This document shows, piece by piece, positions 1 through 64,000 of a stretch of 64,000 nucleotides of DNA. The DNA is from Escherichia phage vB_EcoS_VAH1. The stretch lies in the sequence record MK373792.1; one strand, 5' to 3'. The notes beneath the pieces are model-generated. The model ran no database searches. It was not told the DNA's origin and saw nothing but the letters and a program-made list of their open reading frames with translations. A program made the translations under genes and the position numbers. The stretch's first letter is position 1; each line of letters opens with the position of its first letter.

Positions 1-820
1 TAGGTTTGAGGAGAAGTTGAGAGAGCGAGAAAAATTTGGGGAGCTAGAAGGATGTGGGGCAGGATTGGTGCGAAGCACCTGATTTGCGGGGATTTTGGGG
101 AAGAGTTGAGATAATTTGGGGAAATTTGAGATAGGTGCAGAAAAAAGTAAAATTTTATTAGCAAAATGGGGCAAAATAGCTTGACAAGTGAAAATTCTTG
201 TGGCTCTAAAAACTCAGGCAATCATGGGCCTTCGGCCCGAAAAATGCTGCTATTTTCAGGAGAGTAAGAGTTCCTAAAAACTTAGGCGTTTGTGCAAATC
301 CGACCATAAATTTCTAGAAATGCAGTGTGCAAATCCGACAGTAATTTCTGGAAATGTGTTTTCAAAAAATGTCTCCTAGAAATAACCGCCCTCCCTATAA
401 CCGCCCTGTATTAAACCGCCTAGTATATGTAACGTTGGAGAGAAACTGCCCTAGAATATGTGCAAATCCGATGATATTTTGTGCTTATCAATTTAGAATA
501 TGTGCAAATCCGATGAATATTTTTGTGTGATCTCTAGAATTTGTGCTTATCAATTTCCTAGAAACTTAGGAGTCTAGAAGAAAGTGTTGTGCCATCCTAG
601 CAGATGAGCGGCAACCGGTGTATCATCTTGAACACAGATATTGCCTTTAAATATTATAAGGTAAATTAAAAGTAAAGTAGCCCCCATTACATGTGTGCTT
701 ACTCGTGGGGCGCGTGATTAATTACGTAAGTCCTCGACTGTCATACCCCTGTTTGCTCGGTCGCAAAGAGTTAACGAAGTCTCGTGTAATAATCATCGCC
801 CCTAGAGTTCAAAACAAGAG
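1..820. repeat. Repeat-rich non-coding region: GTGCAAATCCGA x4, TTGTGCTTATCAATTT x2, AACCGCC x3, YTAGAAW x8, purine-rich GGGG/GAG repeats, GGGCC-TTCG-GGCCC hairpin near 230
   Basis: Direct reading; no ORF above 60 aa on the gene strand. Confidence 0.6.
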
Positions 821-887
821 TTGTTTTTAATCTATGTGATTATTATAACATGTGCCGCAATGAGTTGTCAAAAGATTTTGTTAACTT

Positions 888-1268
888 TTATTCCTCCTCT
901 TCGAGATTGGTATTGGGATCGTAAATTTTCTTGGCTCCTGTATTTAGGAATCGCTCTGCAAGTTGTGGGTGAATATCAAAGAACTCTGTGCATCCTTCGA
1001 ATCCCTTTAAATTACAGCGGTATTTCTTAAAGTAGATATGAGCAGCGGCTTCTAGATCTCTAGGATTATGGGTTTCATAAATCCCATACACGTATAAATC
1101 GTCAAAACCTCGATAGACTATCTTATCTAAGTTTAGTGTTTGAATCCTATTATGTGGATTCATACTGATACCGATCTTTGTTCTTTTAGGGATCTTCGTC
1201 AGATCCCTATTTGCAAGAATATATACTTTATATAGTGACATTCTTTCTAGCCTTGAGTTTGATACCAA
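888..1268 (-). CDS. T5orf172 (GIY-YIG-like) domain protein
   Basis: YKVYILANRD...KIGIS...GCTEFFDI pattern, shared with 14690..15301 and 46060..46731 C-termini. Confidence 0.5.
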   Translation of the reverse strand: MVSNSRLERMSLYKVYILANRDLTKIPKRTKIGISMNPHNRIQTLNLDKIVYRGFDDLYVYGIYETHNPRDLEAAAHIYFKKYRCNLKGFEGCTEFFDIHPQLAERFLNTGAKKIYDPNTNLEEEE

Positions 1269-1340
1269 GAGATGCGAAGTAGATATAAGTTGCTAAATAG
1301 GACATAGCAGATCCTGTCTCTTCGTAAGAGAGAGTTCCTT

Positions 1341-1946
1341 TCACGTACCTCTCTTATATTCTGGCTCTAGATTAATAATCGTAGTACTTGGCAATCCTAG
1401 CGAATTACATAATGATTTGAATGTTTCTTTATCTCTATGAATCGCATAGTGAATGGCTTTCTCCATTGGAGTTAACTCTAGATCTTTGGTAATGGCTACA
1501 TGCAAACTCGCTATAGTCATGCCAATCCCACGATACGTTTCTTCTTTATTAAGGGAAGGTCTCTGTTTTTCTAGCTCAGGAAGATGTGCAAATTCTCCCT
1601 TCTTTCTAGGAATCTTATCATCACTAAGTAATGCTGTTAAGAAATCTGTTTCTTCATAGGCTGGGAGCACTTCATCAATTAATACTAGAATAGAGCTAGC
1701 ATTGATACCTTTCGCACTAGGATCTAAAGATTTTAATGCTTTATTAGTTTCAACGTAGGAGCCTGCTAACACAACTTTTGAGCTATTCCGATCATATTTA
1801 ATTTTATTCGCTTCCCAACGCGCAGGACGATAATCAGATAGAAACATTACCGCATACTTTTGTTCATCTGTTAGCTCGGAGAAACATTTCTGGTTTGATT
1901 CTTTTGCTAGCGCAATAAGGTGCTTTAGTTTTTCTGCTTTATTCAT
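1341..1946 (-). CDS. hypothetical protein
   Basis: 201-aa ORF, balanced composition, in minus-strand gene string. Confidence 0.45.
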   Translation of the reverse strand: MNKAEKLKHLIALAKESNQKCFSELTDEQKYAVMFLSDYRPARWEANKIKYDRNSSKVVLAGSYVETNKALKSLDPSAKGINASSILVLIDEVLPAYEETDFLTALLSDDKIPRKKGEFAHLPELEKQRPSLNKEETYRGIGMTIASLHVAITKDLELTPMEKAIHYAIHRDKETFKSLCNSLGLPSTTIINLEPEYKRGT

Positions 1947-1948
1947 TG

Positions 1949-2338
1949 TTAGACCTCCTGAGCTTTATCTTCTGTATAGAAATCTTCGGTAGCTTGATAA
2001 TGTAATGTAAAGAATTCAAAAGACAGGCAATCTGATGCTGTATTTTGAATGTATCTTAATTCATTAATAAAGGATTCTTTGAAGATCTTACGGTTAGGTT
2101 TTAGTTCTATCAGTTGGTTAATAAGCTCATCGATTAATTCTATTGCATCATCTATATACTCATCCATAAATACTGGGGATTCATAGATTATTTCTTCAAC
2201 TCCGTTAGTAACTAAAGCGACTACAATTACCTCTCCCGTAGTTTCTTCAGGGTAAAGATAACCTGAATCTACTTTACGAACAGTAACGCGAGTTTGGCTA
2301 GTAATTTGACGATTTATAGCAATAATATAATGTAACAT
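1949..2338 (-). CDS. hypothetical acidic protein
   Basis: 129-aa ORF abutting the upstream gene. Confidence 0.45.
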   Translation of the reverse strand: MLHYIIAINRQITSQTRVTVRKVDSGYLYPEETTGEVIVVALVTNGVEEIIYESPVFMDEYIDDAIELIDELINQLIELKPNRKIFKESFINELRYIQNTASDCLSFEFFTLHYQATEDFYTEDKAQEV

Positions 2339-2412
2339 AAATTCTCCTAATATGCCTCTCCTATTAAAAGGTCTGGAGAGGCGTAGACCTATAAATTAGT
2401 TAACGATCTTTA

Positions 2413-3006
2413 TTAATCCTTTTTACTTTCGTTAATAACAGCTCCCAGTGCTTCCATAATTGTATCTTCTAGACTTCCATGTTTATCAGGATTGCTTAAG
2501 TGAATAGTATATGAGTTCCTAGAAACTCCAGAGTCCACAGGTGCTACGCTTTTCATGTCAGATTCAAAAGCTTCTTGAGTATGTTTCAACTGTGCAGAAG
2601 GTCCATAATCTTCACCAAACTTATATGACTGCGTACTACTTACCACACCCCCACAAGGAACATTGTGCAAATCCGATGATTTATTTAGCATTGAGATTGT
2701 CCCTGACTGCCACGGATCTCTAATAGTCACAGGAGTACTAGGACGGTTCACCTCAGTCTTCACGAGTTTATAGCCAGCATCTATTAATGCGTTAATAAGG
2801 TTATCAGCTGGAATGCGAGCCTTGCCAAAAATCTCACGAGCGTTGTTGAGCCTACCTTCAAAACCTTTACATGCTCTAATATTAGTGTGTGCAAAGGTTA
2901 GCTTCATAGATTTGAATTGTACAGTAGCAGTTAAATCTTTAAAGCTATAATCCCATGTGTTCAGTTCATGGTCTGGTACTACTTGAATAGGTTGTTGTGT
3001 AAACAT
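2413..3006 (-). CDS. hypothetical protein
   Basis: 197-aa ORF. Confidence 0.45.
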   Translation of the reverse strand: MFTQQPIQVVPDHELNTWDYSFKDLTATVQFKSMKLTFAHTNIRACKGFEGRLNNAREIFGKARIPADNLINALIDAGYKLVKTEVNRPSTPVTIRDPWQSGTISMLNKSSDLHNVPCGGVVSSTQSYKFGEDYGPSAQLKHTQEAFESDMKSVAPVDSGVSRNSYTIHLSNPDKHGSLEDTIMEALGAVINESKKD

Positions 3007-3191
3007 TATTTATTCTCCAGTTTGTCTAACAGTTTATGGGCTGCTAGATTATATTGTTTGAGTTCACGATTAAGGATTTGGTTCTCACACTTTAGTTCTA
3101 TGTTCTCCTTATTAAGAATACTACAGATTAATAGGAGTGCTAATATAACTACTAACGAACCTACGAGCATTAAAAGAAAAAGAGTTTCCAT
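3006..3191 (-). CDS. small membrane protein
   Basis: Single hydrophobic helix, start overlaps upstream stop. Confidence 0.35.
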   Translation of the reverse strand: METLFLLMLVGSLVVILALLLICSILNKENIELKCENQILNRELKQYNLAAHKLLDKLENK

Positions 3192-3424
3192 TATTTAATT
3201 CCCATATAGCGTTTGAGATACGTGATGAAGTCTTCCGCTGTATGCGCTACGCTACCTTGAGCTACAAATACTTTTAAGGTCGCTCGCTGTAGTTTAAGGG
3301 TAGCCAACTCACCACGTAATTTTGTTATATCTTCAGCTAGTTCTCTAGCTCTGCGCATAATAGCAAATGATACAAATGTTACAATAAATAACATAACTGC
3401 TAAAATAATTACTATGATCTCCAT
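3191..3424 (-). CDS. small membrane/coiled-coil protein
   Basis: N-terminal TM helix. Confidence 0.35.
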   Translation of the reverse strand: MEIIVIILAVMLFIVTFVSFAIMRRARELAEDITKLRGELATLKLQRATLKVFVAQGSVAHTAEDFITYLKRYMGIK

Positions 3425-3702
3425 ATTAACATCCAGCTCTTATCGTATATTTGGGCATGTTCTACTAATTCATTTATCGATGTAGAATTATCGTAGATAC
3501 CCTCTAGTAAACGTTTTCTGTCAAATTTATCAACCAAGTACTCTGTGCCATTTATCACTACCCTATACAGCTCTGGAACTAAGGGGTGTTTGTTTGGTAT
3601 TGGACGACTACCTAAGTCTATTTCATTATACCCCCACGTTGTTTTAAATAGTTTATTACTAAGTGCTGCTAGTGGGTTTGACCATACAATATAGCTACTC
3701 AC
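3412..3702 (-). CDS. hypothetical protein
   Basis: 96-aa ORF. Confidence 0.4.
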   Translation of the reverse strand: MSSYIVWSNPLAALSNKLFKTTWGYNEIDLGSRPIPNKHPLVPELYRVVINGTEYLVDKFDRKRLLEGIYDNSTSINELVEHAQIYDKSWMLIWRS

Positions 3703-4243
3703 TACTTATCTCCATTCTTAACTTTGAAAACTTATTATACCAAACTATGTGATTATCGTCAATTACAAATTTATGGTAACATGCTGGTACGGTATAAGTT
3801 CCATAATCCGTGACACGCTGCACAACCTTGTGTGCACACAGTCGACACCCATGCCCTTCTAAATGAGATCTAGCAGTTTGCCAGTAATAACCATCATGAT
3901 CTGGACAATAGATCTCGACTTGCTGTTGCATTGTCTTATAATTTACACGCTCATACCCGAAGAAAGCTCCATGAGCTGCAATGGCTTTCTTGATAAATAT
4001 AAGGTTTAGTGCTTCTTGTTGAAAGTCGGGGTGTAGTTGCTTAATCTTAGTTCTATTAATAGACCCATCCGATTTGATGAACCTATTTATTGGGAAGTTG
4101 TTAGCTTCCTCGATTAATAATTCATTTACTTTCTCTCTCATATTATATACTCTCACAACTAAGGTGGAAACATTCGTAAGCATCCCCAGTAAACTCTTTA
4201 TCTTGTAATAAGCACTTAGCCTGGTCTTCCGGTACTCCAGCAT
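3695..4243 (-). CDS. hypothetical Cys/His-rich protein
   Basis: CPDHDGYYW...GHGCRLCAHK possible metal-binding cluster. Confidence 0.4.
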   Translation of the reverse strand: MLEYRKTRLSAYYKIKSLLGMLTNVSTLVVRVYNMREKVNELLIEEANNFPINRFIKSDGSINRTKIKQLHPDFQQEALNLIFIKKAIAAHGAFFGYERVNYKTMQQQVEIYCPDHDGYYWQTARSHLEGHGCRLCAHKVVQRVTDYGTYTVPACYHKFVIDDNHIVWYNKFSKLRMEISSE

Positions 4244-4402
4244 CTAATAATTGTTGTTTACTTGGCTTTTCAGCGAATACTTTTACAAAGTACTCACCAT
4301 CTTGATTATACTCATTTATATCTCTAGTAAGGACATATACTTGCATTTGAAGTTCCTTAAAAACATAAAAGGCCAGAACAACTAAGTCCTGGCCTCCTAA
4401 AA

Positions 4403-4840
4403 TTAATGAAGCTGTTTACCACTTCTTAACATAGTGGCCGTTTCCATAAGACCTAGCGTAGCATCACGCTTATTGATCTGTTTACCAAGTTCATCAGTAC
4501 GTTTACTGATGTAAGCATTAATAGCCATATTCATAGCTGTAGCGAGATCTTCTTTGGTTATCTCTTCATCGTCTAAAGCTAATTTAGCCAAAGAATCAAA
4601 TGTGCTAGAGAGTCCTATAAGATCTGAGGTTTCTCCCGCCAAAATAAGATTAATATTATCTACTGTTACTTCTAGCATGGAGTTGACAATATCTTCACCG
4701 TCTATTAGACCAGTTTCAATATTACTCTCCCACTCCTTCATCTGCTCCAATAATGGATTTTTCTTTTCTGTCATGGTAGAGGTTTCCTGTGTCAGTCGGT
4801 AAGAATGATGATTGCGTTTTAGGTGGGTGTTGTTTAGCAA
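4403..4840 (-). CDS. hypothetical acidic protein (true start probably internal)
   Basis: Track ORF overlaps 4722..5183; internal Met likely. Confidence 0.35.
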   Translation of the reverse strand: MLNNTHLKRNHHSYRLTQETSTMTEKKNPLLEQMKEWESNIETGLIDGEDIVNSMLEVTVDNINLILAGETSDLIGLSSTFDSLAKLALDDEEITKEDLATAMNMAINAYISKRTDELGKQINKRDATLGLMETATMLRSGKQLH

Positions 4841-5183
4841 TCCAGTTAAGAATCAGCACGCGACTAGGAACAATATCGGTATTATACCAAAAATCGTGAA
4901 CCCATTGACGAGCATCTTCAAACTTACCAAATTTATATGCTTTCTTAAACAATTCAAATCCAAAACAATCTGGTGTAAAATCTACTTCGCGATATTGAAT
5001 TACTTTAGAACCAGTTAGGTCTTGTATCGCTGCATTAATTTCTGTATGTGAGAATTTTGTTTCATGAAACTTATTAAAGAATCGGTAGTTGAAGCGTCCG
5101 TTCGTTTCGACAAACAACTGGATGAAAAGATCGTTAAATTGGTTATCAAACCAGTAATTCTGTAGTTGTTGTAGTGCTGTCAT
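4722..5183 (-). CDS. hypothetical protein
   Basis: 153-aa ORF. Confidence 0.45.
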   Translation of the reverse strand: MTALQQLQNYWFDNQFNDLFIQLFVETNGRFNYRFFNKFHETKFSHTEINAAIQDLTGSKVIQYREVDFTPDCFGFELFKKAYKFGKFEDARQWVHDFWYNTDIVPSRVLILNWIAKQHPPKTQSSFLPTDTGNLYHDRKEKSIIGADEGVGE

Positions 5184-5380
5184 TTACGAACCCCGTTAAT
5201 CGCCATAATGATGCCTTCATACATAAAAGGAAGTAACCCAGAAGTATAGAATATATTTTCTGTTATTCCTAGATGTCGAAAAAGTATATTAAATAATGCT
5301 GTTAGAAATACAATCTGAGGCAGTAATACAAAATACTCAGTTACAATCTTTGGTGCCTGATAAACAAGACGTTTTACCAT
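5180..5380 (-). CDS. small membrane protein
   Basis: Two hydrophobic segments. Confidence 0.35.
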   Translation of the reverse strand: MVKRLVYQAPKIVTEYFVLLPQIVFLTALFNILFRHLGITENIFYTSGLLPFMYEGIIMAINGVRK

Positions 5381-5479
5381 TGTTTTTAAGTCTCCTTATT
5401 ACTTTGGCCTGCTCCACAATAATGAAAACTGCGAGCACTAATAGTGCTATTAGCCCCGCAGTAATTGGTACTAAATCAA

Positions 5480-5806
5480 TCATGGGAGACGCCATACATA
5501 ATTAGCTGTCTGTAGAACCTTAGGTGTGTCATCATGGTACATTACTACAGACTTTGGTGAATAACTATCAGCTAGTTCTTTACGAATCATCTTACATTCT
5601 TCACCAGTATCGATATTTTTAACTATCACTTTCATATTAAGAGGTGTTAATACAGAAAGCGGTTTCCAGGAGTCCTCAATCTCAATTCCTACCTTTTTCT
5701 CGATTACCGTGAGAACTTCTAGTGTATCATCTGGAATACTAATATTATTATTCACAAACTGTAATATCTCATGTAAGGTATTTAATTCATTAAAATTAAG
5801 CTTCAT
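5480..5806 (-). CDS. hypothetical protein
   Basis: 108-aa ORF. Confidence 0.4.
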   Translation of the reverse strand: MKLNFNELNTLHEILQFVNNNISIPDDTLEVLTVIEKKVGIEIEDSWKPLSVLTPLNMKVIVKNIDTGEECKMIRKELADSYSPKSVVMYHDDTPKVLQTANYVWRLP

Positions 5807-6041
5807 CTTTAAGAATATCCTCTACCATATCACAGGACTGTTGCAATTCGTCAGCAATACGTTTAATATCGGTTTTTGTTACTTTACCAACTAACATCAC
5901 CAGTAACATAGAAAAGATAATAAGTGGAACTGGAATAACAAATAAAGCTACCTTAACAACATTCTTTGGCGTCCATGTGTGGTACTTGGTAACCAGTACA
6001 CCAACCACAATCAAATAAAACGCTAGAATAAACATCATCAT
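5796..6041 (-). CDS. small membrane protein
   Basis: Two TM helices. Confidence 0.4.
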   Translation of the reverse strand: MMMFILAFYLIVVGVLVTKYHTWTPKNVVKVALFVIPVPLIIFSMLLVMLVGKVTKTDIKRIADELQQSCDMVEDILKDEA

Positions 6042-6319
6042 TTTTTAATCTCCGTAATTATCTGAGCACGCATCACTTTATTAGGTAATTTTGTATTCCC
6101 AGCTATTGCTTCAATATTGTTTAGTTTTTCTTTTAGAATATCTGAGCGTCTCTGTGCTAGTTCAATATCTTGTTCTTGTTCTATTAAGCGGCAGTGAAGT
6201 CCATCATTAGTAATAAGCATACTTTCCATGTTTTTTCGTGCGTTTACAATCCCAATAACTCCACCAATCGCTACTAGTGTAGTAAGAACTAGTAACCCAA
6301 TAAGAATTTCTGTAATCAT
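6038..6319 (-). CDS. membrane-anchored coiled-coil protein
   Basis: N-terminal TM then heptad-like region. Confidence 0.4.
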   Translation of the reverse strand: MITEILIGLLVLTTLVAIGGVIGIVNARKNMESMLITNDGLHCRLIEQEQDIELAQRRSDILKEKLNNIEAIAGNTKLPNKVMRAQIITEIKK

Positions 6320-6852
6320 TTATTTAATTCCTCTAAAGTAGGTAAGGGTTTTGTATGATCAAAAGTTTCTATAACAGCGTTAGGCCCATGTAGTTCTAAA
6401 CGTAGTTCATTAGCTCTTTGAACTGCCAACTCTAAATCTAGATACCTAAAGTAGCCTCCGTGTACTGTAATGCTTTCGGCGCTTCTGGCCTGGACTCTCC
6501 ATTGTTGTCGATCTTTTTTCCAGGTAACTCCTAAGTATCCCGAATTAGATTGAGCGATTCTGCTACGATTATTCTCTTGGGACGTACAATCTTTTAAATT
6601 ACACCATCTATTATCTTTTCTTATATTATTTAAGTGGTGTACTAGATTTGGAATATACCCCTCCATGTACAAAAAAGCTAACCTATGGGCTGCATATCTT
6701 TTTCTATTTATTCCAATAAATATATAACCATCCTTATCAGGACTACCAGCAATACTACCTGCTTTACCTCGCCCTCTACTGACTTTCCTTATAAATTCGC
6801 CCGTTTCCGGGCGGTATTCAAATAGCTCTTTTAATCTTTCTTGTGTTATCAT
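6316..6852 (-). CDS. HNH homing endonuclease (HNH_3/AP2-type)
   Basis: MITQERLKEL N-terminus, HRLAFLYMEGYIP...VHHLNN...N..NL motif; paralog of 10167..10706 and 62736..63269. Confidence 0.75.
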   Translation of the reverse strand: MITQERLKELFEYRPETGEFIRKVSRGRGKAGSIAGSPDKDGYIFIGINRKRYAAHRLAFLYMEGYIPNLVHHLNNIRKDNRWCNLKDCTSQENNRSRIAQSNSGYLGVTWKKDRQQWRVQARSAESITVHGGYFRYLDLELAVQRANELRLELHGPNAVIETFDHTKPLPTLEELNK

Positions 6853-7115
6853 TTTTTCTTTAATTGCTTAACTTCACGCTCAAAGCTAGCCGCTCGTCGT
6901 TCTGCCACTGCTTGATGCTCCTTAGCAAAGCGTGCCTCTTGTTTTGCTAAGTTAAAGGCCATAGCGTTCTTGTTAAGAGAATCGTACATCTTCTTCATCG
7001 CCGGAATAGACATTTTCATCAGTTGCCCCTCAAATCCTTGCATATCGAGGAGAATTGCCAGAACGTTAGCCATTTCATTTTTAGTCATGTTTTCCATTAG
7101 AATTTCCTCTCTCAT
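6849..7115 (-). CDS. hypothetical protein
   Basis: 88-aa ORF. Confidence 0.4.
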   Translation of the reverse strand: MREEILMENMTKNEMANVLAILLDMQGFEGQLMKMSIPAMKKMYDSLNKNAMAFNLAKQEARFAKEHQAVAERRAASFEREVKQLKKK

Positions 7116-7175
7116 TAATTTATGAACTTATTATACAGAATTTTAAGGCTTAAAGCAACTGAATTTTTTAATTAC

Positions 7176-7607
7176 TTACCAATCGTTAACAACACCAGAG
7201 AACTCAGAAGCAAAAACTTTTTCAAATTTTTCTGCAATTTCAGGATGATCTTTGCAGATCAGCTCAATGCATGCTTCTGGAGTCATTCCTTCATCTTCAG
7301 GATCACCATAGTATTTATCCCAAAGATCATCGGGAATGATATGCTCTGCCAAATCTTGGAAAGAGATTAACTGATAACGTTCTGCCTCCTCAGCGATAAG
7401 AATTTCGCACAGATCTTTATCTATATCGCTACGATAATCCGCAATTAATAAGGCATTGCAAGCATGACATTCCCAGACCATCAAACGTTCAGAGATAGGA
7501 TTAGACTTATCCTGAACGTAAGACTGGAACAAGGTTCGGAAAGTTGCCTTAACTTGTTCAAACTTATCTGCTGCTGCGAAAACTAGAGCTTTATCAACTT
7601 TGTTCAT
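7176..7607 (-). CDS. hypothetical acidic protein
   Basis: 143-aa ORF downstream of promoter cassette at ~7620-7680. Confidence 0.45.
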   Translation of the reverse strand: MNKVDKALVFAAADKFEQVKATFRTLFQSYVQDKSNPISERLMVWECHACNALLIADYRSDIDKDLCEILIAEEAERYQLISFQDLAEHIIPDDLWDKYYGDPEDEGMTPEACIELICKDHPEIAEKFEKVFASEFSGVVNDW

Positions 7608-7774
7608 TTTGATTCCTTCTCATCAATTTATAAAGTAATTATACAGAAACTTAAGCATTTTAGCAAATAAAACTTTCAATTAAAATGCCTAATCCTGTGC
7701 CAATAGCAATACAAATGATTATAAGTATTGCTATCGCTTGTATGCTTCGTTTAATAATAGCCTCAGCTATATAC

Positions 7775-8368
7775 TTAGACATTTATATCGCCACGTAATA
7801 CAGCAGCTACATCTTCCCCTATTTGTAATACTTCGCCAGTAGTACAATTAACTACTCTATCATAGCTAGTAAACTTACCAGACACAATATCCTCTAGTGG
7901 AATTGGAGTTTTACTCATTTCAAATGAGACATTAATATAACGTGGATCACGTAAAGAAGTAGTATGTACATGTCCGTGAATATTTAGTTTGCCACGAAGT
8001 TCATTAGGGTGCAAAGGGCAGTGAGATAGCCAAAACTTTTTGCCACCTCCAGTCTGTTTGCCTAGAGCTTGAATATCGTCATAAACTTCCGCTAAGTCCC
8101 TAATACTCAGTCCTTGACGCTCCGCATCATGATTACCCATAATGAGTTGATTAGGGACATTGTGGATAACCGACTTTAATTTGGCCAGACCTTCACGACC
8201 TACTGCAATATCTCCTAGCAAAATAAGTTTTGTTCGTTTACCAATATGCTTGGATAAAGTATCTAGAATATACTCATCGTGCTCTTTCATGTTCTTAAAC
8301 CACGGACGGAAACGTAGTGCTCCGGGGTGGTCTAAGTGCAAGTCTGACCAGAATTTAACCTTCATCAC
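7775..8368 (-). CDS. calcineurin-like metallophosphoesterase
   Basis: DLHLDHP, GDIAVGR, GNHD, GHVH motifs. Confidence 0.65.
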   Translation of the reverse strand: MMKVKFWSDLHLDHPGALRFRPWFKNMKEHDEYILDTLSKHIGKRTKLILLGDIAVGREGLAKLKSVIHNVPNQLIMGNHDAERQGLSIRDLAEVYDDIQALGKQTGGGKKFWLSHCPLHPNELRGKLNIHGHVHTTSLRDPRYINVSFEMSKTPIPLEDIVSGKFTSYDRVVNCTTGEVLQIGEDVAAVLRGDINV

Positions 8369-8653
8369 TTACTCCTTTTTTTGTATTAAATTATCAACCC
8401 AGGTAGTTAATACTCTAGTTTTAAACTCCTCGGGAGTCTCTCCTTCCTTAAGGTCTACCTCATTAAGGTAGGTAGTAAGCCTTGTTTCTATCTCTATTTC
8501 AGCAGGAGAATTAAAACAAAAATTGACTGCTATTCCAGAATATATTACTCCGGTATCTCCTTTGACGAAAGCATTAACTAATGCTCTCCAACGAAGGGCA
8601 TCAATACGCATTGCTCGTAATTCTTCTTGTACTTCTTTCATTCTATCATTCAT
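8369..8653 (-). CDS. hypothetical protein
   Basis: 94-aa ORF. Confidence 0.4.
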   Translation of the reverse strand: MNDRMKEVQEELRAMRIDALRWRALVNAFVKGDTGVIYSGIAVNFCFNSPAEIEIETRLTTYLNEVDLKEGETPEEFKTRVLTTWVDNLIQKKE

Positions 8654-9480
8654 TAAAGAATCCTCTGTACACCACAGCTATCTTCTCGAAGCGTGGTAAA
8701 TGTTGTGATTTTCCCAGTTTCATCATTAACTTGCGCAACCGTCAACTGCCCGTTGAAAACACCGCCAGTATCAAGATAAACACGGTTCTGGTATAAAATC
8801 GGGTAAGGTACTCCAGTATGCCCGTGAAACACGAAATCTACCCCTTTAACTTCTGGCACTTCTACCATGTATTTCTCTTTAAACCCTGCATAACGCTGGA
8901 AATATGAGTGTTCTTCACCATTTTTAGATAAGTGAAAACCTATTTCTTGGATTACATCTCGATCCCATAAGTATGGTTCAACATGGTATCCAGGATGGTC
9001 ATGTGGGTCTTCCTTAGATGCTTCTACTTGTGCAATAAGGTTATCCCATACTGGGGTTTCTACTTCGTTACCACATTCTTTGTACGTAAAAGGTACACCA
9101 CCATGAACAACACCATACTTTTTACCACGATGCAATACAGTCAGAAATACTGGCATTTTTTCAGCCATGTCTTCAGCAATATTTTTAATGGTATCTGCAT
9201 CTAGTTCATTCATAGCCCACATACCACCATTATACATCCAGTTAGCCCAATCTCCCACAATCATAAATTGGTCATGATTACCTCGGACACTGATAAAGCG
9301 TGGATTATACAGGAATTTGGCTAAAACTTGTAGGTTCTGCGTGCCTCGATCAATTAAATCTCCCACGCATACAACACAATCTTTCTTGCCGTTATAGCCA
9401 GCTAATTGTAGTGCATCTTCTAGTAAATCGTTACATCCATGAATATCACCAACGAAAAACAAGTTGGCGTCATCCGGCAC
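8653..9480 (-). CDS. serine/threonine protein phosphatase (PPP family, lambda-PPase-like)
   Basis: GDIHG, GDLIDRG, RGNHD, GH motifs; GTG start. Confidence 0.8.
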   Translation of the reverse strand: MPDDANLFFVGDIHGCNDLLEDALQLAGYNGKKDCVVCVGDLIDRGTQNLQVLAKFLYNPRFISVRGNHDQFMIVGDWANWMYNGGMWAMNELDADTIKNIAEDMAEKMPVFLTVLHRGKKYGVVHGGVPFTYKECGNEVETPVWDNLIAQVEASKEDPHDHPGYHVEPYLWDRDVIQEIGFHLSKNGEEHSYFQRYAGFKEKYMVEVPEVKGVDFVFHGHTGVPYPILYQNRVYLDTGGVFNGQLTVAQVNDETGKITTFTTLREDSCGVQRIL

Positions 9481-9519
9481 TACTAGAGTTTTATGTACAT
9501 TAAATTCTTTTTTTCATAA

Positions 9520-9765
9520 TTATTCCCAAATAACAGTTAAAATAGTTGTGCCATAATCATTAGATAGCTGGAGAGTATAACCCTCTTTATAGAGGGCTTT
9601 TATAGCTTCATAACTAATTTCATCACGATTAAACTGTACAAAAGAACCCCCAATCTCCACAGAAGAAACTATTCTCTTTTTAACATACTTATATGGTTTC
9701 TTTCTGCTCTTGAGAAGAGCAGCTCTATTAACTCTAGCTAAATGTTTTGCTTGCTCTGCTAACAT
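9520..9765 (-). CDS. hypothetical protein
   Basis: 81-aa ORF. Confidence 0.4.
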   Translation of the reverse strand: MLAEQAKHLARVNRAALLKSRKKPYKYVKKRIVSSVEIGGSFVQFNRDEISYEAIKALYKEGYTLQLSNDYGTTILTVIWE

Positions 9766-9862
9766 TTAATCCTCCTATCAATCTATATAAATAGTATACC
9801 AAAATTTTTAGCAAAAAGCAAGTAAAATAAAAGCCTGATCCGCTAAGATCAGGCTTGGTTTA

Positions 9863-10159
9863 TTAATCCTCTGGATTATCGTCTAGGAAATTTTTAATAG
9901 CTTCGTGCATAGTTTCTTTACGAAGCTGACGTCCAACCAAAATATGATTAGCTTCTACTCGACCATTAGGTAAGCGATCCGCTAGAACTACTACAGGAAC
10001 AGCTCTTACTCCGAACTTCTGCATTAATTCTGTATTATCAGTCTCTTTGTGGACTTCCAAATTATAGTCATTGACTACTTTATCAAATACTGGCTCGAAA
10101 AGAGCACAAGGACGACACGTGGAACCTTTTAATAAATAAATAACTTTGCTCATATACAC
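9863..10159 (-). CDS. thioredoxin/glutaredoxin-like protein
   Basis: CRPC (CxxC) near N-terminus, ~98 aa. Confidence 0.5.
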   Translation of the reverse strand: MYMSKVIYLLKGSTCRPCALFEPVFDKVVNDYNLEVHKETDNTELMQKFGVRAVPVVVLADRLPNGRVEANHILVGRQLRKETMHEAIKNFLDDNPED

Positions 10160-10166
10160 TCCTATT

Positions 10167-10706
10167 TTACTTGTTAAGCTCTTCTAAATCTGGTATATAT
10201 CCAAGAAACTCCTCAATTAAAGCGTACTCCCCAGCAATCTCCTGTCTAGACTTATTCGCTAAGTCTACTGCCAGAGCTAAGTCTTCATAATTGAAGATTC
10301 CTTTCATACGTTTTCGGCCTGTTTCATCCGTAATTTGAACTCTCCATTTCTGCCTATCTTTAGCCCACATAACATTTGCATATCCGGATTTGGACTTTTT
10401 ATGCTTTTTATTACGACAATTTTGTGGTTTAGATGCAGAACGTAAATTTTTCCATCGGTTATTTTGTGGATTTCTATCTATGTGATCCACAAATTCAGGT
10501 ATATATCCTTCCATATATAGGAAGGCCCATCTATGGGCTCCCTGCCTCTCCCCTTCCACCATTATCATTATGTAATCATTGTTGTACAGGGTTCCAGCTT
10601 CCATTCCCCTCTTTACATACTGATTATTACCATCTATCTTCCAGGTAAACACACCCGTTTCCGGGTTATAATCTAGTAATTCCTTTAATCTTTCTTGTGT
10701 TATCAC
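10167..10706 (-). CDS. HNH homing endonuclease (HNH_3/AP2-type)
   Basis: Paralog of 6316..6852; GTG start. Confidence 0.75.
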   Translation of the reverse strand: MITQERLKELLDYNPETGVFTWKIDGNNQYVKRGMEAGTLYNNDYIMIMVEGERQGAHRWAFLYMEGYIPEFVDHIDRNPQNNRWKNLRSASKPQNCRNKKHKKSKSGYANVMWAKDRQKWRVQITDETGRKRMKGIFNYEDLALAVDLANKSRQEIAGEYALIEEFLGYIPDLEELNK

Positions 10707-11107
10707 AATTTATTAATGGCCTCCAAGAAGTTTTTCATGCACCTAACAGTTGCAGTGCTGAGATCTAGAGTAGTTCCTAAACATTCTGTTAATGCTGCCT
10801 GGTAAGGCGCTTTTAAACGCCCTTCAGGGACTTCTACCTTTTTGTAGGTTTTATTCTTTACTTTATCCAACATAGCTTCAAGAACATTGAGAGGCAATTT
10901 CGCACCCTCAATATTCACACCAAGCATTTCGGTCAGCATGTTATTAAGATCAATACGAGTAAGTTTCTTGCCTTTAGACATAGTAGTTCCTGCCCTCTTC
11001 TCAAGTTTTTTACGCTCTGGTGAATCGAGGTCACGTAATGCGATGTTCAACTCATATGGAGCCATGTTATAATGTTCCGCCATTTGAGTGTAGAAACGAT
11101 CAGACAT
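10703..11107 (-). CDS. hypothetical protein
   Basis: 134-aa ORF. Confidence 0.4.
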   Translation of the reverse strand: MSDRFYTQMAEHYNMAPYELNIALRDLDSPERKKLEKRAGTTMSKGKKLTRIDLNNMLTEMLGVNIEGAKLPLNVLEAMLDKVKNKTYKKVEVPEGRLKAPYQAALTECLGTTLDLSTATVRCMKNFLEAINKL

Positions 11108-11182
11108 AATATATACCTCTCTTAACTAATTTATGTATATATTATATAATAACTAGGGCTAAAAGTCAACTACTTTTTTATC

Positions 11183-11599
11183 TTAATCTACTACATGTAT
11201 AAATCTTTTTCTAACTAGATACATAGTTATTGGGTAAATTGAGTACATAAGTATCGGGGAGAAAAGGGTGAAATACGCTGTAACTCCCCCAGCTAACATC
11301 AAAGGTATTAATGCTAGAGTAAGGGCCATAAGAATCATACCGAATGAAACAGCCAAAGCTATGGATATAGGATTCTCTAGTTCCATCCATAACCAACAAT
11401 ATTTCGTATCTCTATGGCAATTGCATTTACAAACGCCGAATGAACCCATAATTATATACTCTAGTCCGTGAATAACCTTTATTAATAAGCTATTTCGGGT
11501 AGTTAATGCAATGATAGTAAAGACTATCATTAAAACGAATACTACTAGACTTATTTTCCAGATACCTAGCAGCATCATAGTGAATAGTTCTGCAAACAT
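11183..11599 (-). CDS. multi-pass membrane protein (holin candidate)
   Basis: 3-4 hydrophobic helices, immediately downstream of endolysin. Confidence 0.4.
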   Translation of the reverse strand: MFAELFTMMLLGIWKISLVVFVLMIVFTIIALTTRNSLLIKVIHGLEYIIMGSFGVCKCNCHRDTKYCWLWMELENPISIALAVSFGMILMALTLALIPLMLAGGVTAYFTLFSPILMYSIYPITMYLVRKRFIHVVD

Positions 11600-11676
11600 G
11601 GCTTTCTCCTATCTTCAAAAATTATTAAAGCCCCCTTTGCCTAAAAAGGCGGGAATATTCCCGCCTAAGTTATTAA

Positions 11677-12090
11677 TTAAACTAGTTCGACATGACCGCC
11701 ATCATAGGTACCACGTTTTATTTCATCGTGATAGTCTCCCGAAGCATTCCAATCAGCACCAAAACGAAGTTTAATGCCTAGCTCTTTACCAGCTTGTTCA
11801 AAAGCCTTTTTAACTGCCCAAAATGCTTCTAAGTCATTCCAGTCAATTTTGCCATTAATATATGGAGCAAAATCGATAGCATCCCCAGTAATATGTTTGC
11901 TTTTACTAGGATCTTTTAGAAATGAAGTACCATTAGCAATGTTCTGGGCACTTTGTGCTACTGTACGAATACCTTGCACGATTGTGAAATCGTACGGAGA
12001 TAATTCTAAAGCCCTACGAGCTACTTTTTGTAGCTCGGGCTTAACGGTAGCTAATTGTTTTTCGCTATTTTTACCAAATTTAAAACTCAT
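11677..12090 (-). CDS. lys: endolysin, zinc L-alanyl-D-glutamate peptidase (M15 family)
   Basis: 137 aa; HITGDAIDF and DGGHVE zinc-ligand motifs as in T5-type endolysin. Confidence 0.8.
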   Translation of the reverse strand: MSFKFGKNSEKQLATVKPELQKVARRALELSPYDFTIVQGIRTVAQSAQNIANGTSFLKDPSKSKHITGDAIDFAPYINGKIDWNDLEAFWAVKKAFEQAGKELGIKLRFGADWNASGDYHDEIKRGTYDGGHVELV

Positions 12091-12392
12091 ATTGACCTAC
12101 CTAAAGATCTCTGTTGTGGGGAACAGAGCTTTGCTAAATATTCCTTGAACTGTTCAGAATCGGCTGTATCTACCGGATTATCTTTCCAAGCAATACCAAT
12201 GTACCCAGCATAGATATTTTTTAGATTGAAGTATGGACAAGTGTATATGTAATTAAAAGTAACGTTTTTAAACGCAGGTATATTTAACCCCATATATTTA
12301 TTTACTCTTACACTTAAATCCGATGCGTAGTTAAAGCCCTCTAAATGACGTCTGTATAATTCAGACGTTTTATTTACCGCTTTATCGGCCAA
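12087..12392 (-). CDS. hypothetical protein
   Basis: 101-aa ORF overlapping lys start. Confidence 0.4.
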   Translation of the reverse strand: MADKAVNKTSELYRRHLEGFNYASDLSVRVNKYMGLNIPAFKNVTFNYIYTCPYFNLKNIYAGYIGIAWKDNPVDTADSEQFKEYLAKLCSPQQRSLGRSI

Positions 12393-12472
12393 GTCAGCCC
12401 TATCTAATTGCGCATTACTTTCCCATGCAATAATATTGGAATAATCATTGATAGCATCTGGTTTATACTTGA

Positions 12473-12796
12473 CTACAAAACAGCATCTGCACCCGTCTGA
12501 GAGAAGAGAACCATGCTCTTTTCCCTCGCCACATTAGGGAAGTTATCTATCCTCTGGGTTTGTAAATCCTGTAAAACTGCAGACGTGGAAAAAGTCTTTA
12601 AGAATGACATCACTTCACTAGTATTACTAACAAATAAGAAAATAATGACAGCAACTAAGATAGTTAGCAGACGTTTAAGAAGCGATGCTGGGTCTTTCGC
12701 TTCTTGGAGCAGTACTGTTAATAATTGTAAGAACTTTTCCAATTTGTAACCTCCTCTAACCAGTACCATTATACTAATTTTGGAGGAAAATTTCAA
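12473..12796 (-). CDS. membrane protein (holin candidate)
   Basis: Single TM LLTILVAVIIFLFV, upstream of endolysin. Confidence 0.35.
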   Translation of the reverse strand: MKFSSKISIMVLVRGGYKLEKFLQLLTVLLQEAKDPASLLKRLLTILVAVIIFLFVSNTSEVMSFLKTFSTSAVLQDLQTQRIDNFPNVAREKSMVLFSQTGADAVL

Positions 12797-12898
12797 TGGG
12801 TTTTTAAATGTTACACTTGGAGCACAAAATTATGTCGTTGTCAAGAAGAATTTTAGATAAAAGAAAAGCCAGGGTACTTAACCCTGGCTTAAAATTAC

Positions 12899-13497
12899 TT
12901 ACTCTTCGTTGTGCTCCTCGGATTGAGGTAACTGCGTTTTATTATATTGCTCAGATCGATATTTTGCCAAGATTTCAATACGTTTATGGATTTCCTTGCT
13001 ATCTAGATAGATATTTTTGTTGTCTTTTACCATCTCGTCGATTTCATCTATTGAGAAGAACGGATAGTAGACATCTAGCATCATATCTTCTACGAACTTG
13101 TTGTAAGATTCATAGGCTTTCTTGATTTCTTGACCTTTCTCACAGAACCCACCAGAGAACGTATGTCCCATTAGCGTAGCATGTGGATGTACTACCCATC
13201 CATGACAAGATAGGAAAATTGTGCAGTAAGCAGAAGCACTAGGACCAATCAGGTGTCCTATAACTGTTCCACGGCAATTAGCAATTAAGTTAGATAACTG
13301 TGCAGCGGTATCAACATAGCCACCAGGGCCATTAATCATCAGATTAATTTCGTCGTCCTCATTTGCCTGCATAAGTACCATTGATAAATCACGGTATTCA
13401 TCCGGCGGACCAAGTTCTTCATCAAAGAAAAAGGTATACTCGTTAGATTGGCGAATGGAGTGAAACAGGTTAGTCTTTTCTTTTTTTTATTAGTCAT
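12899..13497 (-). CDS. ClpP-like serine peptidase (S14), reading frame interrupted at an A8 run
   Basis: INGPGGYVD, GPSASAYC, HPHATLMGHTFSGG resemble ClpP; ATG with AAGGA RBS at 13495-13497 is in a different frame from the domain (from 13486 down). Confidence 0.6.
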
Positions 13498-13509
13498 AGC
13501 GATCCTTGA

Positions 13510-14261
13510 TTATCCAACTAGTGGTTCTAGCTCTAAGTCACAGAAGTTATACACTTCTAGTTTAAGGTTATTGATACCATCGAATTTATTAACTAATTCG
13601 TGAGTAATATATTTTGCAGGAATACCACTTTCAGATGGATGATCTGATTTAATAGTGAACTTCTGCTCAGCGGGCACTACATTTACTAGTAAAGAATCCA
13701 TATCTAAATGGTTCGTTTCTCTGAGTAACTCTCCTTCATTGGGGAATCTCACATCTGTTATTACGGCGACATCTGGGTCGTCTTTAGCGATGGATTGCTC
13801 CAGAATTATGAGCCAAATGCGTTCATGTACCAGCTGCCTTCCTAGCTCTGTTCCTACGAGCTGTAACATTTTTCTCGGAGAAATAAATAAACTATAGAGT
13901 CCGTCTTCTTTATTCTCTGAGATAAGTTGTTGAGGATTAAGATATTTTTCCTCAAAAATCGGCCAAACGTACGAGAAGTCTTCAAACTTATCGATACCGT
14001 ATTTAAACCATACGTCTCTAGCTCGCTCCAATTGAGATTGTGTGACCGTAAACCATTGGTCAATCTCTTTCCCCTGCGCTCTCCTAGAAACTCTGGAGTT
14101 ACACCGAGGATTACGGATGCAAGTTCATAAACGGGCTTAGCAAAACTGTAACGACGGGGTAAACGCGTTGGATACGTGTCATTACACCAATCGATAATTA
14201 ATTTTGCAACAGTGTCTTTTCCAGAACCAGCCTCACCATGCAGACCTACTAATACTGACAT
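13510..14261 (-). CDS. deoxynucleoside monophosphate kinase, split into two overlapping frames
   Basis: N-part (track 13854..14261) has Walker A GEAGSGKDT; C-part (track 13510..14031) has ITDVRFPNE and SDHPSESGIP as in T4 gp1. Confidence 0.6.
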
Positions 14262-14614
14262 TAATCTTTCCTATTGTTAATGGGTGGATAGTAAACTAAG
14301 CAACGTTTTTCTTGTAAATCTTGGCGATAGAAGCAAACCATACTAGTCAGTCGTGAGATATATGAATATTCTGCCTCGCGGCATTTTGCTAACATATTCC
14401 AATCTTTATATGGTACAACAACTACTACGCCATCTTCGCCATTTGTAGCTAATTTCTTTTCGAATTTGAAATCAAAGCTACAAGGCTGAAGTCCTTTAGG
14501 CCAATCCACATGGGCTGTTGGTAGCTCATGTGTAGGTTCTGGCTTTATTTCTTGTGCACAGCCTGTGATTGTGATTGTGGCTGCGAGCAGTATTCCAAGT
14601 TTTATTTTGTGCAT
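14261..14614 (-). CDS. lipoprotein (lipobox ITGC), Pro-rich after the Cys
   Basis: MHKIKLGILLAATITITGC signal; possible o-spanin or exclusion lipoprotein. Confidence 0.55.
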   Translation of the reverse strand: MHKIKLGILLAATITITGCAQEIKPEPTHELPTAHVDWPKGLQPCSFDFKFEKKLATNGEDGVVVVVPYKDWNMLAKCREAEYSYISRLTSMVCFYRQDLQEKRCLVYYPPINNRKD

Positions 14615-14689
14615 CTACGCACCTCATAATGTGTTTCTATGTATTGTTCCACTTCTACTGGAGAAACATTGAAAAACTCTGTACTTCCA

Positions 14690-15301
14690 CTAAAACCCCA
14701 CATAACTGCATCTTTTATTTTTATAGATACTATGTAGGTCAGCTTCGATCTTAGCTGTTTCTTCCTTAGAACCCTTGCCACAAATATAGTAAGATGATAC
14801 TCTCAGGTCTTTAAAACCACTACAAGACTTAACTTCTAGAAGTCTTTTCTGCACATTCTTACTTATACCTATTTTTATGCCCTTATCGGAAACAAATATG
14901 TATAAAAATCCTTGTGTATCCCAAGCTGTTTTGGCACAATTTGGGCACCCACTATGGTGTAAAACGTGGTTAGTGGTTGTTTCCCACTGATGGGAACATG
15001 TATTACATAAAAACTTTAGCTTAGAAGTAGAATTAGTATATTCACTTAGTAATACGATTTTTCTAGGACTGAGGAGTGAGTTAATCCTGTCTTTGGTTAA
15101 CTTTTCATTGCCTGCACATTTTGGGCATCCTCTACCTTTATTTCTGACATTTGTAGGGGCTGTTAACCATGTATTAGAGCATATAAGACACTTAAATTGT
15201 GTCTTTGTCTTATTATGTTCATATTCCCCAACTAATCTTACTGTCCTACCTTGAGCTTCTAAGTCTTTATTAAAGATTTCTTTATTTATTTTTACGCTCA
15301 T
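14690..15301 (-). CDS. zinc-ribbon repeat + T5orf172 (GIY-YIG-like) protein
   Basis: Two CxxC...GCPxC ribbons then YIFVSDKGIKIGIS; same architecture as 46060..46731. Confidence 0.6.
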   Translation of the reverse strand: MSVKINKEIFNKDLEAQGRTVRLVGEYEHNKTKTQFKCLICSNTWLTAPTNVRNKGRGCPKCAGNEKLTKDRINSLLSPRKIVLLSEYTNSTSKLKFLCNTCSHQWETTTNHVLHHSGCPNCAKTAWDTQGFLYIFVSDKGIKIGISKNVQKRLLEVKSCSGFKDLRVSSYYICGKGSKEETAKIEADLHSIYKNKRCSYVGF

Positions 15302-15707
15302 CCCTACAGTACTCCAAGCTACCAGAAAGACATGCTAATCTTTCCTCGAACTCCTTACTCTGCTTTTTAGCAATTAATGTAACCAATCCAGGCTTTGCAG
15401 CTATAATATCTTGACGACTAAGTGCTTTATCAAGCTGGGAGATCTTCTTATCAAGATCTTGTTGAGAAATATTATGGAAAGTGAAATATTGATTCATACG
15501 TGTTTCACGTTGTTCACTTTCAACTTTAATCTTGTTTAAGGAGGTTTCTAGAGTAGAGATCTTATTAGTTGCTGCCGCGAGATCCCCTGCTAAAGTTTCC
15601 ACCTTATTTACTAGGTGATAAGCACCGAATCCGATGCCTATCGCCAAACCAGCTCCCAGGATATACCATTTACCTTGCCATAGAGAACTAATAAAGTTTT
15701 TTATCAT
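15282..15707 (-). CDS. N-terminal TM + coiled-coil protein (i-spanin-like)
   Basis: TM WYILGAGLAIGIGFGAY then heptad-rich region. Confidence 0.4.
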   Translation of the reverse strand: MIKNFISSLWQGKWYILGAGLAIGIGFGAYHLVNKVETLAGDLAAATNKISTLETSLNKIKVESEQRETRMNQYFTFHNISQQDLDKKISQLDKALSRQDIIAAKPGLVTLIAKKQSKEFEERLACLSGSLEYCRDERKNK

Positions 15708-16384
15708 CTTTTCATATTCCTGAATGACGTAACCGTATCAAATCCATGTGCTGCTAGGCGGTCTTTATCTGATACAGTAATCATATCAGGCTCACCAGTT
15801 CCTAGTACACCGAAGATATACTGTTCGAGAACTTGGTGCAAACGGTATAAGTTACTTTCAATTTCCTGCCACGGAATACCTGATAGGTGTAGACGCGGAT
15901 TAATTATAACCTTGAAGTATTTATTGTTATCTTTATCATTTGGAACTAATGAATCTAGAACTGCTAACGGTACTCTTAGCTCAGATAAGGCTTCTTTAGC
16001 CTTCGGGGTAACTTCTTCTTGCCACGATAAGATAGACTCTTTTGGCTTCCCTCTATTTATGTCTAGCAAAGAAAACCCTGTTGACCACCCATTCTCCTCT
16101 AAAATTTCTAACGCCTCGTCCAGGCTGAAGGTTTTTACTTGGGTATCTAGCACGTCAATGTGGTATAACCAGTAAATCTCTCCGGCTAGGAAGAAAGGCA
16201 AAATTTTAAAGTAGCCAATCTTTCCCTCGATACGAGCAATCCTACGTTCTTGCATGATCATATAGTTGCCATCATCTGGGGCTTTTATTGTTAGCTCTTC
16301 AGTTTTACGTTCCCAAACATGATCTGCATCGAATAAACTGTTCTGCAAATCATACACATCTGCAAATTTAGAAATGATTCTCAT
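15704..16384 (-). CDS. hypothetical protein
   Basis: 226-aa ORF. Confidence 0.45.
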   Translation of the reverse strand: MRIISKFADVYDLQNSLFDADHVWERKTEELTIKAPDDGNYMIMQERRIARIEGKIGYFKILPFFLAGEIYWLYHIDVLDTQVKTFSLDEALEILEENGWSTGFSLLDINRGKPKESILSWQEEVTPKAKEALSELRVPLAVLDSLVPNDKDNNKYFKVIINPRLHLSGIPWQEIESNLYRLHQVLEQYIFGVLGTGEPDMITVSDKDRLAAHGFDTVTSFRNMKR

Positions 16385-16538
16385 ATTTAATCCTCTTGCC
16401 TCAATCTATGAATATATTATACAAAAGTTTGGGCATCTATGCAACTAAAATTTTATTACAAAAATAGCCCAGTCGCAAAAGTGCAGGCTGGGCTTTGTCA
16501 TTATTTGCTTTTGCTAGTAAGTTGACTTAGTGTCAATC

Positions 16539-16919
16539 TTATGTAATATTAGTTTCTCTAGCTTTGCGTAGTACCCCTGCATTTCTCCATAACTTAATAT
16601 CGTCTACTGTTTCTTTATAAGGAGCTATGGTAAAACCTAGTGGGCCAGCACTAAATAATCCTAAGAATCCTATTGCACGCATATAGAATAAACATTCTTC
16701 GCCTGTCATTTCTTCAACTGCTTTTCTTTGTTTTTCGTTTTCAAACTCGTGATCCTTGTTGTCTATACGAAGGTGTTTAATGAACCATTCAGCAGAATAT
16801 TCATCTAAGTGTCTAAGTATGGCTACTGCATACCCAGCACCAATTAAAAACCAAGTGGTAACAAGAATTAATACTATAGTCATATCATCTCCAGTTAAGG
16901 TCAGCGACCAACTCACCAC
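16539..16919 (-). CDS. membrane protein
   Basis: Two TM helices. Confidence 0.4.
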   Translation of the reverse strand: MVSWSLTLTGDDMTIVLILVTTWFLIGAGYAVAILRHLDEYSAEWFIKHLRIDNKDHEFENEKQRKAVEEMTGEECLFYMRAIGFLGLFSAGPLGFTIAPYKETVDDIKLWRNAGVLRKARETNIT

Positions 16920-16993
16920 TTACCGCACTAAGGGGCACGACTCCCTTATCCGTAACAGTTGCAGGTGACGCAACTCGGTCCTACGCGAGTTCT

Positions 16994-17278
16994 TTAATTA
17001 TTCTGCATTTCTGCTTTAAATTTTTTCATATTACGGGTTTTTCGGTAATAGAAAAATACAGATGTTGGGCCTAAAAGAATGTCTATAATAAATATTGCAG
17101 ATCTAGCACACCTGAGCAACGTTTTATCATCAAGAGGTGCTAGGTCTGATGGACGTGTTTTATGTACAACATATAAGATCACATCTTTATTCTTGGAGAT
17201 GAATAAATCATCTATTAGACTATAAATAGCAACCACAGAGCCGATGACGAACCAAAGAGCAAATGGAGAAACAATCAT
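16994..17278 (-). CDS. membrane protein
   Basis: TM helices. Confidence 0.4.
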   Translation of the reverse strand: MIVSPFALWFVIGSVVAIYSLIDDLFISKNKDVILYVVHKTRPSDLAPLDDKTLLRCARSAIFIIDILLGPTSVFFYYRKTRNMKKFKAEMQNN

Positions 17279-17571
17279 TTCAGATCCTTTTCATTAATTA
17301 GAATATTAGTAAACAGAGGGGCAAATCCTAAACTCATAGTAGGTCCAAATGTTTTCATGGCTATCCATAACTGCATAGTAATCATGCCATCTTTAATTTC
17401 TGGATCTTTGTATTCCCCAATACGGGTTTTGGCGAAAGCCACTATATCTGGATTATTTTTATTTTCCTGAATATAGTCATGCCAAAATTGTGTATTCTCA
17501 CTACGTAGGAATGTTAAAATATCCTTAGTTGCTGGAATCTGCACTGTGCTATTGATGTTTAGCTTTTTCAC
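17275..17571 (-). CDS. hypothetical protein
   Basis: 98-aa ORF. Confidence 0.4.
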   Translation of the reverse strand: MKKLNINSTVQIPATKDILTFLRSENTQFWHDYIQENKNNPDIVAFAKTRIGEYKDPEIKDGMITMQLWIAMKTFGPTMSLGFAPLFTNILINEKDLK

Positions 17572-17968
17572 GTTCTTCTCTCCTACGTTTGCATTCTTTC
17601 ATCATATGGGCTGCTACAACTTCATGGTAGTAGTCATTAATGTTATCTTCTGGCAAGAAATGCTTAATAGTCTCTAGCTGACAAATAACTCGATGAAGAT
17701 GGTTATTTGGTAGGCATAATTTCATACCCGCAACAAACCCAGAGAAGCCTGGAATACTGAACATGGGTTGGGCTTCTACTCTACCTTCAGAGTTGATATT
17801 AAGCTCAATTGAGATACCCATTTTCATGTTATAAAGCTGGCAGTATTCCCCGTTACCGGACCTTGACCAAACAGTGAAGTCCTCATCAATTTGATCTTGG
17901 ATTTCTGTAATTGCAAATTTAATTCTAGGATCTAAATTATTCATCTTCACCTTCAAAGTCGCAATCAT
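17549..17968 (-). CDS. hypothetical protein
   Basis: 139-aa ORF. Confidence 0.4.
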   Translation of the reverse strand: MIATLKVKMNNLDPRIKFAITEIQDQIDEDFTVWSRSGNGEYCQLYNMKMGISIELNINSEGRVEAQPMFSIPGFSGFVAGMKLCLPNNHLHRVICQLETIKHFLPEDNINDYYHEVVAAHMMKECKRRREEREKAKHQ

Positions 17969-18347
17969 AACGACAAGTAAAAGAACTAGAGCTATTAGTA
18001 CGTTGAGTAGTTATCTCACCACGTTTGCTAACAGTAACAGCCGGAGTAGAGAAGTTTTTATTAGTATATATTTCTACTTTGCCGTTACGTTCCTTAACAT
18101 CACGCACTTTACCATATTCAGTAATGATGCCATTTTGTTGGACTTTAACATTCCCGTTTTTCATAAAAACTTTAGTAGATGCTAGAGAACTGAAACTAAC
18201 TGCCGAAACCATCAGTGCAATAATAAACTTATTCATCAGTATCTTCCTCACTACAGTCACGGCATACATCATAATCATTGAAGGAATGTTCATGAGCTTC
18301 ACACCACCAAGAACAAGAATCACAGAGGAATATTTCGGTTTTCTCAA
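17937..18347 (-). CDS. secreted protein (signal peptide; start probably internal MNKFIIAL)
   Basis: Hydrophobic signal-like segment ending ...SLAS. Confidence 0.4.
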   Translation of the reverse strand: MRKPKYSSVILVLGGVKLMNIPSMIMMYAVTVVRKILMNKFIIALMVSAVSFSSLASTKVFMKNGNVKVQQNGIITEYGKVRDVKERNGKVEIYTNKNFSTPAVTVSKRGEITTQRTNSSSSFTCRYDCDFEGEDE

Positions 18348-18510
18348 GTGCTTGGCCTAAAAGATCATCAGCTTCCTCAGCAGTAATCTTCAACCCACAT
18401 ACATCTGCCACACGTTCTTTAATTAAGCGACCTGCCTCATGATAAGACATACAGGTTCCAACAACACTATGCTCGACAACGTGAATAGCACAGTCTAGAC
18501 GAGTTTTCAT
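18229..18510 (-). CDS. Cys-rich hypothetical protein
   Basis: CDSCSWWC...CRDC; preceded by promoter cassette and GAGAGAGG RBS. Confidence 0.45.
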   Translation of the reverse strand: MKTRLDCAIHVVEHSVVGTCMSYHEAGRLIKERVADVCGLKITAEEADDLLGQALEKTEIFLCDSCSWWCEAHEHSFNDYDVCRDCSEEDTDE

Positions 18511-18540
18511 TTCAAACCTCTCTCATCAATTTATAAATAT

Positions 18541-18569
18541 ATTATAACAAGAAAAGAGAGGTTTAGCAA
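18541..18569 (-). promoter_or_regulatory. T5-type early promoter (one of ~20 minus-strand cassette copies)
   Basis: Minus strand TTGCTA - 17 nt - TATAAT, leader AUAAAUUGAUGAGAGAGG then ATG of 18229..18510. Confidence 0.6.
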
Positions 18570-18586
18570 ATGAATTATTTCAGAAA

Positions 18587-18934
18587 TTAGTCGTAGCACC
18601 ACCATAACCCACGCTTACGCATGTCATGATCGCGATTATAGTCGTAATTTTCTGGATCTTTCATCACGCGGTGGAGTTCTTGACGATTTCCTTGACGAAC
18701 CATTTTATTAGAGTGCCACTTAACATTCTTACTAACAGAATTCCAGCTATAACCATCCTTTTTCTCATTACGAATGGTTGCTTCTTCCATTTCCTGTTCT
18801 ACCTCATCCCAGGATTTAGCATAAGTAACACGAATGTAGTAGCCACTTGCTTTGAGGAAAGTATATCCCTGGGTGTAATTAGCTTTAGACTTCCACCACT
18901 GATCACCAGATTGTTTACGATAAGTACGGCTCAT
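18587..18934 (-). CDS. hypothetical basic/aromatic protein
   Basis: 115-aa ORF. Confidence 0.4.
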   Translation of the reverse strand: MSRTYRKQSGDQWWKSKANYTQGYTFLKASGYYIRVTYAKSWDEVEQEMEEATIRNEKKDGYSWNSVSKNVKWHSNKMVRQGNRQELHRVMKDPENYDYNRDHDMRKRGLWWCYD

Positions 18935-19055
18935 ATTACCTCCATTAAGTCTTTTGAATTAACCTAATGTGGGTGAATTTTATTATACATAAATTATTTA
19001 CCTGTATATAGAAAAACCCCAGACTACTTATTCAATAGCTGGGGTTTGTTATTAA

Positions 19056-19370
19056 TTACAGATCGGGGCGTTCATCTTCGAAACAGCCTGAGCTAATATC
19101 TTCTCCGAATCCTACGAAGCCATCAAATTCATCATTTGAAATACCCATAATCATTGCTTCCATTTTTCTAATCTCCGAAATTTTCATGCCTGCTTTACTA
19201 TTCTTAAAGTGTTTGCGAGGATTCCCGCACATCCAACAAGAACAGATACAAGGAGTAGTAGTGATAATACCTAACCGTTTAGGGCTTTCTTCATGTGGGA
19301 AGACTGTCCAGTATTTCTTGCGGTTGTTCTTCACACGTTGCCGGTGATGACGTCTTAATGCTCGATCCAC
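19056..19370 (-). CDS. Cys-rich hypothetical protein
   Basis: TPCICSCWMCGNP cluster. Confidence 0.4.
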   Translation of the reverse strand: MDRALRRHHRQRVKNNRKKYWTVFPHEESPKRLGIITTTPCICSCWMCGNPRKHFKNSKAGMKISEIRKMEAMIMGISNDEFDGFVGFGEDISSGCFEDERPDL

Positions 19371-19451
19371 ACATTTCTCCTAAAACTTGGGAGATAAATG
19401 GAGTTTGCTCGACTACCTCATGTAGTTCGGAGAAATCGTACCCAAACCCCA

Positions 19452-19821
19452 TTACATCGCCTGAGTAAATGTACGACTAATAACGTCGTTCTGTTGTTCA
19501 CGCGTCAGTGCGTTAAAACGTACAGCGTACCCTGAAACACGAATGGTTAACTGAGGGTATTTTTCAGGATGTTTCTGTGCATCCAAAAGCTGATCACGAC
19601 TTAACACATTGACATTTAGGTGTTGACCGCCTTCAATTTGAGGGGCGACTTCCACCTTGACTTCACGAAAGGATTCGGGGTCAAAATGGGGTGTAATACC
19701 TTCTAGATCTTCAACTAGAACTTTTTGTTTAAGTTCACCATCTTTAGAATATAATTGGATAATCTGATTATTATGAACAATATTAATTACGCCAGATTTA
19801 AGATTTTGGTACGCTTTCATT
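19452..19821 (-). CDS. autonomous glycyl radical cofactor (GrcA/YfiD-like)
   Basis: [11 protein letters not shown]...[21 protein letters not shown] matches E. coli GrcA including RVSGY; start moved to ATG ~19821 (AGGAG RBS) because track start overlaps a tRNA. Confidence 0.8.
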
Positions 19822-19834
19822 AGATCTCCTGTTT

Positions 19835-19910
19835 GGTAGTTAGTAGTGGATTTGAACCACTGTAGTCGCTCCGTATGAAGGAGGTGCATAACCACTCTGC
19901 CAACTAACTA
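19835..19910 (-). tRNA. tRNA-Met type (anticodon CAT)
   Basis: Acceptor AGTTAGT/ACTAACT, T-arm AGTGG-TTCAAAT-CCACT, loop TTCATAC, encoded CCA. Confidence 0.6.
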
Positions 19911-20005
19911 TTATGTTTTACTAGGCTAAGTAAGTATTCTTTATACTCTTTAGACCAACTAGCTTTTTTAAACTTTCCTGGACGCATAGTCTTAATTCCT
20001 AGATT

Positions 20006-20082
20006 TGGTGCTCCGGGAGGGATTTAAACCCCCGATCTCTCGGTTATCAGCCGAGTGCTTTAGATCGCTAAGCTACCGAAGC
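20006..20082 (-). tRNA. tRNA-Ile (anticodon GAT)
   Basis: Anticodon arm CTCGG-CTGATAA-CCGAG; T-loop TTTAAAT; CCA encoded. Confidence 0.6.
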
Positions 20083-20097
20083 ATTAAAATATTTACA

Positions 20098-20388
20098 TCA
20101 CATACTGTCTAGGTAAGAAGTATAATGGAATTTAGTTTCTCCAGTCTTATCTACTTCTACCTCAGTTCGTGGTACTTGACGAACCACACCATGAATTATC
20201 TTATAACGGATGCCTTTAGCTGGTTCATGATCTTTTGGAAATACTTGTTTAACCGTCACTACTTTATATTCTTCACGCGGTGTTAACACTACTACTTGAT
20301 CACCTTCTTTGATTTTCCAAGAAGATGGAAATTCATAGGTATACCTTTGGCCACCAGTTTGGAATACTACAGAAAGATAACGTTTCAT
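20098..20388 (-). CDS. hypothetical protein
   Basis: 96-aa ORF with promoter cassette at ~20395-20460. Confidence 0.4.
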   Translation of the reverse strand: MKRYLSVVFQTGGQRYTYEFPSSWKIKEGDQVVVLTPREEYKVVTVKQVFPKDHEPAKGIRYKIIHGVVRQVPRTEVEVDKTGETKFHYTSYLDSM

Positions 20389-20418
20389 TTGGTTTCCCTC
20401 TCATTAATTTATATAAAT

Positions 20419-20447
20419 ATTATAACAAGAAATAAGAGAGAATGCAA
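20419..20447 (-). promoter_or_regulatory. T5-type early promoter
   Basis: Minus strand TTGCAT - 17 nt - TATAAT before 20098..20388. Confidence 0.55.
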
Positions 20448-20463
20448 ATGAATTTTTAAATTT

Positions 20464-20537
20464 GGTGCTCCCACCAGGAATCGAACCCGGTTCAGATGCT
20501 TACAAGGCAACTGCATCGCCAGCAATGCTTTAGGAGC
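20464..20537 (-). tRNA. tRNA-Thr (anticodon TGT)
   Basis: Acceptor GCTCCTA/TGGGAGC, T-arm CCGGG-TTCGATT-CCTGG, loop CTTGTAA. Confidence 0.55.
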
Positions 20538-20704
20538 GATAATCCCGTTATTTCAACGGGATTTCTTTTTCAATAACAGGAGACTTATCAGTCATAACTG
20601 TCATAGCCAACTGCTGAAGAAACTCGAAAGTTAGCTTTAAGCGTTCTTCGCCTAATTCAACCTCAACGTATTTCTTTTGTTTGTCAACCCTTAATTTTAG
20701 GTTA

Positions 20705-20926
20705 TCAGCCATCTTCGGATTCTCGTTGCTCGGCTACTGCTAGCCAGTCTGGTAAAAGAAACTTAGTACGAAACTCTTCATACGTTTCTTCTGGATAAAA
20801 GCTAAAACCCCCTTTCTCATCATTCAAGATAACAGAGCCGTCAGTTTGTTCATATGCTCGATAGGTTTCCCCAATAACAATAACTCGTTTATCGGTACTT
20901 TTATTACGAAACTCAAAAACGTGCAT
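20705..20926 (-). CDS. hypothetical protein
   Basis: 73-aa ORF between tRNAs. Confidence 0.35.
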   Translation of the reverse strand: MHVFEFRNKSTDKRVIVIGETYRAYEQTDGSVILNDEKGGFSFYPEETYEEFRTKFLLPDWLAVAEQRESEDG

Positions 20927-20942
20927 AACGTTTCCTTAAAGT

Positions 20943-21018
20943 TGGAGCGGCTAGAGGGAATCGAACCCTACTCAGCGAGGCTTGGAAGGCCTGCGACACA
21001 ACCCGTGTGCTTAACCGC
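20943..21018 (-). tRNA. tRNA-Gly (anticodon TCC), tentative
   Basis: Acceptor GCGGTTA/TAGCCGC, T-loop TTCGATT, loop CTTCCAA. Confidence 0.5.
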
Positions 21019-21026
21019 TTATTGTT

Positions 21027-21104
21027 TGGCAGGGGATATTGGATTTGAACCAATGATCTCGACTTCAAAGGCCGAAGCTTTAGGCCAAGCTAAGCTAATC
21101 CCCA
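21027..21104 (-). tRNA. tRNA-Gln (anticodon TTG), tentative
   Basis: Anticodon arm TCGGC-CTTTGAA-GTCGA; T-loop TTCAAAT; 1-72 mismatch. Confidence 0.5.
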
Positions 21105-21110
21105 ATTGTT

Positions 21111-21186
21111 TGGCAGAAGGTAGTGGATTCGAACCACTGATCAGGATTTCAGAGACCCCAGCCTTAACCGACTTGGCTAACCTTCT
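21111..21186 (-). tRNA. tRNA-Gln (anticodon CTG), tentative
   Basis: Acceptor AGAAGGT/ACCTTCT, T-arm GTGG-TTCGAAT-CCAC, loop CTCTGAA. Confidence 0.45.
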
Positions 21187-21745
21187 TCTTAATACTTTTT
21201 GGATCTTTACCTGTTAAGGATTTATAGCGTTTACGTAGTCCGTTATCGGATAATCCTAACTCTTTTGATGCTTTAACCCATGAATAGTTTATTACCCAAT
21301 ATTCTATTTGCTCTGCTGTAATATCAGGGCTACTCTTTGGTTTACAATCAAAACAAGTTTTAGATGAAGAATTTATTTGTTTATTACAATTAGGGCATTT
21401 ATTACCGCCTATTGTATGCCCTCTTTCAACTGTAGTTTTTATTCTATGATCTTGCTTGGTCATGACTACTAGATTATCTAAGGAAAAATTCAATTTATTC
21501 CTATCTTTGTGATCCACTTCTAGCTCAGACTCTAGCGAAGGTAGATCTTTAAATACTCTAGCTAGTAATCTATGTAATACAATAGAGACATTCTTTCCCT
21601 GCTCATAGAATGTTACAAAAGGATACCCTGCACTACCTAAATGATGCGTAAGTAATTTATTACTCTTGGTAGAGTAAACTTCTCCATATGGAGAGATTAA
21701 GTATTCAGGGTATTCCGGAATTGCTTTGAAATTCTCTAATTTCAC
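21164..21745 (-). CDS. HNH homing endonuclease with C-terminal module shared with 28692..29375
   Basis: HRLLARVF...EVDHKDRNKLNFSLDNL HNH core; C-terminal ~45 aa near-identical to the 28692 ORF. Confidence 0.7.
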   Translation of the reverse strand: MKLENFKAIPEYPEYLISPYGEVYSTKSNKLLTHHLGSAGYPFVTFYEQGKNVSIVLHRLLARVFKDLPSLESELEVDHKDRNKLNFSLDNLVVMTKQDHRIKTTVERGHTIGGNKCPNCNKQINSSSKTCFDCKPKSSPDITAEQIEYWVINYSWVKASKELGLSDNGLRKRYKSLTGKDPKSIKKKVSQVG

Positions 21746-21746
21746 C

Positions 21747-21986
21747 TTAGTCTACAGCGTCTGGTTCTGCTGGCTGAGATACAGCAGGCTGTTCTAGTGT
21801 ATCTGGTGCTGATACAGAGAAAAGAGCTTGTAATGCTGCAATATCACGCTCGTAAGTATCAATACGAGTAGTAAGAGTATCTACCATCTGTTTATGATAG
21901 GCTAAGTTATTCTGAGATTCATCTCGAAGAGTTTGCAGTTCTGCAAGACGTGTTAACATAATTTCACTAATTAAAGCATTACTCAT
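21747..21986 (-). CDS. small coiled-coil protein
   Basis: 79-aa ORF. Confidence 0.35.
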   Translation of the reverse strand: MSNALISEIMLTRLAELQTLRDESQNNLAYHKQMVDTLTTRIDTYERDIAALQALFSVSAPDTLEQPAVSQPAEPDAVD

Positions 21987-22176
21987 TTGTTTCTCCTAAA
22001 TTTTCCGGTTCTTCTAAACGTTTGCCTTCATGATCTACTCGAATAACTCCGCATCCTTCGCAAATCACAACTGCACCATAACCTTCTTTGACTTCGGCTT
22101 CTGTAATCAAACCAGAAAGATCACCAGTATCTTTACCCCACATATCAATGGAGCATTGTTTGCAGAAATCAGCCAT
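21979..22176 (-). CDS. small zinc-ribbon-like protein
   Basis: CKQC...CEGC pairs. Confidence 0.35.
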   Translation of the reverse strand: MADFCKQCSIDMWGKDTGDLSGLITEAEVKEGYGAVVICEGCGVIRVDHEGKRLEEPENLGETNE

Positions 22177-22201
22177 ATTTTATTTCCTATTTAAGTTAAT
22201 T

Positions 22202-22278
22202 TGGGGTGGCTAGTGGAATTCGAATCCACATAGGCCTGATTCACAATCAGGATCATTAACCAATTATGATATAGCCAC
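22202..22278 (-). tRNA. tRNA-His (anticodon GTG)
   Basis: Acceptor GTGGCTA/TAGCCAC, T-arm GTGGA-TTCGAAT-TCCAC, arm CCTGA-TTGTGAA-TCAGG. Confidence 0.6.
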
Positions 22279-22515
22279 AATTGAAAACTCGCAGGGTTAG
22301 CGAAACCATCCTCAATTAGCATGTTCTATAATACTAATCAAGTTATCTCCTATTGCACGCAGCTCAAGACGAGTACGAATTTTCAATTGTGGCGGCTCTC
22401 AGAAACTCTTCTATTCTAGCCTCAGAAGCTTACCCCCGAACGCATGTCGGGAAAGTCTTTCCAAGCGCATCAAATAGCACCGTTACACTTTGAGCCATTG
22501 ATGTATCAAGGAATA

Positions 22516-22638
22516 GAAGGACTTGAACCTTCATGAGTTAGACCATATAACTCAACCGCTTTTAAGGTATATTTCTAGGAGTGAATGTTCCTAGTAAACC
22601 TATTCGGCAGTCCCGTCTACCAATTCCGGCATACTCCA
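22516..22638 (-). other. tRNA-Leu-like D-arm (GGAATTGGTAGAC) and T-arm (GAAGG-TTCAAGT-CCTTC) about 45 nt too far apart; disrupted or insert-containing tRNA
   Basis: Both motifs match E. coli tRNA-Leu but no acceptor pairing or normal anticodon arm could be built. Confidence 0.3.
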
Positions 22639-22645
22639 AGAATTT

Positions 22646-22819
22646 TTATAAACCAGCAGAAGCCTCATTTAAAGCATCAACAATAGCCTCACGCTGGGTC
22701 ATTCCATACCCGGTGGAGTCTAGGTGAGGCAAATAGGCTGCCCATCCATTATCTGTTTCATGAAGACATGCTTTAAATTTTTTACCATCCTTCATTGTTA
22801 CAGTAACTGTTTTGCTCAT
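22646..22819 (-). CDS. small protein (57 aa), possibly HicB/UPF0150-like; not in ORF track
   Basis: ATG with AAGGAAG RBS; MSKTVTVTMKDGKKFKACLHETDNGWAAYLPHLDSTGYGMTQREAIVDALNEASAGL. Confidence 0.35.
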   Translation of the reverse strand: MSKTVTVTMKDGKKFKACLHETDNGWAAYLPHLDSTGYGMTQREAIVDALNEASAGL

Positions 22820-22839
22820 AAGACTTCCTTATAGTTAAT

Positions 22840-22929
22840 TGGCAGAAGATAATGGAGTCGAACCATCACCGTATCACTACAGCGGGCTGGTTTTCAAGAC
22901 CAGTTACGTACCACTACGTCCTATCTTCT
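22840..22929 (-). tRNA. tRNA-Ser (anticodon TGA), type II
   Basis: Acceptor AGAAGAT/ATCTTCT, arm CTGGT-CTTGAAA-ACCAG, long variable arm, T-loop TTCGACT. Confidence 0.6.
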
Positions 22930-22942
22930 AGTATTTATTATA

Positions 22943-23290
22943 CTAATAGTCACTCGTACTAGTGAAATCTTCTACTTTTCCACAAATTTTACAAGTCCTA
23001 CGATGATAGTAGGTAATTTTTACTTTAGACCAGCCATCGTGATCATTACCTAGGTTTTCTGTTGCTCCCCAAGTATGGGAACACTCATTTTCAATTTGCT
23101 TAGTAAGAGCGTTATAGCGAGTATAAAACTCCTCCTGGGCAATAGCAAACTCTTTCTGTAGTTTATCACGAGCAATAATAGCACGTTCCAGATATGTTAA
23201 ATCGGGCATTCCAGCTTTTTCAGCAGCATCTATAATCTTATCTTCATCTAAAGATGCTAAAAACTCTAGAGCTTTATCTTTTGCTAACAT
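22943..23290 (-). CDS. hypothetical protein with C-terminal Cys pairs
   Basis: 115-aa ORF. Confidence 0.4.
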   Translation of the reverse strand: MLAKDKALEFLASLDEDKIIDAAEKAGMPDLTYLERAIIARDKLQKEFAIAQEEFYTRYNALTKQIENECSHTWGATENLGNDHDGWSKVKITYYHRRTCKICGKVEDFTSTSDY

Positions 23291-23310
23291 TATTATTACC
23301 TCAAGTGTTT

Positions 23311-23400
23311 GGCGGAAGAGGAGAGATTTGAACTCTCAAGCCGTTTTACCAGTCAGCCACTTTCCAAGCGGTTTTCGTCGCCAATTCGATTTGCTCTTCC
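23311..23400 (-). tRNA. tRNA-Ser (anticodon GGA), type II, tentative
   Basis: Acceptor GGAAGAG/CTCTTCC, T-loop TTCAAAT, loop TTGGAAA. Confidence 0.45.
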
Positions 23401-23434
23401 AATAATAAGATGATGCCTCTATCACACCAGGCAG

Positions 23435-23512
23435 TTACGCCTCACTGGGATTCGAACCCATTAAAACAGCTCAACCGAGATAGTAGGTTTAATTTACTCT
23501 GACCATCAAATT
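23435..23512 (-). tRNA. tRNA-like element, identity unresolved
   Basis: Canonical T-arm GGG-TTCGAAT-CCC at ~23446-23462, but acceptor pairing and CCA not found. Confidence 0.3.
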
Positions 23513-23589
23513 TGGTGCGTGACAAGGGATTCGAACCCTCAAAACCCGACTTCTAAGGACGGTATGTATGCCAATTCCATCAATCACGC
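23513..23589 (-). tRNA. tRNA, anticodon loop CTTAGAA (TAG) in a type-I frame; identity uncertain
   Basis: Acceptor GCGTGAT/GTCACGC, T-arm GAGGG-TTCGAAT-CCCTT, CCA encoded. Confidence 0.45.
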
Positions 23590-23594
23590 GTATT

Positions 23595-23668
23595 TGGTGG
23601 AGAAAGAGGGAGTTGAACCTTCGTCTTCTGCGTGCAAAGCAGATGTTCTACCATTAAACTATATCTCC
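23595..23668 (-). tRNA. tRNA-Ala (anticodon TGC)
   Basis: Arm TCTGC-TTTGCAC-GCAGA perfect; T-loop TTCAACT. Confidence 0.6.
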
Positions 23669-23960
23669 AAATTCTTTAGTTTACTAAGGCTATTAGCTCG
23701 GCGTAACTATAGCACCTTCGCTTCGAGCGGAAGGAACTACGTCATCTCGCAAACCCAATACACTATTCAGTTGCCGCTGAATCTAGTGGACTAATCTAGA
23801 ACCTCTCCTAAATAGTAGGGATCGTGCTTTTTGGCAGCCAGTCCTAGGTCGAGCTAATACCTTAGTGAACTATGATGAGGATTTCTCCTCATCAATTTAT
23901 ATAAATATTATAACAAGAAATTAAGCATTAAGCAACTGCGTTTTTGAAATTTCTTGGACT

Positions 23961-24034
23961 TGGTACTCGGTGATAGAATCTAACTATCGCAACCGCCGTG
24001 TAAAGACTGGGTTCTCCCATTAAACTAACCGAGC
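23961..24034 (-). tRNA. tRNA-like element with non-canonical T-loop (TTAGATT); possible pseudo-tRNA
   Basis: Good acceptor GCTCGGT/ACCGAGT and T-stem GATAG/CTATC, poor anticodon stem. Confidence 0.3.
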
Positions 24035-24041
24035 AAAAATT

Positions 24042-24119
24042 TGGTGGATTGCCTGGGATTCGAACCCAGAACTGACGGATTAAAGGTCCGCTACTCTTAT
24101 CCAGTTGAGCTAGCAATCC
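24042..24119 (-). tRNA. tRNA-Lys (anticodon TTT), tentative
   Basis: Perfect acceptor GGATTGC/GCAATCC, T-arm CTGGG-TTCGAAT-CCCAG, loop CCTTTAA. Confidence 0.5.
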
Positions 24120-24583
24120 AAATTCTCTACTAATAGTTTGAAAGCGTCTAACAGAGGTACTTCAAACCATTCTCCTGATACTTTGTAGTCTTTCAGAAGA
24201 TTATGTAATGCTTTTTCAGTTCTTCTCTTGTCCGAGGAGAATCTAAAATGGTATAACTTGTAATCACGATAGGGCGAATATGTTTGATAACTAGACAGTC
24301 TTTCATTTACGTCTACTGTCATACCTATCTTATAGAGTCCAGGCCATGCTGGGTTACCTATTACATATACAAACCCTTCTGTTATAGGGATTTTATGCTC
24401 CCTTTTATACTTCAGCAGGTTTAACGCTGCCATTCTATAACAGAACTTAAACTCTGAGGATTTTAGTTTACCTTCTTTACCAGATATTTCGTTATACTTC
24501 TCCATATACCTACGTATTAAGGAGTCAGTAATAGTAAAGTGCTTTGGAAGATCCAGGGCTTGAAGTACACTGTTAATAAGCAT
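24110..24583 (-). CDS. GIY-YIG-like (T5orf172/MUG113-type) domain protein
   Basis: GFVYVIGNPAWPGLYKIGMT...ERLSSYQTYSP...EWF; paralog of 26337..26855. Confidence 0.55.
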   Translation of the reverse strand: MLINSVLQALDLPKHFTITDSLIRRYMEKYNEISGKEGKLKSSEFKFCYRMAALNLLKYKREHKIPITEGFVYVIGNPAWPGLYKIGMTVDVNERLSSYQTYSPYRDYKLYHFRFSSDKRRTEKALHNLLKDYKVSGEWFEVPLLDAFKLLVENLDC

Positions 24584-24757
24584 AAACTTCCTTAATAGAA
24601 TGGACTTTTAAGTAAGAATGATTAATCCCAAACTCCGCCATTACTTCTTTTTCATCTTTTCCATAATGAGCAATTGATGATTTTGGGGTATTCTTACCTA
24701 AACGTTTGTCACTTACTACTAATCGAAATACTTTCATTTCGAAATCCTCTATTAAAA

Positions 24758-24835
24758 TGGAAGCGGGTGCAGGAATCGAACCTACCTCTTTCTAGCTTAT
24801 GAGACTAGCGATCTCTACCAGAGATCTAACCCGCA
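24758..24835 (-). tRNA. tRNA-Met type (anticodon CAT), 1-72 mismatch
   Basis: Arm CTAGT-CTCATAA-GCTAG, T-loop TTCGATT, CCA encoded. Confidence 0.55.
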
Positions 24836-24841
24836 ATTGTT

Positions 24842-24919
24842 TGGTCTCCGTGGGAGGATTTGAACCCCCGACCCTATCGCCCCAAACGAAACGCTCTGGC
24901 CAAACTGAGCTACACGGAG
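24842..24919 (-). tRNA. tRNA-Pro (anticodon TGG)
   Basis: Perfect acceptor CTCCGTG/CACGGAG, T-arm GGGGG-TTCAAAT-CCTCC, loop TTTGGGG. Confidence 0.55.
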
Positions 24920-25285
24920 AATATTATTTCTTCAACCACAACAAAGATAAGCCCAGCATACTAAAGCCGCTAACTAATCCGATACATTTTTCTTCTATAG
25001 TAAAAGTATCTAGATTAAATGCTGTTATAGCTACGGGCATACACCATAATGCCATAAAAACTTGAGCTATCTTATGTTTCATTTTGCTTTCCTTCTCTTC
25101 ACTTTATAAAATATATTATACAGATAATAAAGCAGAATAGCAAATGAATTTTTAATAAATTTACTTATTGTGTAGGCCACCTGGAGGCTACCAACCCCAC
25201 GGCTGACAAAGACGTTTGCGAGACCTCTCTTAAATGCCAGAATAAACCCGCCGATCTATCGGAACCTACATAATAAGTAAACTTT

Positions 25286-25415
25286 ATAGTGTCATTCTAG
25301 ACAGGACTCGAACCTGCTATCACTTGTGCGGACTTACGAGAACCATTCTTTCACTCGAATCGAACGAGCTTCTGCCCTCGCCAAGCTGGTTTCCCCATCA
25401 ACCACGCTAGAATGT
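25286..25415 (-). other. ~125-nt tRNA-like element with two T-loop-like motifs
   Basis: Terminal 7-bp pairing ATTCTAG/CTAGAAT; T-arm AGCAGG-TTCGAGT-CCTGT; second TTCGATT motif; D-like stem TGGT/ACCA. Confidence 0.3.
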
Positions 25416-25535
25416 TTGATTGTTTTCAGTGCAAGAGTCCGAGTCTTGGACACGACCGCTTCGCAAGTACATAGGCAGCTTATCATGAGTCAGCACTTCC
25501 GAATTGCTAGCTCCGTGTTCTGCACTGAAATTTTA

Positions 25536-25883
25536 TTAGTTTAACCGTAAAGTACTATCTACTTCACCATTAATTGTTCGGCATTCCTCTGGAATTGCTG
25601 GTGTGGCCTTGTATTCCCACCACTCAGCACCATCATATTCCCCACGTTCTAGCCAAGTTCCATCGGCAAACCATACATTACCATAAAGTAATTGTCCACC
25701 ATATCCAGAGTCATATTTAAAGTCTAGGTTATTAAGAAAATCCTCAATATCTTCTTCTGTGTAACCTAAAGGCAATACCCAAACTTTTTTATCTCCATAA
25801 TACCCGAATTCTATTTTAATACATTTAACTTCAGAATTAGTATTTTTTAAGGCAAGTAACAGCTCTTCTTTGGCATTACGCAT
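25536..25883 (-). CDS. hypothetical protein
   Basis: 115-aa ORF. Confidence 0.4.
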   Translation of the reverse strand: MRNAKEELLLALKNTNSEVKCIKIEFGYYGDKKVWVLPLGYTEEDIEDFLNNLDFKYDSGYGGQLLYGNVWFADGTWLERGEYDGAEWWEYKATPAIPEECRTINGEVDSTLRLN

Positions 25884-25908
25884 AGTATATTCTCATACTA
25901 AATTAATT

Positions 25909-25985
25909 TGGCGCGACCGATGGGATTTGAACCCACATTCCCTCCCGTGACAGGGGAGTACCATTACCAAGCCAGCCCCGGTCGC
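25909..25985 (-). tRNA. tRNA-Asp (anticodon GTC)
   Basis: Perfect acceptor GCGACCG/CGGTCGC, arm CTCCC-CTGTCAC-GGGAG, T-loop TTCAAAT. Confidence 0.65.
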
Positions 25986-25994
25986 ATAATTCAT

Positions 25995-26180
25995 TTACTC
26001 AGCTTTGAGTTTTTCAATAGCTGCATTAAGTTCTTTAAGAAACTCTTTTCGTACATTAAGACGATTGAGACTTACTAGTATATCGTGTTTAAGTTCTTCG
26101 ATGTATTTCTTTTCAACTTCAATATTGTTGATAGTGCTATCACGATGAACTTCTAGCTGCGCAATTACATTCTTGGACAT
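25995..26180 (-). CDS. small coiled-coil protein
   Basis: 61-aa ORF. Confidence 0.3.
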   Translation of the reverse strand: MSKNVIAQLEVHRDSTINNIEVEKKYIEELKHDILVSLNRLNVRKEFLKELNAAIEKLKAE

Positions 26181-26282
26181 GCTTGTTTCCTCAGTTATTA
26201 ATGAAAATGGTATCTGTGGCTGAATTCGATGTCAGCAATGATAGCTGGTTGGCTACCGGTTTACTTAACTCTACACAGAATT

Positions 26283-26360
26283 TGGCGGTTCCTGCTGGAT
26301 TTGAACCAGCAACCCTCAACTTAACAAGATGCCGCTCTAACCAATTAGAGCTAAGGAACC
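26283..26360 (-). tRNA. tRNA-Asn (anticodon GTT), tentative
   Basis: Perfect acceptor GGTTCCT/AGGAACC, D-arm GCTC...GAGC, loop TTGTTAA, weak anticodon stem. Confidence 0.5.
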
Positions 26361-26855
26361 ATATAAGTCAGAACTAGAGTTAATACGTTCTAGATATTTA
26401 CTAAGATCTCTAGAATTTATACTAAACCACTCATGCTCTTTTAAATCTTTGAAATACTGGTGAATTAGTTTTTCACCTTTTCGTTTGTCAAACCAAAAAG
26501 ACCAGTGCTCTAACTTATAATCCCTATAAGGGGAATAAGTCTGATATTGAGCTAATCTCTCTTTTGGATTTTGACTCATACCTATTTTATACTGATTTTT
26601 CCATGCAGGATTACTAATACAGTATACAAAACCTTCAGAAATAGGAAGTTTATTTTCCTGCTTAAACTTTATAAAGGAAAGTGCAGCAAGTTTTCTCGAA
26701 TACATAGTATTTGTATTCTTTTTGGTATTACCATTGGTTCCTGAAAGACTTATATATTCTTCCATAAATCTTTGGATTAGTTCTGCGGTTATATAGAAGG
26801 GCTCATTAGTAACAACGCCTTTCTTTACCAAACTATCAAAAACTTTTGTATGCAC
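26337..26855 (-). CDS. GIY-YIG-like (T5orf172/MUG113-type) domain protein
   Basis: GFVYCISNPAWKNQYKIGMS...ERLAQYQTYSP...EWF. Confidence 0.55.
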   Translation of the reverse strand: MHTKVFDSLVKKGVVTNEPFYITAELIQRFMEEYISLSGTNGNTKKNTNTMYSRKLAALSFIKFKQENKLPISEGFVYCISNPAWKNQYKIGMSQNPKERLAQYQTYSPYRDYKLEHWSFWFDKRKGEKLIHQYFKDLKEHEWFSINSRDLSKYLERINSSSDLYGSLALIG

Positions 26856-26876
26856 TACTTCTTTCCTTTAGTAATT

Positions 26877-26952
26877 TGGACGACCGCATGAGATTTGAAC
26901 TCACATAAAAAGGATTTGCAATCCTTCGCCTAAGCCATTCAGCCAACGGTCG
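26877..26952 (-). tRNA. tRNA-Cys (anticodon GCA)
   Basis: Arm AAGGA-TTGCAAA-TCCTT perfect; T-loop TTCAAAT; CCA encoded. Confidence 0.65.
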
Positions 26953-27130
26953 ATTTATCTTGTTTTTCGAGATCTTCAAATTCTAAATCATTGAAGTTCC
27001 CTAGAGTACGGGAGTAGAGCCCGTCTCCTGCGTCATAGCCTGATTTGCCACAATCACACATTTTAAGTTCACGAAGATGTGTAAAAACATGTTCAGAACC
27101 ACAACACTTAAATCTAACTAATCGTTTCAT
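26939..27130 (-). CDS. small Cys-rich protein
   Basis: FKCCGSEH...CDCGKSG. Confidence 0.3.
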   Translation of the reverse strand: MKRLVRFKCCGSEHVFTHLRELKMCDCGKSGYDAGDGLYSRTLGNFNDLEFEDLEKQDKSTVG

Positions 27131-27179
27131 TAGCTTCTCCAGTTCAATTTATGTAATTATTATATAGAACTTTTGGAAA

Positions 27180-27467
27180 CTAAGCAACTACATTTTTTAA
27201 GAATTTGATGCCTTTCTTTTTCTTCTTATATTTCCATGTTAATGGATTCTGTCGGTTATGAACGCTTGAGATCCTTGTCTCGTCAAAGTTCTTCAATATC
27301 ATGTAATCACAGGATAATTGTTCTAGTGGAATGTGATCACCGTCAAAAGCGTATACATAAGGCTGTTGACTAGCACGATAATGATAGACTTTGTTAATTC
27401 TACGTTTCAGCGACTTATCCGTGCAGTAAATAAAGAAGTTTTCAGGATGCATCAGCATCTCCTTCAA
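27180..27467 (-). CDS. hypothetical protein
   Basis: 95-aa ORF. Confidence 0.35.
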   Translation of the reverse strand: MKEMLMHPENFFIYCTDKSLKRRINKVYHYRASQQPYVYAFDGDHIPLEQLSCDYMILKNFDETRISSVHNRQNPLTWKYKKKKKGIKFLKNVVA

Positions 27468-27469
27468 TT

Positions 27470-27544
27470 TGGTGCACCCTGTTCGAATTGAACGAACCTC
27501 TCAAGCTCTTCAGGCAAGCGCTAATCCATCTCAGCTAAAGGTGC
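27470..27544 (-). tRNA. tRNA-Phe (anticodon GAA), tentative
   Basis: Acceptor GCACCTT/AGGGTGC, T-arm GTTCG-TTCAATT-CGAAC, loop CTGAAGA. Confidence 0.45.
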
Positions 27545-27550
27545 AAATTT

Positions 27551-27621
27551 TGGCAGGGGTAAAGGTATTCGAAACCTTTTCATGGGTTTTGGAGGCCCAT
27601 TTGCAACCTATGCGTACCCCA
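27551..27621 (-). tRNA. short tRNA-like element (~71 nt), identity unresolved
   Basis: T-arm AAGGT-TTCGAAT-ACCTT and CCA present; D and anticodon arms atypical. Confidence 0.3.
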
Positions 27622-27630
27622 ATTGTTAGT

Positions 27631-27704
27631 TGGCACACCCACGGAGAATTGAACTCCGATTCTCAGATTGAAATCCTGATGTCCTAGCCATTAGACGATA
27701 GGTG
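27631..27704 (-). tRNA. tRNA-Glu (anticodon TTC)
   Basis: Arm TCAGG-ATTTCAA-TCTGA, T-arm CGGAG-TTCAATT-CTCCG. Confidence 0.55.
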
Positions 27705-27713
27705 CATTAAATT

Positions 27714-27801
27714 TGGTGGGCGTTAATGGAGTCGAACCACTCGAGTCGCAATGACCAGGGATTTACAATCCCCTCCGCTACCACTTACGGAATAAACGCC
27801 C
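27714..27801 (-). tRNA. tRNA-Tyr (anticodon GTA), type II
   Basis: Perfect acceptor GGGCGTT/AACGCCC, arm GGGGA-TTGTAAA-TCCCT, long variable arm, T-loop TTCGACT. Confidence 0.6.
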
Positions 27802-27929
27802 ATATTTAGAAGCATTCAAATACTTGTTTAAACACTTTTAAATATGTTTCCAAATTAGATAACTATTATACCAGGTTTTAATGCACTGAGCAAGTCAAAT
27901 TTTGAAGAACTTGCTCAGTGCTGTATTAG

Positions 27930-28205
27930 TTAGTCGAACTTAGGAGTGACAGTTAAGGAGAACGGAAGTTCGAAAACTTCTTCGCCCTCATTACTAACGG
28001 TAACTACACGACCTTTAAGTTCAGACATTAAAATATCAATATCAGCTCTTGCATCTGGAGCCATGCCAGCTTCAATACATTTAGCTTTAACTTCCGGTAA
28101 AAGCTCTACGTTATAGAGATAGAGCCACTCAATCTCACCTTCCCAGTCTTCCCAGGATTTGCAGATTGCACTTTCAATACCAGTTGCTACAACACGATTT
28201 TGCAT
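27930..28205 (-). CDS. hypothetical acidic protein
   Basis: 91-aa ORF. Confidence 0.4.
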   Translation of the reverse strand: MQNRVVATGIESAICKSWEDWEGEIEWLYLYNVELLPEVKAKCIEAGMAPDARADIDILMSELKGRVVTVSNEGEEVFELPFSLTVTPKFD

Positions 28206-28295
28206 TAGTTAATTCCTTCATCAATTTATATAACTATTATATCAGAAATTTAAAGTAAAAGGCAAGTACATTTTTAAAAATTCTGTTTGGAGGAG

Positions 28296-28502
28296 CTAAA
28301 CTCCGGATTCTTCGGCCAAGTCTAGACTAATAAGAGTTATAGCCATAATTGCTGCACCGTGTTCTTTTTCTCCGGTGTTTTTAGCCGAGTCTATAATACC
28401 CTTAATCTGTTCGTAATAACTTTTTACTTCTTGTTCAATGCCTGCCTCAGCTATCATGCCTTTAGCCATGAATCGTTGCATGGTAATTTCAGGATTAGCC
28501 AT
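28296..28502 (-). CDS. hypothetical small protein
   Basis: 68-aa ORF. Confidence 0.35.
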   Translation of the reverse strand: MANPEITMQRFMAKGMIAEAGIEQEVKSYYEQIKGIIDSAKNTGEKEHGAAIMAITLISLDLAEESGV

Positions 28503-28691
28503 GTTGTTTCTCCAGTTTCATTTTTAATAGTTTACAGATGAAATCAACGTCTTCATCTGTGCCTAAGTCTCTATCCTCAAGAGTCGCCTTGAAGTTTTTC
28601 GTCAATTCCATGAGGATGACTTCCCTAGAACGACGTGTTGGCGGAGGTGGATGTCTATACATCTTATTTCCTTAATTTGGTAGGGATTATA

Positions 28692-29375
28692 TCATCTACT
28701 TTTCTTAATACTTTTAGGATCTTTCCCTGTTAGGGACTTATACCTTTTCCTTAATCCAGTATCAGATAATCCTAGTTCTTTGGAGGCACGAATCCAGGAA
28801 TATTTAGATACCCAGTACTCTATTTGCTCCACAGTAATATCTGGATTTATAGTTATCTCTTTAGGAGTACATGATTTACAGTGTGTTGCTCTTGAACTAA
28901 TTTCGCAGTGACAAATAGCACACGTATTTACAGCTCTTTCTGTATACCTGCCAATATTTTTGCCTGCATGAGTAGGTGTTAGTGCATGGCAATTTGGACA
29001 TAGGAGGGCTAAGTTATCCCATTCATTATTATAGTGATTTCCATCCTTGTGTTCGAGTTCTAAAGGAATTGGTTTGTCTAACCAACTTTCTAAGCCACAA
29101 CTCTCACACTTATGTGGTTTTAGCCCCTCGTTAAGAATTTTATTCTTTAGTTTATAGGAAGAAATAGGGCTGCCGTTATATAAATACTCTGTTGCAGACT
29201 TATATTTATTATCATACTGCCTATTCGCAGGAATAACTACTATTCCTAGTTTTCCTAAATATGCTTCCAAAGTGTTCGAGGAGCAGGATAGCATTCTTGC
29301 TATCTCTGCTTTAGATTTTCCCTGAGCTATCCACTGAGCTATTTCTTCCTTTCTATCTAGTATATCAGTTCTCAT
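28692..29375 (-). CDS. HNH homing endonuclease with N-terminal HTH and shared C-terminal module
   Basis: HKCESCG...LELEHKDGNHYNNEWDNLALLCPNCH; C-terminus near-identical to 21164..21745. Confidence 0.7.
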   Translation of the reverse strand: MRTDILDRKEEIAQWIAQGKSKAEIARMLSCSSNTLEAYLGKLGIVVIPANRQYDNKYKSATEYLYNGSPISSYKLKNKILNEGLKPHKCESCGLESWLDKPIPLELEHKDGNHYNNEWDNLALLCPNCHALTPTHAGKNIGRYTERAVNTCAICHCEISSRATHCKSCTPKEITINPDITVEQIEYWVSKYSWIRASKELGLSDTGLRKRYKSLTGKDPKSIKKSR

Positions 29376-29398
29376 AGTTTATGACTTTCTAATTAAGC

Positions 29399-29476
29399 TG
29401 GTGGCTCCCCGAGGATTCGAACCTACGTACCTTCCAGTTATGAGCTGGGTGCTCATACCATATGAGCTTGAGAACC
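29399..29476 (-). tRNA. tRNA-Met type (anticodon CAT); third CAT tRNA, could be the Ile2 (lysidine) species
   Basis: D-arm GCTC...GAGC, arm CCCAG-CTCATAA-CTGG, T-arm GTAGG-TTCGAAT-CCTCG. Confidence 0.55.
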
Positions 29477-29482
29477 AGAATT

Positions 29483-29571
29483 TGGCGGAAGAAGTGGGAA
29501 TCGAACCCACAAGGCTATATTTCAAACCGACAGATTAGCAATCTGCTGCAATACCGTTATGCTATTCTTCC
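29483..29571 (-). tRNA. tRNA-Ser (anticodon GCT), type II
   Basis: Perfect acceptor GGAAGAA/TTCTTCC, arm GCAGA-TTGCTAA-TCTGT, long variable arm. Confidence 0.6.
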
Positions 29572-29592
29572 GAATTTATAAGATATATTATA

Positions 29593-30162
29593 TTAGAAAT
29601 TTAGCTTCATGGCAAGAAAATTTTTCAAGTTTTCGGTAGACATCTCATCCACATCTATAGGAGAAACAAACCCATTTAATTGTCTAGCAAACTTTTCACC
29701 AGCAGGATCATTATCCCCAACAGCTACCAATTTAAAAGGTAGTAATTTCAATTGCTTTAACAATGCTTTTCCGGGGGAAGAACCCAACATTGCCAGGGCT
29801 GGATAACCAGCGTTATGTAACGCAACTGCCTTAAATACAGATTCAGCAATCAATACTACTTTTTCATCTCCATTGAGAGTTTCTAGTCCCCATACACACT
29901 GTGTAGTAGAATAAGTAAAATATCTAGCTTCAAGGGGGCACTTACCATGACCTTTTGGAGCAGAAGGATTATAAGTCTGATAGCCTCTCAACATCCCAGA
30001 GAAGTCATACAATGGGACTGTTAGCCATCCTTCCGGGCTTAACCAGCAATGATATTTATCTGTATCAAACCCTCTAGATAAGAGATGTTCTGTTAGTTCA
30101 TCAACAGTCATACTAGATTCCTCTCTCAAATTTATAAATATATTATACAGAGAATTTAGCAT
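29593..30162 (-). CDS. stand-alone Toprim-domain protein
   Basis: VVLIAESVFKAVALHNAGYPALAMLGS...KLVAVGDNDPAGEKFA matches DnaG-type Toprim; no zinc finger or helicase part. Confidence 0.5.
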   Translation of the reverse strand: MLNSLYNIFINLREESSMTVDELTEHLLSRGFDTDKYHCWLSPEGWLTVPLYDFSGMLRGYQTYNPSAPKGHGKCPLEARYFTYSTTQCVWGLETLNGDEKVVLIAESVFKAVALHNAGYPALAMLGSSPGKALLKQLKLLPFKLVAVGDNDPAGEKFARQLNGFVSPIDVDEMSTENLKNFLAMKLNF

Positions 30163-30280
30163 TCAAGCAATTGAATTTTTTAACTTTTTAGAGGAAAATC
30201 ACAGGATGCTTAAGGGTAGCAGGTAAGTGGTCAGGACCGAAATTTGTGACCCCACTAAAAATCTGGGGGCAATTTTTAAA

Positions 30281-30320
30281 GACCCCTTGACATTTTCGCT
30301 GGGGTAGTGTAAAGTATATG
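30281..30320 (+). promoter_or_regulatory. sigma70-like promoter for the plus-strand island
   Basis: TTGACA at ~30281, ~17-18 nt spacer, TGn + TAAAGT; AGGAGG RBS before ATG at 30368. Confidence 0.5.
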
Positions 30321-30367
30321 TTATGGATGAGTGATCAAAGAGACACACATTTTCTATATACTAGGAG

Positions 30368-31360
30368 GTGTCAAAAATGACAGAAGAAGTAGCTAAGAGT
30401 CCTGAGACCGTCGCTAGCGTTGCAGCAGAACTGCACCGTCACGAGGAATCAGATAAGAAAAAGTGGGAGAAGGTCAGAGCCTACGAAGAAAAACATCGTG
30501 AACACGATGATGAAGAAGATGACGATGAGCATTGTCATAAATATGGAAAACATAAAATGCAAGAACCAGTAAACGTATTTACTAGTGGCTTCCCTGGCCT
30601 ACTTGGTGGTTACCCAGCAAACGCAAGTGCTTTCGGTGGCGAAGGTATGGGACTATTCGGAGCTATCCTAATCGGTGCTCTATTAACAGGCGGGTTCGGT
30701 GGTTTCGGTGGATTCGGTGGACGTGGTGTAGTTGGTGATGGTACCGCAGTTGATGCAGTACTTCAGAACCAAGATACCGCTAGTATTCTAGCAGCTATTA
30801 ACACTACTCGTACAGAAGCTAACCAGGGTACTGGAGCTGTTTTAAGCGCAGTTAACAATGGTTTTAGCCAGACATCCCAAAACCAGAGCCGTGATACTCA
30901 GTCTGTACTAACTACGATCTATGGTACAGGTGCTAATCTGTCTAATCAGATCTGCCAGGAAACTCGCAACGTTATTCAGGGTCAGTTCGATCTTTCTCGC
31001 CAGATTGATCAATCTTTCGCAGCTAACCAGATAGCTCGTGCACAAGATAAGTTTGATTCTGCACAGATCGCTTTCCAGCAGACTTTACAAACTAATAACC
31101 AGTTTGCCGCTGTTCAGGCTCAGATGTGTGCTAACCAGAACTCTCTGGAACGTCAGATCGCTGAATGTTGCTGTGAACTTCAGACTGCGATCGCTGGTGT
31201 AACTACTGCGCGTATTCAGGATGAGTTAGATGCATGTCGCCTACGTGAAGCAATCGCTGCGGGTAACGGTGCTAACGGTCAGGTAATTAATCAAATCGCT
31301 GTAAGTCTTGGTGCTATCACTCAGACTCTGGCTGGTCTGCAGGCTAAACTGCCGGCTTAA
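30368..31360 (+). CDS. acidic/His-rich N-domain + glycine-zipper TM segment + Gln/Asn/Ala-rich helical C-domain protein; function unknown
   Basis: DDEEDDDEH; GLFGAILIGALLTGGFGGFGGFGG; Q/N/T-rich tail with CCC cluster; codon usage unlike neighbours. Confidence 0.55.
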   Translation: MSKMTEEVAKSPETVASVAAELHRHEESDKKKWEKVRAYEEKHREHDDEEDDDEHCHKYGKHKMQEPVNVFTSGFPGLLGGYPANASAFGGEGMGLFGAILIGALLTGGFGGFGGFGGRGVVGDGTAVDAVLQNQDTASILAAINTTRTEANQGTGAVLSAVNNGFSQTSQNQSRDTQSVLTTIYGTGANLSNQICQETRNVIQGQFDLSRQIDQSFAANQIARAQDKFDSAQIAFQQTLQTNNQFAAVQAQMCANQNSLERQIAECCCELQTAIAGVTTARIQDELDACRLREAIAAGNGANGQVINQIAVSLGAITQTLAGLQAKLPA

Positions 31361-31381
31361 TATTAAGGGGAGGAGCCCATT

Positions 31382-31798
31382 ATGAGTAAATATGGTTTTG
31401 TAAATAACGGACTTAATCAAAGTATGGGCTCCCAGCAGCCCATTCCGGGTCTGGATAACCCCTACTTACAACAATTGCAACAGCGTTTAGCAGAAGCGCA
31501 ACAGATGCAGCAACAACTCCAGCAAAACCCTGGAAGTGTGAGTCCTATGCAAATGATGCAGCAAATGAGCGGGCAGTCGCAAATGCCTCAACAAATGCAG
31601 CAACAGGTGCCGCAGCAGCAAGCTCAGCAGCAAACCCAACAACCGCAGGTTTCTGCGGAAGGACAGGCAGTACTAGCCCTTTTCGAAGACTTCGCAAAGA
31701 CAGAGGATGGTAAGCAGCTTGTATCACTTATGGGTAAGTTTAATAGCTTCTGCCAAAGCCAGGTTGCAAAAGCTCAAAATAGTGGTAATAACTCCTAA
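31382..31798 (+). CDS. Gln/Met-rich low-complexity (prion-like) protein
   Basis: QQLQQRLAEAQQMQQQLQQNP...MQMMQQMSGQSQMPQQMQQQVPQQQAQQQTQQ; GGAGG RBS. Confidence 0.5.
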   Translation: MSKYGFVNNGLNQSMGSQQPIPGLDNPYLQQLQQRLAEAQQMQQQLQQNPGSVSPMQMMQQMSGQSQMPQQMQQQVPQQQAQQQTQQPQVSAEGQAVLALFEDFAKTEDGKQLVSLMGKFNSFCQSQVAKAQNSGNNS

Positions 31799-31807
31799 GG
31801 AGGAATT

Positions 31808-32002
31808 ATGTGTTGCAGAAAATCTGTTTCGTGCTGCCCAATGCCTGTAGCACGTTGTTGCTCTCCAGCAATGTTTACGCAAATACCGGCGTTCAATCCG
31901 TTTGCCTTTAAGCCTACTCTTATCCTGCCCCCTAGAGTAGATTTTCAGTCAAGATTGGCCTCCCGTATGGGTGGTTGCTGTAATAAGAGTATATGGTTCT
32001 GA
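31808..32002 (+). CDS. small Cys-rich protein (CC pairs)
   Basis: MCCRKSVSCCPMPVARCCSP...GGCCNK; AGGAGG RBS. Confidence 0.35.
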   Translation: MCCRKSVSCCPMPVARCCSPAMFTQIPAFNPFAFKPTLILPPRVDFQSRLASRMGGCCNKSIWF

Positions 32003-32018
32003 AGAACCAAACAATAAA

Positions 32019-32053
32019 GCCCCTAAGTCTTTCGACTAGGGGCTTTTCTTTTA
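32019..32053 (+). terminator. rho-independent terminator closing the plus-strand island
   Basis: GCCCCTAAGTC...GACTAGGGGC hairpin followed by TTTTCTTTT. Confidence 0.6.
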
Positions 32054-32060
32054 TCTTAAA

Positions 32061-32097
32061 TACAGAAAAGCCCTGCGCTCTCCAGGAAACGCAGGGC
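32061..32097 (-). terminator. rho-independent terminator for the SPFH gene (convergent)
   Basis: GCCCTGCG...CGCAGGGC 8-bp stem with T-run on the minus strand. Confidence 0.6.
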
Positions 32098-32122
32098 TTA
32101 TTTCAGATGTTACATGCGGGTA

Positions 32123-33070
32123 TTATTTATTACGCATATCCATAATCATTTGGCCATCATAGCCAGTGCCAACCACAGTCTGCGGTACACCACCTTGGTA
32201 TTTCTGAGCACGAATCATTTCAACTTCCAGTTGCTTCCAGCGAATCATCTCAGGAGTAATGGTACGTTGCAACGCGGCGTTAGCTTCAGCTTCTTTCTTA
32301 GCTGCGTACAGTTTGGCATCTGCGTCACGCTCATTGGCAATAGCTTGGTTATTACGAGCTTCGCGATCTGCTTCTGCTTGTTTAACCTTCTGCTGTGCTT
32401 CTTGTTCAACACGAGCCAGTTCAGCTTTCGCAGCATTAACTTGCTCTTCACGAACTTTGGTATTCTGTACCTGTTCCATGATTACCGGTGGCAAAGTAAT
32501 ATCCTGAAGGAATACCTGCTTAACTGTATAACCATATGGGCGTGCATACTCTTCAACTTCCTGTTGAATTGCAGTTTGCAATTGAGCCTGAATTTTAGCA
32601 TCAAACAAATCTTGTGCTTTAGGTACAGACTTACCAAACTCACGAATAGTAGACAGTAATTTTTCAGTTACATATTTATCTAGTGCTTGATCCTGGGTGC
32701 CTGCGTTAATACGGTTAATCGGTGCCTTAGAACCATCAAATTGTAACATAACAGTCAGGTCAACAGTGGATTTAAACTTATCTTGGCTAGGAACCTGAAG
32801 TTTATCTAATTTTACAGCAATATCTTTTGTACTAAAAGTATCGAAAGATGCAAATGGGTTTACAAGATGGAAACCAGGTAATACTGGGTTAGGATCTACT
32901 TTACCTAGAAATGTTTGGGTTTTAACCGTACCATCAGAAACAATAGTATATGAATTAAAAGCTAGGATTAAACCTGCTAAACCAACTACAGCACCAATAC
33001 CCCAACGTTTAATAGTGCGAATTACTTTTTGCTCAGAAGTCAGTTCTTTCATATTTTTAGTATTAAACAT
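32123..33070 (-). CDS. SPFH/Band-7 (prohibitin/stomatin/HflKC-like) membrane protein
   Basis: N-terminal TM (WGIGAVVGLAGLILAF), SPFH-like core, long Ala/Glu/Gln coiled-coil tail. Confidence 0.7.
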   Translation of the reverse strand: MFNTKNMKELTSEQKVIRTIKRWGIGAVVGLAGLILAFNSYTIVSDGTVKTQTFLGKVDPNPVLPGFHLVNPFASFDTFSTKDIAVKLDKLQVPSQDKFKSTVDLTVMLQFDGSKAPINRINAGTQDQALDKYVTEKLLSTIREFGKSVPKAQDLFDAKIQAQLQTAIQQEVEEYARPYGYTVKQVFLQDITLPPVIMEQVQNTKVREEQVNAAKAELARVEQEAQQKVKQAEADREARNNQAIANERDADAKLYAAKKEAEANAALQRTITPEMIRWKQLEVEMIRAQKYQGGVPQTVVGTGYDGQMIMDMRNK

Positions 33071-33104
33071 ATATTTCCTTTGTTTTAGTTACAGTTAATA
33101 AAAT

Positions 33105-33179
33105 TGGCCGAGGTGACAGGATTCGAACCTGCATAAAGGAATTTAGAAGACTCCTGCCTCTCCCTTAGACTACACCCCG
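33105..33179 (-). tRNA. tRNA-Arg (anticodon TCT)
   Basis: Acceptor CGGGGTG/CACCTCG, arm GGAGT-CTTCTAA-ATTCC, T-arm GCAGG-TTCGAAT-CCTGT. Confidence 0.55.
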
Positions 33180-33669
33180 TTTAAGTATTTTTAAGAACTC
33201 TCGTAAAAACTCTTAAAAATACAGACGATACCGGGAGAGTCATAAGTCTCACTCATTAAGTATTTCAAGACAAAATACAGTAACGTCTATTATTTTCCAG
33301 TTTAAGTCAGGGTGACTTAGTGGTTATGTCCTGCGGTATATTGAGGACTCGGTTAGGCTTTGGGGTCATGACTTCCCGCCTTTTGCTGCTACTCAACAGG
33401 AGTTATCGCGAATTACCTGTGCTATTGTGCACCATTAGTGACATCTCTCATGTCAGCATTTCCCACTTTGTGGATAGCTTGAAAAACTACTCCGATATGG
33501 AGAAAGAACTTCACTATCCTAGAATACCTTCTAAAGTTCTTCTTTAGCCTGGACATAGTTAAATCGTAATAAAACTATTCAGCAGACTGGTTGGTTAGTC
33601 TGGAACCAACTACCGCGTGGTTTAGGCAGTGCGCAACTAACCTCGGAAGCTTTTACGTTAAAAGCATCA

Positions 33670-33745
33670 GTTATCCAGTTCTTACCGACCGTAGGATTCG
33701 AACCTACATCTTCCACCAGTTACGGCTTGATAATACCAATTATAC
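33670..33745 (-). tRNA. tRNA-like element, identity unresolved
   Basis: T-arm GTAGG-TTCGAAT-CCTAC; acceptor GCCGTCC/GGTCGGT with one mismatch; no clean anticodon arm; no CCA. Confidence 0.3.
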
Positions 33746-34029
33746 TAGGACGGCAGTGTTACTACATAAGTGATTTCCACACCCCACTATCAGTAAATTA
33801 GAGAAGAGTTTAGGGGAGAGGTTTCAGACGCCTCATTTTACACGTTCTAGCCACTAACCGGGATTGCCGCCCCCTGTGTACTAGTTTTACAACTAACCCA
33901 CCGACTCTATTCAACGAATCTTAGTGCTCGACGCATCTTACATTAAGACAAGTTCAGCGTAATCGGCTCGCTGTTCCCTAATTTATGAATATATTATACA
34001 GAATTTAAAGGCATTTAGCAAATAAATTT

Positions 34030-34473
34030 TTAATTAAATTCGCCAGCAATCTGAGCAGCAGTACCACCATCATAACGCCCAGGAAATTCTTCCTTAATCG
34101 CTTTCATCAGCATACCTTTTGTAATTCCAGGGTTTAGCTTAACTAATTCTGCAAAGTATTTACGAATCTCAGTATCAGATAACTGAGGAGGCAGATACTC
34201 CTGCAACCACTTATTTAGAATGTATTCATACTGAGCGGACTGCAAGCTATAACTATCAAGATCTTGACCATGAAGTTTAGCTTTCATCTGGTTAATGCTT
34301 TTTAGTTGAGCTTTGAGATAAGACACAAATTGTTCAGAAGTGATGAAATCTTTATCAATACGCTGAAGATCCCCGATTATGGTCTGATAGCTTTTAGCGA
34401 CTTCTTTATCAGAACCATTAAACTTAGAATCCTGCAAAGCTCTACGCAAAACATCTAAAATATTCTCTTCCAT
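34030..34473 (-). CDS. GatB/YqeY-domain protein
   Basis: LRRALQDSKFNG...ILNKWLQEYLPPQLSDTEIRKYFAELV...GITKGMLMKAIKEEFPGRYDG follows YqeY pattern. Confidence 0.55.
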   Translation of the reverse strand: MEENILDVLRRALQDSKFNGSDKEVAKSYQTIIGDLQRIDKDFITSEQFVSYLKAQLKSINQMKAKLHGQDLDSYSLQSAQYEYILNKWLQEYLPPQLSDTEIRKYFAELVKLNPGITKGMLMKAIKEEFPGRYDGGTAAQIAGEFN

Positions 34474-34711
34474 TATTTCATTCCTAACGCTTGGTTAAAA
34501 GATTGTTCCGTCATAACTGCTGAGACTTTGGCGAAATCAAACTTTTTAGGGTTCGTAGTGATCTCAGCAACGTTAGAAGTTTTAACAGTTTTCGTAGTAC
34601 GAATACCGCGAGTGTTAACACCAATAATTACAACTGATTTCATATTTCGCTTCCTCTCATTAATTTATGGAAGTATTATACGGAAATTTAAGTATTTAAG
34701 CAAGTAAATTT

Positions 34712-35179
34712 TTAAGTTTTAGTGACAACAGGTTTATAAAACGTATGTCCCTTAATCTTAGTTGTTTTCTTAAACTTCTTTGTCCAGTAAGGTTTATCTT
34801 TACCACTATGGAAGTATAGTGCTCCATATGTAGGATCTTGTGGTAAATCAACGTAGTATATCACTCTAGCTAAATTCTTAGCGGTTTGCCAAGCCTCATC
34901 AGTTTTATCAACTTTTGGTCTCTTAGATACCCAAGAGAACTGGTTAGACTGATATACTACTTTACAGTAGGAATCTGGGAATTTACCGGAGTTTACACGG
35001 TTTTTAGTAACGTGTGCAATCGCCGTCATTCCCTTTATGCCCTCACCACGACTTTCGAAATAGATATTTTTAGCAATGCAATCTATTTCTTTTGCATCGT
35101 GCGATGCCTGACTACTAAAGCTGAAGGTAAGGGCAGCTACTAAAAGCAAAGCTGCCTTCATTCTTTTTACTCCTGCCAA
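34712..35179 (-). CDS. secreted cell-wall hydrolase (SleB/Hydrolase_2-like)
   Basis: Signal peptide; IAKNIYFESRGEG...AIAHVTKNRVNSGKFPDSYCKVVYQSNQFSW. Confidence 0.6.
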   Translation of the reverse strand: MAGVKRMKAALLLVAALTFSFSSQASHDAKEIDCIAKNIYFESRGEGIKGMTAIAHVTKNRVNSGKFPDSYCKVVYQSNQFSWVSKRPKVDKTDEAWQTAKNLARVIYYVDLPQDPTYGALYFHSGKDKPYWTKKFKKTTKIKGHTFYKPVVTKT

Positions 35180-35484
35180 TCATATTCAACACGATTGGGA
35201 TTTTCTTTATACCCTAAGTCAAGCAAATCATTACGCATATTTTGCTTAGCTACTGGGTTCGAGGTTACTAGTACCACTTTCTTTGGTCTCTGCCCAAATT
35301 CTAAGAGTAAGCGAAGAATTTGATAACCTTCCATACCATCTACAGCCAAGTCATTATCCATATAAACGAAATGGCCTGTGGTATCAGTTTTATTCAGAAA
35401 CTCTACAGCGGCTTCTGGGGTTCGAATGATAATGTCCATTCCGTGAAGATTACGCACATCATCAATCAAAATATGAAAAGTCAT
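35167..35484 (-). CDS. hypothetical protein with receiver (CheY-like) fold features
   Basis: ILIDDV, YMDNDL...GMEGYQILRLL, VVLVTS pattern; weak. Confidence 0.3.
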   Translation of the reverse strand: MTFHILIDDVRNLHGMDIIIRTPEAAVEFLNKTDTTGHFVYMDNDLAVDGMEGYQILRLLLEFGQRPKKVVLVTSNPVAKQNMRNDLLDLGYKENPNRVEYDWQE

Positions 35485-35926
35485 AATAGCCTCGTTTCAT
35501 CAATTTAAAAATATATTATACAGATAACTTAGTAAATTAGCAAATACATTTTTAAATTGTGAAACTAGTAAACCGATAAACAGCCTAGAGGCGCCACAGG
35601 CCATATCTTACGAGCCATGTACCTTTGATCTAGGGTTTGAATCATCAACGAATACTTTGCATCTTTTAGCTTTAGAAGTTTAGAAGTTTGAGTTCTTTAA
35701 ACTTTTCAGCTTTCATACTTAAATGTTGATCTTTGAAGTTGTGTCGGTAATATCAACGACGCTTTGTTTTTACGTGTCAGATTAAGTGTCTGATGTAATA
35801 AACATAATCTCCAATAGATTATACTTTATAGTATGGTCAGCGGTCTTATTTAACCTCGTATTTCAACCGCTGCTGCGAGGTAAGATGCTTGGGCTTTCGT
35901 CTACCGATTTACTAGCTTTTAAATTA

Positions 35927-36565
35927 TTACTCTACTTCAATGAAGGTAGAGGCGTTAGACTCGGACAGAACAAAGTCAACATTTGTTGCAAAGTCCTGGT
36001 ATTCCTCGTCATGCTGCTTAATCAGCTTTTCCAGTTCCAGCGGATCAATCAAGAATGGAGTATTCTTGAGTTCCAGCAGGTTGAGCTGCATTTTAACTTC
36101 ATCTTCGGAAGTTTTCTTATCGCGGGTAGCCATGCTATCCTGCAAACGCTCATATTTAGCATCAAACTGTGCTTTCTGCGTATTAAACTTAACCGTAGCG
36201 GCATGGAACTGCTTACGCATGTTAGCCAGCAGTTGGGCTTTAAGTTCCATAGAACGCTTAGCTTCAATTGCTTCCGCAACAGTCATCTTACGAGAGCCAA
36301 TCTCAACGATTGTTTCAGCATTGCTTTTAATCAGAGCAGCTTTGATACGATCACGCTGGGACATCATATCCAGGAGAGATTGGAAATCTGCCTTAATACG
36401 AGCGGACAGATCGTCTACTTCGATTGCAGCGCCAACTACAACCTTATTTTTATCCTTACCTTCACCAACAGCGATCAGAAGCTGTTGTTCAGTAGCTTTA
36501 CGGATTTTAGCTTCCAGAGATTTGATAGTTGCCAGAGCGCGAGTTTTAGAAATACGAGTAGTCAT
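35927..36565 (-). CDS. hypothetical Lys/Glu-rich helical protein
   Basis: 212-aa ORF; antisense plus-strand ORFs here are low-complexity. Confidence 0.45.
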   Translation of the reverse strand: MTTRISKTRALATIKSLEAKIRKATEQQLLIAVGEGKDKNKVVVGAAIEVDDLSARIKADFQSLLDMMSQRDRIKAALIKSNAETIVEIGSRKMTVAEAIEAKRSMELKAQLLANMRKQFHAATVKFNTQKAQFDAKYERLQDSMATRDKKTSEDEVKMQLNLLELKNTPFLIDPLELEKLIKQHDEEYQDFATNVDFVLSESNASTFIEVE

Positions 36566-36618
36566 TATTTGCTTCCTTATATGAAGTTTGAGATTTGAAT
36601 TTGTTTAAACTTGGTTTA

Positions 36619-36801
36619 TTACAGACCAATTGCCAGCAGAGTGCGCAGAACAGTATCGTTACTGTTATCAATTTTAGGATTAGCACGATTTAGCAGATCA
36701 AAGATTTTCTGGACACCTGATTGACGTTCAGCCATACGACGGATACCCAGATTACGAGTAGCTTTCTTACCATTTTTACGAACATTTTTAGATACTGGCA
36801 T
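36619..36801 (-). CDS. small basic protein
   Basis: 60-aa ORF. Confidence 0.3.
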   Translation of the reverse strand: MPVSKNVRKNGKKATRNLGIRRMAERQSGVQKIFDLLNRANPKIDNSNDTVLRTLLAIGL

Positions 36802-36871
36802 ATTTGTTTTCCTTTTATTGTTTTCTCAAATTTATGAATATATTATACAGAATTTTGGGGCCGGAAGCAAA

Positions 36872-37573
36872 TCAAATTTTCATTTTTTCGATCATAGCTG
36901 CAACACAATAGCTTTCAACTAAGGCATCAAATGCAGGATCATGCTTAACCGGATAGATCCCATAACGAATAGTGTCCATCTTCTCCATTTTAGCTATTGC
37001 CCAGCTAATACCTTCGGTCTCTAGAGCCTTATAACTGTATCCAGCTTGCATCCAGAGATTACGAAGAGATCGAACATTACCCAAATTCCAGAATTTCCAC
37101 GGAACTACCTCTTCATTGGTTCCAGCATGGAACGTGTTTGCAGAGTAGATAGTCATATCAAACTCTGGACCATTGCCATAATACAAAGCATTTTCGCCTA
37201 GAGCCAACTCCATAATATTTTGAGCCATAGAGAAGGCAGCATAGTTAGAGCCGAGCTTATTAGTACAGTGATGTTTACCGTCTTGAAAAGCAATCAGCTT
37301 TGGATTGCATTCCCTCATAGCTTCCATAATATGTAGAGCTGATGGACTATTTTTAGCTTGATCCATCCAGAATGCTAGAGTAGATGCCGTAACTTTAGCT
37401 CCAGAATTAAGCTGATCTTGTACATCCAAAATAACAAACACTAGACCAGGATCTTTATCAATTCCGTGCATAGCCACAAAAGCGAAAGAAGGCATTACGA
37501 TATGAGTAGTACCACAATCTCCTGGAGTTCCTAAAGATTCAATATCTAGCATACCAAATGGTTTTACTTTCAT
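36872..37573 (-). CDS. DEDDh-family 3'-5' exonuclease (DnaQ/DexA-like)
   Basis: MLDIESLG (D-x-E) near N-terminus and YPVKHDPAFDAL (H-x4-D) near C-terminus. Confidence 0.55.
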   Translation of the reverse strand: MKVKPFGMLDIESLGTPGDCGTTHIVMPSFAFVAMHGIDKDPGLVFVILDVQDQLNSGAKVTASTLAFWMDQAKNSPSALHIMEAMRECNPKLIAFQDGKHHCTNKLGSNYAAFSMAQNIMELALGENALYYGNGPEFDMTIYSANTFHAGTNEEVVPWKFWNLGNVRSLRNLWMQAGYSYKALETEGISWAIAKMEKMDTIRYGIYPVKHDPAFDALVESYCVAAMIEKMKI

Positions 37574-37601
37574 AACTTATCCTTTATTGCGTAGAAAACT
37601 A

Positions 37602-37838
37602 TTAAAGAGCTGTCTCTTTAATAGACTCCCACTTCTTGGGGTCTTTAAAACCAGGAAGCATATCCTCACTGACATCCCAGTTCTCTTCCATAGAGAAGTC
37701 AGGCCATTCATTCCAGCTACCTTCCAATTCTTCATAACAGGTATCCATTACCTCATGACTAGAAAGTCGTGTATAATCTCTAGCGGACTTATGAGTGCTA
37801 GCACGGTTAAAATCATTCTTTGCTACAAAATTACGCAT
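37602..37838 (-). CDS. small acidic Trp-rich protein
   Basis: 78-aa ORF. Confidence 0.35.
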   Translation of the reverse strand: MRNFVAKNDFNRASTHKSARDYTRLSSHEVMDTCYEELEGSWNEWPDFSMEENWDVSEDMLPGFKDPKKWESIKETAL

Positions 37839-37879
37839 AGTTTCTCCAAACTAAGAGGGGCTTTCGCCCCTCTTATCTA

Positions 37880-38395
37880 TTACTTCGCTTTACATTTACG
37901 AGCTGGTTTAGCAGATTTATGAGCAGAATCGCCCGTGAATTTAATCCCTACACCGTAGCACAGAGCACGAACGTTATCTTTGCTATACTCTACACCGAAG
38001 ATATTTGGCTTAACAGAACCAAACTGTCCACGAGCATCACGCAGTACATCTGCCGTTGGTTTACGCTTCTGGTTAACTGCTTTCTCATAATCTTTCATGG
38101 CCATGCCATTACGAGAGAACAATTCAGCTCCAGCATTGAAACTCAGTGTTACTGGAACAGATTTGTGACCATAACCCTGTACATAGGTCACAAGGCGGGC
38201 TACAGAACGAGTAGCATTCTTAGCCTTCGGCTTTTGACGAATCGGAGCCGGACGATTCAGTGCCTGTGCAGCTTGAGCATCAGTAGGATGCTTGCGCAGG
38301 TGGCGTTCCAGACGAGCTTTGCGGTTAGCCTCAGTCTGCGGGAAAGTTTTAACTGTAGTAGCTGCTTGAGTTTTTGCGTTTTTCTGCTTAGCCAT
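37880..38395 (-). CDS. basic protein, possible nucleic-acid binding
   Basis: Lys/Arg/Ala-rich N-half. Confidence 0.4.
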   Translation of the reverse strand: MAKQKNAKTQAATTVKTFPQTEANRKARLERHLRKHPTDAQAAQALNRPAPIRQKPKAKNATRSVARLVTYVQGYGHKSVPVTLSFNAGAELFSRNGMAMKDYEKAVNQKRKPTADVLRDARGQFGSVKPNIFGVEYSKDNVRALCYGVGIKFTGDSAHKSAKPARKCKAK

Positions 38396-38478
38396 TATTT
38401 GTTTTCCTTTTTGTTTATCAATTTATGAAGTATATTATACGAGAATTTGAAGCGTTTAGCAAATGAATTTTTTAAAAA

Positions 38479-38757
38479 TTATCTGCCGACCATCTTAGCT
38501 TGTTCTTCATCAGAAACGTATTGATATGCACCCTTGTTATACGCCGGAGCAGTGCACATCTTCTTACGCTCAATCTCTTCTTGAGCTTTTCTTTCGCGTT
38601 CAGCTAATTCTTCGTCCAGATAAACTAAACGTTGTTCTGGAGGGGGTGGAAGACGTGTTTCTGGCTCACCAATATTAGCCTTTCTTATTTGACGGGGTGA
38701 TTGTGCACGTTTTCTCAACGGTTTAAATCCTAATGAATTTGAGTTATAAATTCGCAT
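38479..38757 (-). CDS. hypothetical protein
   Basis: 92-aa ORF. Confidence 0.35.
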   Translation of the reverse strand: MRIYNSNSLGFKPLRKRAQSPRQIRKANIGEPETRLPPPPEQRLVYLDEELAERERKAQEEIERKKMCTAPAYNKGAYQYVSDEEQAKMVGR

Positions 38758-38833
38758 AAAGCCCTCCTCACTTTCAATACGAATATTATACTAAATTAGG
38801 GGGCTTTAAGCAAGAAGATTTTTAATTTATTTA

Positions 38834-39322
38834 TTACATCTCAGCCATTTCAGCTTCAGTAATAACTGTGTTACACAATGCATCTACAGCTTCATTACCA
38901 CTAATACCAGAATGTCCTTTAACCTTAATAAAGGTAGGATTAGTATTGTGAAAGTTGATATACTGCTGTGTTAATTTAAATGCTTCCTGCCAAAGTTCTA
39001 GATTAAGAGGGACTTCACCATCTGCTTTCTTCCAGCCTTTCCTTTGCCAAGAAAACATCCAACTTTCCATACCATTTTTGCAATAAGCAGAGTCAGTATA
39101 GATAGCAATTGGTCTATTATCTTTTTTAACAGACCAACGTAGGGCTTCTACGATAGCTGTGAGTTCCATCTCATTATTTGTAGTTTTAGGATTATAACCA
39201 GATTTAGAACCTAAACGATCGTCGTTATCATCATAGACAATAAAACCCCAAGCACCTGGACCTGGATTAGACTTACAAGCACCATCTGTGTAAATGTGGA
39301 AAACCGACATTATACCTCCCAA
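38834..39322 (-). CDS. ribonuclease H
   Basis: IYTDGAC..NPGPGAWG, TNNEMELTA, YTDSAY, VKGHSGISGNEAVDALC. Confidence 0.8.
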   Translation of the reverse strand: MGGIMSVFHIYTDGACKSNPGPGAWGFIVYDDNDDRLGSKSGYNPKTTNNEMELTAIVEALRWSVKKDNRPIAIYTDSAYCKNGMESWMFSWQRKGWKKADGEVPLNLELWQEAFKLTQQYINFHNTNPTFIKVKGHSGISGNEAVDALCNTVITEAEMAEM

Positions 39323-39591
39323 CTAATTTTAAGACCCATGTCTACAAAGGCGGCTTCTCGGTAGTATTGTGAGAGATGATACCCCTTATCCGATAAGGTT
39401 TTTAGTACCGATTTAGCTGCTCCTGGCATTTCTCTAGGATTATATAGCCACCTAGCGTAAGGATTATCTCGAATAATTACTTCTGTATTTCCAGACTTAG
39501 CAGCTTCTACAATCTTTTCTTCTATAAACTTTAGAAATGCGGGTACTTCTGTTAATCCTGCAAGTTCTTGGGCTTCTTTGGCTGAAATCAT
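39310..39591 (-). CDS. hypothetical protein
   Basis: 93-aa ORF. Confidence 0.4.
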   Translation of the reverse strand: MISAKEAQELAGLTEVPAFLKFIEEKIVEAAKSGNTEVIIRDNPYARWLYNPREMPGAAKSVLKTLSDKGYHLSQYYREAAFVDMGLKISWEV

Positions 39592-39684
39592 TGTATACCT
39601 CCAATTTATAAAATATATTATAGTTAAATTTCACTAAATAAGCAAATGAAATTTAAATATAATAGCCCCGAAGGGCTATTTAAG

Positions 39685-40524
39685 TTAAGAGGACATTTTA
39701 GCTTTAAGAGCCGGATGCGGATCATATCCTTCAAGCTGGAAGGACCAAGCTGCCGTATTATTTTCTAATAAATCGTAAAGATCTACAAACTCTGGCATTA
39801 CTAGAGTTGGTAAAGAGCGAGGTTTACGTTTTACCTGTTCTTCTACCTGTTCCATATGGTCATTATAGATATGAGTGTCACCACCACTAAAGATAAGATA
39901 GCGAGGTTTTAATCCTGTCAGTTTTGCTAATATATGCGTTAATAAAGCATAACTAGCGATATTGAAAGGTAAACCGAGGAAACAATCTACAGAACGTTGT
40001 GTCCATTTAAGATCTAGGTATCCATCGTTACTTACATAGCACTGGAAGCCGTAGTGACAGGGTGGTAATGCCATCTTATCCAGTTCAGCAACGTTCCATG
40101 CAGATACTAGATGTCTGCGGCCATGGGGGTTATTCTTGAGTCCTTCAATAAGTTCTAGAATCTGATCTCGTCCACCAAAGTTACGCCACTGTTTACCATA
40201 TACTGGTCCTAGATTACCCTTATCATACCCCATACTTATAGCTTGGTCTTCATAATTTGGAGTCCAGATGGTCCACTGTCCTTCGTCACGACCAAATGTG
40301 AATACACGTAGATCATGAAGATTTGTGGAACCAGACAAGAACCATAAAAGTTCTCCTACTACTGATTTCCAGGCTAGGCGTTTAGTAGTTACAGCCGGGA
40401 ACCCTTCACGTAGATCGAATTTAGCATAGGAATCAAAAATTGAAACTGTGCCTGTTCCTGTACGGTCATTACGGGGTTCACCTAGTAAAATTACATCTGT
40501 CAAAATTTTTAAGTATTGTTGCAT
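39685..40524 (-). CDS. thyA: thymidylate synthase
   Basis: NDRTGTGT, LGPVYGKQWR, SAWNVAELDKMALPPCH, FLGLPFNIASYALL, GGDTHIY, EGYDPHP. Confidence 0.92.
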   Translation of the reverse strand: MQQYLKILTDVILLGEPRNDRTGTGTVSIFDSYAKFDLREGFPAVTTKRLAWKSVVGELLWFLSGSTNLHDLRVFTFGRDEGQWTIWTPNYEDQAISMGYDKGNLGPVYGKQWRNFGGRDQILELIEGLKNNPHGRRHLVSAWNVAELDKMALPPCHYGFQCYVSNDGYLDLKWTQRSVDCFLGLPFNIASYALLTHILAKLTGLKPRYLIFSGGDTHIYNDHMEQVEEQVKRKPRSLPTLVMPEFVDLYDLLENNTAAWSFQLEGYDPHPALKAKMSS

Positions 40525-41057
40525 TAATAAGTAACCAATTCCTGTACAAATCGCAGGCTGTTATCACTGTTTGCGCCAACTGCATAGACTAATCGAGTGG
40601 ATTCATAGTTATAATCCAGTATTATACTATCTAGGTGTATATCTGCCTCTAGCTTCTGTTCGCTAAAGATTGTAGATACAAAAGCACTTTCTATATGCCC
40701 ATGTTGGTACATTTCTAGAAGAAGATTAGCTCCGCCTAGAACTACTGTTTGCTGATCTTTTAGAAAGGTAGGTAATGTATCACCTATCATTGATATGGGA
40801 GTGTAAATATCATGTGTAATATCGTCTGGTAGTGGACGATCAGCACGAATAAATAGGTCAGAAGCTCCAATCATACGTTCCCTAACGGCATATGGAAGAG
40901 CTAAATAAGTACCTGCCCCAATAATAATATTATCAGGATTTAGTACATCTAATTGTGAATAAAAAGCATCTAGTTCTTCTTTAAAAGAACCCCAGGGAAG
41001 CTTACCTCGGAGGCCGAACTCCCCATTCGGCCCAACTGCATACATTGCTGTAATCAT
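40524..41057 (-). CDS. frd: dihydrofolate reductase
   Basis: FGLRGKLPW N-terminal motif, ~177 aa, directly upstream of thyA. Confidence 0.8.
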   Translation of the reverse strand: MITAMYAVGPNGEFGLRGKLPWGSFKEELDAFYSQLDVLNPDNIIIGAGTYLALPYAVRERMIGASDLFIRADRPLPDDITHDIYTPISMIGDTLPTFLKDQQTVVLGGANLLLEMYQHGHIESAFVSTIFSEQKLEADIHLDSIILDYNYESTRLVYAVGANSDNSLRFVQELVTY

Positions 41058-42199
41058 AGGAAATCTCCAAATTCATTGCCCAGATCTTTTAGAGTATCAG
41101 TAGAGGTCTCAGTTACCTGACCTACACGGTAGGCTGCACCAATCTGGATTTCTTGTGGAGCAGGCTGTAGAGAGGTAGTATCCAACCAGTTCATGATCCA
41201 CGGAATAGGGTTTTTAGTGATTACTGGTAAGTGACTAGGCCATTCTACGCCAATGTGCATAAACGCGTTGCGTCCCACAAAGTACAAGTATTCTTCTAGA
41301 AGTTCTGCATTCAAACCAATCAGACTACGACCTTTGAAGATGAAATGACCCCATTCAATTTCAGTTTTCAGAGTTTTCAGGAGCTGTGCTGGTGCTTTAG
41401 CCACTGCTTCATCTACCAGATCTTTGTCAAACTGCTGGAACATAATCTGGATGATTGTTTTAGACATCTGAGTATGTAGGGCTTCATCTTTAGCAATCAA
41501 TTGCAGATTTTTAGCAATACCTTGCAGAATATCGTTCTCTGCTAACGCAAAGGTACATGCAAAGGATGCGTAGAACTGCATTGCTTCCAGACCGTAGATT
41601 GCAAAATAAGCGTCTAATAACTTAGCCTGAGTTTCACGTTTAACTTCAGGAAACTCTGTTTCTGGGTAAGTATTATCACCACGATGATCGCGTACTGCGA
41701 TGAAATACTGACCTAACTGGTACAATTCATCGAACAGTTCAACAGAATCAGCGATACGTGCGAATGCTTCTTGGTTTTTAGTTACAGAATCAATAAATTC
41801 TGCCGGATCAGTCAGCACATTACGGATAATATTGCTATACGCACGACTATGCAGGTCTTCAAAATAGCTCCACTGCTTGAGCATACCTTCCAATTCTGGA
41901 CGACTTACAAGCGGCATAATAGCTGCTTCCGGGGCACGACTGATAAAGGAATCAGTTTGAGTCTGCCATGCTAAGTTCAGGAGTGTAATTTCCTGAATTT
42001 CACGTGGGAGATTAGGCCATTGTTTCTTATCTGCTTCCAGACTGATTTCAGTTTCAGTCCAAAATTGAGAGCGTTGCAGAAGTGCCAGACGTTCTAGTTC
42101 TGGATGTGCTACACGTACATAATCTGCGATACCGAGAGAATCTCCCAGGAAAAGGTCAGCGTTAGTATGATCCCAATTCAGGTTTAGTAAAGTAGTCAT
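41054..42199 (-). CDS. nrdB: ribonucleotide reductase class Ia small subunit
   Basis: Colinear with E. coli NrdB incl. RDEALH iron-ligand motif, SNPIPW, C-terminal tail. Confidence 0.9.
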   Translation of the reverse strand: MTTLLNLNWDHTNADLFLGDSLGIADYVRVAHPELERLALLQRSQFWTETEISLEADKKQWPNLPREIQEITLLNLAWQTQTDSFISRAPEAAIMPLVSRPELEGMLKQWSYFEDLHSRAYSNIIRNVLTDPAEFIDSVTKNQEAFARIADSVELFDELYQLGQYFIAVRDHRGDNTYPETEFPEVKRETQAKLLDAYFAIYGLEAMQFYASFACTFALAENDILQGIAKNLQLIAKDEALHTQMSKTIIQIMFQQFDKDLVDEAVAKAPAQLLKTLKTEIEWGHFIFKGRSLIGLNAELLEEYLYFVGRNAFMHIGVEWPSHLPVITKNPIPWIMNWLDTTSLQPAPQEIQIGAAYRVGQVTETSTDTLKDLGNEFGDFL

Positions 42200-42305
42200 T
42201 GATTTTCCTCTTTCTCACTATTTCAGGAATATTATAGCAAATCTGGTAGCGATTAGCAAGTAAAATTTCAAAGAAAAAGGAGACCCGAAGATCTCCTTGT
42301 TTTTA

Positions 42306-44636
42306 TTAAATAGTACAACCACCGGATGCACAACCGGCTGCTTCTTCTCCAGCACCTCCACCATTTGCGGTATTGAAGTTAGCATAATACCAAGTTTTCC
42401 ACCCATACTTAACAGCAGTCATGAAATCACGAACTACTACTGGGCCAGGAATTATTTCATTCTCAAACTTGGTGTAGTCATAGTACATATTCGTACTGAT
42501 AGACTGACTGAAGAATTTCTGCATAGTTGCTACCCACTTGATCCACTCGATACGATCTACATCATAAGCCAGTTTATAGCTCATTAACGTTTCCCAATCG
42601 GTTGCACCCGGAGCAATTGCAATTACTTTATTAACTGCACTACCCTTGATAGATACAATCTTACGAGGTGGTTCGATAGAGTTAGTAACGCCTAGCAGAA
42701 CAGAAGAGCTTTCTCCTGGCATCTGAGCAGTCAGAACAGAGTTCCGCATACCATATTTCAGAATATCTGCACGCAGAGACTCCCAATCCATTTCTAGACC
42801 TACGGATACCAGTTCATCAACAGTTTTCTTGTACGTGTCGATTACCAGAATTCCTTTAGATGGTTTAGTACGATCAAACCACTCACATGCACCCTGTTCT
42901 CTAGCTAGGCGTACAGAGGCTTTATGCAGGAAGTAGGACAGTTTTTCAGCCTCACGGTGAATCCAGTTACGGGCTTCAATACCTTCGTAAGCCAGACCTT
43001 CTGCTGCCATTGCACCTGCTGCGTTCATTAGGCCAATACCAACATTACGACGTTTCTTAGCTGTGTATTCCATAGTTGGGAACGGATAATCCTGAATTTC
43101 AATGATGGTATCAACGAATTTCAGAAGAATATAGCAAGTCTTTTCCCACTCAGCTAGAGATTCCATGCGTCCAAGTACAACACCACCTAAGTTACACAGA
43201 GATACTTCACCAATATCCTCCGGCTTCATTTGATCAAGCTGCTCTTTTGTCTTATACAGCTCTGTGATATGATGGAACGGGCGTGTAGGCTGAGTAATTT
43301 CAACACAAAGGTTTGTCATACGGATCGGATCAAGGAAATTACCATGACGATTAGATTCCCCAATGTGATGAGCATACATACGTCCTGTTTCCATTCGGAT
43401 ACGTAGCCAAGTATCTAGGATTTCTTTTGCAGAGACTTTAGGAGCTGCTGGAACTGTTTTTCCTTCGTGGTCGATCTTTGTAAGAGATGCCACACGTTTC
43501 TCCGCTGCCACATAGATTTCTTCAAATTTAGCCTCGTCATCACTATAAAACGCTTCATGAACTTCTGGAGCATAGAAGTATGACATTAGCGTAATATCTT
43601 CATTTTTCAGATAACGTTTTAACAAAAGATTGTTGAAGCTCAGAGAATAATCCATCTTATCGATTTTATTCTCATCTGTAGCACGTTGTTGCTTAACCTG
43701 CATCAATTGAATGATTTCAGGGTCAAAGTATGGATAAGACACTGTAGCAGAACCACCACGAGTTTGCTGAGTATTGGCCTTTACTGAGCGGTCAATGTGT
43801 CGATAATATGGCAGTTTTCCGGAATGCGGGAATGCCCCATTTCGCACCGGATCAGCAATTGATCTGCTTTCAAGATGATACCCGATTCCCGCTCTGGCTG
43901 CGACCATTTTGAAGACGATGTGCTCGGCGGTGTCGATTGAATCCAACGTGTCAGTGGAATCCACGAGGCAGCAACTAGCAAATCCACGGTCACTAGAGCG
44001 CAGGCCAACCAGTGGCGGCGTAGGAACGTTGATTTTGTGGAGTGACATTGCGTTGTAGAGGTCGATTGCATCTAGAATTGTCCAGTTAGGTTGAGATAGC
44101 ATCGCCATTGCCATACCCATGTAGGCAAACTGCGGAGTTTCATAAATTTCACCAGTGGCTATGTTACGCCGGGAATACTTATCAAAGAACTGCTTCAGTC
44201 CACCACTAGTAAAAAGACGGTCACGATCATGGTCGATAACCTGATTCAGAGCTTCAAATTGCTCATCGGTAATCCATGCACTCATGTCTTCCCATGCACC
44301 TACGCTAACCATATGGTCGTGGAAGAAGCGCAGAGAAGGCGGTTCGAAAGAGTCATAAAGGCGTTTACGCATTTGCGCAAGACGTAATTCCTTTGCTGGC
44401 ACATCGTATGCTGGGTTATCTTTGATAAGACTTTCAGCAGCTTTAATTAATGCGTCCATCAGAGTGTCGGAATCTACAACCCCTTTAGGTAGAGTTTTTT
44501 GAGCAGCCATAGTAATGGCTGACCAACTTACATCAACTGTTTTGCAACCATACTCTGCCCAACCATTGAGTTTTTCAGGAGCAAAGTCTTCTACAGTACC
44601 GTCACGTTTAATTACTTTTTCAATGCGATGGCTCAT
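42306..44636 (-). CDS. nrdA: ribonucleotide reductase class Ia large subunit (start trimmed to MSHRIEKV; track ORF extends to 44741)
   Basis: ATP-cone N-terminus; FEPPSLRFF, SSCCLVD, NLCVEI, C-terminal Cys pair; colinear with E. coli NrdA. Confidence 0.9.
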   Translation of the reverse strand: MSHRIEKVIKRDGTVEDFAPEKLNGWAEYGCKTVDVSWSAITMAAQKTLPKGVVDSDTLMDALIKAAESLIKDNPAYDVPAKELRLAQMRKRLYDSFEPPSLRFFHDHMVSVGAWEDMSAWITDEQFEALNQVIDHDRDRLFTSGGLKQFFDKYSRRNIATGEIYETPQFAYMGMAMAMLSQPNWTILDAIDLYNAMSLHKINVPTPPLVGLRSSDRGFASCCLVDSTDTLDSIDTAEHIVFKMVAARAGIGYHLESRSIADPVRNGAFPHSGKLPYYRHIDRSVKANTQQTRGGSATVSYPYFDPEIIQLMQVKQQRATDENKIDKMDYSLSFNNLLLKRYLKNEDITLMSYFYAPEVHEAFYSDDEAKFEEIYVAAEKRVASLTKIDHEGKTVPAAPKVSAKEILDTWLRIRMETGRMYAHHIGESNRHGNFLDPIRMTNLCVEITQPTRPFHHITELYKTKEQLDQMKPEDIGEVSLCNLGGVVLGRMESLAEWEKTCYILLKFVDTIIEIQDYPFPTMEYTAKKRRNVGIGLMNAAGAMAAEGLAYEGIEARNWIHREAEKLSYFLHKASVRLAREQGACEWFDRTKPSKGILVIDTYKKTVDELVSVGLEMDWESLRADILKYGMRNSVLTAQMPGESSSVLLGVTNSIEPPRKIVSIKGSAVNKVIAIAPGATDWETLMSYKLAYDVDRIEWIKWVATMQKFFSQSISTNMYYDYTKFENEIIPGPVVVRDFMTAVKYGWKTWYYANFNTANGGGAGEEAAGCASGGCTI

Positions 44637-44780
44637 TTGGCTTTCCTTTTTATAGTTATCAGGATTTAAGGAATATTCTACTTTATTATTGGTCATTAGG
44701 CAAATAAAATTTTCTGATAGAAAAGGCCCGAGTATTTTCATACCCAGGCCCTGTATATTACCAGTCTAGTTTTTGGCCAC

Positions 44781-44978
44781 TTAAGTTCTCAGCAGAATAT
44801 CTATTGAGGTACTTAGTTCATTATAATTGAAGGGCCGATTTGGATTTGAGGTTACAATTTTCCACGCTAGGGTAGTCTTAGGACTTTCTTCCCCTTCCTT
44901 ACGTGTAATCATATTAGCAGCACTCAGTGAAGTACGATGTATTTTAGTTTTACGGTGTAGATGTACGACGTTTCCCAT
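44781..44978 (-). CDS. small basic protein (start trimmed to MGNVVHL)
   Basis: GGAAGG RBS then ATG just after phoH stop. Confidence 0.3.
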   Translation of the reverse strand: MGNVVHLHRKTKIHRTSLSAANMITRKEGEESPKTTLAWKIVTSNPNRPFNYNELSTSIDILLRT

Positions 44979-44979
44979 A

Positions 44980-45741
44980 TTACACCTTCCCCATGTCTTT
45001 AAAAATATCGTAGAATGCTTTAGACTCAGCAGAACGAACGTTATCAATCAATTCGATCATTGAGAATGGAGCATTTTCATATTTCTCATAAACTTCCATA
45101 AGAAGTGCTAGACCTGAGTCACCTTTAATGTCTTTCTGAGCTATATCTCCGCAGATAATTAAACGGCAGTCTTGTCCTACACGAGTTAGGAGACAAACCA
45201 TTGCCTCAACGGAAATATTCTGAGCTTCATCGACAATTACATAGGAGTTGTTGAAAGTTCTGCCACGAGCATGTTCTATAGCCAAAAATTTAATTTTCTG
45301 ACGTTCGACATATCCCTTATATGCATGATCACCGATGGCCCATTTCATACCATCAGCTATTGGCTCTAACCAAGGCTCTAGCTTTTCTGCTAGATCACCA
45401 GGAAGCATACCAAGAGACTTACCTAGAGGTTCATTAGGACGTACGAGAATTACTTGCTCAATATCTGAGTGAATGTCTACGAGTTCCTGAGCTGCAAGAA
45501 CAGACGGGATAAAGGTTTTACCAGTACCTGGCTCTCCGATACCCACAGTCACTGTGTTGTTCTTGATCATATTGATATATGATTTTTGCTCGCGGTTTTT
45601 ACCTACTAGGGATTTAGCAACTGGATTAGCGTAATCATTAGAAAAATCAGCCTGAATTACGTTATTCTCATATTTGTTGCCACGCTTTCTTGAACCATTG
45701 CGGTTCTCTCTTTTTTGACGTGCTTTTCCCATAAATAACAC
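44980..45741 (-). CDS. phoH: PhoH-like ATPase
   Basis: Walker A GEPGTGKTF, Walker B VIVDEAQN, typical PhoH core. Confidence 0.85.
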   Translation of the reverse strand: MLFMGKARQKRENRNGSRKRGNKYENNVIQADFSNDYANPVAKSLVGKNREQKSYINMIKNNTVTVGIGEPGTGKTFIPSVLAAQELVDIHSDIEQVILVRPNEPLGKSLGMLPGDLAEKLEPWLEPIADGMKWAIGDHAYKGYVERQKIKFLAIEHARGRTFNNSYVIVDEAQNISVEAMVCLLTRVGQDCRLIICGDIAQKDIKGDSGLALLMEVYEKYENAPFSMIELIDNVRSAESKAFYDIFKDMGKV

Positions 45742-45945
45742 TCCTATAGTGTACTTCGCTTCTAACAGAGGATCAACAAAGAGATCTTGTTTATCAACTT
45801 ACAAATATATTATAACAAGGTTTACAGCAAAAAGCAAGTATAATTTTAAATAAACCTATGATATTGCTTTTAAGTAAAAAATTTACTTGCTTATAAAGGT
45901 AGAAATATGATACTAGATAATCATTTATTTATATGTAAAAATACT

Positions 45946-45959
45946 ATGCTGTATAGCAT
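45946..45959. promoter_or_regulatory. perfect 14-bp palindrome ATGCTGTATAGCAT in the divergent control region
   Basis: Self-complementary; lies between leftward and rightward promoters. Confidence 0.4.
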
Positions 45960-46009
45960 CAATAAAAATTGATAAAAATCAAAAGTCAAATAGTATTAGA
46001 AAAATGTAG

Positions 46010-46038
46010 TTGACGTATGGGGTGGAATTATGTATAAT
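46010..46038 (+). promoter_or_regulatory. sigma70 promoter for the rightward gene block
   Basis: TTGACG - 17 nt - TATAAT; GGGAG RBS before ATG at 46060. Confidence 0.55.
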
Positions 46039-46059
46039 ATGTGAATTAGGGAGAATTTA

Positions 46060-46731
46060 ATGGTAAGAAAGAAAATAACTACAGAAGATGTGAACTTAGC
46101 ACTTGCTCCCAGAGGAATAATTATGCTAAGCACGTATATATCAGCTAAATCCAATGCTATATTTAAGTGCTCTAATGGGCATAGTTGGGAGGCTAGAGTA
46201 GATAATGTAAAAGGTGGGAGAGGTTGCCCTTATTGTGCTAGTCGTACTTTAGATCTTAAAGAGGTAAATGAATCCTTAGCTGCTCGTGGAATAAAGATGG
46301 AAGGTAAATACATCAATTCTAAGAGTAAAATTATGTTCAGCTGTGAGAATAATCATAGGTGGGAGTCTACACTTGATAGTGTTAGAAACCATAGTTCTGG
46401 TTGTCCTATATGTTTATTAGAGAAGGATAATTATCCTACTAACGTATATATTTTAATAAGTAATGTGGGAACCAAAATAGGAGTGTCTAGCAGAACTAAA
46501 GATAGACTCAGAGATATTAAAACTTCTTCTAACATACATGATTTAAAAATATTTAAGGAATATAGCTTTTCAGATAGATCAAAAGCTATACGTATTGAAA
46601 GAGAGGTCCATTTACAGTTTAAGGAATATAATTGTCAGTACAAAGATTTTGATGGTGCTACAGAATTTTTTAATATTGAGCCAGAAGTAGTAGCAAGGTT
46701 TATTGAGGAAATAATTAATGACAGAGAATGA
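46060..46731 (+). CDS. zinc-ribbon repeat + T5orf172 (GIY-YIG-like) protein
   Basis: CSNGHSWE...GCPYCA and CENNHRWE...GCPIC ribbons; C-terminus matches 888..1268 and 14690..15301. Confidence 0.6.
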   Translation: MVRKKITTEDVNLALAPRGIIMLSTYISAKSNAIFKCSNGHSWEARVDNVKGGRGCPYCASRTLDLKEVNESLAARGIKMEGKYINSKSKIMFSCENNHRWESTLDSVRNHSSGCPICLLEKDNYPTNVYILISNVGTKIGVSSRTKDRLRDIKTSSNIHDLKIFKEYSFSDRSKAIRIEREVHLQFKEYNCQYKDFDGATEFFNIEPEVVARFIEEIINDRE

Positions 46732-48544
46732 ATTAATTGAGAATTGCAAAGGTCTGCTCACTCTAACTGCGGATAAGGACTTACAGCATAATAATGCTAA
46801 TAAGCCTAGTGAGATGTTCCATACTCAAAGAGACTTATTAGCTGGGGAAATTAACAAGTATTTAGTATCGCAAGAATTACCTAAACACCTGTTAGACGCA
46901 CATAATCTAGGTAAAATACACATTCATGACATGGACTACAGAGCACAAGGGTACACCAACTGTTGCTTAGTAGATCTAGGCGGTATGCTGAAAAATGGCA
47001 CTAAAATTGGTAACGCAAATATTGAAACTCCTAAATCCATAACTACTGCATGCGCGATTACTGCTCAGATTATTGCTCAAGTATCGGGTGCTCAGTATGG
47101 TGGCACTTCTATTGATCGTATCGATGAGGTTTTAGCCCCCTATGTCAGAAAGTCTTATGATAAGCACCTGGGTCGTGGTCTACGTTGGCTCAAGGATGAA
47201 AGGAAAGCTGCTGTATATGCTACTGAACTTACTGAAAAAGAGTGTTATGATGCATTCCAAGCCCTAGAGTATGAAACTAATTCATTATTTAACTCTAACG
47301 GACAGACTCCTTTTGTTACGCTTGGCTTTGGGCTAGGACAGGGGTGGGAGGAAAGGATGATTCAGAAAGCCATCCTCCAAAACCGTATTAAAGGTTTAGG
47401 TGCTGCTGAGTCAACCCCTATCTTCCCTAAACTAGTATTCTCAGTTAAAGAAGGGTTAAATAAAAATCCAGGCGATCCTAACTATGATATAAAACAGCTA
47501 GCACTTGAGTGTTCTGCTACCCGTATGTACCCGGACTATTTAAGTTACGAGAAAGTTGTAGCTGTTACTGGTGATTTTAAAGCACCTATGGGTTGTCGTA
47601 GTTTTTTATCCGCTATTCCTTCTGGGGAAACTGCCGGCCGTAATAATCTGGGTGTAGTGTCTATTAATCTACCTATGGTTGCTGCTGAGGCAGATGGGGT
47701 TTTTGAAGATTTCTGGGATATTCTGGACAAATATGTGGATGAGGCTTTTGAAGCTCATGATTTTTTCTTGGATAGACTTAAGAAAGTGAAGGCTAAACAA
47801 GCCCCTATTCTTTATATGCACGGTGGTTTTGGTGTGCGTTTAGATGGGGAAGAGTATGTATGGCCAATTTTTGAGGGTAGATCTTCTGTATCTCTTGGGT
47901 ATATTGGGGTCTATGAGATGTGCCAAATAATGTTTAGTTTACCGCAGACTCATAGGGACTGTATTGAATTTACAGAGGAAGTTCTTACTCACCTAAAAAA
48001 TCGTTGCGAAGTTAAAGCTAATGAGACTAATCTTGGGTTTAGCTTGTATGCTACTCCTAGTGAGTCTCTATGTAATCGCTTTAATAAACTACTGGAACGT
48101 AGGTTCCCTGAGTATTCTTGGCTAACAGATAAAGGCTATCTCACTAATAGTCATCATTTGGACGTAAGGGAGAAGGTAGCTCCGGATACTAAATTTGAGT
48201 ATGAAGCTCATTTCACCAAAATAGCTAATGGTGGTAATATATCGTTTGTGGAACTACCACAAATGAAAAAGTTCCATAAAGCTCTTGAATACGTAGTAGA
48301 TAAGGGATTAGAATGTAGCCATTATATTGGTGTTAATATACCAATTGATGAGTGCTTCAACTGTGGGTATATGGGTGAATCTGTTGCCTCTGAACGTGGG
48401 TTTGTATGTCCAAGTTGTGGGTCTGAAGAAATAGAGGTTACACGTAGGGTTTGCGGGTACCTGGGATCCCCGGGCAGTAGGCCTTTCAATTCTGGGAAAC
48501 AAAAAGAAGTGCTTGGTAGAGTAAAACACTTAAATCTTAAGTAA
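46718..48544 (+). CDS. nrdD: anaerobic ribonucleoside-triphosphate reductase (class III)
   Basis: C-terminal CFNCGY...CPSCGS zinc ribbon and RVCGY glycyl-radical motif. Confidence 0.88.
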   Translation: MTENELIENCKGLLTLTADKDLQHNNANKPSEMFHTQRDLLAGEINKYLVSQELPKHLLDAHNLGKIHIHDMDYRAQGYTNCCLVDLGGMLKNGTKIGNANIETPKSITTACAITAQIIAQVSGAQYGGTSIDRIDEVLAPYVRKSYDKHLGRGLRWLKDERKAAVYATELTEKECYDAFQALEYETNSLFNSNGQTPFVTLGFGLGQGWEERMIQKAILQNRIKGLGAAESTPIFPKLVFSVKEGLNKNPGDPNYDIKQLALECSATRMYPDYLSYEKVVAVTGDFKAPMGCRSFLSAIPSGETAGRNNLGVVSINLPMVAAEADGVFEDFWDILDKYVDEAFEAHDFFLDRLKKVKAKQAPILYMHGGFGVRLDGEEYVWPIFEGRSSVSLGYIGVYEMCQIMFSLPQTHRDCIEFTEEVLTHLKNRCEVKANETNLGFSLYATPSESLCNRFNKLLERRFPEYSWLTDKGYLTNSHHLDVREKVAPDTKFEYEAHFTKIANGGNISFVELPQMKKFHKALEYVVDKGLECSHYIGVNIPIDECFNCGYMGESVASERGFVCPSCGSEEIEVTRRVCGYLGSPGSRPFNSGKQKEVLGRVKHLNLK

Positions 48545-48550
48545 GCTAAT

Positions 48551-48590
48551 CAGCCGGGTTGCTAGTCGACCTGGCTTTTATTTTATTTGC
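48551..48590 (+). terminator. rho-independent terminator after nrdD
   Basis: AGCCGGG...CCTGGCT hairpin followed by TTTTATTTTATTT. Confidence 0.5.
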
Positions 48591-48615
48591 TTTCAGCCAA
48601 AAATTTATATATAAT
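48587..48615 (+). promoter_or_regulatory. T5-type early promoter (P_N25-like)
   Basis: TTGCTT - 17 nt - TATAAT, leader ...ATAAATTTGAGAGGAG before ATG 48644. Confidence 0.6.
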
Positions 48616-48643
48616 AGATTTATAAATTTGAGAGGAGAAAGCT

Positions 48644-48925
48644 ATGAGCGAATTGCTTCCTAAAGTAGATGTCTCCCATCTTGGGGAGCCTAGTGAAGAA
48701 CGTAAGGCTCTAGATTGGTTGGGCGGATTTGATTATCGTCGTGTTGTTGCAACATGGAATGATAAGAAAGTTAAGAAGTTTCGGGTACATTATGTAGGTA
48801 AAGACAAGTGGCTCTGGATTGATTATGAAGAATCGAAGGGGTCTACTAAGGCTGTGAAAATTTATCGTATGTATGGGTATTATTATGCTCACTGTGATAA
48901 GAATGAATTTACAGTACAGAACTAA
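48644..48925 (+). CDS. hypothetical protein
   Basis: 93-aa ORF behind promoter. Confidence 0.45.
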   Translation: MSELLPKVDVSHLGEPSEERKALDWLGGFDYRRVVATWNDKKVKKFRVHYVGKDKWLWIDYEESKGSTKAVKIYRMYGYYYAHCDKNEFTVQN

Positions 48926-48934
48926 GGAACAAGA

Positions 48935-49138
48935 ATGAAAAACGTAAAACATCTTAAATATCGCTTAATTTACAACGGACGTATGGAAACAGAAGATCTG
49001 GCCCAGTTAGCTATTAATTCTAATGAGGTTACAGTGCGTGCGCTGGCAATTGAAAAGTTGCGTGCCTCTTATGAAAATCGTGTTATGGAACTAGAGGAGA
49101 AACTTTATGGCATTCTCGAAGCCGATGCTACCAGATAA
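48935..49138 (+). CDS. hypothetical small protein
   Basis: 67-aa ORF. Confidence 0.35.
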   Translation: MKNVKHLKYRLIYNGRMETEDLAQLAINSNEVTVRALAIEKLRASYENRVMELEEKLYGILEADATR

Positions 49139-49328
49139 GGGTTTAAACGCCGCTTTGGAAAACGCATTAATGCAGCACTGGGAAACTGGCTATAAGGATG
49201 GTGTTGAATCCTGCGCTACTATGCTAGAAGTTATTGCTAATACCTTAATGGAGAAAGGCAATAAAGAATTAGCTGAGCTATTAGACAGTATTGGGCAAAA
49301 CTTCAGAGAACAGGTGAAAAATGCGTAG
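49107..49328 (+). CDS. hypothetical small protein
   Basis: 73-aa ORF. Confidence 0.35.
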   Translation: MAFSKPMLPDKGLNAALENALMQHWETGYKDGVESCATMLEVIANTLMEKGNKELAELLDSIGQNFREQVKNA

Positions 49329-50136
49329 ATTAATTGTTATTAGCGGTGCAGGTTTGAGTGTTGAAAGTGGTGTACGAGCTTTTCGTACTGATACTGCTAG
49401 TGGTAAAGCATTGTGGGATGATTATGACTTAGAAGAGGTATGTAATATTCATGCCTTTCGTGGTAATTTTTATCATAAAACCCACACGTTTTACAACAAA
49501 CGTCGTGAAGAGTTAGAAACTGTTGAACCCAATCTTGCACACTTGCGTATTGGTGAATGGTATAAGAAATATCCAGGTCAAGTAGTAAACTTGACTACCA
49601 ACGTTGATGACCTTATTGAGCGTGCTGGCGTTCCACATAGTGACATTCTGCACATTCATGGGTATTTAAAAGAGGTTGTTGTAGCTGATAGCTACAATAG
49701 TAGTAATAAACGAATTATTGATGTTGGGTATAGCTCTATTGACCCAGATGATTATAAATGGGTTAAACCTAATGTAATCTTCTTCGGGGAACATGCTCCA
49801 GCATATGCAGAAATGTACAATGTTTTTGATGGTATTACCAGTCAAGATATGATCATTGTGGTTGGTTGCTCTAACCAAGTAATTAACTTCTACTGGGAAT
49901 TATTTCCTGTTCTTAATCTGACTGCTGCAAAACTTATGGTAGTTAACTACTATGATAGTGCTCTAGCGGTGGAACCAGGCTATCAAGGTATGACTCGTAG
50001 TGAGATGTACCAGCTGGAAGAACGTGGTATCCCTTACTGGAGTAAAGGTGCGATAGATGCTTTCAATGATCCTGATTTTATTGCTCGTGTAGAAGCTCAT
50101 TTAGAGGGTAGACCTTATGTGTCGGGAAATAAGTAA
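49321..50136 (+). CDS. Sir2-family (sirtuin-like) NAD-dependent protein lacking the zinc-ribbon cysteines
   Basis: GAGLSVESGVRAFR, TTNVDDLIERAG, LHIHGYL, PNVIFFGE, IIVVGCSNQV in sirtuin order. Confidence 0.65.
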   Translation: MRRLIVISGAGLSVESGVRAFRTDTASGKALWDDYDLEEVCNIHAFRGNFYHKTHTFYNKRREELETVEPNLAHLRIGEWYKKYPGQVVNLTTNVDDLIERAGVPHSDILHIHGYLKEVVVADSYNSSNKRIIDVGYSSIDPDDYKWVKPNVIFFGEHAPAYAEMYNVFDGITSQDMIIVVGCSNQVINFYWELFPVLNLTAAKLMVVNYYDSALAVEPGYQGMTRSEMYQLEERGIPYWSKGAIDAFNDPDFIARVEAHLEGRPYVSGNK

Positions 50137-50629
50137 TACTCCAATTATTTTTCTAGATATTGATGGGGTGCTCAATTCGAGCATCTCCCACCATCATGCG
50201 CCTGATGATGAAAAGATTTTCTTTGGAAGTGACTGGGTTTTCAAACCGCTTCTCAAGGCTTTTCAGGACTTTATTCGTCCTTCTCCAATAATGATTGTTG
50301 GGGTATCTTCATGGTTCTCTGTCAGGAATGAGATGGAGAACGTTCAGATTATGACCGGATTAGATCTTATCGATCGTTTTCTAGGTACAACGGATTTTAC
50401 TGGTGGTGGGCTATCTAGGGGTAATTCTGTTCTTCGCTTCGTTGAAAAGCATAAGCTCAAACATTGGTGTGTGCTGGATGACGCTGGTGCTATGATGTAT
50501 CAGTATCCAACGGTTATAGTCAACGGTAGAACTGGAATAAATCTTCAAGATTTAAGAGCTGTTAGCTATATGTTAGAATTTAGTCCAGATCTTGAAATGT
50601 GTAAAGCCCTACAACAATTTAAGGTATAA
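50117..50629 (+). CDS. HAD-superfamily phosphatase-like protein
   Basis: IIFLDIDGVLN (DxDG motif I) near N-terminus. Confidence 0.5.
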   Translation: MCREISNTPIIFLDIDGVLNSSISHHHAPDDEKIFFGSDWVFKPLLKAFQDFIRPSPIMIVGVSSWFSVRNEMENVQIMTGLDLIDRFLGTTDFTGGGLSRGNSVLRFVEKHKLKHWCVLDDAGAMMYQYPTVIVNGRTGINLQDLRAVSYMLEFSPDLEMCKALQQFKV

Positions 50630-50631
50630 AT

Positions 50632-51060
50632 ATGTTCAATAATGTATTCTCTAAAGAAGCTAACCCAATATTGGTTAATTTTTGGCGTACTCTTCCAGCC
50701 AACCTGTACAATGAGGCTATTAATGCTCTGAAAATATGGTGTGAGAATAATGAAATCTCCTTTGCTTTTAAGGGTGAGATTGAAGAAGCTCCCTGTATTG
50801 GTTTAATTGTGCAGGTAGAGGATGGTCTGGAAGAGATTGTCGGCTGGAAAGAGTTGGATGAAATGGGGTTGGTTTTTGCATTAAACTATAAGCTATTTAT
50901 GCCCAATAAACACCGTATTGTTGTTAATTATAAAACCAGTGAATCTCCGGGCTTTCAAGTTAATGAACATTACGGTTGGTCTTACTCACCGGAAGAAGTA
51001 AATGATGGTATCCAGAAACTTCGTCGTTTTGGTTATCAAATTCCTGGTTTAACCGCCTAA
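50632..51060 (+). CDS. hypothetical protein, tandem paralog A
   Basis: Shares EEAPCIG...W.EL.EMGL..ALN..LF.P pattern with 51070..51462. Confidence 0.45.
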   Translation: MFNNVFSKEANPILVNFWRTLPANLYNEAINALKIWCENNEISFAFKGEIEEAPCIGLIVQVEDGLEEIVGWKELDEMGLVFALNYKLFMPNKHRIVVNYKTSESPGFQVNEHYGWSYSPEEVNDGIQKLRRFGYQIPGLTA

Positions 51061-51069
51061 GGGGGCACA

Positions 51070-51462
51070 ATGGAACAAGTATATTGGCGTCAGATTGATC
51101 CTAGTTTGGTGAAGCGTGCGGAGAAGCTGCTACAACGTTGGTTGGGGGTAAGACAAGCTTCCTTCACTTTTCCGGAGCAGCAAATAGACGATCCCTGTAT
51201 TGGTGTTTTCCTATCAGGCTACGCTAGGGAATGGGAACTGGATTGGAATGAATTGTCTGCTATGGGTTTAATTGTTGCACTAAATTTCTCTTTGTTCCAT
51301 CCACGTGGTTTTGCCATATGTTGTGTGCCTGATGATGGTTGTTCGCCCCATCTTTTACAGGTGGAAGATGATATTTGGGAGTACACTCCAGATATTCTCA
51401 AAGAAGCTAAAGAACAATTAAATCGTGTTGGGATTTATGTTCCAGGCCTGAATGATGAATGA
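51070..51462 (+). CDS. hypothetical protein, tandem paralog B
   Basis: DDPCIG...WNELSAMGLIVALNFSLFHP; paralog of previous gene. Confidence 0.45.
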   Translation: MEQVYWRQIDPSLVKRAEKLLQRWLGVRQASFTFPEQQIDDPCIGVFLSGYAREWELDWNELSAMGLIVALNFSLFHPRGFAICCVPDDGCSPHLLQVEDDIWEYTPDILKEAKEQLNRVGIYVPGLNDE

Positions 51463-51547
51463 TTTTTATTAGCTGAAGTTTGTAATCCGGGCTATTAGTG
51501 CTCGGATTATTACATAATCTTTCTAGTCGATTGACAGTCAAAATAAA

Positions 51548-52054
51548 TTGTCGTTGACAATTTGGATGGATTATGTAATAATATATGTATTGGAGGTGAG
51601 GATGTCATTCACACAGCAAGAACTTTTAGATAACTTCCGATATGAAGATGGTAAGTTATTTAGAACTACAGGAAGAAATGCAGGGAAAGAATGTTGTGTC
51701 TCTACTGGTAACGGATATTATCGTATATCTCTAGGGAATAGGACTATGCTTCGGCATAGAGCAATATTTTTAATGCATCATGGATACTTACCTGATTTAG
51801 TAGATCATGTGAATACTGTAAAAGGTGATGATCGTATTGAAAATCTTAGAGAGCAGACAGTATCCGGTAATCTAAGAAATATCAAATATAAGAAAGGAAT
51901 GCATGTTTACCCTTCTGGTAGTAATAACTGGCAAGTAGTATTTACTATTAACCGTAAACGTATAGTTAAAGGAACATATGACAACTATGAGGTTGCATGT
52001 TCTATGGCCAAGATGTTTAGAGGTCAACTATACGGTAGGGAATCAATCCAGTAA
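51548..52054 (+). CDS. HNH homing endonuclease (HNH_3/AP2-type)
   Basis: LRHRAIFLMHHGYLPDLVDHVN...N..NL; own promoter with two TTGACA elements. Confidence 0.7.
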   Translation: MSLTIWMDYVIIYVLEVRMSFTQQELLDNFRYEDGKLFRTTGRNAGKECCVSTGNGYYRISLGNRTMLRHRAIFLMHHGYLPDLVDHVNTVKGDDRIENLREQTVSGNLRNIKYKKGMHVYPSGSNNWQVVFTINRKRIVKGTYDNYEVACSMAKMFRGQLYGRESIQ

Positions 52055-52511
52055 AATTTCATTTGCAAGGGAGTATTATTTTATAGTATAATATTCCCAT
52101 AAATGAGAGACATTAGTAAAAATTGATTTTGCTAATTTTTCTTGTTTACAATCCGCGATACGGAACAGTTAGGCTGCCCCATTAAGGGTTGTTTTAACTG
52201 TTACGTGTTAGTTTTTAAACAAATAGTTAATAGAATACTTAGCGATCTGCGTCCCGTAGGAACCCTGGTAAGGCCTCGAAGCAACCTAGATAGAGGTGGT
52301 TGTGAAGTGAGACGGGAGGAGTGAAAAACTCCGAGACGTGATTCTGTAAGTTATATTGCATCTAGTATGAGCTAGTATATGAAGCATTAGGTGAGCAAAT
52401 CTGGCTTAGCGGCCATCCTCAAGGATTTGTGCGGTATAGCAAAGCAGCAGCGCAGCGTGAGAGTGGAAGTTGCCACCCCACTTCAGTATTTGAGATTAAT
52501 TTGTTGAGAAA

Positions 52512-55379
52512 TTGACAGTAACAGTTGTTCTATTCTTTCTGAATAGTCCTAAAGAAAACTTATTTCATTTCCAACACAGGAGTATTGTTGTGTTTTCAAT
52601 CCTACAAGGTCATGCAGGATTTCATCGCGATTTAGCCACGGGCAATTGGCGAGAAGTTAAAGCAGAAGACTATCTTTTTGCTAAAAGATTTTCCTCAAAG
52701 CATCCTGAAGGTAAACCAGCTTCAATGCCCTTCAAGTTTGATGTAATTGATGAAGTTGATCCTCAAACCCTAGTAGAAATGCTTCCTCTTATGAGACGTT
52801 TAACGTCTGACCCTCATATCGTTGCGGTACGAGGTCGATGTCTTGCACCTAAAAATAATGTGCGACGTAAGAAGGGCAACTTTAATGTATCTAACCCAAG
52901 TCATATAATTGCAATGGACGTGGATGGTATTGTAGATACAGGTGGTTGTAACAAGTTTGATCTTGTTGGCATGGCTCGACACATTATTAGAATGTTAAAT
53001 AGTATTAGTGAGGATATGTTTCCTCTTGATGCAGGGTTTATCGCTCATGCATCGTCTTCGGCTGGGCTAAAACCAGGTATCCGAATGCACTTAATACTAG
53101 AATCTAATGTTAAAGTAACTCAGGGTCAAATCAAGTTCTTATTTACATCTATCAATGAAAGTAGTAGACAAAAGTATGGCTTTGATATTGCCGACTTAGC
53201 TTATTACTCTTCCGTACAGCTCCATTACTTTGCAGATCCTTTATTTATTGATGGTATAGTCGATCCGTTTAAAGCGGAGGGTGCTTCACGTCTGGTATTT
53301 GTTAAAGGCTCAAAAGTAAATTTACCTAATAATCTAGTTGACTATGAAACAACTAGAGGAGAGTTTAAAGAGGAATTCTACTCTTTACTCGATCAAATTA
53401 AAGGTAAAAAAGCTGCCTCTGATAAAGTAGAAGAAACTATCAGCGAACTAGAAGAAGCTGAGGATGGAGTGTATCTACGTATTATTCCTAAACTCTATCA
53501 CAGGGCTTTAGAGGATGGTGTTGATTTTGCATGGCTAGAAAAAGAAATCCGTCCAGCCTTATCAGAATATATTGCAACTAAAGATAATAGTCGTAATATT
53601 CAAGACTACTTTAATAACGGTCGTAAACAGGCTCTAAAAGCGTTTGTTAATAATTCTAAGCGTGAGATCCCTGAAGTATTAAAAGGTATCCCCCTTAAAA
53701 AGCTAGAAACTAATTCACTAGAGACCGACAACTTCTTGAAATTAAATACTGTACCACCAGAAGGCTATATGACTTTTGTAAAAGCAAGTCTAGGCACAGG
53801 TAAAACCACGGCGGTTGTGCGTTGGTTAGATTCAGGGGTTATTAAAGGTAATTTCTTAGCAATTACCAATACTAGAGCACTGGTATCTTCAAATGCTAAG
53901 AAATTTAGTGCAGGACAATATGATAAGTCTGTAGATATGCTTAATTTTAAGCGTGGTGCTATTGACCGTATGTCCACAACTATTCACTCTTTGCATAAAT
54001 TCAAGAGTTTTATTGGTCAAATTGATGCAATCTTTATCGATGAATGTGATGCAGTAATGAATGACCTATTATTCGCCCCGGTTGTTAAGCAACGTCGTGA
54101 ATGTATTCAGGTTCTTCGGGATATTCTTGCAACTGCAAAAATCATTATATTATCTGATGGTGATATTAGTGCAGAAACAATTGAAGCATATGGTTCTTTG
54201 ATTGAGTTTGATAAACCGGTCGCATTTTATAATCATCATCGTAAGATGTTGTCAAAAGCTCATGCTTATGAGTTCCCTGATGAATCTAGTATTTGGGTTG
54301 CACTTCAAACATCACTAGAGATGGGTGAGAAATCTATTCTAGTATCTGATTGCGGCCCAGATGAGCTGAATGAGAAAGGTATGGCATTACGTCGTAATAC
54401 GGGTGCATTAGTTAAAGAAATCCATTCAAACTCTACATCTGATGTGGATATTAGACGTATTCTGGATTACACAACTAATGAGCTAATTGATCAACAAATT
54501 GATTGCTTATTATGTAGTCCATCCGTAACGAGTGGTGTTGACTTCAACTATTTTGATAACGTATTCGTTATTACTAGAACCAGTAACCAGGCGCCGAACA
54601 TGCGTTTTCAAGCAATCAGGCGCGACCGTGGTGCTCAGAATATCTATTATTTTATTGATAAATCCACTAGTGGATTCTCCGCAGGTTCTGAGCAATATAA
54701 CATTGATGAAGGTTGGCTCGAATTAGCACAGCAGTTATATGCACGTCGTAGGGAATTAGAGTCTAGGAACTATACTAGTACCTTACGCTATTACTTGCTT
54801 GATCAGGGAGCAACTATTGATATTTTCAGTGAAAGCTGGGGAACTATTGAAGGTGCTGGTAAAGAGTACACAGAAGAGCGAATCAAAGCTATTCTGCACT
54901 CAACTCCTGATTATTGTGCTCCACGTCATGCGGATGCGTATGAAGCTAAACTACTTCTTGTTCGCTATTATCATCTTGAGTCTATTAAAGATGTAACAGT
55001 TGAGCATGTTGAACAATATATCAAAGATAAGCCGAATGATCGAGCTGCATTCTTCCATAAGATGCACGAGATGTTCTGGGAAGATATTAAGAAGTGTTCA
55101 AATGTGACCATTAAACCATTCATAGAAGCTCTGAAAGGTAAGAAGAAGGACTTCTTCCTTAAAACAGGTCAGAGTGCTAACCCAAAATATGCTAGAATGT
55201 ATCTTGGTATGATGGGTATTGGTAAAGATATGAACACGGAGAATATCGTAGACTGGTACAGAACCTATTGTAAAATCGAATGTATGCCAATTCCTTTCAA
55301 ATTTATGACAGAGGAAGAGAAGGCTATGGCAGAAGAAGCAATGTCAGAGCTAGGTGCTAGAAATGACAGTGAAGAATAA
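52512..55379 (+). CDS. replication origin-binding-protein-like SF2 helicase (probable true start GTG ~52589 after AGGAG)
   Basis: Walker A ASLGTGKTT, Walker B IFIDECD, helicase motifs in C-half. Confidence 0.55.
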   Translation: MTVTVVLFFLNSPKENLFHFQHRSIVVFSILQGHAGFHRDLATGNWREVKAEDYLFAKRFSSKHPEGKPASMPFKFDVIDEVDPQTLVEMLPLMRRLTSDPHIVAVRGRCLAPKNNVRRKKGNFNVSNPSHIIAMDVDGIVDTGGCNKFDLVGMARHIIRMLNSISEDMFPLDAGFIAHASSSAGLKPGIRMHLILESNVKVTQGQIKFLFTSINESSRQKYGFDIADLAYYSSVQLHYFADPLFIDGIVDPFKAEGASRLVFVKGSKVNLPNNLVDYETTRGEFKEEFYSLLDQIKGKKAASDKVEETISELEEAEDGVYLRIIPKLYHRALEDGVDFAWLEKEIRPALSEYIATKDNSRNIQDYFNNGRKQALKAFVNNSKREIPEVLKGIPLKKLETNSLETDNFLKLNTVPPEGYMTFVKASLGTGKTTAVVRWLDSGVIKGNFLAITNTRALVSSNAKKFSAGQYDKSVDMLNFKRGAIDRMSTTIHSLHKFKSFIGQIDAIFIDECDAVMNDLLFAPVVKQRRECIQVLRDILATAKIIILSDGDISAETIEAYGSLIEFDKPVAFYNHHRKMLSKAHAYEFPDESSIWVALQTSLEMGEKSILVSDCGPDELNEKGMALRRNTGALVKEIHSNSTSDVDIRRILDYTTNELIDQQIDCLLCSPSVTSGVDFNYFDNVFVITRTSNQAPNMRFQAIRRDRGAQNIYYFIDKSTSGFSAGSEQYNIDEGWLELAQQLYARRRELESRNYTSTLRYYLLDQGATIDIFSESWGTIEGAGKEYTEERIKAILHSTPDYCAPRHADAYEAKLLLVRYYHLESIKDVTVEHVEQYIKDKPNDRAAFFHKMHEMFWEDIKKCSNVTIKPFIEALKGKKKDFFLKTGQSANPKYARMYLGMMGIGKDMNTENIVDWYRTYCKIECMPIPFKFMTEEEKAMAEEAMSELGARNDSEE

Positions 55380-55596
55380 AAAATGGGAAACAAGGAAGTT
55401 TCCAGTAAAAGAACGTAAAGTTCCTATTTATGATACTTCGGAAAAGCTATGTAGGGTGGTACCATCTAGATTAGCTGGCATCCCTAACATATCCGAGTGG
55501 TTACTTAAACAACGGAGGACTAGCGTATCCCTTCGCATAGGGTTTGAGTTAGATAAAGTATATGCTGAACTTTCTTCTTTGCTCAAGGAACAATAA
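55354..55596 (+). CDS. hypothetical small protein
   Basis: 80-aa ORF. Confidence 0.3.
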   Translation: MLEMTVKNKKWETRKFPVKERKVPIYDTSEKLCRVVPSRLAGIPNISEWLLKQRRTSVSLRIGFELDKVYAELSSLLKEQ

Positions 55597-56168
55597 TGTT
55601 TATAAGAATTCCCGAATTTCCTGACTATGCAGTGAATGAAAATGGAGAGGTGTACTCTTTTCTCTCCTACAAGTTTCTTACTCCAGGTCAAAATACTGCT
55701 GGGTACTTACAAGTTAATTTAATGAAGGACGGCACCCCTATAAATGTGAGGGTGCATAGGTTAGTAGCTTATTGTTTTGGGCTACTTCCTGGGTTAGAAT
55801 CAGAATTGGTAGTAGACCATATAAACGATGATAAGTTAGATCCTAGACTATCTAACTTGCAGGTATTAACCTACAGAGCTAATGCAATAAAATTTCATAA
55901 TAAAAATTGGAGAGAACATCCAGATTTCCTAGTAGAAATTAAGAAATTAGAAAGTATGGGCATAACTAAAGCAGCTGCATCTTATAGGCGCAGGGCTATG
56001 TTTAAATATATTGTGGCTGTTCCCTCTAGTGATACTCTAACCTTAGAATTAATAGAATCTACATATCAGAAAACCAATTCTTGGGGAAAAACTGCTAGGG
56101 CTCTAGGCTTTAACAGTGCTCCTGCTATTAGATACAGGTATAATAAGCTGAAAGCAGCTTCTTTATAA
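55596..56168 (+). CDS. HNH homing endonuclease (NUMOD4/HNH_3-type)
   Basis: IPEFPDYAVNENGEVYS...GYLQVNL...HRLVAYCF...VDHINDDKLD..SNLQVL. Confidence 0.7.
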   Translation: MFIRIPEFPDYAVNENGEVYSFLSYKFLTPGQNTAGYLQVNLMKDGTPINVRVHRLVAYCFGLLPGLESELVVDHINDDKLDPRLSNLQVLTYRANAIKFHNKNWREHPDFLVEIKKLESMGITKAAASYRRRAMFKYIVAVPSSDTLTLELIESTYQKTNSWGKTARALGFNSAPAIRYRYNKLKAASL

Positions 56169-56174
56169 ATTTTC

Positions 56175-56234
56175 TTGCTTTACGATGAATTTTTCTGTAT
56201 AATAGATTCATAAATTTGAGAGAGGAGTTTAAAT
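56175..56234 (+). promoter_or_regulatory. T5 P_N25-like early promoter and leader
   Basis: TTGCTT(56175-56180) - 17 nt - TATAAT(56198-56203), leader ATAAATTTGAGAGAGGAGTTTAAAT then ATG; matches the classic T5 N25 promoter as recalled. Confidence 0.8.
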
Positions 56235-56939
56235 ATGGCTGGTTCTCGCAGAAAGAAACATATCCATGAAATCCCGGATGAAGTCTTTAAAAAAGTTATA
56301 GAGCATCTGGAGAACGGTGGTACTAAGAAAGCAGCATGTGAAATGCTCGGCGTATCATCCAACCCAACTATGGAAAGGATGATAGAAGAGTGGCAAGACC
56401 GCCAGATCCAAGTTGCCGAGATGAAGAAAAAGAAACGTGGTACACTCATTGAAGGTATTGAGTTGGCCAACGTTATTGAACAGTATCTATCTGGTGATTC
56501 TTTTGAAGAGATTGCCGATCGTAATTACCGCTCTGTAGCAATGGTTAAATCTGTTCTGGAACGCTATGGTGCTCTGCTTCGTTTGAACGATATTGTAGAT
56601 CCATTGAATCCACCAATTATTCCTGATGATGCTGTAGCAGAAGAATTTGAGGTAGGTGAGCTTGTTTGGGTTCCTGGATACCAGTGTATCGGTGAAATCA
56701 AAAAAGCAATGGATAACCCTGTTGGTTGTTACCGTGTATGGCTTCTATCAGAAGGCAAACAACAGAATGTTCATTATATGAATTATGAATTAGCTTCTGT
56801 AAAGCATTTGGAAAAGCTAGGGGTAGACGTAAAATCTCTGGGGTATAAATGGTCCCGGGAAGAAGTTATCACACTGATTAACGAAGCTGTTAAGGCCGCC
56901 TTGAAACTTGATAAAGAAAAAGGAAAACGCCGTGAGTAG
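56235..56939 (+). CDS. early protein with HTH-like N-terminal region
   Basis: KKAACEMLGVSSNPTMERMIEEW helix-turn-helix-like; directly behind P_N25-like promoter. Confidence 0.5.
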   Translation: MAGSRRKKHIHEIPDEVFKKVIEHLENGGTKKAACEMLGVSSNPTMERMIEEWQDRQIQVAEMKKKKRGTLIEGIELANVIEQYLSGDSFEEIADRNYRSVAMVKSVLERYGALLRLNDIVDPLNPPIIPDDAVAEEFEVGELVWVPGYQCIGEIKKAMDNPVGCYRVWLLSEGKQQNVHYMNYELASVKHLEKLGVDVKSLGYKWSREEVITLINEAVKAALKLDKEKGKRRE

Positions 56940-57183
56940 ACTAACTGATTTACTTAAAGATGGGGAAGTAAAAACACTATATCGTAGAAGCTGGGATAAC
57001 GATAATAACGGCTTAGTGTTACTAACTTTAGATGCTGACTCAGATGTAGCTACTCAGCATACCTGGGTAGCCGGTAACTATCCATATAGCGAGGTTGTTT
57101 CATTAACAGTATGCGAAGCTATTGCAGACGATTGGGAGGTTGCCAGCATCGATGATATGCTTGCTGTTGGCCTGGTGGAGTAA
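56908..57183 (+). CDS. hypothetical protein
   Basis: 91-aa ORF. Confidence 0.4.
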   Translation: MIKKKENAVSRLTDLLKDGEVKTLYRRSWDNDNNGLVLLTLDADSDVATQHTWVAGNYPYSEVVSLTVCEAIADDWEVASIDDMLAVGLVE

Positions 57184-57286
57184 CTACTTAAAAATTTCAG
57201 TTGCTTAATCCTACAATTCTTGATATAATATTCTCATAGTTTGAAAGAACTATTCTGTTTAATTCTTAATTAAGGAAATATAAAAT

Positions 57287-57697
57287 ATGACTACTCCAAC
57301 TCAGTGGACTGATGAACTATTCGAAAAAATGTCTTCCGAATACGTTGCTCGTATGGAGCAATTCCCAGAGGATGAACGTCCGAATGTTAGCATGGAAATT
57401 GTTAGCGAAATTGCCCAGGAAAATGGTGTAACTCCGAACGGTTTTCGTATGAAGCTGACTAAAGCAGGTTTGTATATCAAGAAAGCTGCTGGCTCTGCTT
57501 CTAAATCTAGCGCATCTACTGGAGAAAAAGCTTCCGGTGGTTCTCGTACCTCCAAAGCTCAAGCCCATGCCGACCTTCGTTCAGCTTTCTCTGATGCTGG
57601 CTTAGCACCAGATTTTCTGGATGATGCAATTATCGACAAACTGACCGGTAAAGCGGCTGCTCATCTGGCAGAAGCAATCCGAGCTATCACTAAGTAA
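57287..57697 (+). CDS. hypothetical protein
   Basis: 136-aa ORF behind TTGCTT-17-TATAAT promoter at ~57203-57240. Confidence 0.45.
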   Translation: MTTPTQWTDELFEKMSSEYVARMEQFPEDERPNVSMEIVSEIAQENGVTPNGFRMKLTKAGLYIKKAAGSASKSSASTGEKASGGSRTSKAQAHADLRSAFSDAGLAPDFLDDAIIDKLTGKAAAHLAEAIRAITK

Positions 57698-57734
57698 TAT
57701 TTAGATAAATCCACCAACAAAAGGAACTATAGCT

Positions 57735-58031
57735 ATGACTAAAGCTGAAATTATTGCACAGTGCGAAAAATTTGGTGAGTTTTATCTTCATTACGAGAAA
57801 CTTCGTCAGAAAGGAACCACGTACCTTCAGGGTACAATGGAATTTGATCCGGCCCAAGATAAATATCTGGCTGAGCGTATTAAACGTGAACGTATTCGTA
57901 AAGCGAAAGATGATGAAATCCTTGTCTTCTCTCGTACTAATGATAGCTTCCGTTTTATTCCTGTCGAGAAAGTTCGTCGTGTGACTAGCCTCCAATCAGA
58001 GTTAGATCGTGCTTCTCCAGTAGGCCGATAA
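57735..58031 (+). CDS. hypothetical protein
   Basis: 98-aa ORF. Confidence 0.4.
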   Translation: MTKAEIIAQCEKFGEFYLHYEKLRQKGTTYLQGTMEFDPAQDKYLAERIKRERIRKAKDDEILVFSRTNDSFRFIPVEKVRRVTSLQSELDRASPVGR

Positions 58032-58042
58032 GAAAACAATTA

Positions 58043-58066
58043 GCCCCTATATGGGGCTTTTTGTGT
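58043..58066 (+). terminator. rho-independent terminator
   Basis: GCCCC-TATAT-GGGGC hairpin + TTTTTGTG. Confidence 0.6.
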
Positions 58067-58081
58067 ATTTGGGATATGTAA

Positions 58082-58390
58082 ATGAGCGAACAGGTAAATC
58101 AAAACTATGAAGGACACGTTGATGACCAGTCCATCATACTTTGGGAGAAGGAGGGAGAACAAGTAAGATTAACAGTATCTGAATTTCGTGGGAATCTATA
58201 CATGGGTATTCGTTACTGGCTTCTTGATATTAATGATGAATGGTTTCCAACGAAATCTGGCTTCTCTTTTCCTTACACCCTAGAAACAACATCACAGCTT
58301 TTCTATGCGTTTACACAGATTCTTAGCGAATCTGAGGTTTTACATGAAGTACAGAAACGAGCTGAAGAACTCAAAGCCAAGAATGCCTAG
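58082..58390 (+). CDS. hypothetical acidic protein
   Basis: 102-aa ORF. Confidence 0.4.
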   Translation: MSEQVNQNYEGHVDDQSIILWEKEGEQVRLTVSEFRGNLYMGIRYWLLDINDEWFPTKSGFSFPYTLETTSQLFYAFTQILSESEVLHEVQKRAEELKAKNA

Positions 58391-58477
58391 TTCTTGGCTT
58401 TTTCTTTATAAATGTATTTGCTTTCAACTCAGTTTTGTTATATAATATTTATATAAATTAATGAGAGATATAAATAA

Positions 58478-59303
58478 ATGACCAATGTAAAAGAATTTAT
58501 TAAACGCTGTCAAGAAGCATATTATCAAGGTATGTCTTTAATCTCTGATGAGGAATATGATTGCCTAGTAAAACGCTTCCCGTTAGAGGAAGAGATCGGG
58601 CCTAAGGGTGATATTCCACATCTGTATCGTATGTATTCTTTACAGAAAGTTTACTATAACCGTGGAGATAAACCACCATTCAATCCTTTAGGTCAGGTGG
58701 AAACCGATAAGTTAGATGGTTGTGCAATTTCTCTGCTATATATTTAATGGCGAATTTGTTCAAGCACTAACTCGTGGTAATGGTATTCTGGGGAATGATG
58801 TCACAAGCAACGTAAGATTGCTGAACATCCCTAAAAAGATTTCCCAAAAAGTACCTACTCAAATCACTGGTGAAGTTCTAATTACAAAAGAAGTAGAAAA
58901 TAAACGTAACTTTGCCTCTGGTGCTATTAACCTCAAAGATAGTGATGCTTTTGTACAACGTATCGGGGAAGGTGGTTTAATCTTCGTTGCATACGGTATC
59001 CAGTGTTCTGCTGAATCTGTAGGTATTACAGAAGCGTATTTAAAAGATATGCTTTGGCTAGAGAATGAGAACTTCTTAACAGTTGTTATGTGCGTTCCTC
59101 CTTTAAAATGGATTCCGACGGACGGTAAAGTTGTTCGTATTAATGACAACAACAAATTCTTCCGGGAAGGCTGGACTAATAAATTCCCTCGTGGGGCATT
59201 CGCTATTAAAGAGGATGAAGAAGGCGAGATTACAACTCTTACTAAAGTTGAATGGCAGGTAGGGGCTTCTGGTAAAGTTCCAGTTGGTTATTTCGAACCG
59301 TAA
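58478..59303 (+). CDS. lig: NAD-dependent DNA ligase, adenylation part, internally frameshifted (track ORFs 58478..58747 and 58716..59303)
   Basis: KLDG adenylation lysine in first ORF; TRGNGILGNDVTSN and onward in second ORF; junction at CTATATATTTAATGG. Confidence 0.75.
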
Positions 59304-59309
59304 TAATTG

Positions 59310-59453
59310 ATTGATGCCACAATTGTTAAAGCGACTCTTAATAACGTTGATTATATTAACTCTCTCGATCTAGAGATCGGTTGCCAGATTCGAGTGATTC
59401 GTGCTGGTGGTGTAATCCCGTGCATAGTAGAGCGAGTATACGATTATACATAA
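59310..59453 (+). pseudogene. ligase OB-fold remnant, in frame after tandem TAA TAA stops
   Basis: [44 protein letters not shown] matches the LigA OB domain (ATLHN...RAGDVIP) but has no conventional start. Confidence 0.5.
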
Positions 59454-59641
59454 CCCTTTGCTACCCATCTACCGTATCGGAATTATGGTTATTGACATTT
59501 CGCCGCTTAGGTATATATACTATTATCATTCAGTTGAGGGATAGAAAGTTATGGCGAGGGTAAGCAAAGTTAGTTAAAATTGTAGTTGCTAAATGCTTAA
59601 ATACTTGCTATAATATTTATATAAATTGATAAGGAAGAAAT

Positions 59642-60424
59642 TTGATGAAAATCGAAATTCCAACACAATGTCCCTCTTGTGGTTCTAAGCTAGATCTTGT
59701 CAACGGACAATTATTCTGTCGTAATAAGTCCAACTGTCCAGCGCAATCAAGTAAGTTAATTGAGAACTTCTGTACAAAAATGAAGTTAAAGGGCTTTGGC
59801 CCGAAAACTATTGAGAAGCTGGAGCTGACGAAGATTTCAGAACTATTTTACCTAACCGAAGAAGATTTGGTTAGAGCAGTGGGTAGCAAGGTTGCCGCTA
59901 AATTAATTAGCGAATTAAATACTAAAGTTCGCGGAGACATTGACTTTGGTTCAGTTCTCGGTTCTTTAGGAATCCCTCTAATTGGAGAGGTTGCAGCAAA
60001 GAAATTATCCCAAAATTGCACTAGCTTCCACGATGTGAAGGCTGACGGCAAGGCTGGAGAAAACTATAAAGCCTGGCTAAATTCCCCACAAGGCAAGGAT
60101 GTTATCGAATTACCGTGGAAATTCACAACTGGTGTTAAAGGTGCTAAAGCTGAGGTCATCATTACTGATGGTCTAGTAGCCCAACCAAACGGAATAACGG
60201 TATGTATTACCGGATCTTTGCAAGATTTTGCAAATAGAACGGATGCAACAAACTATCTAGAAGGTCTAGGGTATACTGTTAAAAAATCAGTTACCAAAGA
60301 CGTTAAATACCTAATCTGTGAGGATGAATCTAAGCGTTCTTCCTCATCTTATAAGAAAGCCGAAACGAATGGGATAGAAATCCTGTCGATTAAAGAACTA
60401 TTGGAGAAAAATAATAATGTCTAA
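59642..60424 (+). CDS. lig: NAD-dependent DNA ligase, C-terminal part (Zn finger-HhH-BRCT) as a separate ORF
   Basis: CPSCGS...C zinc finger then HhH and BRCT-like regions; own TTGCTA-TATAAT promoter at ~59605-59630. Confidence 0.75.
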   Translation: MMKIEIPTQCPSCGSKLDLVNGQLFCRNKSNCPAQSSKLIENFCTKMKLKGFGPKTIEKLELTKISELFYLTEEDLVRAVGSKVAAKLISELNTKVRGDIDFGSVLGSLGIPLIGEVAAKKLSQNCTSFHDVKADGKAGENYKAWLNSPQGKDVIELPWKFTTGVKGAKAEVIITDGLVAQPNGITVCITGSLQDFANRTDATNYLEGLGYTVKKSVTKDVKYLICEDESKRSSSSYKKAETNGIEILSIKELLEKNNNV

Positions 60425-61184
60425 ACTGAACTGGAACGTAGAAGGTGTAACCGAGTCTCTGAAAGCAAAAGCCACTGCTCTGGGTGTTGCTGTAATCTCT
60501 CAAGAACAAGTAGCTGCTATCGCTGCTGAACTGGCTGCTGAGACTGGCAAAGACGTTACCGCTCGCTCTGTTGGCTCTAAGCTGCGTAAAGAAGGTTTCG
60601 AAGTACAGAAAGCTAACGAAGTACAGAAATCTCCGTGGACTCCTGAGCAGGAAGCTGAACTGGTTGATTTCCTGAACGCTCATGCTGGTCAGTATACCTA
60701 TGCTGAAATCGCTGCTGCTGTAGCTGGTGGTCAGTTCGGTGCTAAACAGGTACAGGGTAAGATCCTGAGTCTGGAAATGACCGCTTCTGTTAAACCAACC
60801 GAAAAAGCTGCTGCTGTTCGTTCCTTCACTCCGGATGAAGAAACTGATTTTGTTAATCAGGTTGTTGCTGGGGCTACTATTGAAGCTATCGCTGCTCACT
60901 TCGGTCGTAATATCAAACAGATCCGTGGTAAAGCTCTGAGTCTGCTTCGTGAAGGTCGTATCGCTGCTATGCCGGTACAGGAAACTTCAAGTGCTAAAAC
61001 TCGTGAAGATCTGCTAGAAGGTCTGGATCTGGTTAACATGACCGTTGCTGAGATCGCTGAGAAAACTGGTAAATCTGAGCGCGGTGTTAAATCTATGCTG
61101 TCTCGTCGTGGTCTGGTTGCTAAGGACTATGATGGTGCCGCTAAGCGTGCTAAACTGGATGCAAAAGCTGCGGCTGCTGAATAA
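60417..61184 (+). CDS. Ala-rich internally repeated protein with strong codon bias, possible abundant DNA-binding protein
   Basis: Internal repeats, high-expression-type codon usage, terminator immediately downstream. Confidence 0.45.
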   Translation: MSKLNWNVEGVTESLKAKATALGVAVISQEQVAAIAAELAAETGKDVTARSVGSKLRKEGFEVQKANEVQKSPWTPEQEAELVDFLNAHAGQYTYAEIAAAVAGGQFGAKQVQGKILSLEMTASVKPTEKAAAVRSFTPDEETDFVNQVVAGATIEAIAAHFGRNIKQIRGKALSLLREGRIAAMPVQETSSAKTREDLLEGLDLVNMTVAEIAEKTGKSERGVKSMLSRRGLVAKDYDGAAKRAKLDAKAAAAE

Positions 61185-61202
61185 TCTGGTAAATTAAACC
61201 TA

Positions 61203-61236
61203 AGGGGAGGGGGCTATGCTCCTTCCCCTTTTTGCA
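61203..61236 (+). terminator. rho-independent terminator
   Basis: GGGGAGGGGG...CCTTCCCCT hairpin + TTTTTG. Confidence 0.6.
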
Positions 61237-62739
61237 TTTAGAAGGCACGAAAGCGTGCAAAGGAGAATGACCTTGTTTAACGTGCAAGCTGTAGTGTTGA
61301 AGATGCTTCTAGCTTCCGAACAGAAGCAAATAGCATTGGAAACATTCTCAAAACTGCATAAAGATCATTTTAATGACGCTTTCTCCTCAATTTACCAAGC
61401 CGTCCAGAATTATTATAAAAAATATAACACAATGCCGTCCATTGACGCACTTATGCTTGAAGCTAATAGGAACGCCCGCCTTTCTCAAGCTCTAGTCGTC
61501 TTAGCTAACACTCAAATTCCAGAAGTGAGCATGGAACAGGCACTTGAAGTCCTAGAGGCCGAATATACACAGGATTTATTCCTGAAGCTTCTAGAAACAG
61601 ACGTGCTTCAAGATTTAACAATGCTGGATCAGGGAGAAATTCTCAACCGAGTTGCCTCCCTTCACTTAAAATTAGAAGAGAAAGTAACGAATACTGGAAA
61701 AGTATTCAACGCAGATAACATGCGTATTTTCCAGAGAGAAGAAGATACCAAACTGAACTTAATCGCTCTTGGTATTTGTAATGAGTTCGACGCTCAAATC
61801 GGTTTAGCTCGCACAGAAACGTTACTGCTTGGTGGTTGGCGTGGTACTGGTAAATCCATTATCTGTTCAAACATACAGGTTCAGCAATATTTGAATGGGG
61901 ATATTGCTCCATACTTCTCAATTGAGATGAAAGAACATGAAGTATTTAGACGTAATCTAGCCATGTTAGCTGGTGTATCAGCATTAGCAATGCGTAATAA
62001 TACTCTAGAAGGTGCAGCTCTGTTGAGATTAGCCAGAACTAGAGCTAGAATGTTTAATGGTGGTGAAGAGCTTTTCGACAACTTCGTTAAACAGTATACA
62101 ATGGCTAAGATGAGTGATTTCTACGATATGGAGAGTAAGCTAATAGAGGGATATGAACTACATACTCCTATGATTATCGTTTATGACCCTGAACTGTCCA
62201 TTACAACAGTTGACGTAGAATTAAATAAATTAGTTGCTAGATATGGTGATAAAGTTACAGTAGCTCTACTTGACTATATTAACCAAACCCGACTTCCAGA
62301 CTCTAAAACCATTGATATGTATGACTGGAAAGAACAGATGGTTGTTAGCTCGTCTTTCAAATCTATCTGCCAGAAACATAACGTGGCTGGTGTAGCTCCT
62401 TACCAGATCGATCAAGATGGTAGAACACGTATGTCAAAGGGTATTCTTGATTCCGCAGATATGGCTGCTAATCTTAATGCTGCAAAAGCTGATAATGGTC
62501 AAGGTGCTATTATGTTTGACTTCGTTAAGACTCGTTCTTCTGATAGCGTGAAGTTTATGCCTAAAATGAACTGGGAAACCTTGCGGATGGATAACACTAC
62601 CAACCTAGCAATGGAAGATATATCTCAAATGGAAGCTGAGTTCATTATCCCTATTGAGAAGGATAAGCCGGCTCAACCTAAACGTGCTAAGAAAGACAAA
62701 ACTGAAAATTCAACAGGTGAACAGGCCAGCGATATATGA
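61216..62739 (+). CDS. DnaB-like replicative helicase (true start probably downstream of the terminator)
   Basis: Walker A GGWRGTGKS, Walker B IIVYDPELS, RecA-like C-domain. Confidence 0.55.
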   Translation: MLLPLFAFRRHESVQRRMTLFNVQAVVLKMLLASEQKQIALETFSKLHKDHFNDAFSSIYQAVQNYYKKYNTMPSIDALMLEANRNARLSQALVVLANTQIPEVSMEQALEVLEAEYTQDLFLKLLETDVLQDLTMLDQGEILNRVASLHLKLEEKVTNTGKVFNADNMRIFQREEDTKLNLIALGICNEFDAQIGLARTETLLLGGWRGTGKSIICSNIQVQQYLNGDIAPYFSIEMKEHEVFRRNLAMLAGVSALAMRNNTLEGAALLRLARTRARMFNGGEELFDNFVKQYTMAKMSDFYDMESKLIEGYELHTPMIIVYDPELSITTVDVELNKLVARYGDKVTVALLDYINQTRLPDSKTIDMYDWKEQMVVSSSFKSICQKHNVAGVAPYQIDQDGRTRMSKGILDSADMAANLNAAKADNGQGAIMFDFVKTRSSDSVKFMPKMNWETLRMDNTTNLAMEDISQMEAEFIIPIEKDKPAQPKRAKKDKTENSTGEQASDI

Positions 62740-63269
62740 TAACACAGGAAAGGCTAAAAGAGTTATTTGATTACTCCCCAGGAACTGGGGAGTTTACTAG
62801 AAAAGTATCTAGAGGTAATCAGAAAGCTGGTAGTATAGCTGGTTCTTTAAGAAAAGATGATTATATATGTATATGGGTAGATGGAAAGCCTTACTATGCG
62901 CATCAACTAGCTTTTCTCTATATGGAAGGTTATTTACCTGAAGAAGTAGACCATATAAACCGTATACGAAGTGATAATCGTTGGGTTAACCTTAAAGATT
63001 CTTCTCACCAAGAGAATAGCAGGAATAAAGCAGCTAAAAGTAAATCAGGGTATATAGGAGTTAGTTGGAATAAACAAAGGCAAAAATGGCAAGTTCAACT
63101 AAGAGATACCAATAAAAAGAAAATATTCGGTGGATATTTTGAGTACCAGAATTTAGAATCAGCCGTAGATAAGATTAATAAGCTACGATTACAATTTCAT
63201 GGGGAAAATGCTATTCAAGAAATATTCGACCCGTCTAATTATCCTGCATTAGAGGAGATAAATTCATGA
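62736..63269 (+). CDS. HNH homing endonuclease (HNH_3/AP2-type)
   Basis: MITQERLKELFDY... paralog of 6316..6852 and 10167..10706. Confidence 0.75.
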   Translation: MITQERLKELFDYSPGTGEFTRKVSRGNQKAGSIAGSLRKDDYICIWVDGKPYYAHQLAFLYMEGYLPEEVDHINRIRSDNRWVNLKDSSHQENSRNKAAKSKSGYIGVSWNKQRQKWQVQLRDTNKKKIFGGYFEYQNLESAVDKINKLRLQFHGENAIQEIFDPSNYPALEEINS

Positions 63270-64000
63270 GTAGAATAACAGAATTACTTGATCTTAAGGG
63301 AATTGAGTATAAAGATACTGGTGGAGATATTTTAATCTGTTGCTTAAATCCAGATCATGATGATAAACACCCAAGTTTGCGTATTGATCCTGAAACCGGG
63401 ATTATGCACTGCTTGAGTTGCGGGTTTGGCAAAGGTATACCTAGTATTTATCATTATTTTAATGAGACTCAATATAGACAATCTCCAAGACTATCCCAAG
63501 TACGTAAAAAGATTTCAGAGATTAGAAATGGATCTACGAATCTTGCAATCCCAGAATCTGCCTGCCTTTTCGAAGGTGATTTCCGAGGTATCAGTTCTAA
63601 GACCTTGAAGAAATATTTTGCTTTCCAACATCAAGAGAACTGGGAAGGCAGAATTGTATTCCCAATCACAGATGCTGTTGGACGCAATATCCTATTTTTG
63701 GGTCGTTCTATAAACAGTTCTGCCCCTCCTAAATACTTAGTAAAACCAAAACAAGTTTCACCACCGATTTTCCCTGTACGATATAATACTCCAGTTCTTG
63801 TTCTAGTTGAAGGTATCTTTGATATGCTGAACCTAGAGGATAATGGTATAGACTATGCTTCTTGCTGCTTTGGTACACATCAGTTTACCTCGGATAACAT
63901 TGCAGATAAGTTCAGTCCGTATATTATTGCTGGTGTTAAAGTTGTTGTTATCTTACTAGATAATGATGCTTCTGGTAATAAAGCCGCACAAGCACTGGCT
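63266..64000 (+). CDS. DnaG-like DNA primase, 5' part (runs off window end; not in ORF track)
   Basis: CHC2 zinc finger CLNPDHDDKHPSLRIDPETGIMHCLSCG and Toprim VLVLVEGIFDM...VVVILLDNDASG; ATG overlaps upstream stop (ATGA). Confidence 0.7.
   Translation, partial: MSRITELLDLKGIEYKDTGGDILICCLNPDHDDKHPSLRIDPETGIMHCLSCGFGKGIPSIYHYFNETQYRQSPRLSQVRKKISEIRNGSTNLAIPESACLFEGDFRGISSKTLKKYFAFQHQENWEGRIVFPITDAVGRNILFLGRSINSSAPPKYLVKPKQVSPPIFPVRYNTPVLVLVEGIFDMLNLEDNGIDYASCCFGTHQFTSDNIADKFSPYIIAGVKVVVILLDNDASGNKAAQALA

What the first reader, a model, noticed from the sequence alone, without database searches (positions are those of the whole stretch)
13379..13500. ClpP-like protease gene with start codon and catalytic domain in different frames across a dnaX-type slippery A-run
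The only RBS-preceded ATG (AAGGATCGCT-ATG, ~13495-13497, right after the upstream gene's stop) opens a frame that terminates after 52 codons, while the ClpP-like domain (INGPGGYVD, GPSASAY, HPHATLMGHTFSGG) is open in the -1 frame beginning within the run ATG ACT AAT AAA AAA AAG. A_AAA_AAG is the E. coli dnaX -1 frameshift heptamer. This is either a homopolymer indel or programmed/transcriptional slippage controlling protease production.
Basis: seen in the sequence. Interest (0 to 1): 0.65.

Follow-up and report, generated by a model that had tools for sequence, protein, structure and literature searches.

The report
One-base deletion in T5 Clp-like gene
The split Clp-like protease gene is an ordinary phage T5 gene that has lost one G in this sequence only, probably through a sequencing error because several neighbouring conserved genes are broken the same way, and it is not a programmed frameshift.

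Summary
On the minus strand, an ATG with a ribosome-binding site (13497-13495) opens a 52-codon frame. The ClpP-like domain lies in the -1 frame, and A_AAA_AAG (13486-13480) sits in the 0 frame inside an A8 run.

The window is a T5-like phage (Tequintavirus) and the gene is the orthologue of T5.042. Every relative examined has one continuous 600-nt ORF that reads ATG ACT AAT AAA AAA GAA GAA AAG. The window lacks the first G, so the deletion itself creates the A8 run and the dnaX-like heptamer.

- None of about 437 GenBank relatives matches the window allele exactly.
- The allele has no exact match in IMG/VR, JGI metagenomes or GTDB genomes.
- Epseptimavirus relatives have no slippery motif at this site.
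- There is no downstream stimulatory structure and no Rfam frameshift element.

The window also has private frame-breaking indels in the phosphatase, holin, dNMP kinase, a homing endonuclease and ligA (about ten indels in 0.8 kb around its 3' part). Its ratio of private indels to private substitutions is four times that of T5, BF23 or HASG4.

Most likely this is a sequence or assembly error. Less likely it is a recent private mutation, which would be slightly leaky. It is not a selected recoding site, and interest is low.

The parts
12899..13497 (-). Clp-like protease gene (orthologue of T5.042, 'ATP-dependent protease'). It is 599 nt here against 600 nt in relatives, and is frameshifted at codon 6.
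   Evidence: It is 97-99% identical to the single 600-nt ORF of T5, BF23, 8sent1748, ESCO30, HASG4 and IMG/VR contigs, with one gap. The repaired protein matches Pfam CLP_protease (33.6 bits, cutoff 20.2) and PHROG 1827 (E 1e-89).
13503..13507 (-). Shine-Dalgarno-like AAGGA, the gene's normal ribosome-binding site, 5 nt upstream of the ATG and 16 nt upstream of the heptamer.
   Evidence: Read from the sequence. It is identical in all Tequintavirus relatives aligned.
13495..13497 (-). Authentic start codon ATG of the Clp-like gene.
   Evidence: The same ATG is the annotated start in T5, BF23, 8sent1748, ESCO30, HASG4, SSP1, GreteKellenberger and beppo.
13481..13488 (-). A8 run created by loss of a G. 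The missing G would lie between 13483 and 13482. Relatives read AAAAAAGAAG.
   Evidence: Alignments A1 and A3. In a 24-sequence gene alignment the gap is one of only two window-private columns.
13480..13486 (-). A_AAA_AAG heptamer in the 0 frame. It is a by-product of the deletion, not a conserved element.
   Evidence: It is absent from every relative.
13339..13497 (-). 52-codon out-of-frame ORF that results from the deletion (MTNKKKKRLTCF...).
   Evidence: No gene with this product is on record in the assembly collection.
12899..13486 (-). The -1 frame carrying residues 7-199 of the Clp-like protein. The first ATG/GTG/TTG in this frame is at 13381, which would give a 160-aa N-terminally truncated ORF.
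   Evidence: The Ser in GPSASAY and the His in LMGH align with IGQAASAG and MIHQ of a solved ClpP chain.
12866..12890 (-). Rho-independent terminator downstream of the Clp-like gene.
   Evidence: It matches the terminators annotated in T5, BF23 and HASG4.

Best explanation
The gene is the ordinary, conserved early-region Clp-like protease gene of T5-like phages (T5.042). In this record one base, the G of AAA AAA GAA GAA AAG, is missing. The loss splits the ORF at codon 6 and by accident produces an A8 run containing A_AAA_AAG. The missing base is most likely a sequencing or assembly error, because the same record carries a cluster of similar private frame-breaking indels in neighbouring conserved genes. 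In the real phage the gene would then be read normally from its ATG as one 199-codon ORF with no recoding. Shown here: the deletion, its privacy to this window, the lack of conservation of the motif, and the excess of private indels. Inferred: that the deletion is an artefact rather than a real mutation.
For: 1. Every relative examined has a continuous 600-nt ORF reading MTNKKEEKTNLF.
2. A 121-nt query across the site matched 437 GenBank phage records, with a best identity of 99.2%. All 30 listed hits span 122 nt, so they differ by a single gap, and there was no 100% match.
3. An exact 32-nt search for the A8 allele found 0 hits in IMG/VR, JGI metagenomes and GTDB genomes. The G allele was found in 19 IMG/VR contigs.
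4. The 52-aa and 160-aa ORF products are not on record in the assembly collection.
5. Other private frame-breaking indels in conserved genes of the same window:
   - phosphatase T5.035 at 9508, A6 to A7 right after its ATG;
   - holin at 12481;
   - dNMP kinase at 14071, G5 to G4;
   - T5orf172 endonuclease at about 14700;
   - ligA at 58745, plus about nine more indels between 59089 and 59516, with in-frame TAA TAA.
6. In 18 kb alignable in all four genomes, the window has 10 private indel events (9 not a multiple of 3) against 2-3 in T5, HASG4 and BF23, with similar numbers of private substitutions (229 against 174-274). The ratio is 0.044 against 0.009-0.011.
7. Downstream of the break the Clp frame shows no decay. 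There is one window-private substitution in 600 nt, at a third codon position.
Against: No reads are available, so a real mutation cannot be excluded. Loss of a single G between two A runs is not the classic homopolymer-length error, although window 243 shows the same pattern (AAATAA becomes AAAAA). The Clp-like gene may be dispensable, so a real null or leaky allele in one isolate is possible. The source record of the window was not identified, so its sequencing platform is unknown.
Confidence: 0.77

Rival explanations
1. The deletion is a real, recent, private mutation in this phage isolate. The Clp-like gene is then a frameshift mutant whose expression is reduced but not abolished. Occasional -1 ribosomal slippage of tRNA-Lys on A_AAA_AAG, or RNA polymerase adding an A on the A8 run, would give full-length MTNKKKEKTN... 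protein, the wild-type length with E6K. This would be an accidental leaky frameshift, not a selected signal.
For: The heptamer is in the correct register and a -1 slip restores the exact reading frame. A_AA.A_AA.G is among the shiftiest motifs in E. coli, but gives only about 0.3% without stimulators and up to about 3.7% in the best 3' context (PMC4066793). One-base deletions near a start codon were rescued at 25-60% by -1 slippage at C-AAA-AAA in an over-expression vector (PMC1851650). The site is indel-prone in nature: phage SSP1 has an in-frame 3-nt loss there. No decay is visible downstream, which fits a recent event.
Against: The same record also has frame-breaking indels in the holin, dNMP kinase, ligase, phosphatase and an endonuclease. 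A viable phage carrying all of these as real mutations is unlikely. The phosphatase and ligA breaks are +1 insertions that a -1 slip could not rescue. The allele is seen nowhere else.
Confidence: 0.2
2. The site is a selected, programmed dnaX-type -1 frameshift (or programmed transcriptional slippage) that controls how much Clp-like protease is made.
For: The only support is an in-register A_AAA_AAG and a Shine-Dalgarno-like AAGGA upstream.
Against: The motif and the two-frame layout are absent from all relatives, which encode the protein in one frame. Epseptimavirus relatives read AAT AAG AAA GAA GAA AAG, with no slippery heptamer. There is no downstream structure: MFE -6.4 kcal/mol, z = +0.44, and 131 of 200 shuffles fold at least as well. 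No Rfam frameshift element matched. The AAGGA is the gene's own ribosome-binding site and lies 16 nt from the heptamer, compared with about 10 nt in dnaX (from memory). The 0-frame product would be a 52-aa out-of-frame peptide that is not recorded anywhere.
Confidence: 0.02

Closest known systems
Phage T5 gene T5.042 (YP_006870.1, 'ATP-dependent protease' / putative Clp protease) and its orthologues in BF23 (clp, WLW40654.1), HASG4, 8sent1748 and ESCO30
   Same: The gene has the same position between dnk and the terminator/holin promoter. It has the same start codon and ribosome-binding site and is 97-99% identical at the nucleotide level. It falls in the same PHROG, 1827.
   Different: The window copy lacks one G at codon 6, so the ORF is split. 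It has only one other private difference, a third-position substitution.
E. coli dnaX programmed -1 frameshift site (A_AAA_AAG with an upstream Shine-Dalgarno and a downstream stem-loop)
   Same: The heptamer is identical and in the 0 frame. The host is the same kind, with the same single tRNA-Lys(UUU) decoding logic (from general knowledge and PMC4066793).
   Different: The site is not conserved, has no downstream stem-loop and has no internal Shine-Dalgarno at the dnaX spacing. In dnaX the slip gives a shorter alternative product from an intact gene. Here a slip would only repair a deletion.
Adventitious rescue of one-base deletions by -1 slippage at A-rich attB1 in pDEST17 (PMC1851650), and the 'saviour indel' correction discussed in PMC5009743
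   Same: A one-base deletion close to the start codon lies next to an AAA-AAA(G) slippery run. Slippage there would restore the frame and give full-length protein.
   Different: In that system the rescue was measured in an over-expression vector. Here neither the deletion nor any rescue is shown to be real.
Bacterial ClpP (MEROPS S14, Pfam PF00574)
   Same: The Pfam hit is above the gathering score. The Ser in GPSASAY and the His in LMGH align with the corresponding ClpP motifs.
   Different: The relationship is distant: E 1e-5 to the best solved ClpP chain, and only residues 41-138 match the profile. The function, the partner ATPase and the oligomeric state in T5-like phages were not examined here.

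Membership tests
dnaX-type programmed -1 ribosomal frameshift site | X_XXY_YYZ slippery heptamer in register with the 0 frame | tested here: met
   A_AAA_AAG at 13486-13480 (-) is in register with the ATG frame.
dnaX-type programmed -1 ribosomal frameshift site | The heptamer and the two-frame gene layout are conserved among homologues | tested here: not met
   All relatives have a single ORF with AAAAAAGAAG. Epseptimavirus has AATAAGAAAGAAG. There was no 100% match among 437 records.
dnaX-type programmed -1 ribosomal frameshift site | Stimulatory stem-loop or pseudoknot a few nucleotides downstream | tested here: not met
   The 71 nt downstream fold at -6.4 kcal/mol, z = +0.44 against shuffles. 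There was no Rfam match.
dnaX-type programmed -1 ribosomal frameshift site | Internal Shine-Dalgarno about 10 nt upstream of the heptamer | tested here: inconclusive
   The only Shine-Dalgarno-like element is the gene's own AAGGA, 16 nt upstream. The spacing rule is recalled from the literature and was not tested here.
dnaX-type programmed -1 ribosomal frameshift site | Measured frameshifting that yields two products | not testable with these tools
   This needs a reporter assay or proteomics.
ClpP / peptidase S14 (Pfam PF00574) | Match to the family profile above the curated threshold | tested here: met
   CLP_protease scored 33.6 bits against a cutoff of 20.2, E 4.6e-8, over residues 41-138 of the repaired protein.
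ClpP / peptidase S14 (Pfam PF00574) | Catalytic Ser and His present at the aligned positions | tested here: met
   GPSASAY aligns with GQAASAG, and LMGH aligns with MIHQ, of chain 3q7h_A. The Asp of the triad was not assessed.
ClpP / peptidase S14 (Pfam PF00574) | Tetradecameric barrel working with a Clp ATPase | not tested
   No structure prediction or partner analysis was done, because it does not bear on the frameshift question.
T5.042 orthologous group (PHROG 1827) | Full-length similarity and conserved synteny (dnk, clp, terminator, holin, endolysin) | tested here: met
   PHROG 1827 matched at E 9.6e-90 over residues 1-198. The gene order is identical in T5, BF23, 8sent1748, ESCO30 and HASG4.
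Sequencing or assembly indel artefact | The indel is private to this record while close relatives agree with one another | tested here: met
Sequencing or assembly indel artefact | The same record has an excess of other private frame-breaking indels in conserved genes | tested here: met
   The phosphatase, holin, dnk, endonuclease and ligA are all broken. The private indel to substitution ratio is 0.044 against 0.009-0.011 in three relatives.
Sequencing or assembly indel artefact | Read-level evidence that the base is present in the DNA | not testable with these tools
   No reads are available and the source record was not identified.

The most novel reading that the evidence does not exclude
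The G deletion is real. By creating A_AAA_AAG inside an A8 run, it is partly self-correcting: ribosomal -1 slippage or RNA polymerase stuttering restores a low level of full-length Clp-like protease carrying E6K. That would be a natural example of a newly arisen 'saviour' slippery site in a phage gene.
Probability: 0.12. Interest if true: 0.3.

Novelty: not a real feature. Interest (0 to 1): 0.07.

Why it matters
It matters mainly as a caution. A textbook dnaX heptamer in the right register, just after a good start codon, looks like recoding, yet comparison with relatives shows that the heptamer is produced by the indel itself. The finding also marks this sequence as unreliable for indels in two stretches, about 12.4-14.7 kb and 58.7-59.5 kb. 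Other apparent frameshifts or split genes in this window should not be read as biology without read-level support. If the deletion were real, it would be a small example of leaky frameshift suppression, which is already well documented in E. coli.

Tried and rejected
1. Programmed -1 frameshifting was rejected. The site is not conserved, has no downstream structure and has no Rfam element.
2. I looked for the same allele elsewhere. Exact-pattern scans of IMG/VR, JGI metagenomes and GTDB genomes all found nothing. The positive control with the G allele found 19 IMG/VR contigs.
3. I tried to identify the source record or independent assemblies through exact protein look-ups of the 52-aa ORF, the 160-aa ORF and the 203-aa endonuclease ORF. 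None is on record. The closest complete genomes are only about 95% identical over 24 kb, so no near-identical genome was available.
4. Long-standing pseudogene decay was rejected. There is only one private substitution in the gene, at a third codon position.
5. The ORF-based scan for broken genes was noisy because it included antisense ORFs that are not genes. I used it only for genes annotated in relatives. It misses breaks near the N-terminus, including those in Clp and the phosphatase.
6. The first run of the comparison script failed on a file-name assumption and was repeated.

Full report
**What is in the sequence**

All of the following is on the minus strand.
- The upstream gene ends with TAA at 13512-13510.
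- AAGGA lies at 13507-13503 and ATG at 13497-13495.
- The sequence continues ACT AAT, then eight A (13488-13481), then G (13480).
- The ATG frame stops after 52 codons (ORF 13339-13497).
- The frame containing INGPGGYVD, GPSASAY and HPHATLMGHTFSGG is the -1 frame. It is open from 13486 to the stop at 12899-12901.
- A_AAA_AAG (13486-13480) is in register with the ATG frame. A -1 slip there would give MTNKKK-EKTNLF...

The heptamer string itself is not unusual. AAAAAAG occurs 14 times in the window, below the roughly 30 expected from shuffles. The A8/T8 run is the longest homopolymer in the window.

**What the region is**

The window is a T5-like phage of the genus Tequintavirus. A 1.5-kb query around the site matches 444 GenBank phage records at up to 98.4% identity. 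In T5, BF23, 8sent1748, ESCO30 and HASG4 the gene order is i/o-spanins, dnk, Clp-like protease, terminator, holin, endolysin. In each of them the Clp-like gene (T5.042) is one continuous 600-nt ORF of 199 codons.

The repaired window protein matches Pfam CLP_protease above its curated threshold (33.6 bits against 20.2). It also matches PHROG 1827, 'ATP-dependent protease', at E 1e-89. Its Ser (GPSASAY) and His (LMGH) align with IGQAASAG and MIHQ of a solved ClpP chain.

**The frameshift is a private one-base deletion that creates the slippery run**

Relatives read ATG ACT AAT AAA AAA GAA GAA AAG ACT (MTNKKEEKT). The window reads ATG ACT AAT AAA AAA -AA GAA AAG, so the first G is missing (alignment A1). 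The A8 run and the dnaX-like heptamer therefore exist only because of the deletion.

In a 24-sequence alignment of the whole gene, the only window-private columns are this gap and one third-position substitution.

Searches for the window allele elsewhere:
- A 121-nt query across the site matched 437 GenBank phage records. The best identity was 99.2%, and all 30 listed hits span 122 nt, meaning identical apart from the gap. No record matched at 100%.
- An exact 32-nt search for the A8 allele found nothing in IMG/VR, JGI metagenomes or GTDB genomes.
- The G allele was found in 19 IMG/VR contigs.
- The 52-aa and 160-aa ORF products are not on record in the assembly collection.

More distant relatives show that the protein N-terminus is conserved but a slippery site is not. 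Epseptimavirus phages read AAT AAG AAA GAA GAA AAG. Phage SSP1 has an in-frame 3-nt loss that gives MTNKKEKT.

**No recoding signals**

The 71 nt downstream of the heptamer fold no better than shuffled sequence: -6.4 kcal/mol, z = +0.44, and 131 of 200 shuffles fold at least as well. No Rfam family, including frameshift elements, matched even at E up to 10. The only Shine-Dalgarno-like element is the gene's own ribosome-binding site, 16 nt upstream of the heptamer.

**The record has many other private frame-breaking indels**

Against T5, HASG4 and BF23, the window has 10 isolated private indels whose length is not a multiple of 3. Each comparator has 2-4. Five of the window's ten break conserved annotated genes:
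- **Ser/Thr phosphatase T5.035:** at 9508 the start reads ATG AAA AAA AGA ATT TAA instead of ATG AAA AAA GAA TTT AAT.
- **Holin:** a one-base deletion at 12481.
- **Clp-like protease:** the deletion at 13483 discussed above.
- **dNMP kinase:** G5 becomes G4 at 14071.
- **ligA:** a one-base insertion at 58745.

A sixth break lies at about 14700 in a T5orf172/MUG113 endonuclease gene. The gene is 699 nt in phage Shivani, and the eight best-matching records are all one base shorter than the window over this stretch.

The 3' part of ligA and the spacer after it carry about nine more private indels within 0.8 kb, including an in-frame TAA TAA. The three comparators agree with one another at these positions.

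In the 18 kb that aligns cleanly in all four genomes, the window has 10 private indel events against 2-3 in each comparator. The numbers of private substitutions are similar (229 against 174-274). The indel to substitution ratio is therefore 0.044 against 0.009-0.011.

Most of these indels change the length of short homopolymers. Two, at window 243 and at the Clp site, delete a single different base lying between two A runs.

Four consecutive genes (holin, Clp, dnk, endonuclease) are broken within 2.3 kb. It is unlikely that a viable phage carries broken holin, dNMP kinase and ligase genes at once. This last point is an inference from the roles of those genes and was not tested.

**Interpretation**

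| Explanation | Confidence |
|---|---|
| Sequencing or assembly error in a record with two low-quality stretches (12.4-14.7 kb and 58.7-59.5 kb) | about 0.77 |
| Real, recent, private mutation that is slightly leaky | about 0.20 |
| Selected programmed frameshift | about 0.02 |

If the first explanation holds, the real gene is read normally and nothing unusual happens at this site.

If the mutation is real, either slippage on A_AAA_AAG or RNA polymerase stuttering on A8 would restore the frame. Published measurements put A_AA.A_AA.G without stimulators at about 0.3%, rising to about 3.7% in the best context (PMC4066793). One-base deletions near a start codon were rescued at 25-60% at C-AAA-AAA in an over-expression vector (PMC1851650).

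A selected programmed frameshift is contradicted by the comparison with relatives.

**Comparison with known systems and verdict**

The gene is a member of the known T5.042 / PHROG 1827 Clp-like group. The site shares the heptamer with dnaX, but it fails the conservation and stimulator criteria for a programmed site.

The finding is not a real feature in the sense proposed, and interest is low. It is useful chiefly as a flag on the indel quality of this sequence.

Noticed in passing
window 14055-14076 (dnk; deletion at about 14071): The neighbouring dNMP kinase gene (orthologue of T5.043) is also split, by a private G5 to G4 deletion. The site lies 5-10 nt from the GCGC motif that T5 annotates as a 'major DNA single-chain interruption' (T5 22336-22337). 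A nick in the virion DNA could lower read quality at this point.
   Followed up: partly
window 12473-12796 and 12087-12392 (holin; deletion at about 12481): The holin gene (orthologue of T5.041, 657 nt in relatives) is split into two ORFs by a private A5 to A4 deletion on the + strand.
   Followed up: partly
window 9507-9514 (-): The Ser/Thr phosphatase gene (orthologue of T5.035) has a private extra A right after its start codon. It reads ATG AAA AAA AGA ATT TAA against ATG AAA AAA GAA TTT AAT in T5, BF23 and HASG4. This is a second place where an indel creates AAAAAAG in an A run next to an ATG, but here a +1 shift, not a -1 shift, would be needed to restore the frame.
   Followed up: partly
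window 58745-59520: ligA and the spacer after it carry about ten window-private indels in 0.8 kb: +1, -1, +1, -3, -1/+1, -1, -5, -1, +2. They include an in-frame TAA TAA. T5, HASG4 and BF23 agree with one another at these positions. This looks like a low-quality stretch of sequence.
   Followed up: partly
window 14548-15707 (-): A gene for a CapR / treble-clef zinc finger / T5orf172-MUG113 endonuclease-like protein lies between the i-spanin and o-spanin genes, which overlap directly in T5. The same arrangement is present in Shivani, SHSML-45, LmqsSP1 and H8. In the window its last roughly 29 codons are out of frame because of a private indel near 14700.
   Followed up: partly
L016, L018, L023 (IMG/VR contigs), Clp-like gene: Three IMG/VR relatives show two stop codons when the 600-nt Clp-like gene is translated. 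This suggests an earlier stop, that is, a slightly shorter acidic C-terminal tail. I did not examine it further.
   Followed up: no
T5 52707 (T5.097), corresponding to window about 44850: T5 itself has a private one-base insertion (GG to GGG) in the small gene T5.097, relative to the window, HASG4 and BF23. Those genomes have longer ORFs there (198-243 nt against 159 nt in T5). Either the reference T5 gene is truncated or its record has an error.
   Followed up: no

What the first reader, a model, noticed from the sequence alone, without database searches (positions are those of the whole stretch)
12899..59453. Three homopolymer-linked frame breaks in one window: sequence errors or real recoding?
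The ClpP-like gene (A8), the dNMP kinase (G4/A3) and the ligase (TTT in a TA-rich stretch) all break at short homopolymers. That pattern is what long-read or pyrosequencing indels look like, so the simplest reading is consensus error. If the sequence is correct, the phage carries several decayed or recoded early genes, which would be unusual for essential nucleotide-metabolism functions.
Basis: inference. Interest (0 to 1): 0.45.

Follow-up and report, generated by a model that had tools for sequence, protein, structure and literature searches.

The report
Probable assembly errors splitting phage genes
Four conserved genes of a T5-like phage (holin, Clp-like protease, dNMP kinase, DNA ligase subunit A) are interrupted by small insertions and deletions found in no other public T5-like genome, and these are most likely local errors in the deposited assembly, not gene decay or recoding.

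Summary
The window is Escherichia phage vB_EcoS_VAH1 (GenBank MK373792, a Tequintavirus). All three reported breaks are present, but the description is incomplete.

- **clp:** the A8 run arises from loss of a G (A6-G-A2 becomes A8).
- **dnk:** one base is lost at a G4A4/G5A3 run.
- **ligA:** it carries seven private indel events plus an in-frame TAATAA, not just the extra T. Three more indels lie in the promoter region just downstream.
- **holin:** a fourth gene, just outside the stated coordinates, is also split (T5 becomes T4).
- **ligA/ligB:** the two-gene ligase arrangement is normal for T5.

None of these variants occurs in 42–355 related GenBank genomes per site, or in 17–19 IMG/VR contigs. 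Private changes are mostly indels: 3 indels to 2 substitutions at holin–clp–dnk, and 10 to about 5 in ligA. Relatives differ almost only by substitutions. Downstream reading frames are otherwise intact, the phage is viable, and a sibling genome from the same study is clean.

Consensus or assembly error is the best reading (about 0.75). Raw reads were not available, and it is unexplained why the errors sit in only two patches of an 850× assembly. Programmed recoding is very unlikely, although the clp and dnk sites happen to form in-phase A_AAA_AAG and G_GGA_AAG heptamers.

The parts
12087..12742 (-). T-type holin gene, split into an 89-aa N-terminal fragment (12473..12742, QBQ80658 'putative holin') and a 101-aa C-terminal fragment (12087..12392, QBQ80657 'hypothetical'). 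The cause is a -1 deletion: plus-strand A4 at 12477-12480 where relatives have A5.
   Evidence: alignment; all 6 covering relatives have A5. (Pfam Phage_holin_T profile positions 2-96 and 128-233 fall in separate ORFs). (exact fragments found only in VAH1). (0 of 42 GenBank matches share the variant).
12899..13497 (-). ClpP-like protease gene (599 nt; 600 nt in relatives), frameshifted at codon 6. The coding strand reads A8 (13488..13481) where relatives have A6-G-A2. The remaining 160-aa ORF (12899..13381) is intact. The site reads A_AAA_AAG in phase.
   Evidence: (CLP_protease). (0 of 215 records share it). (0 of 19 IMG/VR contigs). (QBQ80659, 157 aa, 'Clp protease').
13510..14261 (-). dNMP kinase gene dnk (752 nt; 753 in relatives), split into 135-aa and 173-aa ORFs by loss of one base at G4(14074-14071)A3(14070-14068). 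The site reads G_GGA_AAG in phase. The deleted column is a G/A polymorphism among relatives.
   Evidence: (DNMK). (0 of 355 full-length matches share it). (0 of 17 IMG/VR contigs; the one zero-gap hit is an unrelated chance match). (QBQ80661).
14076..14080 (-). Conserved T5 major single-strand nick motif (minus strand A|GCGC, nick between 14080 and 14079), 9 nt 5' of the dnk deletion.
   Evidence: the T5 annotation places a major interruption at 22336/7 inside dnk. (the motif is conserved in the window). Only this one break lies near a nick motif.
58478..59453 (+). ligA (NAD-dependent DNA ligase subunit A; 972 nt / 323 aa in relatives), broken into ORFs of 89, 195 and 48 aa. Lesions: +T (TTT 58743-45), -A (59088), +A (59105-08), -AAC (59278/9), -G (59300) with T>A and +T (59312) giving TAA TAA at 59301-06, and -A (59445/6) removing the normal stop.
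   Evidence: (adenylation and OB-fold domains in separate ORFs). (QBQ80735 and QBQ80736 found only in VAH1; the 323-aa form is on up to 74 contigs). (no record shares the variants).
59454..59516 (+). Continuation of the ligA indel patch into the ligA-ligB intergenic promoter region: -5 (59485/6), -T (59497-59500), +TA (59512-16).
   Evidence: T5 annotates promoters P-K28b and P-K28a here.
59645..60424 (+). ligB (NAD-dependent DNA ligase subunit B, 259 aa), intact. The natural second half of the T5 split ligase.
   Evidence: QBQ80737; 259 aa as in relatives. No private indels after 59516.

Best explanation
The frame breaks are local consensus or assembly errors in the deposited genome of Escherichia phage vB_EcoS_VAH1 (MK373792), not features of the phage. 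Two short stretches of the record were called badly. One is 12.47-14.07 kb, with three isolated single-base deletions in holin, clp and dnk. The other is 58.74-59.52 kb, a 770-bp patch with ten indels in ligA and the adjacent promoter region. The real phage most likely encodes the same full-length holin (218 aa), Clp-like protease (199 aa), dNMP kinase (250 aa) and LigA (323 aa) as its relatives.

Shown here: the variants are in the sequence, they are unique to this record, they are mostly indels, and they are clustered.

Inferred: that they arose during sequencing or assembly. Candidate causes are an unpolished contig-end junction, a local coverage trough, or mixed reads from pooled barcoded libraries.
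For: 1. Source. Eight fragment proteins match VAH1 entries exactly and occur on that single contig only.

2. Uniqueness. No related record carries the variants: 0/42 (holin), 0/215 (clp), 0/355 full-length matches (dnk), 0/182 (ligA +T), 0/258 (ligA -A/+A). Only one record even seeds a match across the TAATAA segment. In IMG/VR the counts are 0/17 and 0/19.

3. Spectrum. The holin-clp-dnk locus has 3 private indels against 2 private substitutions, while 8 relatives differ at 186 columns with essentially no coding indels. The ligA patch has 10 private indel events against about 5 private substitutions, while 7 relatives show 5-12 polymorphic sites per 100 bp and no ligA indels.

4. No secondary decay. 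After each break the rest of the gene is 97-99% identical to relatives in the shifted frame.

5. Patch boundaries. The ligA patch ignores gene boundaries and runs into the promoter region. It contains closely spaced -1/+1 pairs that would serve no purpose in a gene already broken upstream.

6. Same sites in noisy data. MG969412.1 has 28 gap openings, all deletions, in 2.7 kb and lost a base at the same dnk and holin runs. Two records of phage mar004NP2 differ by one A in the same clp A-tract.

7. Viability. VAH1 is a viable, plaque-forming phage (PMC6563267). By established knowledge of T4 gene t, a T-type holin truncated at residue 89 should be lysis-defective.

8. Methods. Each phage was sequenced by PacBio RSII/HGAP3 or by MiSeq alone. 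PacBio libraries were barcoded and pooled 7-8 per SMRT cell. Contigs were re-linearised by hand, and no re-polishing is mentioned. VAH1 has 208 CDS against 178-179 in its three siblings.

9. Control. T5, BF23 and HASG4 show no such breaks under the same scan.
Against: - Reported coverage is 850x, at which either platform normally gives an accurate consensus.
- The platform used for VAH1 is not stated. If it was MiSeq, indel errors of this kind would be unusual.
- The window shows no general homopolymer noise. The other indels that were private against three references proved to be natural variants shared with other phages, or in-frame changes in a divergent region. Some unverified local cause must therefore be assumed.
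- The clp lesion (loss of a G between A-runs) and several ligA lesions are not simple run-length miscalls.
- Raw reads could not be inspected.
Confidence: 0.75

Rival explanations
1. The lesions are real, recent loss-of-function mutations in the sequenced VAH1 stock. The phage would then truly carry frameshifted holin, clp and dnk and a mangled ligA, perhaps tolerated because host functions (LigA, nucleotide kinases, ClpP) substitute. They might have been produced in one or two bursts of localised error-prone repair synthesis, for example primed from the conserved nick 9 nt upstream of the dnk deletion.
For: - 850x coverage.
- The lesions sit in two tight patches and are not scattered as noise would be.
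- All three -1 deletions lie within 1.6 kb on the 3' side of the conserved major nick, on the nicked strand.
- The clp A-tract also differs between two records of another phage.
- Other T5-like records have truncated ligA, namely IME178 and vB_Kpn_3.
Against: - Four conserved genes would have to be inactivated at once, with almost no accompanying substitutions and no secondary decay.
- None of the variants circulates in hundreds of relatives.
- An indel-to-substitution ratio of 2:1 in ligA is not a natural decay spectrum.
- Compensating -1/+1 pairs make no sense in a gene already broken.
- A truncated T-type holin should block lysis, yet the phage forms plaques.
- The second major nick site in the window has no private lesion beside it.
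- The ligA patch has no nick motif.
Confidence: 0.2
2. The single-base deletions in clp and dnk are real, and full-length proteins are still made by recoding. Ribosomes would slip -1 at the in-phase heptamers A_AAA_AAG (clp) and G_GGA_AAG (dnk), or RNA polymerase would slip on the A8 run. This would restore the ancestral frame. The dnk product would be identical to wild type, and the clp product would differ by one residue.
For: - Both sites are canonical X_XXA_AAG heptamers in the correct phase (sequence).
- A -1 slip gives ...ERRGK|EIDQW... (the wild-type dnk sequence) and MTNKKK|EKTNLF... (wild-type Clp is MTNKKEEKTNLF...).
- Only about 2% of simulated deletions at homopolymers of 4 or more bases create such a site.
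- AGGAG lies 7 nt upstream of the dnk heptamer.
- X_XXA_AAG is the most slippery class in E. coli (established knowledge of dnaX and IS elements).
Against: - No relative needs or has the shift; all are in frame.
- There is no downstream stimulatory structure (z = +0.48 and +0.64).
- Given that the deletions fall in compound purine runs, an in-phase heptamer is expected by chance with probability of roughly 0.1-0.3 (inference).
- The holin site (GTT TTG TAG) is not canonical.
- ligA would need a +1 shift and then meets TAA TAA, which cannot be bypassed.
- Unaided heptamers give only a few percent frameshifting.
Confidence: 0.03

Closest known systems
Indel consensus errors in single-technology (long-read or pyrosequencing) assemblies that create pseudo-frameshifts and split ORFs
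   Same: Private 1-bp indels, mostly where a base is repeated. Genes are split into adjacent ORFs that annotation pipelines then name separately. The rest of each gene is intact. The same runs are hit in an independent noisy draft.
   Different: Errors are confined to two patches and do not scale with homopolymer content across the window. Stated coverage is very high. The ligA patch also includes -3, -5 and +2 events and substitutions, which looks more like an unpolished or low-depth stretch than residual homopolymer miscalls.
dnaX-type programmed -1 ribosomal frameshifting (A_AAA_AAG with an upstream SD-like element and a downstream stem-loop)
   Same: clp has exactly A_AAA_AAG in phase and dnk has G_GGA_AAG in phase. 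A -1 slip would restore the ancestral frame.
   Different: There is no downstream structure. There is no conservation, since all relatives are in frame. The 'recoded' product would simply be the normal protein, not a second isoform.
The natural two-gene NAD-dependent DNA ligase of phage T5 (ligA: adenylation + OB fold; ligB: Zn finger/HhH/BRCT)
   Same: The window keeps the conserved ligA / promoter region / ligB layout, and ligB is intact at 259 aa.
   Different: Only in this record is ligA further broken into three ORFs. One cut falls just after the KxDG motif and another is an in-frame TAATAA before the OB fold.

Membership tests
Sequencing/assembly artefact | The variant is restricted to one record and absent from close relatives and independent assemblies | tested here: met
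   0/42, 0/215, 0/355, 0/182 and 0/258 GenBank records. 0/17 and 0/19 IMG/VR contigs. Fragment proteins occur on one contig only among about 15 billion proteins.
Sequencing/assembly artefact | A change spectrum dominated by indels, unlike natural divergence at the same locus | tested here: met
   3 indels to 2 substitutions at holin-clp-dnk, and 10 to about 5 in ligA. Relatives differ at 186 columns with essentially no coding indels.
Sequencing/assembly artefact | Errors track homopolymers across the whole sequence (generic long-read or pyrosequencing noise) | tested here: not met
   Outside the two patches no unique indels were found. The candidates at 2487-3003, 9508, 30372 and 32001/32025 are natural variants. 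This points to a local cause, not generic noise.
Sequencing/assembly artefact | Read pile-ups contradict the consensus at these sites | not testable with these tools
   No raw reads are available. The platform used for VAH1 is not stated in PMC6563267.
Programmed -1 ribosomal frameshift (dnaX-like) | An X_XXY_YYZ slippery heptamer in the zero-frame phase at the shift site | tested here: met
   clp has A_AAA_AAG and dnk has G_GGA_AAG, both in phase. Not met for holin (GTT TTG TAG). ligA would need a +1 shift.
Programmed -1 ribosomal frameshift (dnaX-like) | A stimulatory downstream stem-loop or pseudoknot | tested here: not met
   The minimum free energy of the 77-79 nt downstream is no better than shuffled sequence (z = +0.48 and +0.64).
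Programmed -1 ribosomal frameshift (dnaX-like) | The frameshift requirement is conserved among homologues | tested here: not met
   All aligned relatives and hundreds of records encode these genes in a single frame.
Pseudogene / real gene decay | Secondary degenerative changes (extra stops, elevated substitutions) downstream of the first lesion | tested here: not met
   holin, clp and dnk are 97-99% identical to relatives after the break, with only 2 private substitutions in 2.2 kb. ligA has many lesions, but they are mostly indels, which does not resemble natural decay.
T5 split NAD-dependent ligase (ligA + ligB) | Separate ligA (about 323 aa) and ligB (about 259 aa) genes with an intergenic promoter region | tested here: met
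   The layout is conserved in T5, BF23, SP15, N5, OSYSP, HdH2 and VSe12. In the window ligB is intact; ligA is present but fragmented.

The most novel reading that the evidence does not exclude
The single-base deletions in clp and dnk (and perhaps holin) are real. VAH1 survives because E. coli ribosomes slip -1 at the newly created in-phase heptamers A_AAA_AAG and G_GGA_AAG, or RNA polymerase slips on the A8 run. This would give enough full-length Clp-like protease and dNMP kinase for growth. It would be a natural example of frameshift mutations being tolerated because they fall on slippery sites, possibly generated by error-prone synthesis primed from the adjacent T5 nick.
Probability: 0.04. 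Interest if true: 0.5.

Novelty: not a real feature. Interest (0 to 1): 0.1.

Why it matters
The main value is as a data-quality flag. MK373792 probably misreports at least four conserved genes, and the resulting fragments have already spread into NCBI nr and UniProt/UniRef as 'putative holin', 'Clp protease', 'putative DNA ligase subunit' and hypothetical proteins. Anyone using VAH1 for comparative genomics, pseudogene counts or recoding screens should treat these loci as unverified. Biologically it would matter only if re-sequencing confirmed the lengths. In that case the in-phase slippery heptamers and the nick-adjacent deletion would be worth an experiment.

Tried and rejected
1. **Generic homopolymer noise across the window: rejected.** Of 31 indels that were private against T5, BF23 and HASG4, those outside the two patches are natural.
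   - 2487-3003 are in-frame indels in a region of 81-83% identity.
   - T7 at 9508 is shared by 2 of 27 IMG/VR contigs.
   - A5 at 30372 is shared by 3 of 18.
   - 32001/32025 are an alignment artefact of a flipped terminator hairpin that HK6 and NR01 also carry.

2. **T5 nick sites as a general cause: rejected.** Only the dnk deletion lies next to a nick motif. The second major nick at about 32079 has no private lesion beside it, and ligA has no motif.

3. **An IMG/VR contig sharing the dnk variant (L033): rejected.** It is an unrelated chance 20-mer match.

4. **nrdD as a further split gene: rejected.** The upstream ORF at 46060-46731 is a T5orf172 / treble-clef endonuclease-like gene, and NrdD is complete.

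5. **The apparent i-spanin break: rejected.** It is caused by a similar endonuclease-like ORF inserted between the i- and o-spanin genes, as in IrisVonRoten.

6. **Stimulatory RNA structure downstream of the heptamers: none found**.

7. **Per-phage sequencing platform: not found**, either in the paper or in its supplements.

8. **Origin of OR896837.1: not found** in the literature.
Full report
**Identity of the window.**
The window is a Tequintavirus (T5-like) early-gene region with 21 tRNA genes. Eight ORF fragments from the broken genes match proteins of Escherichia phage vB_EcoS_VAH1 exactly: QBQ80657, 80658, 80659, 80661, 80735, 80736 and 80737. Each occurs on that one 124,537-bp contig only, among about 15 billion public proteins. 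The record itself (MK373792) is not in the searchable phage collection; the best hits are 96-98% identical.

VAH1 was described by Korf et al. 2019 (PMC6563267). It was isolated from budgie droppings and has 208 CDS, 21 tRNAs and 850x coverage. Its three sibling T5-like phages of about 120 kb have 178-179 CDS.

**Checking the observation.**
All three reported breaks are present.
- clp: relatives read ATGACTAATAAAAAAGAAGAAAAG. The window lacks the G, which fuses A6 and A2 into A8 and shifts the frame at codon 6.
- dnk: relatives read GGGGAAAA or GGGGGAAA, and the window reads GGGGAAA.
- ligA: TT has become TTT at 58743-45.

The picture is larger than reported.
- A reference-ORF tblastn scan of the whole window shows that the T-type holin is also split, by a T5-to-T4 change on the coding strand at 12477-80. 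Pfam places holin profile positions 2-96 and 128-233 in separate ORFs.
- ligA carries six further indel events: -A, +A, -AAC, -G with T>A and +T (producing an in-frame TAA TAA), and -A, which removes the normal stop codon.
- The patch continues with -5, -1 and +2 in the ligA-ligB promoter region, ending at 59516.
- The ligA/ligB split is the conserved T5 arrangement, and ligB is intact.

Applied to T5, BF23 and the sibling HASG4, the same scan finds no breaks in conserved annotated genes.

**Are the variants seen elsewhere?**
No. 81-nt queries centred on each lesion found many related GenBank records but none identical across the lesion:
- 0 of 42 for holin
- 0 of 215 for clp
- 0 of 355 full-length matches for dnk
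- 0 of 182 for the ligA +T
- 0 of 258 for the ligA -A/+A pair

Only one record even seeded a match across the TAATAA segment. IMG/VR gave 0 of 17 (dnk) and 0 of 19 (clp); a single zero-gap hit was an unrelated chance 20-mer.

**Spectrum of change.**
In the 2.2-kb holin-clp-dnk locus the window has three private single-base deletions and only two private substitutions. Eight relatives differ from one another at 186 columns with essentially no coding indels.

In the 770-bp ligA patch there are ten private indel events and about five private substitutions. Seven relatives show 5-12 polymorphic sites per 100 bp and no ligA indels at all. The flanking 1.3 kb has three private substitutions and no indels.

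After each break the rest of the gene is 97-99% identical to relatives in the shifted frame, so there is no secondary decay. Closely spaced -1/+1 pairs in ligA restore the length locally, although the gene is already broken upstream. That fits a mis-called consensus better than selection (inference).

**Independent evidence that these runs are error-prone.**
MG969412.1 is an unannotated 148.7-kb draft with 28 gap openings, all deletions, in 2.7 kb. It lost a base at exactly the same dnk and holin runs. Two records of the same phage, mar004NP2, differ by one A in the same clp A-tract: one gives a 199-aa Clp and the other a 160-aa Clp.

**What does not fit simple noise.**
Outside the two patches I found no unique indels.
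- The cluster at 2487-3003 consists of in-frame indels in a region of 81-83% identity.
- T7 at 9508 and A5 at 30372 are shared with other contigs.
- The 32001/32025 'indels' are a flipped terminator hairpin also present in HK6 and NR01.

The problem is therefore local, and with 850x mean coverage it needs a local cause. The methods offer candidates that I cannot test:
- Each phage was sequenced by PacBio RSII/HGAP3 alone or by MiSeq/SPAdes alone.
- PacBio libraries were barcoded and pooled 7-8 per SMRT cell.
- Libraries were exonuclease-treated or size-selected.
- Contigs were re-linearised by hand, with no mention of re-polishing.

An unpolished contig-end junction would fit the ligA patch. 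A coverage trough at T5's natural nicks could fit the dnk lesion, which lies 9 nt 3' of the conserved major nick motif A|GCGC at 14080|14079. However, the second major nick in the window has nothing anomalous beside it, and ligA has no nick motif, so the nick link does not generalise.

**Recoding.**
The clp and dnk deletions create in-phase A_AAA_AAG and G_GGA_AAG heptamers. A -1 slip would restore the wild-type Dnk sequence exactly, and Clp with one substitution. Only about 2% of simulated homopolymer deletions create such a site.

That null is too generous, however. Deletions, whether biological or technical, concentrate in compound purine runs, where an in-phase heptamer is expected with probability of roughly 0.1-0.3 (inference). 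There is no downstream stimulatory structure and no conservation of a frameshift requirement. The holin site is not canonical. ligA would need a +1 shift and then meets TAA TAA. Programmed recoding is therefore very unlikely. Leaky rescue of real mutations remains a small possibility.

**Verdict.**
The breaks are most likely consensus or assembly errors in one deposited record (confidence about 0.75). Real recent mutations are the main rival (about 0.2), and recoding is a remote third. Only the reads or a few Sanger amplicons can settle it. Interest is low, apart from the warning that artefactual protein fragments from this record are already in nr and UniProt.

Noticed in passing
window 12087-12742 (-): The T-type holin gene is also frameshifted (coding-strand T5 to T4 at 12477-80). 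This fourth broken conserved gene lies immediately upstream of the reported region. The record annotates it as 'putative holin' (89 aa) plus 'hypothetical protein' (101 aa).
   Followed up: yes
window 14076-14080 (-) and ~32075-32079: Both T5 major single-strand nick motifs (CCCTGCGCTCTCC context) are conserved. The dnk deletion is 9 nt 3' of the first one. GCGCY occurs only 13 times on the plus strand in 64 kb.
   Followed up: partly
window 32018-32046: The bidirectional terminator hairpin is inverted compared with T5 and HASG4: CCCCTAAGTCTTTCGACTAGGGG against its reverse complement. Both orientations exist among T5-like phages (HK6 and NR01 share the window's), so this is a natural hairpin-flip polymorphism.
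   Followed up: yes
window 14690-15301 (-) and 46060-46731 (+): Two homing-endonuclease-like ORFs. The one at 46060-46731 lies directly upstream of an intact nrdD and has Pfam treble-clef zinc finger (DUF4379) and T5orf172 domains. The one at 14690-15301 lies between the i-spanin and o-spanin genes, which overlap in T5. It shows a similar zinc-finger motif by eye but was not scanned against Pfam.
   Followed up: partly
L047 (MG969412.1, 90876-97181): This unannotated 148.7-kb 'Salmonella phage' draft is riddled with single-base deletions (28 gap openings in 2.7 kb against BF23). Its dnk, clp and holin are fragmented in the same way.
   Followed up: partly
L048 (OR896837.1) vs L049 (LR027384.1): Two GenBank records of phage vB_Eco_mar004NP2 differ by one A in the clp 5' A-tract (A5 against A6), plus two substitutions in dnk. 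The newer record therefore annotates a 160-aa Clp in place of the 199-aa form. The cause is unknown.
   Followed up: partly
window 59485-59516: The private indels change the spacer of the conserved ligB promoter (TTGACA ... TATACT) from 17 to 18 nt, counted by eye from the alignment.
   Followed up: no
P0011 (IME178 LigA, 199 aa) and P0027 (vB_Kpn_3 LigA, 210 aa): Two other T5-like records also annotate a truncated LigA. The breaks are at different positions from VAH1's.
   Followed up: no

What the first reader, a model, noticed from the sequence alone, without database searches (positions are those of the whole stretch)
13510..14261. dNMP kinase split into two overlapping ORFs
The Walker-A N-terminus (MSVLVGLHGEAGSGKDT...) and the conserved C-terminal half (…VITDVRFPNE…SDHPSESGIP…) are in different frames overlapping over ~180 nt; the likely junction is at AGGGGAAAGAG (~14060-14080), where both frames read a GK dipeptide. 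It lies next to the ClpP-like frameshift, so two adjacent genes are both frame-broken at homopolymers.
Basis: seen in the sequence. Interest (0 to 1): 0.5.

Follow-up and report, generated by a model that had tools for sequence, protein, structure and literature searches.

The report
Sequencing-error frameshift in T5 dNMP kinase
The split is real in this sequence, but it is one missing base in a G/A run of an ordinary phage T5-type dNMP kinase gene and is almost certainly a sequencing or assembly error, not biology.

Summary
On the minus strand, 13854-14261 (135 aa, Walker A) and 13510-14031 (173 aa) overlap by 178 nt in different frames, and the junction is the tract GGGGAAA at 14068-14074.

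The window is a T5-like phage (Tequintavirus), and this is its dnk gene. It is 752 nt here and 753 nt (250 aa) in T5 and its relatives.

Relatives carry GGGGGAAA or GGGGAAAA, both in frame; the window is one base short of either. Adding one base gives a protein 248/250 identical to T5 Dnk. All four codon differences from T5 downstream of the break are synonymous.

The short tract occurs in only one of 50,697 phage records. That record is a nanopore-only draft whose Illumina resequencing has the intact gene.

The window also carries single-base indels absent from every comparator that aligns there. They fall in the neighbouring clp, the holin, a phosphatase start and ligA (five or six indels in about 700 nt). 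That many broken core genes in a viable phage is implausible.

The best explanation is consensus error (about 0.86). The minor rival is a real, very recent deletion. It happens to create the slippery heptamer G_GGA_AAG, and a -1 slip there would remake wild-type Dnk at a low level.

Interest is low.

The parts
13510..14261 (-). dnk, the T5-type deoxynucleoside monophosphate kinase gene. It is 752 nt here and 753 nt (250 aa) in relatives.
   Evidence: Searches give 97-98.7% nt identity to annotated dnk of T5, 8sent1748 and others. In one search a +1-base repair gives 250 aa, 248/250 identical to T5 Dnk. Pfam DNMK scores 42.4 bits and PHROG 139 scores 5e-51.
13854..14261 (-). Upstream ORF of 135 aa. 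Residues 1-65 are authentic Dnk with the P-loop GEAGSGKDT. Residues 66-135 are an out-of-frame tail.
   Evidence: The tail RLTNGLRSHNLNWSE... has no counterpart in T5 Dnk.
13510..14031 (-). Downstream ORF of 173 aa from a TTG that is an internal Leu codon of Dnk. The authentic Dnk frame continues upstream to the junction near 14066.
   Evidence: tblastn: T5 Dnk residues 66-253 match window 14076-13513 in frame -2 at 99.5%. Pfam DNMK scores 33 bits on this ORF alone.
14068..14074 (-). The G4A3 tract (GGGGAAA) where one base is missing. Intact alleles elsewhere are G5A3 or G4A4.
14067..14073 (-). G_GGA_AAG, a canonical X_XXY_YYZ -1 slippery heptamer created in frame 0 by the missing base. It matters only if the deletion is real.
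   Evidence: Read directly. Heptamer efficiency figures come from PMC4066793. There is no downstream structure.
14075..14081 (-). GA^GCGCA, the counterpart of the annotated T5 major single-strand nick (18.5% site). It ends immediately before the tract; the nick itself lies 5 nt upstream.
   Evidence: T5 annotation. Position mapped through the alignment.
12899..13497 (-). Neighbouring clp-like protease gene, also broken by one missing base at about 13483.
   Evidence: Repair gives a translation matching T5 at 198 of 200 positions, stop included.

Best explanation
This is the ordinary dnk gene of a T5-like phage. It encodes a 250-aa P-loop kinase that phosphorylates dNMPs to dNDPs for phage DNA synthesis.

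The apparent split is a consensus or base-calling error. One base of the G/A tract (true sequence GGGGGAAA or GGGGAAAA) was dropped, leaving GGGGAAA. In the phage itself the gene is most likely a single continuous ORF.

Shown here: the identity of the gene, the single missing base, its absence from every relative, the many other private frame-breaking indels in the same window, and the lack of any decay downstream. Inferred: that the missing base is absent from the record rather than from the phage DNA, and that the error type is noisy long-read consensus.
For: 1. There is one indel in the gene, inside a homopolymer tract.

2. A specific 42-mer carrying G4A3 matches 1 of 50,697 phage records. 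The intact alleles match 47 records (G5A3) and 254 records (G4A4). IMG/VR gives 0 against 4 for G5A3.

3. The single other G4A3 record is MG969412, 'UNVERIFIED' GE_vB_N5. [quoted passage not shown] PMC8310288 lists GE_vB_N5 as the alternative name of GEC_vB_N5, sequenced on Illumina. MW006479, the GenBank record named GEC_vB_N5, has G5A3 and an intact annotated dNMP kinase. It shares the diagnostic GAGGTTGACC SNP with the draft.

4. Of 60 records sampled evenly from 543 with a Dnk match, 58 show one uninterrupted piece, down to 35% identity.

5. The repaired gene gives 250 aa, 248/250 identical to T5. Downstream of the break, all four codons that differ from T5 are synonymous.

6. The window holds about 17 private 1-2 nt indels, each absent from every comparator that aligns at that site (2-4 of the 4). 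They include frame breaks in the phosphatase (9508), holin (12477), clp (13483), dnk and ligA (58745, 59089, 59108, 59312, 59447, plus 59301 seen only against T5).

7. Repaired clp matches T5 at 198 of 200 positions (stop included), and repaired holin looks identical to the ESCO40 holin by eye.

8. Several private indels are losses of one base between runs of another base, or alternating +1/-1 pairs. From my own knowledge this is typical of noisy long-read consensus.
Against: No reads are available, so the error is not directly demonstrated. The sequencing platform of the source record is unknown, and no nearly identical genome exists in the collections to serve as a control (best dnk-region match 98.7%). 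A real 1-nt deletion would look identical in a single consensus sequence. The deletion also happens to create a good -1 slippery heptamer, which would soften its cost if it were real.
Confidence: 0.86

Rival explanations
1. The deletion is real and very recent in this phage stock. The main product is then a 135-aa truncated P-loop fragment. A small fraction of ribosomes slip -1 on G_GGA_AAG and make a protein with the wild-type Dnk sequence (R-R-G-K-E-I-D...). Host nucleotide kinases cover the remaining demand.
For: Frame 0 reads CGC AGG GGA AAG AGA, so G_GGA_AAG is an in-frame X_XXY_YYZ heptamer. X_XXA_AAG heptamers are the most shift-prone class in E. coli (PMC4066793). A -1 slip there reproduces the wild-type residues exactly (derived from the sequence; repaired translation).
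Against: Without stimulators such heptamers give about 0.3%, and at most about 3.7%. There is no downstream structure (z = +0.61). The upstream AGGAG lies only 6 nt away, whereas the dnaX site has about 10 nt (own knowledge). Holin, clp, ligA and a phosphatase would all have to be broken at the same time in a viable phage. There is no decay downstream. The same tract is a documented nanopore miscall.
Confidence: 0.11
2. This is a conserved programmed -1 frameshift that makes two Dnk isoforms, as in dnaX or the tail-assembly chaperones.
For: Only the presence of a slippery heptamer at the junction.
Against: The arrangement is absent from relatives: 301 records carry intact alleles against one error-prone draft, and 58 of 60 sampled records have uninterrupted genes. 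There is no stimulatory structure. In G5A3 relatives the heptamer is not in frame.
Confidence: 0.01
3. The gene is genuinely split and works as a two-subunit kinase, with a P-loop fragment plus a substrate/lid fragment translated from the internal TTG.
For: ORF2 begins with a possible TTG start.
Against: That TTG is an internal Leu codon in all relatives. Residues 66-77 of Dnk would be lost. ORF1 would carry a 70-aa nonsense tail. No relative has this arrangement.
Confidence: 0.02

Closest known systems
Bacteriophage T5 dnk (T5.043, YP_006871; deoxynucleoside monophosphate kinase, 250 aa)
   Same: It occupies the same locus, between the o-spanin gene and clp. Nucleotide identity is 97.2%. After a one-base repair the protein is 248/250 identical. 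It has the same P-loop, and the annotated T5 nick consensus sits at the same place.
   Different: The window is one base short in the G/A tract, so the ORF is split as written. There are two substitutions (C33R, S35P).
MG969412 'UNVERIFIED' Salmonella phage GE_vB_N5 (MinION-only draft) versus its Illumina resequencing MW006479 (GEC_vB_N5)
   Same: The draft has the same G4A3 tract and the same out-of-frame tail RLTNGLRSHNLNWSE. The Illumina version is intact.
   Different: That draft has several further indels inside dnk. The window has only this one in dnk, but many elsewhere.
Pfam DNMK (PF21448) / PHROG 139 dNMP kinases
   Same: The repaired protein passes the Pfam gathering score (42.4 against 27.1 bits). 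It matches PHROG 139 over residues 1-246.
   Different: The Pfam match covers only residues 127-218. phmmer found no solved structure at E<=1 other than chance RuBisCO hits, so a close relationship to T4 gp1 was not shown here.
Bacterial -1 frameshift sites of the X_XXA_AAG type (dnaX, IS3/IS911 family)
   Same: A G_GGA_AAG heptamer sits in frame 0 at the junction, and the required shift is -1.
   Different: There is no downstream stem-loop or pseudoknot, and the arrangement is not conserved in relatives. It is a by-product of the missing base.

Membership tests
T5-type dNMP kinase (Dnk; Pfam DNMK PF21448 / PHROG 139) | N-terminal P-loop GxxGxGK[ST] | tested here: met
   GEAGSGKDT at residues 9-17 of ORF1.
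T5-type dNMP kinase (Dnk; Pfam DNMK PF21448 / PHROG 139) | Profile match above the curated threshold | tested here: met
   Repaired protein: DNMK 42.4 bits against a cut-off of 27.1, and PHROG 139 at 5.3e-51 over residues 1-246. ORF2 alone scores 33 bits.
T5-type dNMP kinase (Dnk; Pfam DNMK PF21448 / PHROG 139) | Full-length collinearity with characterised T5 Dnk and the same genomic position | tested here: met
   248/250 identical after adding one base. The gene is flanked by the o-spanin gene and clp, as in T5.
T5-type dNMP kinase (Dnk; Pfam DNMK PF21448 / PHROG 139) | Single uninterrupted ORF | tested here: not met
   As written the gene is 752 nt and is split at 14068-14074. I judge this a property of the record, not of the phage.
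T5-type dNMP kinase (Dnk; Pfam DNMK PF21448 / PHROG 139) | dNMP-to-dNDP kinase activity | not testable with these tools
   It needs an enzyme assay. From my own knowledge, activity is published for T5 Dnk.
Programmed -1 ribosomal frameshift site | X_XXY_YYZ slippery heptamer in the upstream frame at the junction | tested here: met
   G_GGA_AAG at 14073-14067(-).
Programmed -1 ribosomal frameshift site | Stimulatory element (a downstream structure, or an upstream SD-like sequence at the right spacing) | tested here: not met
   The 92 nt downstream fold at -14.6 kcal/mol, z = +0.61, and 149 of 200 shuffles fold at least as well. AGGAG lies 6 nt upstream, which by my own knowledge is not the dnaX-like spacing.
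Programmed -1 ribosomal frameshift site | Conservation of the two-frame arrangement among relatives | tested here: not met
   One error-prone draft against 301 records with intact alleles. 58 of 60 sampled records are uninterrupted.
Homopolymer/consensus sequencing error | Indel within a run, private to this sequence | tested here: met
   All four comparator genomes disagree with the window.
Homopolymer/consensus sequencing error | Other private frame-breaking indels in conserved genes of the same contig | tested here: met
   Phosphatase 9508, holin 12477, clp 13483, and five or six in ligA.
Homopolymer/consensus sequencing error | No mutational decay downstream of the break | tested here: met
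   Against T5, downstream of codon 65, there are 0 nonsynonymous and 4 synonymous codon differences.
Homopolymer/consensus sequencing error | Read-level disagreement with the consensus | not testable with these tools
   No reads are available.

The most novel reading that the evidence does not exclude
The one-base deletion is real. This phage then keeps a working dNMP kinase only through spontaneous -1 ribosomal slippage on the newly created G_GGA_AAG heptamer, which regenerates the exact wild-type protein sequence. That would be a natural example of a 'self-rescuing' frameshift mutation.
Probability: 0.04. Interest if true: 0.4.

Novelty: not a real feature. Interest (0 to 1): 0.07.

Why it matters
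It matters mainly for quality control. The split dnk, together with the broken clp, holin, phosphatase and ligA, marks this window as an error-prone assembly. Other 'frameshift', 'pseudogene' or 'split gene' findings from the same window should therefore be discounted until the sequence is polished.

It also identifies the G/A tract beside the T5 18.5% nick as a site miscalled in at least two independent records.

If the deletion were real, it would be a small curiosity: a frameshift that creates its own slippery site. It would not be a new system.

Tried and rejected
- An exact look-up of the 135-aa ORF in public assemblies found nothing.
- A homologue search with ORF1 returned only two proteins, both from the nanopore drafts GE_vB_N5 and GE_vB_N8. 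Intact Dnk proteins were not returned, so it gave no census.
- The 20-mer carrying G4A3 hit four metagenome contigs and one Cupriavidus genome. All are 20-22 nt chance matches with 50-65% GC and no further homology.
- A PDB sequence search gave only chance RuBisCO hits.
- I looked for a frameshift-stimulating RNA structure downstream and found none.
- Candidate breaks at about 1350 (a 2-nt difference against one comparator only) and about 4394 (intergenic terminator, where the window agrees with T5) were not counted.
- The indels at 11622, 22643, 44850, 56230 and 57699 are shared with at least one comparator and are ordinary polymorphism.
- I considered whether the private indels cluster at T5 nick sites. 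Only the dnk one is adjacent to a nick, so no general link can be claimed.

Full report
**What is there.** On the minus strand, ORF 13854..14261 (135 aa, MSVLVGLHGEAGSGKDT...) and ORF 13510..14031 (173 aa...VITDVRFPNE...SDHPSESGIP...) overlap by 178 nt in different frames (sequence). Passing from the first frame to the second needs a -1 shift, which equals one missing base. The downstream ORF alone hits Pfam DNMK (33 bits).

**Where the window comes from.** A 1-kb query around the locus matches 444 phage records, nearly all T5-like (Demerecviridae, Tequintavirus), at up to 98.7% identity. The matched stretch is annotated dnk / dNMP kinase, flanked by an o-spanin gene and a Clp-like protease gene. 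In T5 and Salmonella phage 8sent1748 dnk is 753 nt (250 aa). Here the same span is 752 nt.

**The junction.**
- The three-way alignment shows exactly one indel in the gene: GCGCA-GGGGAAAGAG in the window against GCGCAGGGGGAAAGAG.
- Four comparator genomes (T5, 8sent1748, GEC_vB_N5, ESCO40) all disagree with the window at this point.
- ESCO40 carries a second intact allele, GGGGAAAA, reading AGG GGA AAA GAG.
- So relatives have either G5A3 or G4A4, both encoding R-G-K-E. The window's G4A3 is one base short of either, and the lost base may be a G or an A.

**Census of the tract.**

| Tract | Query | Phage records matched (of 50,697) |
|---|---|---|
| G4A3 (window) | 42-mer; every 28-nt seed word spans the tract | 1 |
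| G5A3 | 43-mer | 47 |
| G4A4 | 43-mer | 254 |

- In IMG/VR the G4A3 20-mer occurs 0 times and the G5A3 21-mer 4 times, all in T5-like contigs.
- Matches of the 20-mer in metagenome and bacterial genome collections are 20-22 nt chance hits in unrelated DNA with 50-65% GC.
- tblastn with the repaired protein finds 543 records. Of 60 sampled evenly down the ranking, 58 give one uninterrupted full-length piece, down to 35% identity. One is cut by a contig end, and one comes in two pieces.
- A continuous dnk ORF is therefore the rule across the family. A conserved programmed frameshift is excluded.

**The one other G4A3 record is informative.**
- It is MG969412, 'UNVERIFIED: Salmonella phage GE_vB_N5'. 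It is unannotated and has several further indels inside dnk.
- Its predicted product, and that of its sibling draft GE_vB_N8, run into the same wrong-frame tail RLTNGLRSHNLNWSE.
- The source paper says these genomes were sequenced only on a MinION R9.4 flow cell at 30-60x. [quoted passage not shown]
- A later paper lists GE_vB_N5 as the alternative name of GEC_vB_N5, sequenced on an Illumina MiniSeq (PMC8310288).
- MW006479, the GenBank record named GEC_vB_N5, shares the diagnostic neighbouring SNP (GAGGTTGACC) with the draft. It has G5A3 and an intact annotated dNMP kinase.
- This exact tract is therefore a documented long-read under-call.

**The rest of the window.** I compared the window with T5, 8sent1748, GEC_vB_N5 and ESCO40 at nucleotide and protein level. 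I counted 1-2 nt indels that differ from every comparator aligned at that site.

| Window position | Change | Location |
|---|---|---|
| 59, 146, 243 | 1 nt each | non-coding |
| 9508 | A7 for A6 | codon 3-4 of the Ser/Thr phosphatase; gives M-K-K-R-I-stop |
| 12477-12481 | A4 for A5 | holin |
| 13483 | G lost between A runs | clp, codon 6 |
| 14068-14074 | one base lost | dnk |
| 30373 | 1 nt | between RBS and ATG |
| 52331 | 1 nt | not mapped to a gene |
| 58745, 59089, 59108, 59301, 59312, 59447 | alternating +1/-1 | ligA; 59301 seen against T5 only; gene cut into at least three ORFs |
| 59516 | +2 nt | about 70 nt past the ligA stop |

- Indels that the window shares with at least one comparator lie almost entirely in intergenic or tRNA regions.
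- The private indels hit coding sequence roughly in proportion to its abundance. That is the pattern expected of errors that never met selection.
- A single-base repair restores each of the three adjacent genes. Dnk becomes 248/250 identical to T5. Clp matches T5 at 198 of 200 translated positions, stop included. The repaired holin looks identical to the ESCO40 holin by eye.
- Downstream of the dnk break, four codons differ from T5 and all four are synonymous. The second frame is still under purifying selection or has had no time to decay.
- A viable phage with holin, ligase A, dNMP kinase, Clp protease and a phosphatase all frameshifted at once is implausible.
- The loss of single bases between runs of another base, and the paired +1/-1 indels, look like noisy long-read consensus. 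This last point is my inference from general knowledge.

**Mechanism.** The repaired protein is a standard T5-type dNMP kinase. It has an N-terminal P-loop (GEAGSGKDT), Pfam DNMK at 42.4 bits against a 27.1 cut-off, and PHROG 139 'deoxynucleoside monophosphate kinase' at 5e-51 over residues 1-246. From established knowledge of T5, Dnk phosphorylates dNMPs to dNDPs to feed phage DNA replication. Nothing here suggests a departure from that. No solved structure is detectable by sequence, so the 'T4 gp1-type' label rests on the Pfam family only.

**The rival worth stating.** If the deletion were real, frame 0 would read CGC AGG GGA AAG AGA.
- This puts G_GGA_AAG, a canonical X_XXY_YYZ heptamer, exactly at the junction. 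A -1 slip there gives R-R-G-K-E-I-D..., the wild-type sequence.
- X_XXA_AAG motifs are the most shift-prone class in E. coli. Without stimulators they give about 0.3%, and at most about 3.7% (PMC4066793).
- The 92 nt downstream have no unusual structure (z = +0.61).
- At best this would be a leaky mutation. I give a real deletion about 0.11 in total and functional rescue by slippage about 0.04.

**Verdict.** The feature is most likely an artefact of the record (confidence 0.86). The gene itself is already known. Interest is low. The practical value is to flag the whole window as error-prone.

Noticed in passing
window 14075-14081 (-): The T5 major single-strand nick consensus GA^GCGCA (the 18.5% nick annotated in T5 records) is conserved and ends immediately before the miscalled G/A tract; the nick itself is 5 nt upstream. 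Reads of the nicked strand would end here, which might worsen consensus quality at this spot. Both records with G4A3 are T5-like phages. The other private indels are not next to annotated nicks.
   Followed up: partly
window 12087-12796 (-), break at 12477-12481: The holin gene (T5.041 homologue) is split by a private A5-to-A4 deletion. A one-base repair gives a protein that looks identical to the ESCO40 holin by eye.
   Followed up: yes
window 9508-9514 (gene 8653-9517, -): The Ser/Thr phosphatase (T5.035 homologue) has A7 instead of A6 straight after its ATG. This gives M-K-K-R-I-stop, and the long ORF then only starts at a downstream GTG.
   Followed up: partly
window 58478-59520 (+): The NAD-dependent DNA ligase subunit A gene carries five private alternating +1/-1 single-base indels (58745, 59089, 59108, 59312, 59447). 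A sixth (59301) was seen against T5 only, and a +2 indel follows at 59516. This is the most error-dense stretch seen.
   Followed up: partly
window 14602-15307; ORF 14690-15301 (-): About 700 nt are inserted between the o-spanin and i-spanin genes, which overlap in T5. The insert encodes a 203-aa protein with treble-clef zinc-finger (CapR, DUF4379) and T5orf172/MUG113 domains. It looks like a mobile, homing-endonuclease-like gene separating the spanin pair.
   Followed up: partly
dnk tract in relatives (e.g. L008 3535-3545): Two synonymous intact alleles circulate in T5-like phages: G4A4 (254 records) and G5A3 (47 records). T5 itself has the minority allele.
   Followed up: yes
window 59, 146, 243, 30373, 52331: Further private single-base indels lie outside the genes I mapped. 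The one at 30373 sits between the RBS AGGAGG and the ATG of the T5.077 homologue. They are consistent with the same error process.
   Followed up: no
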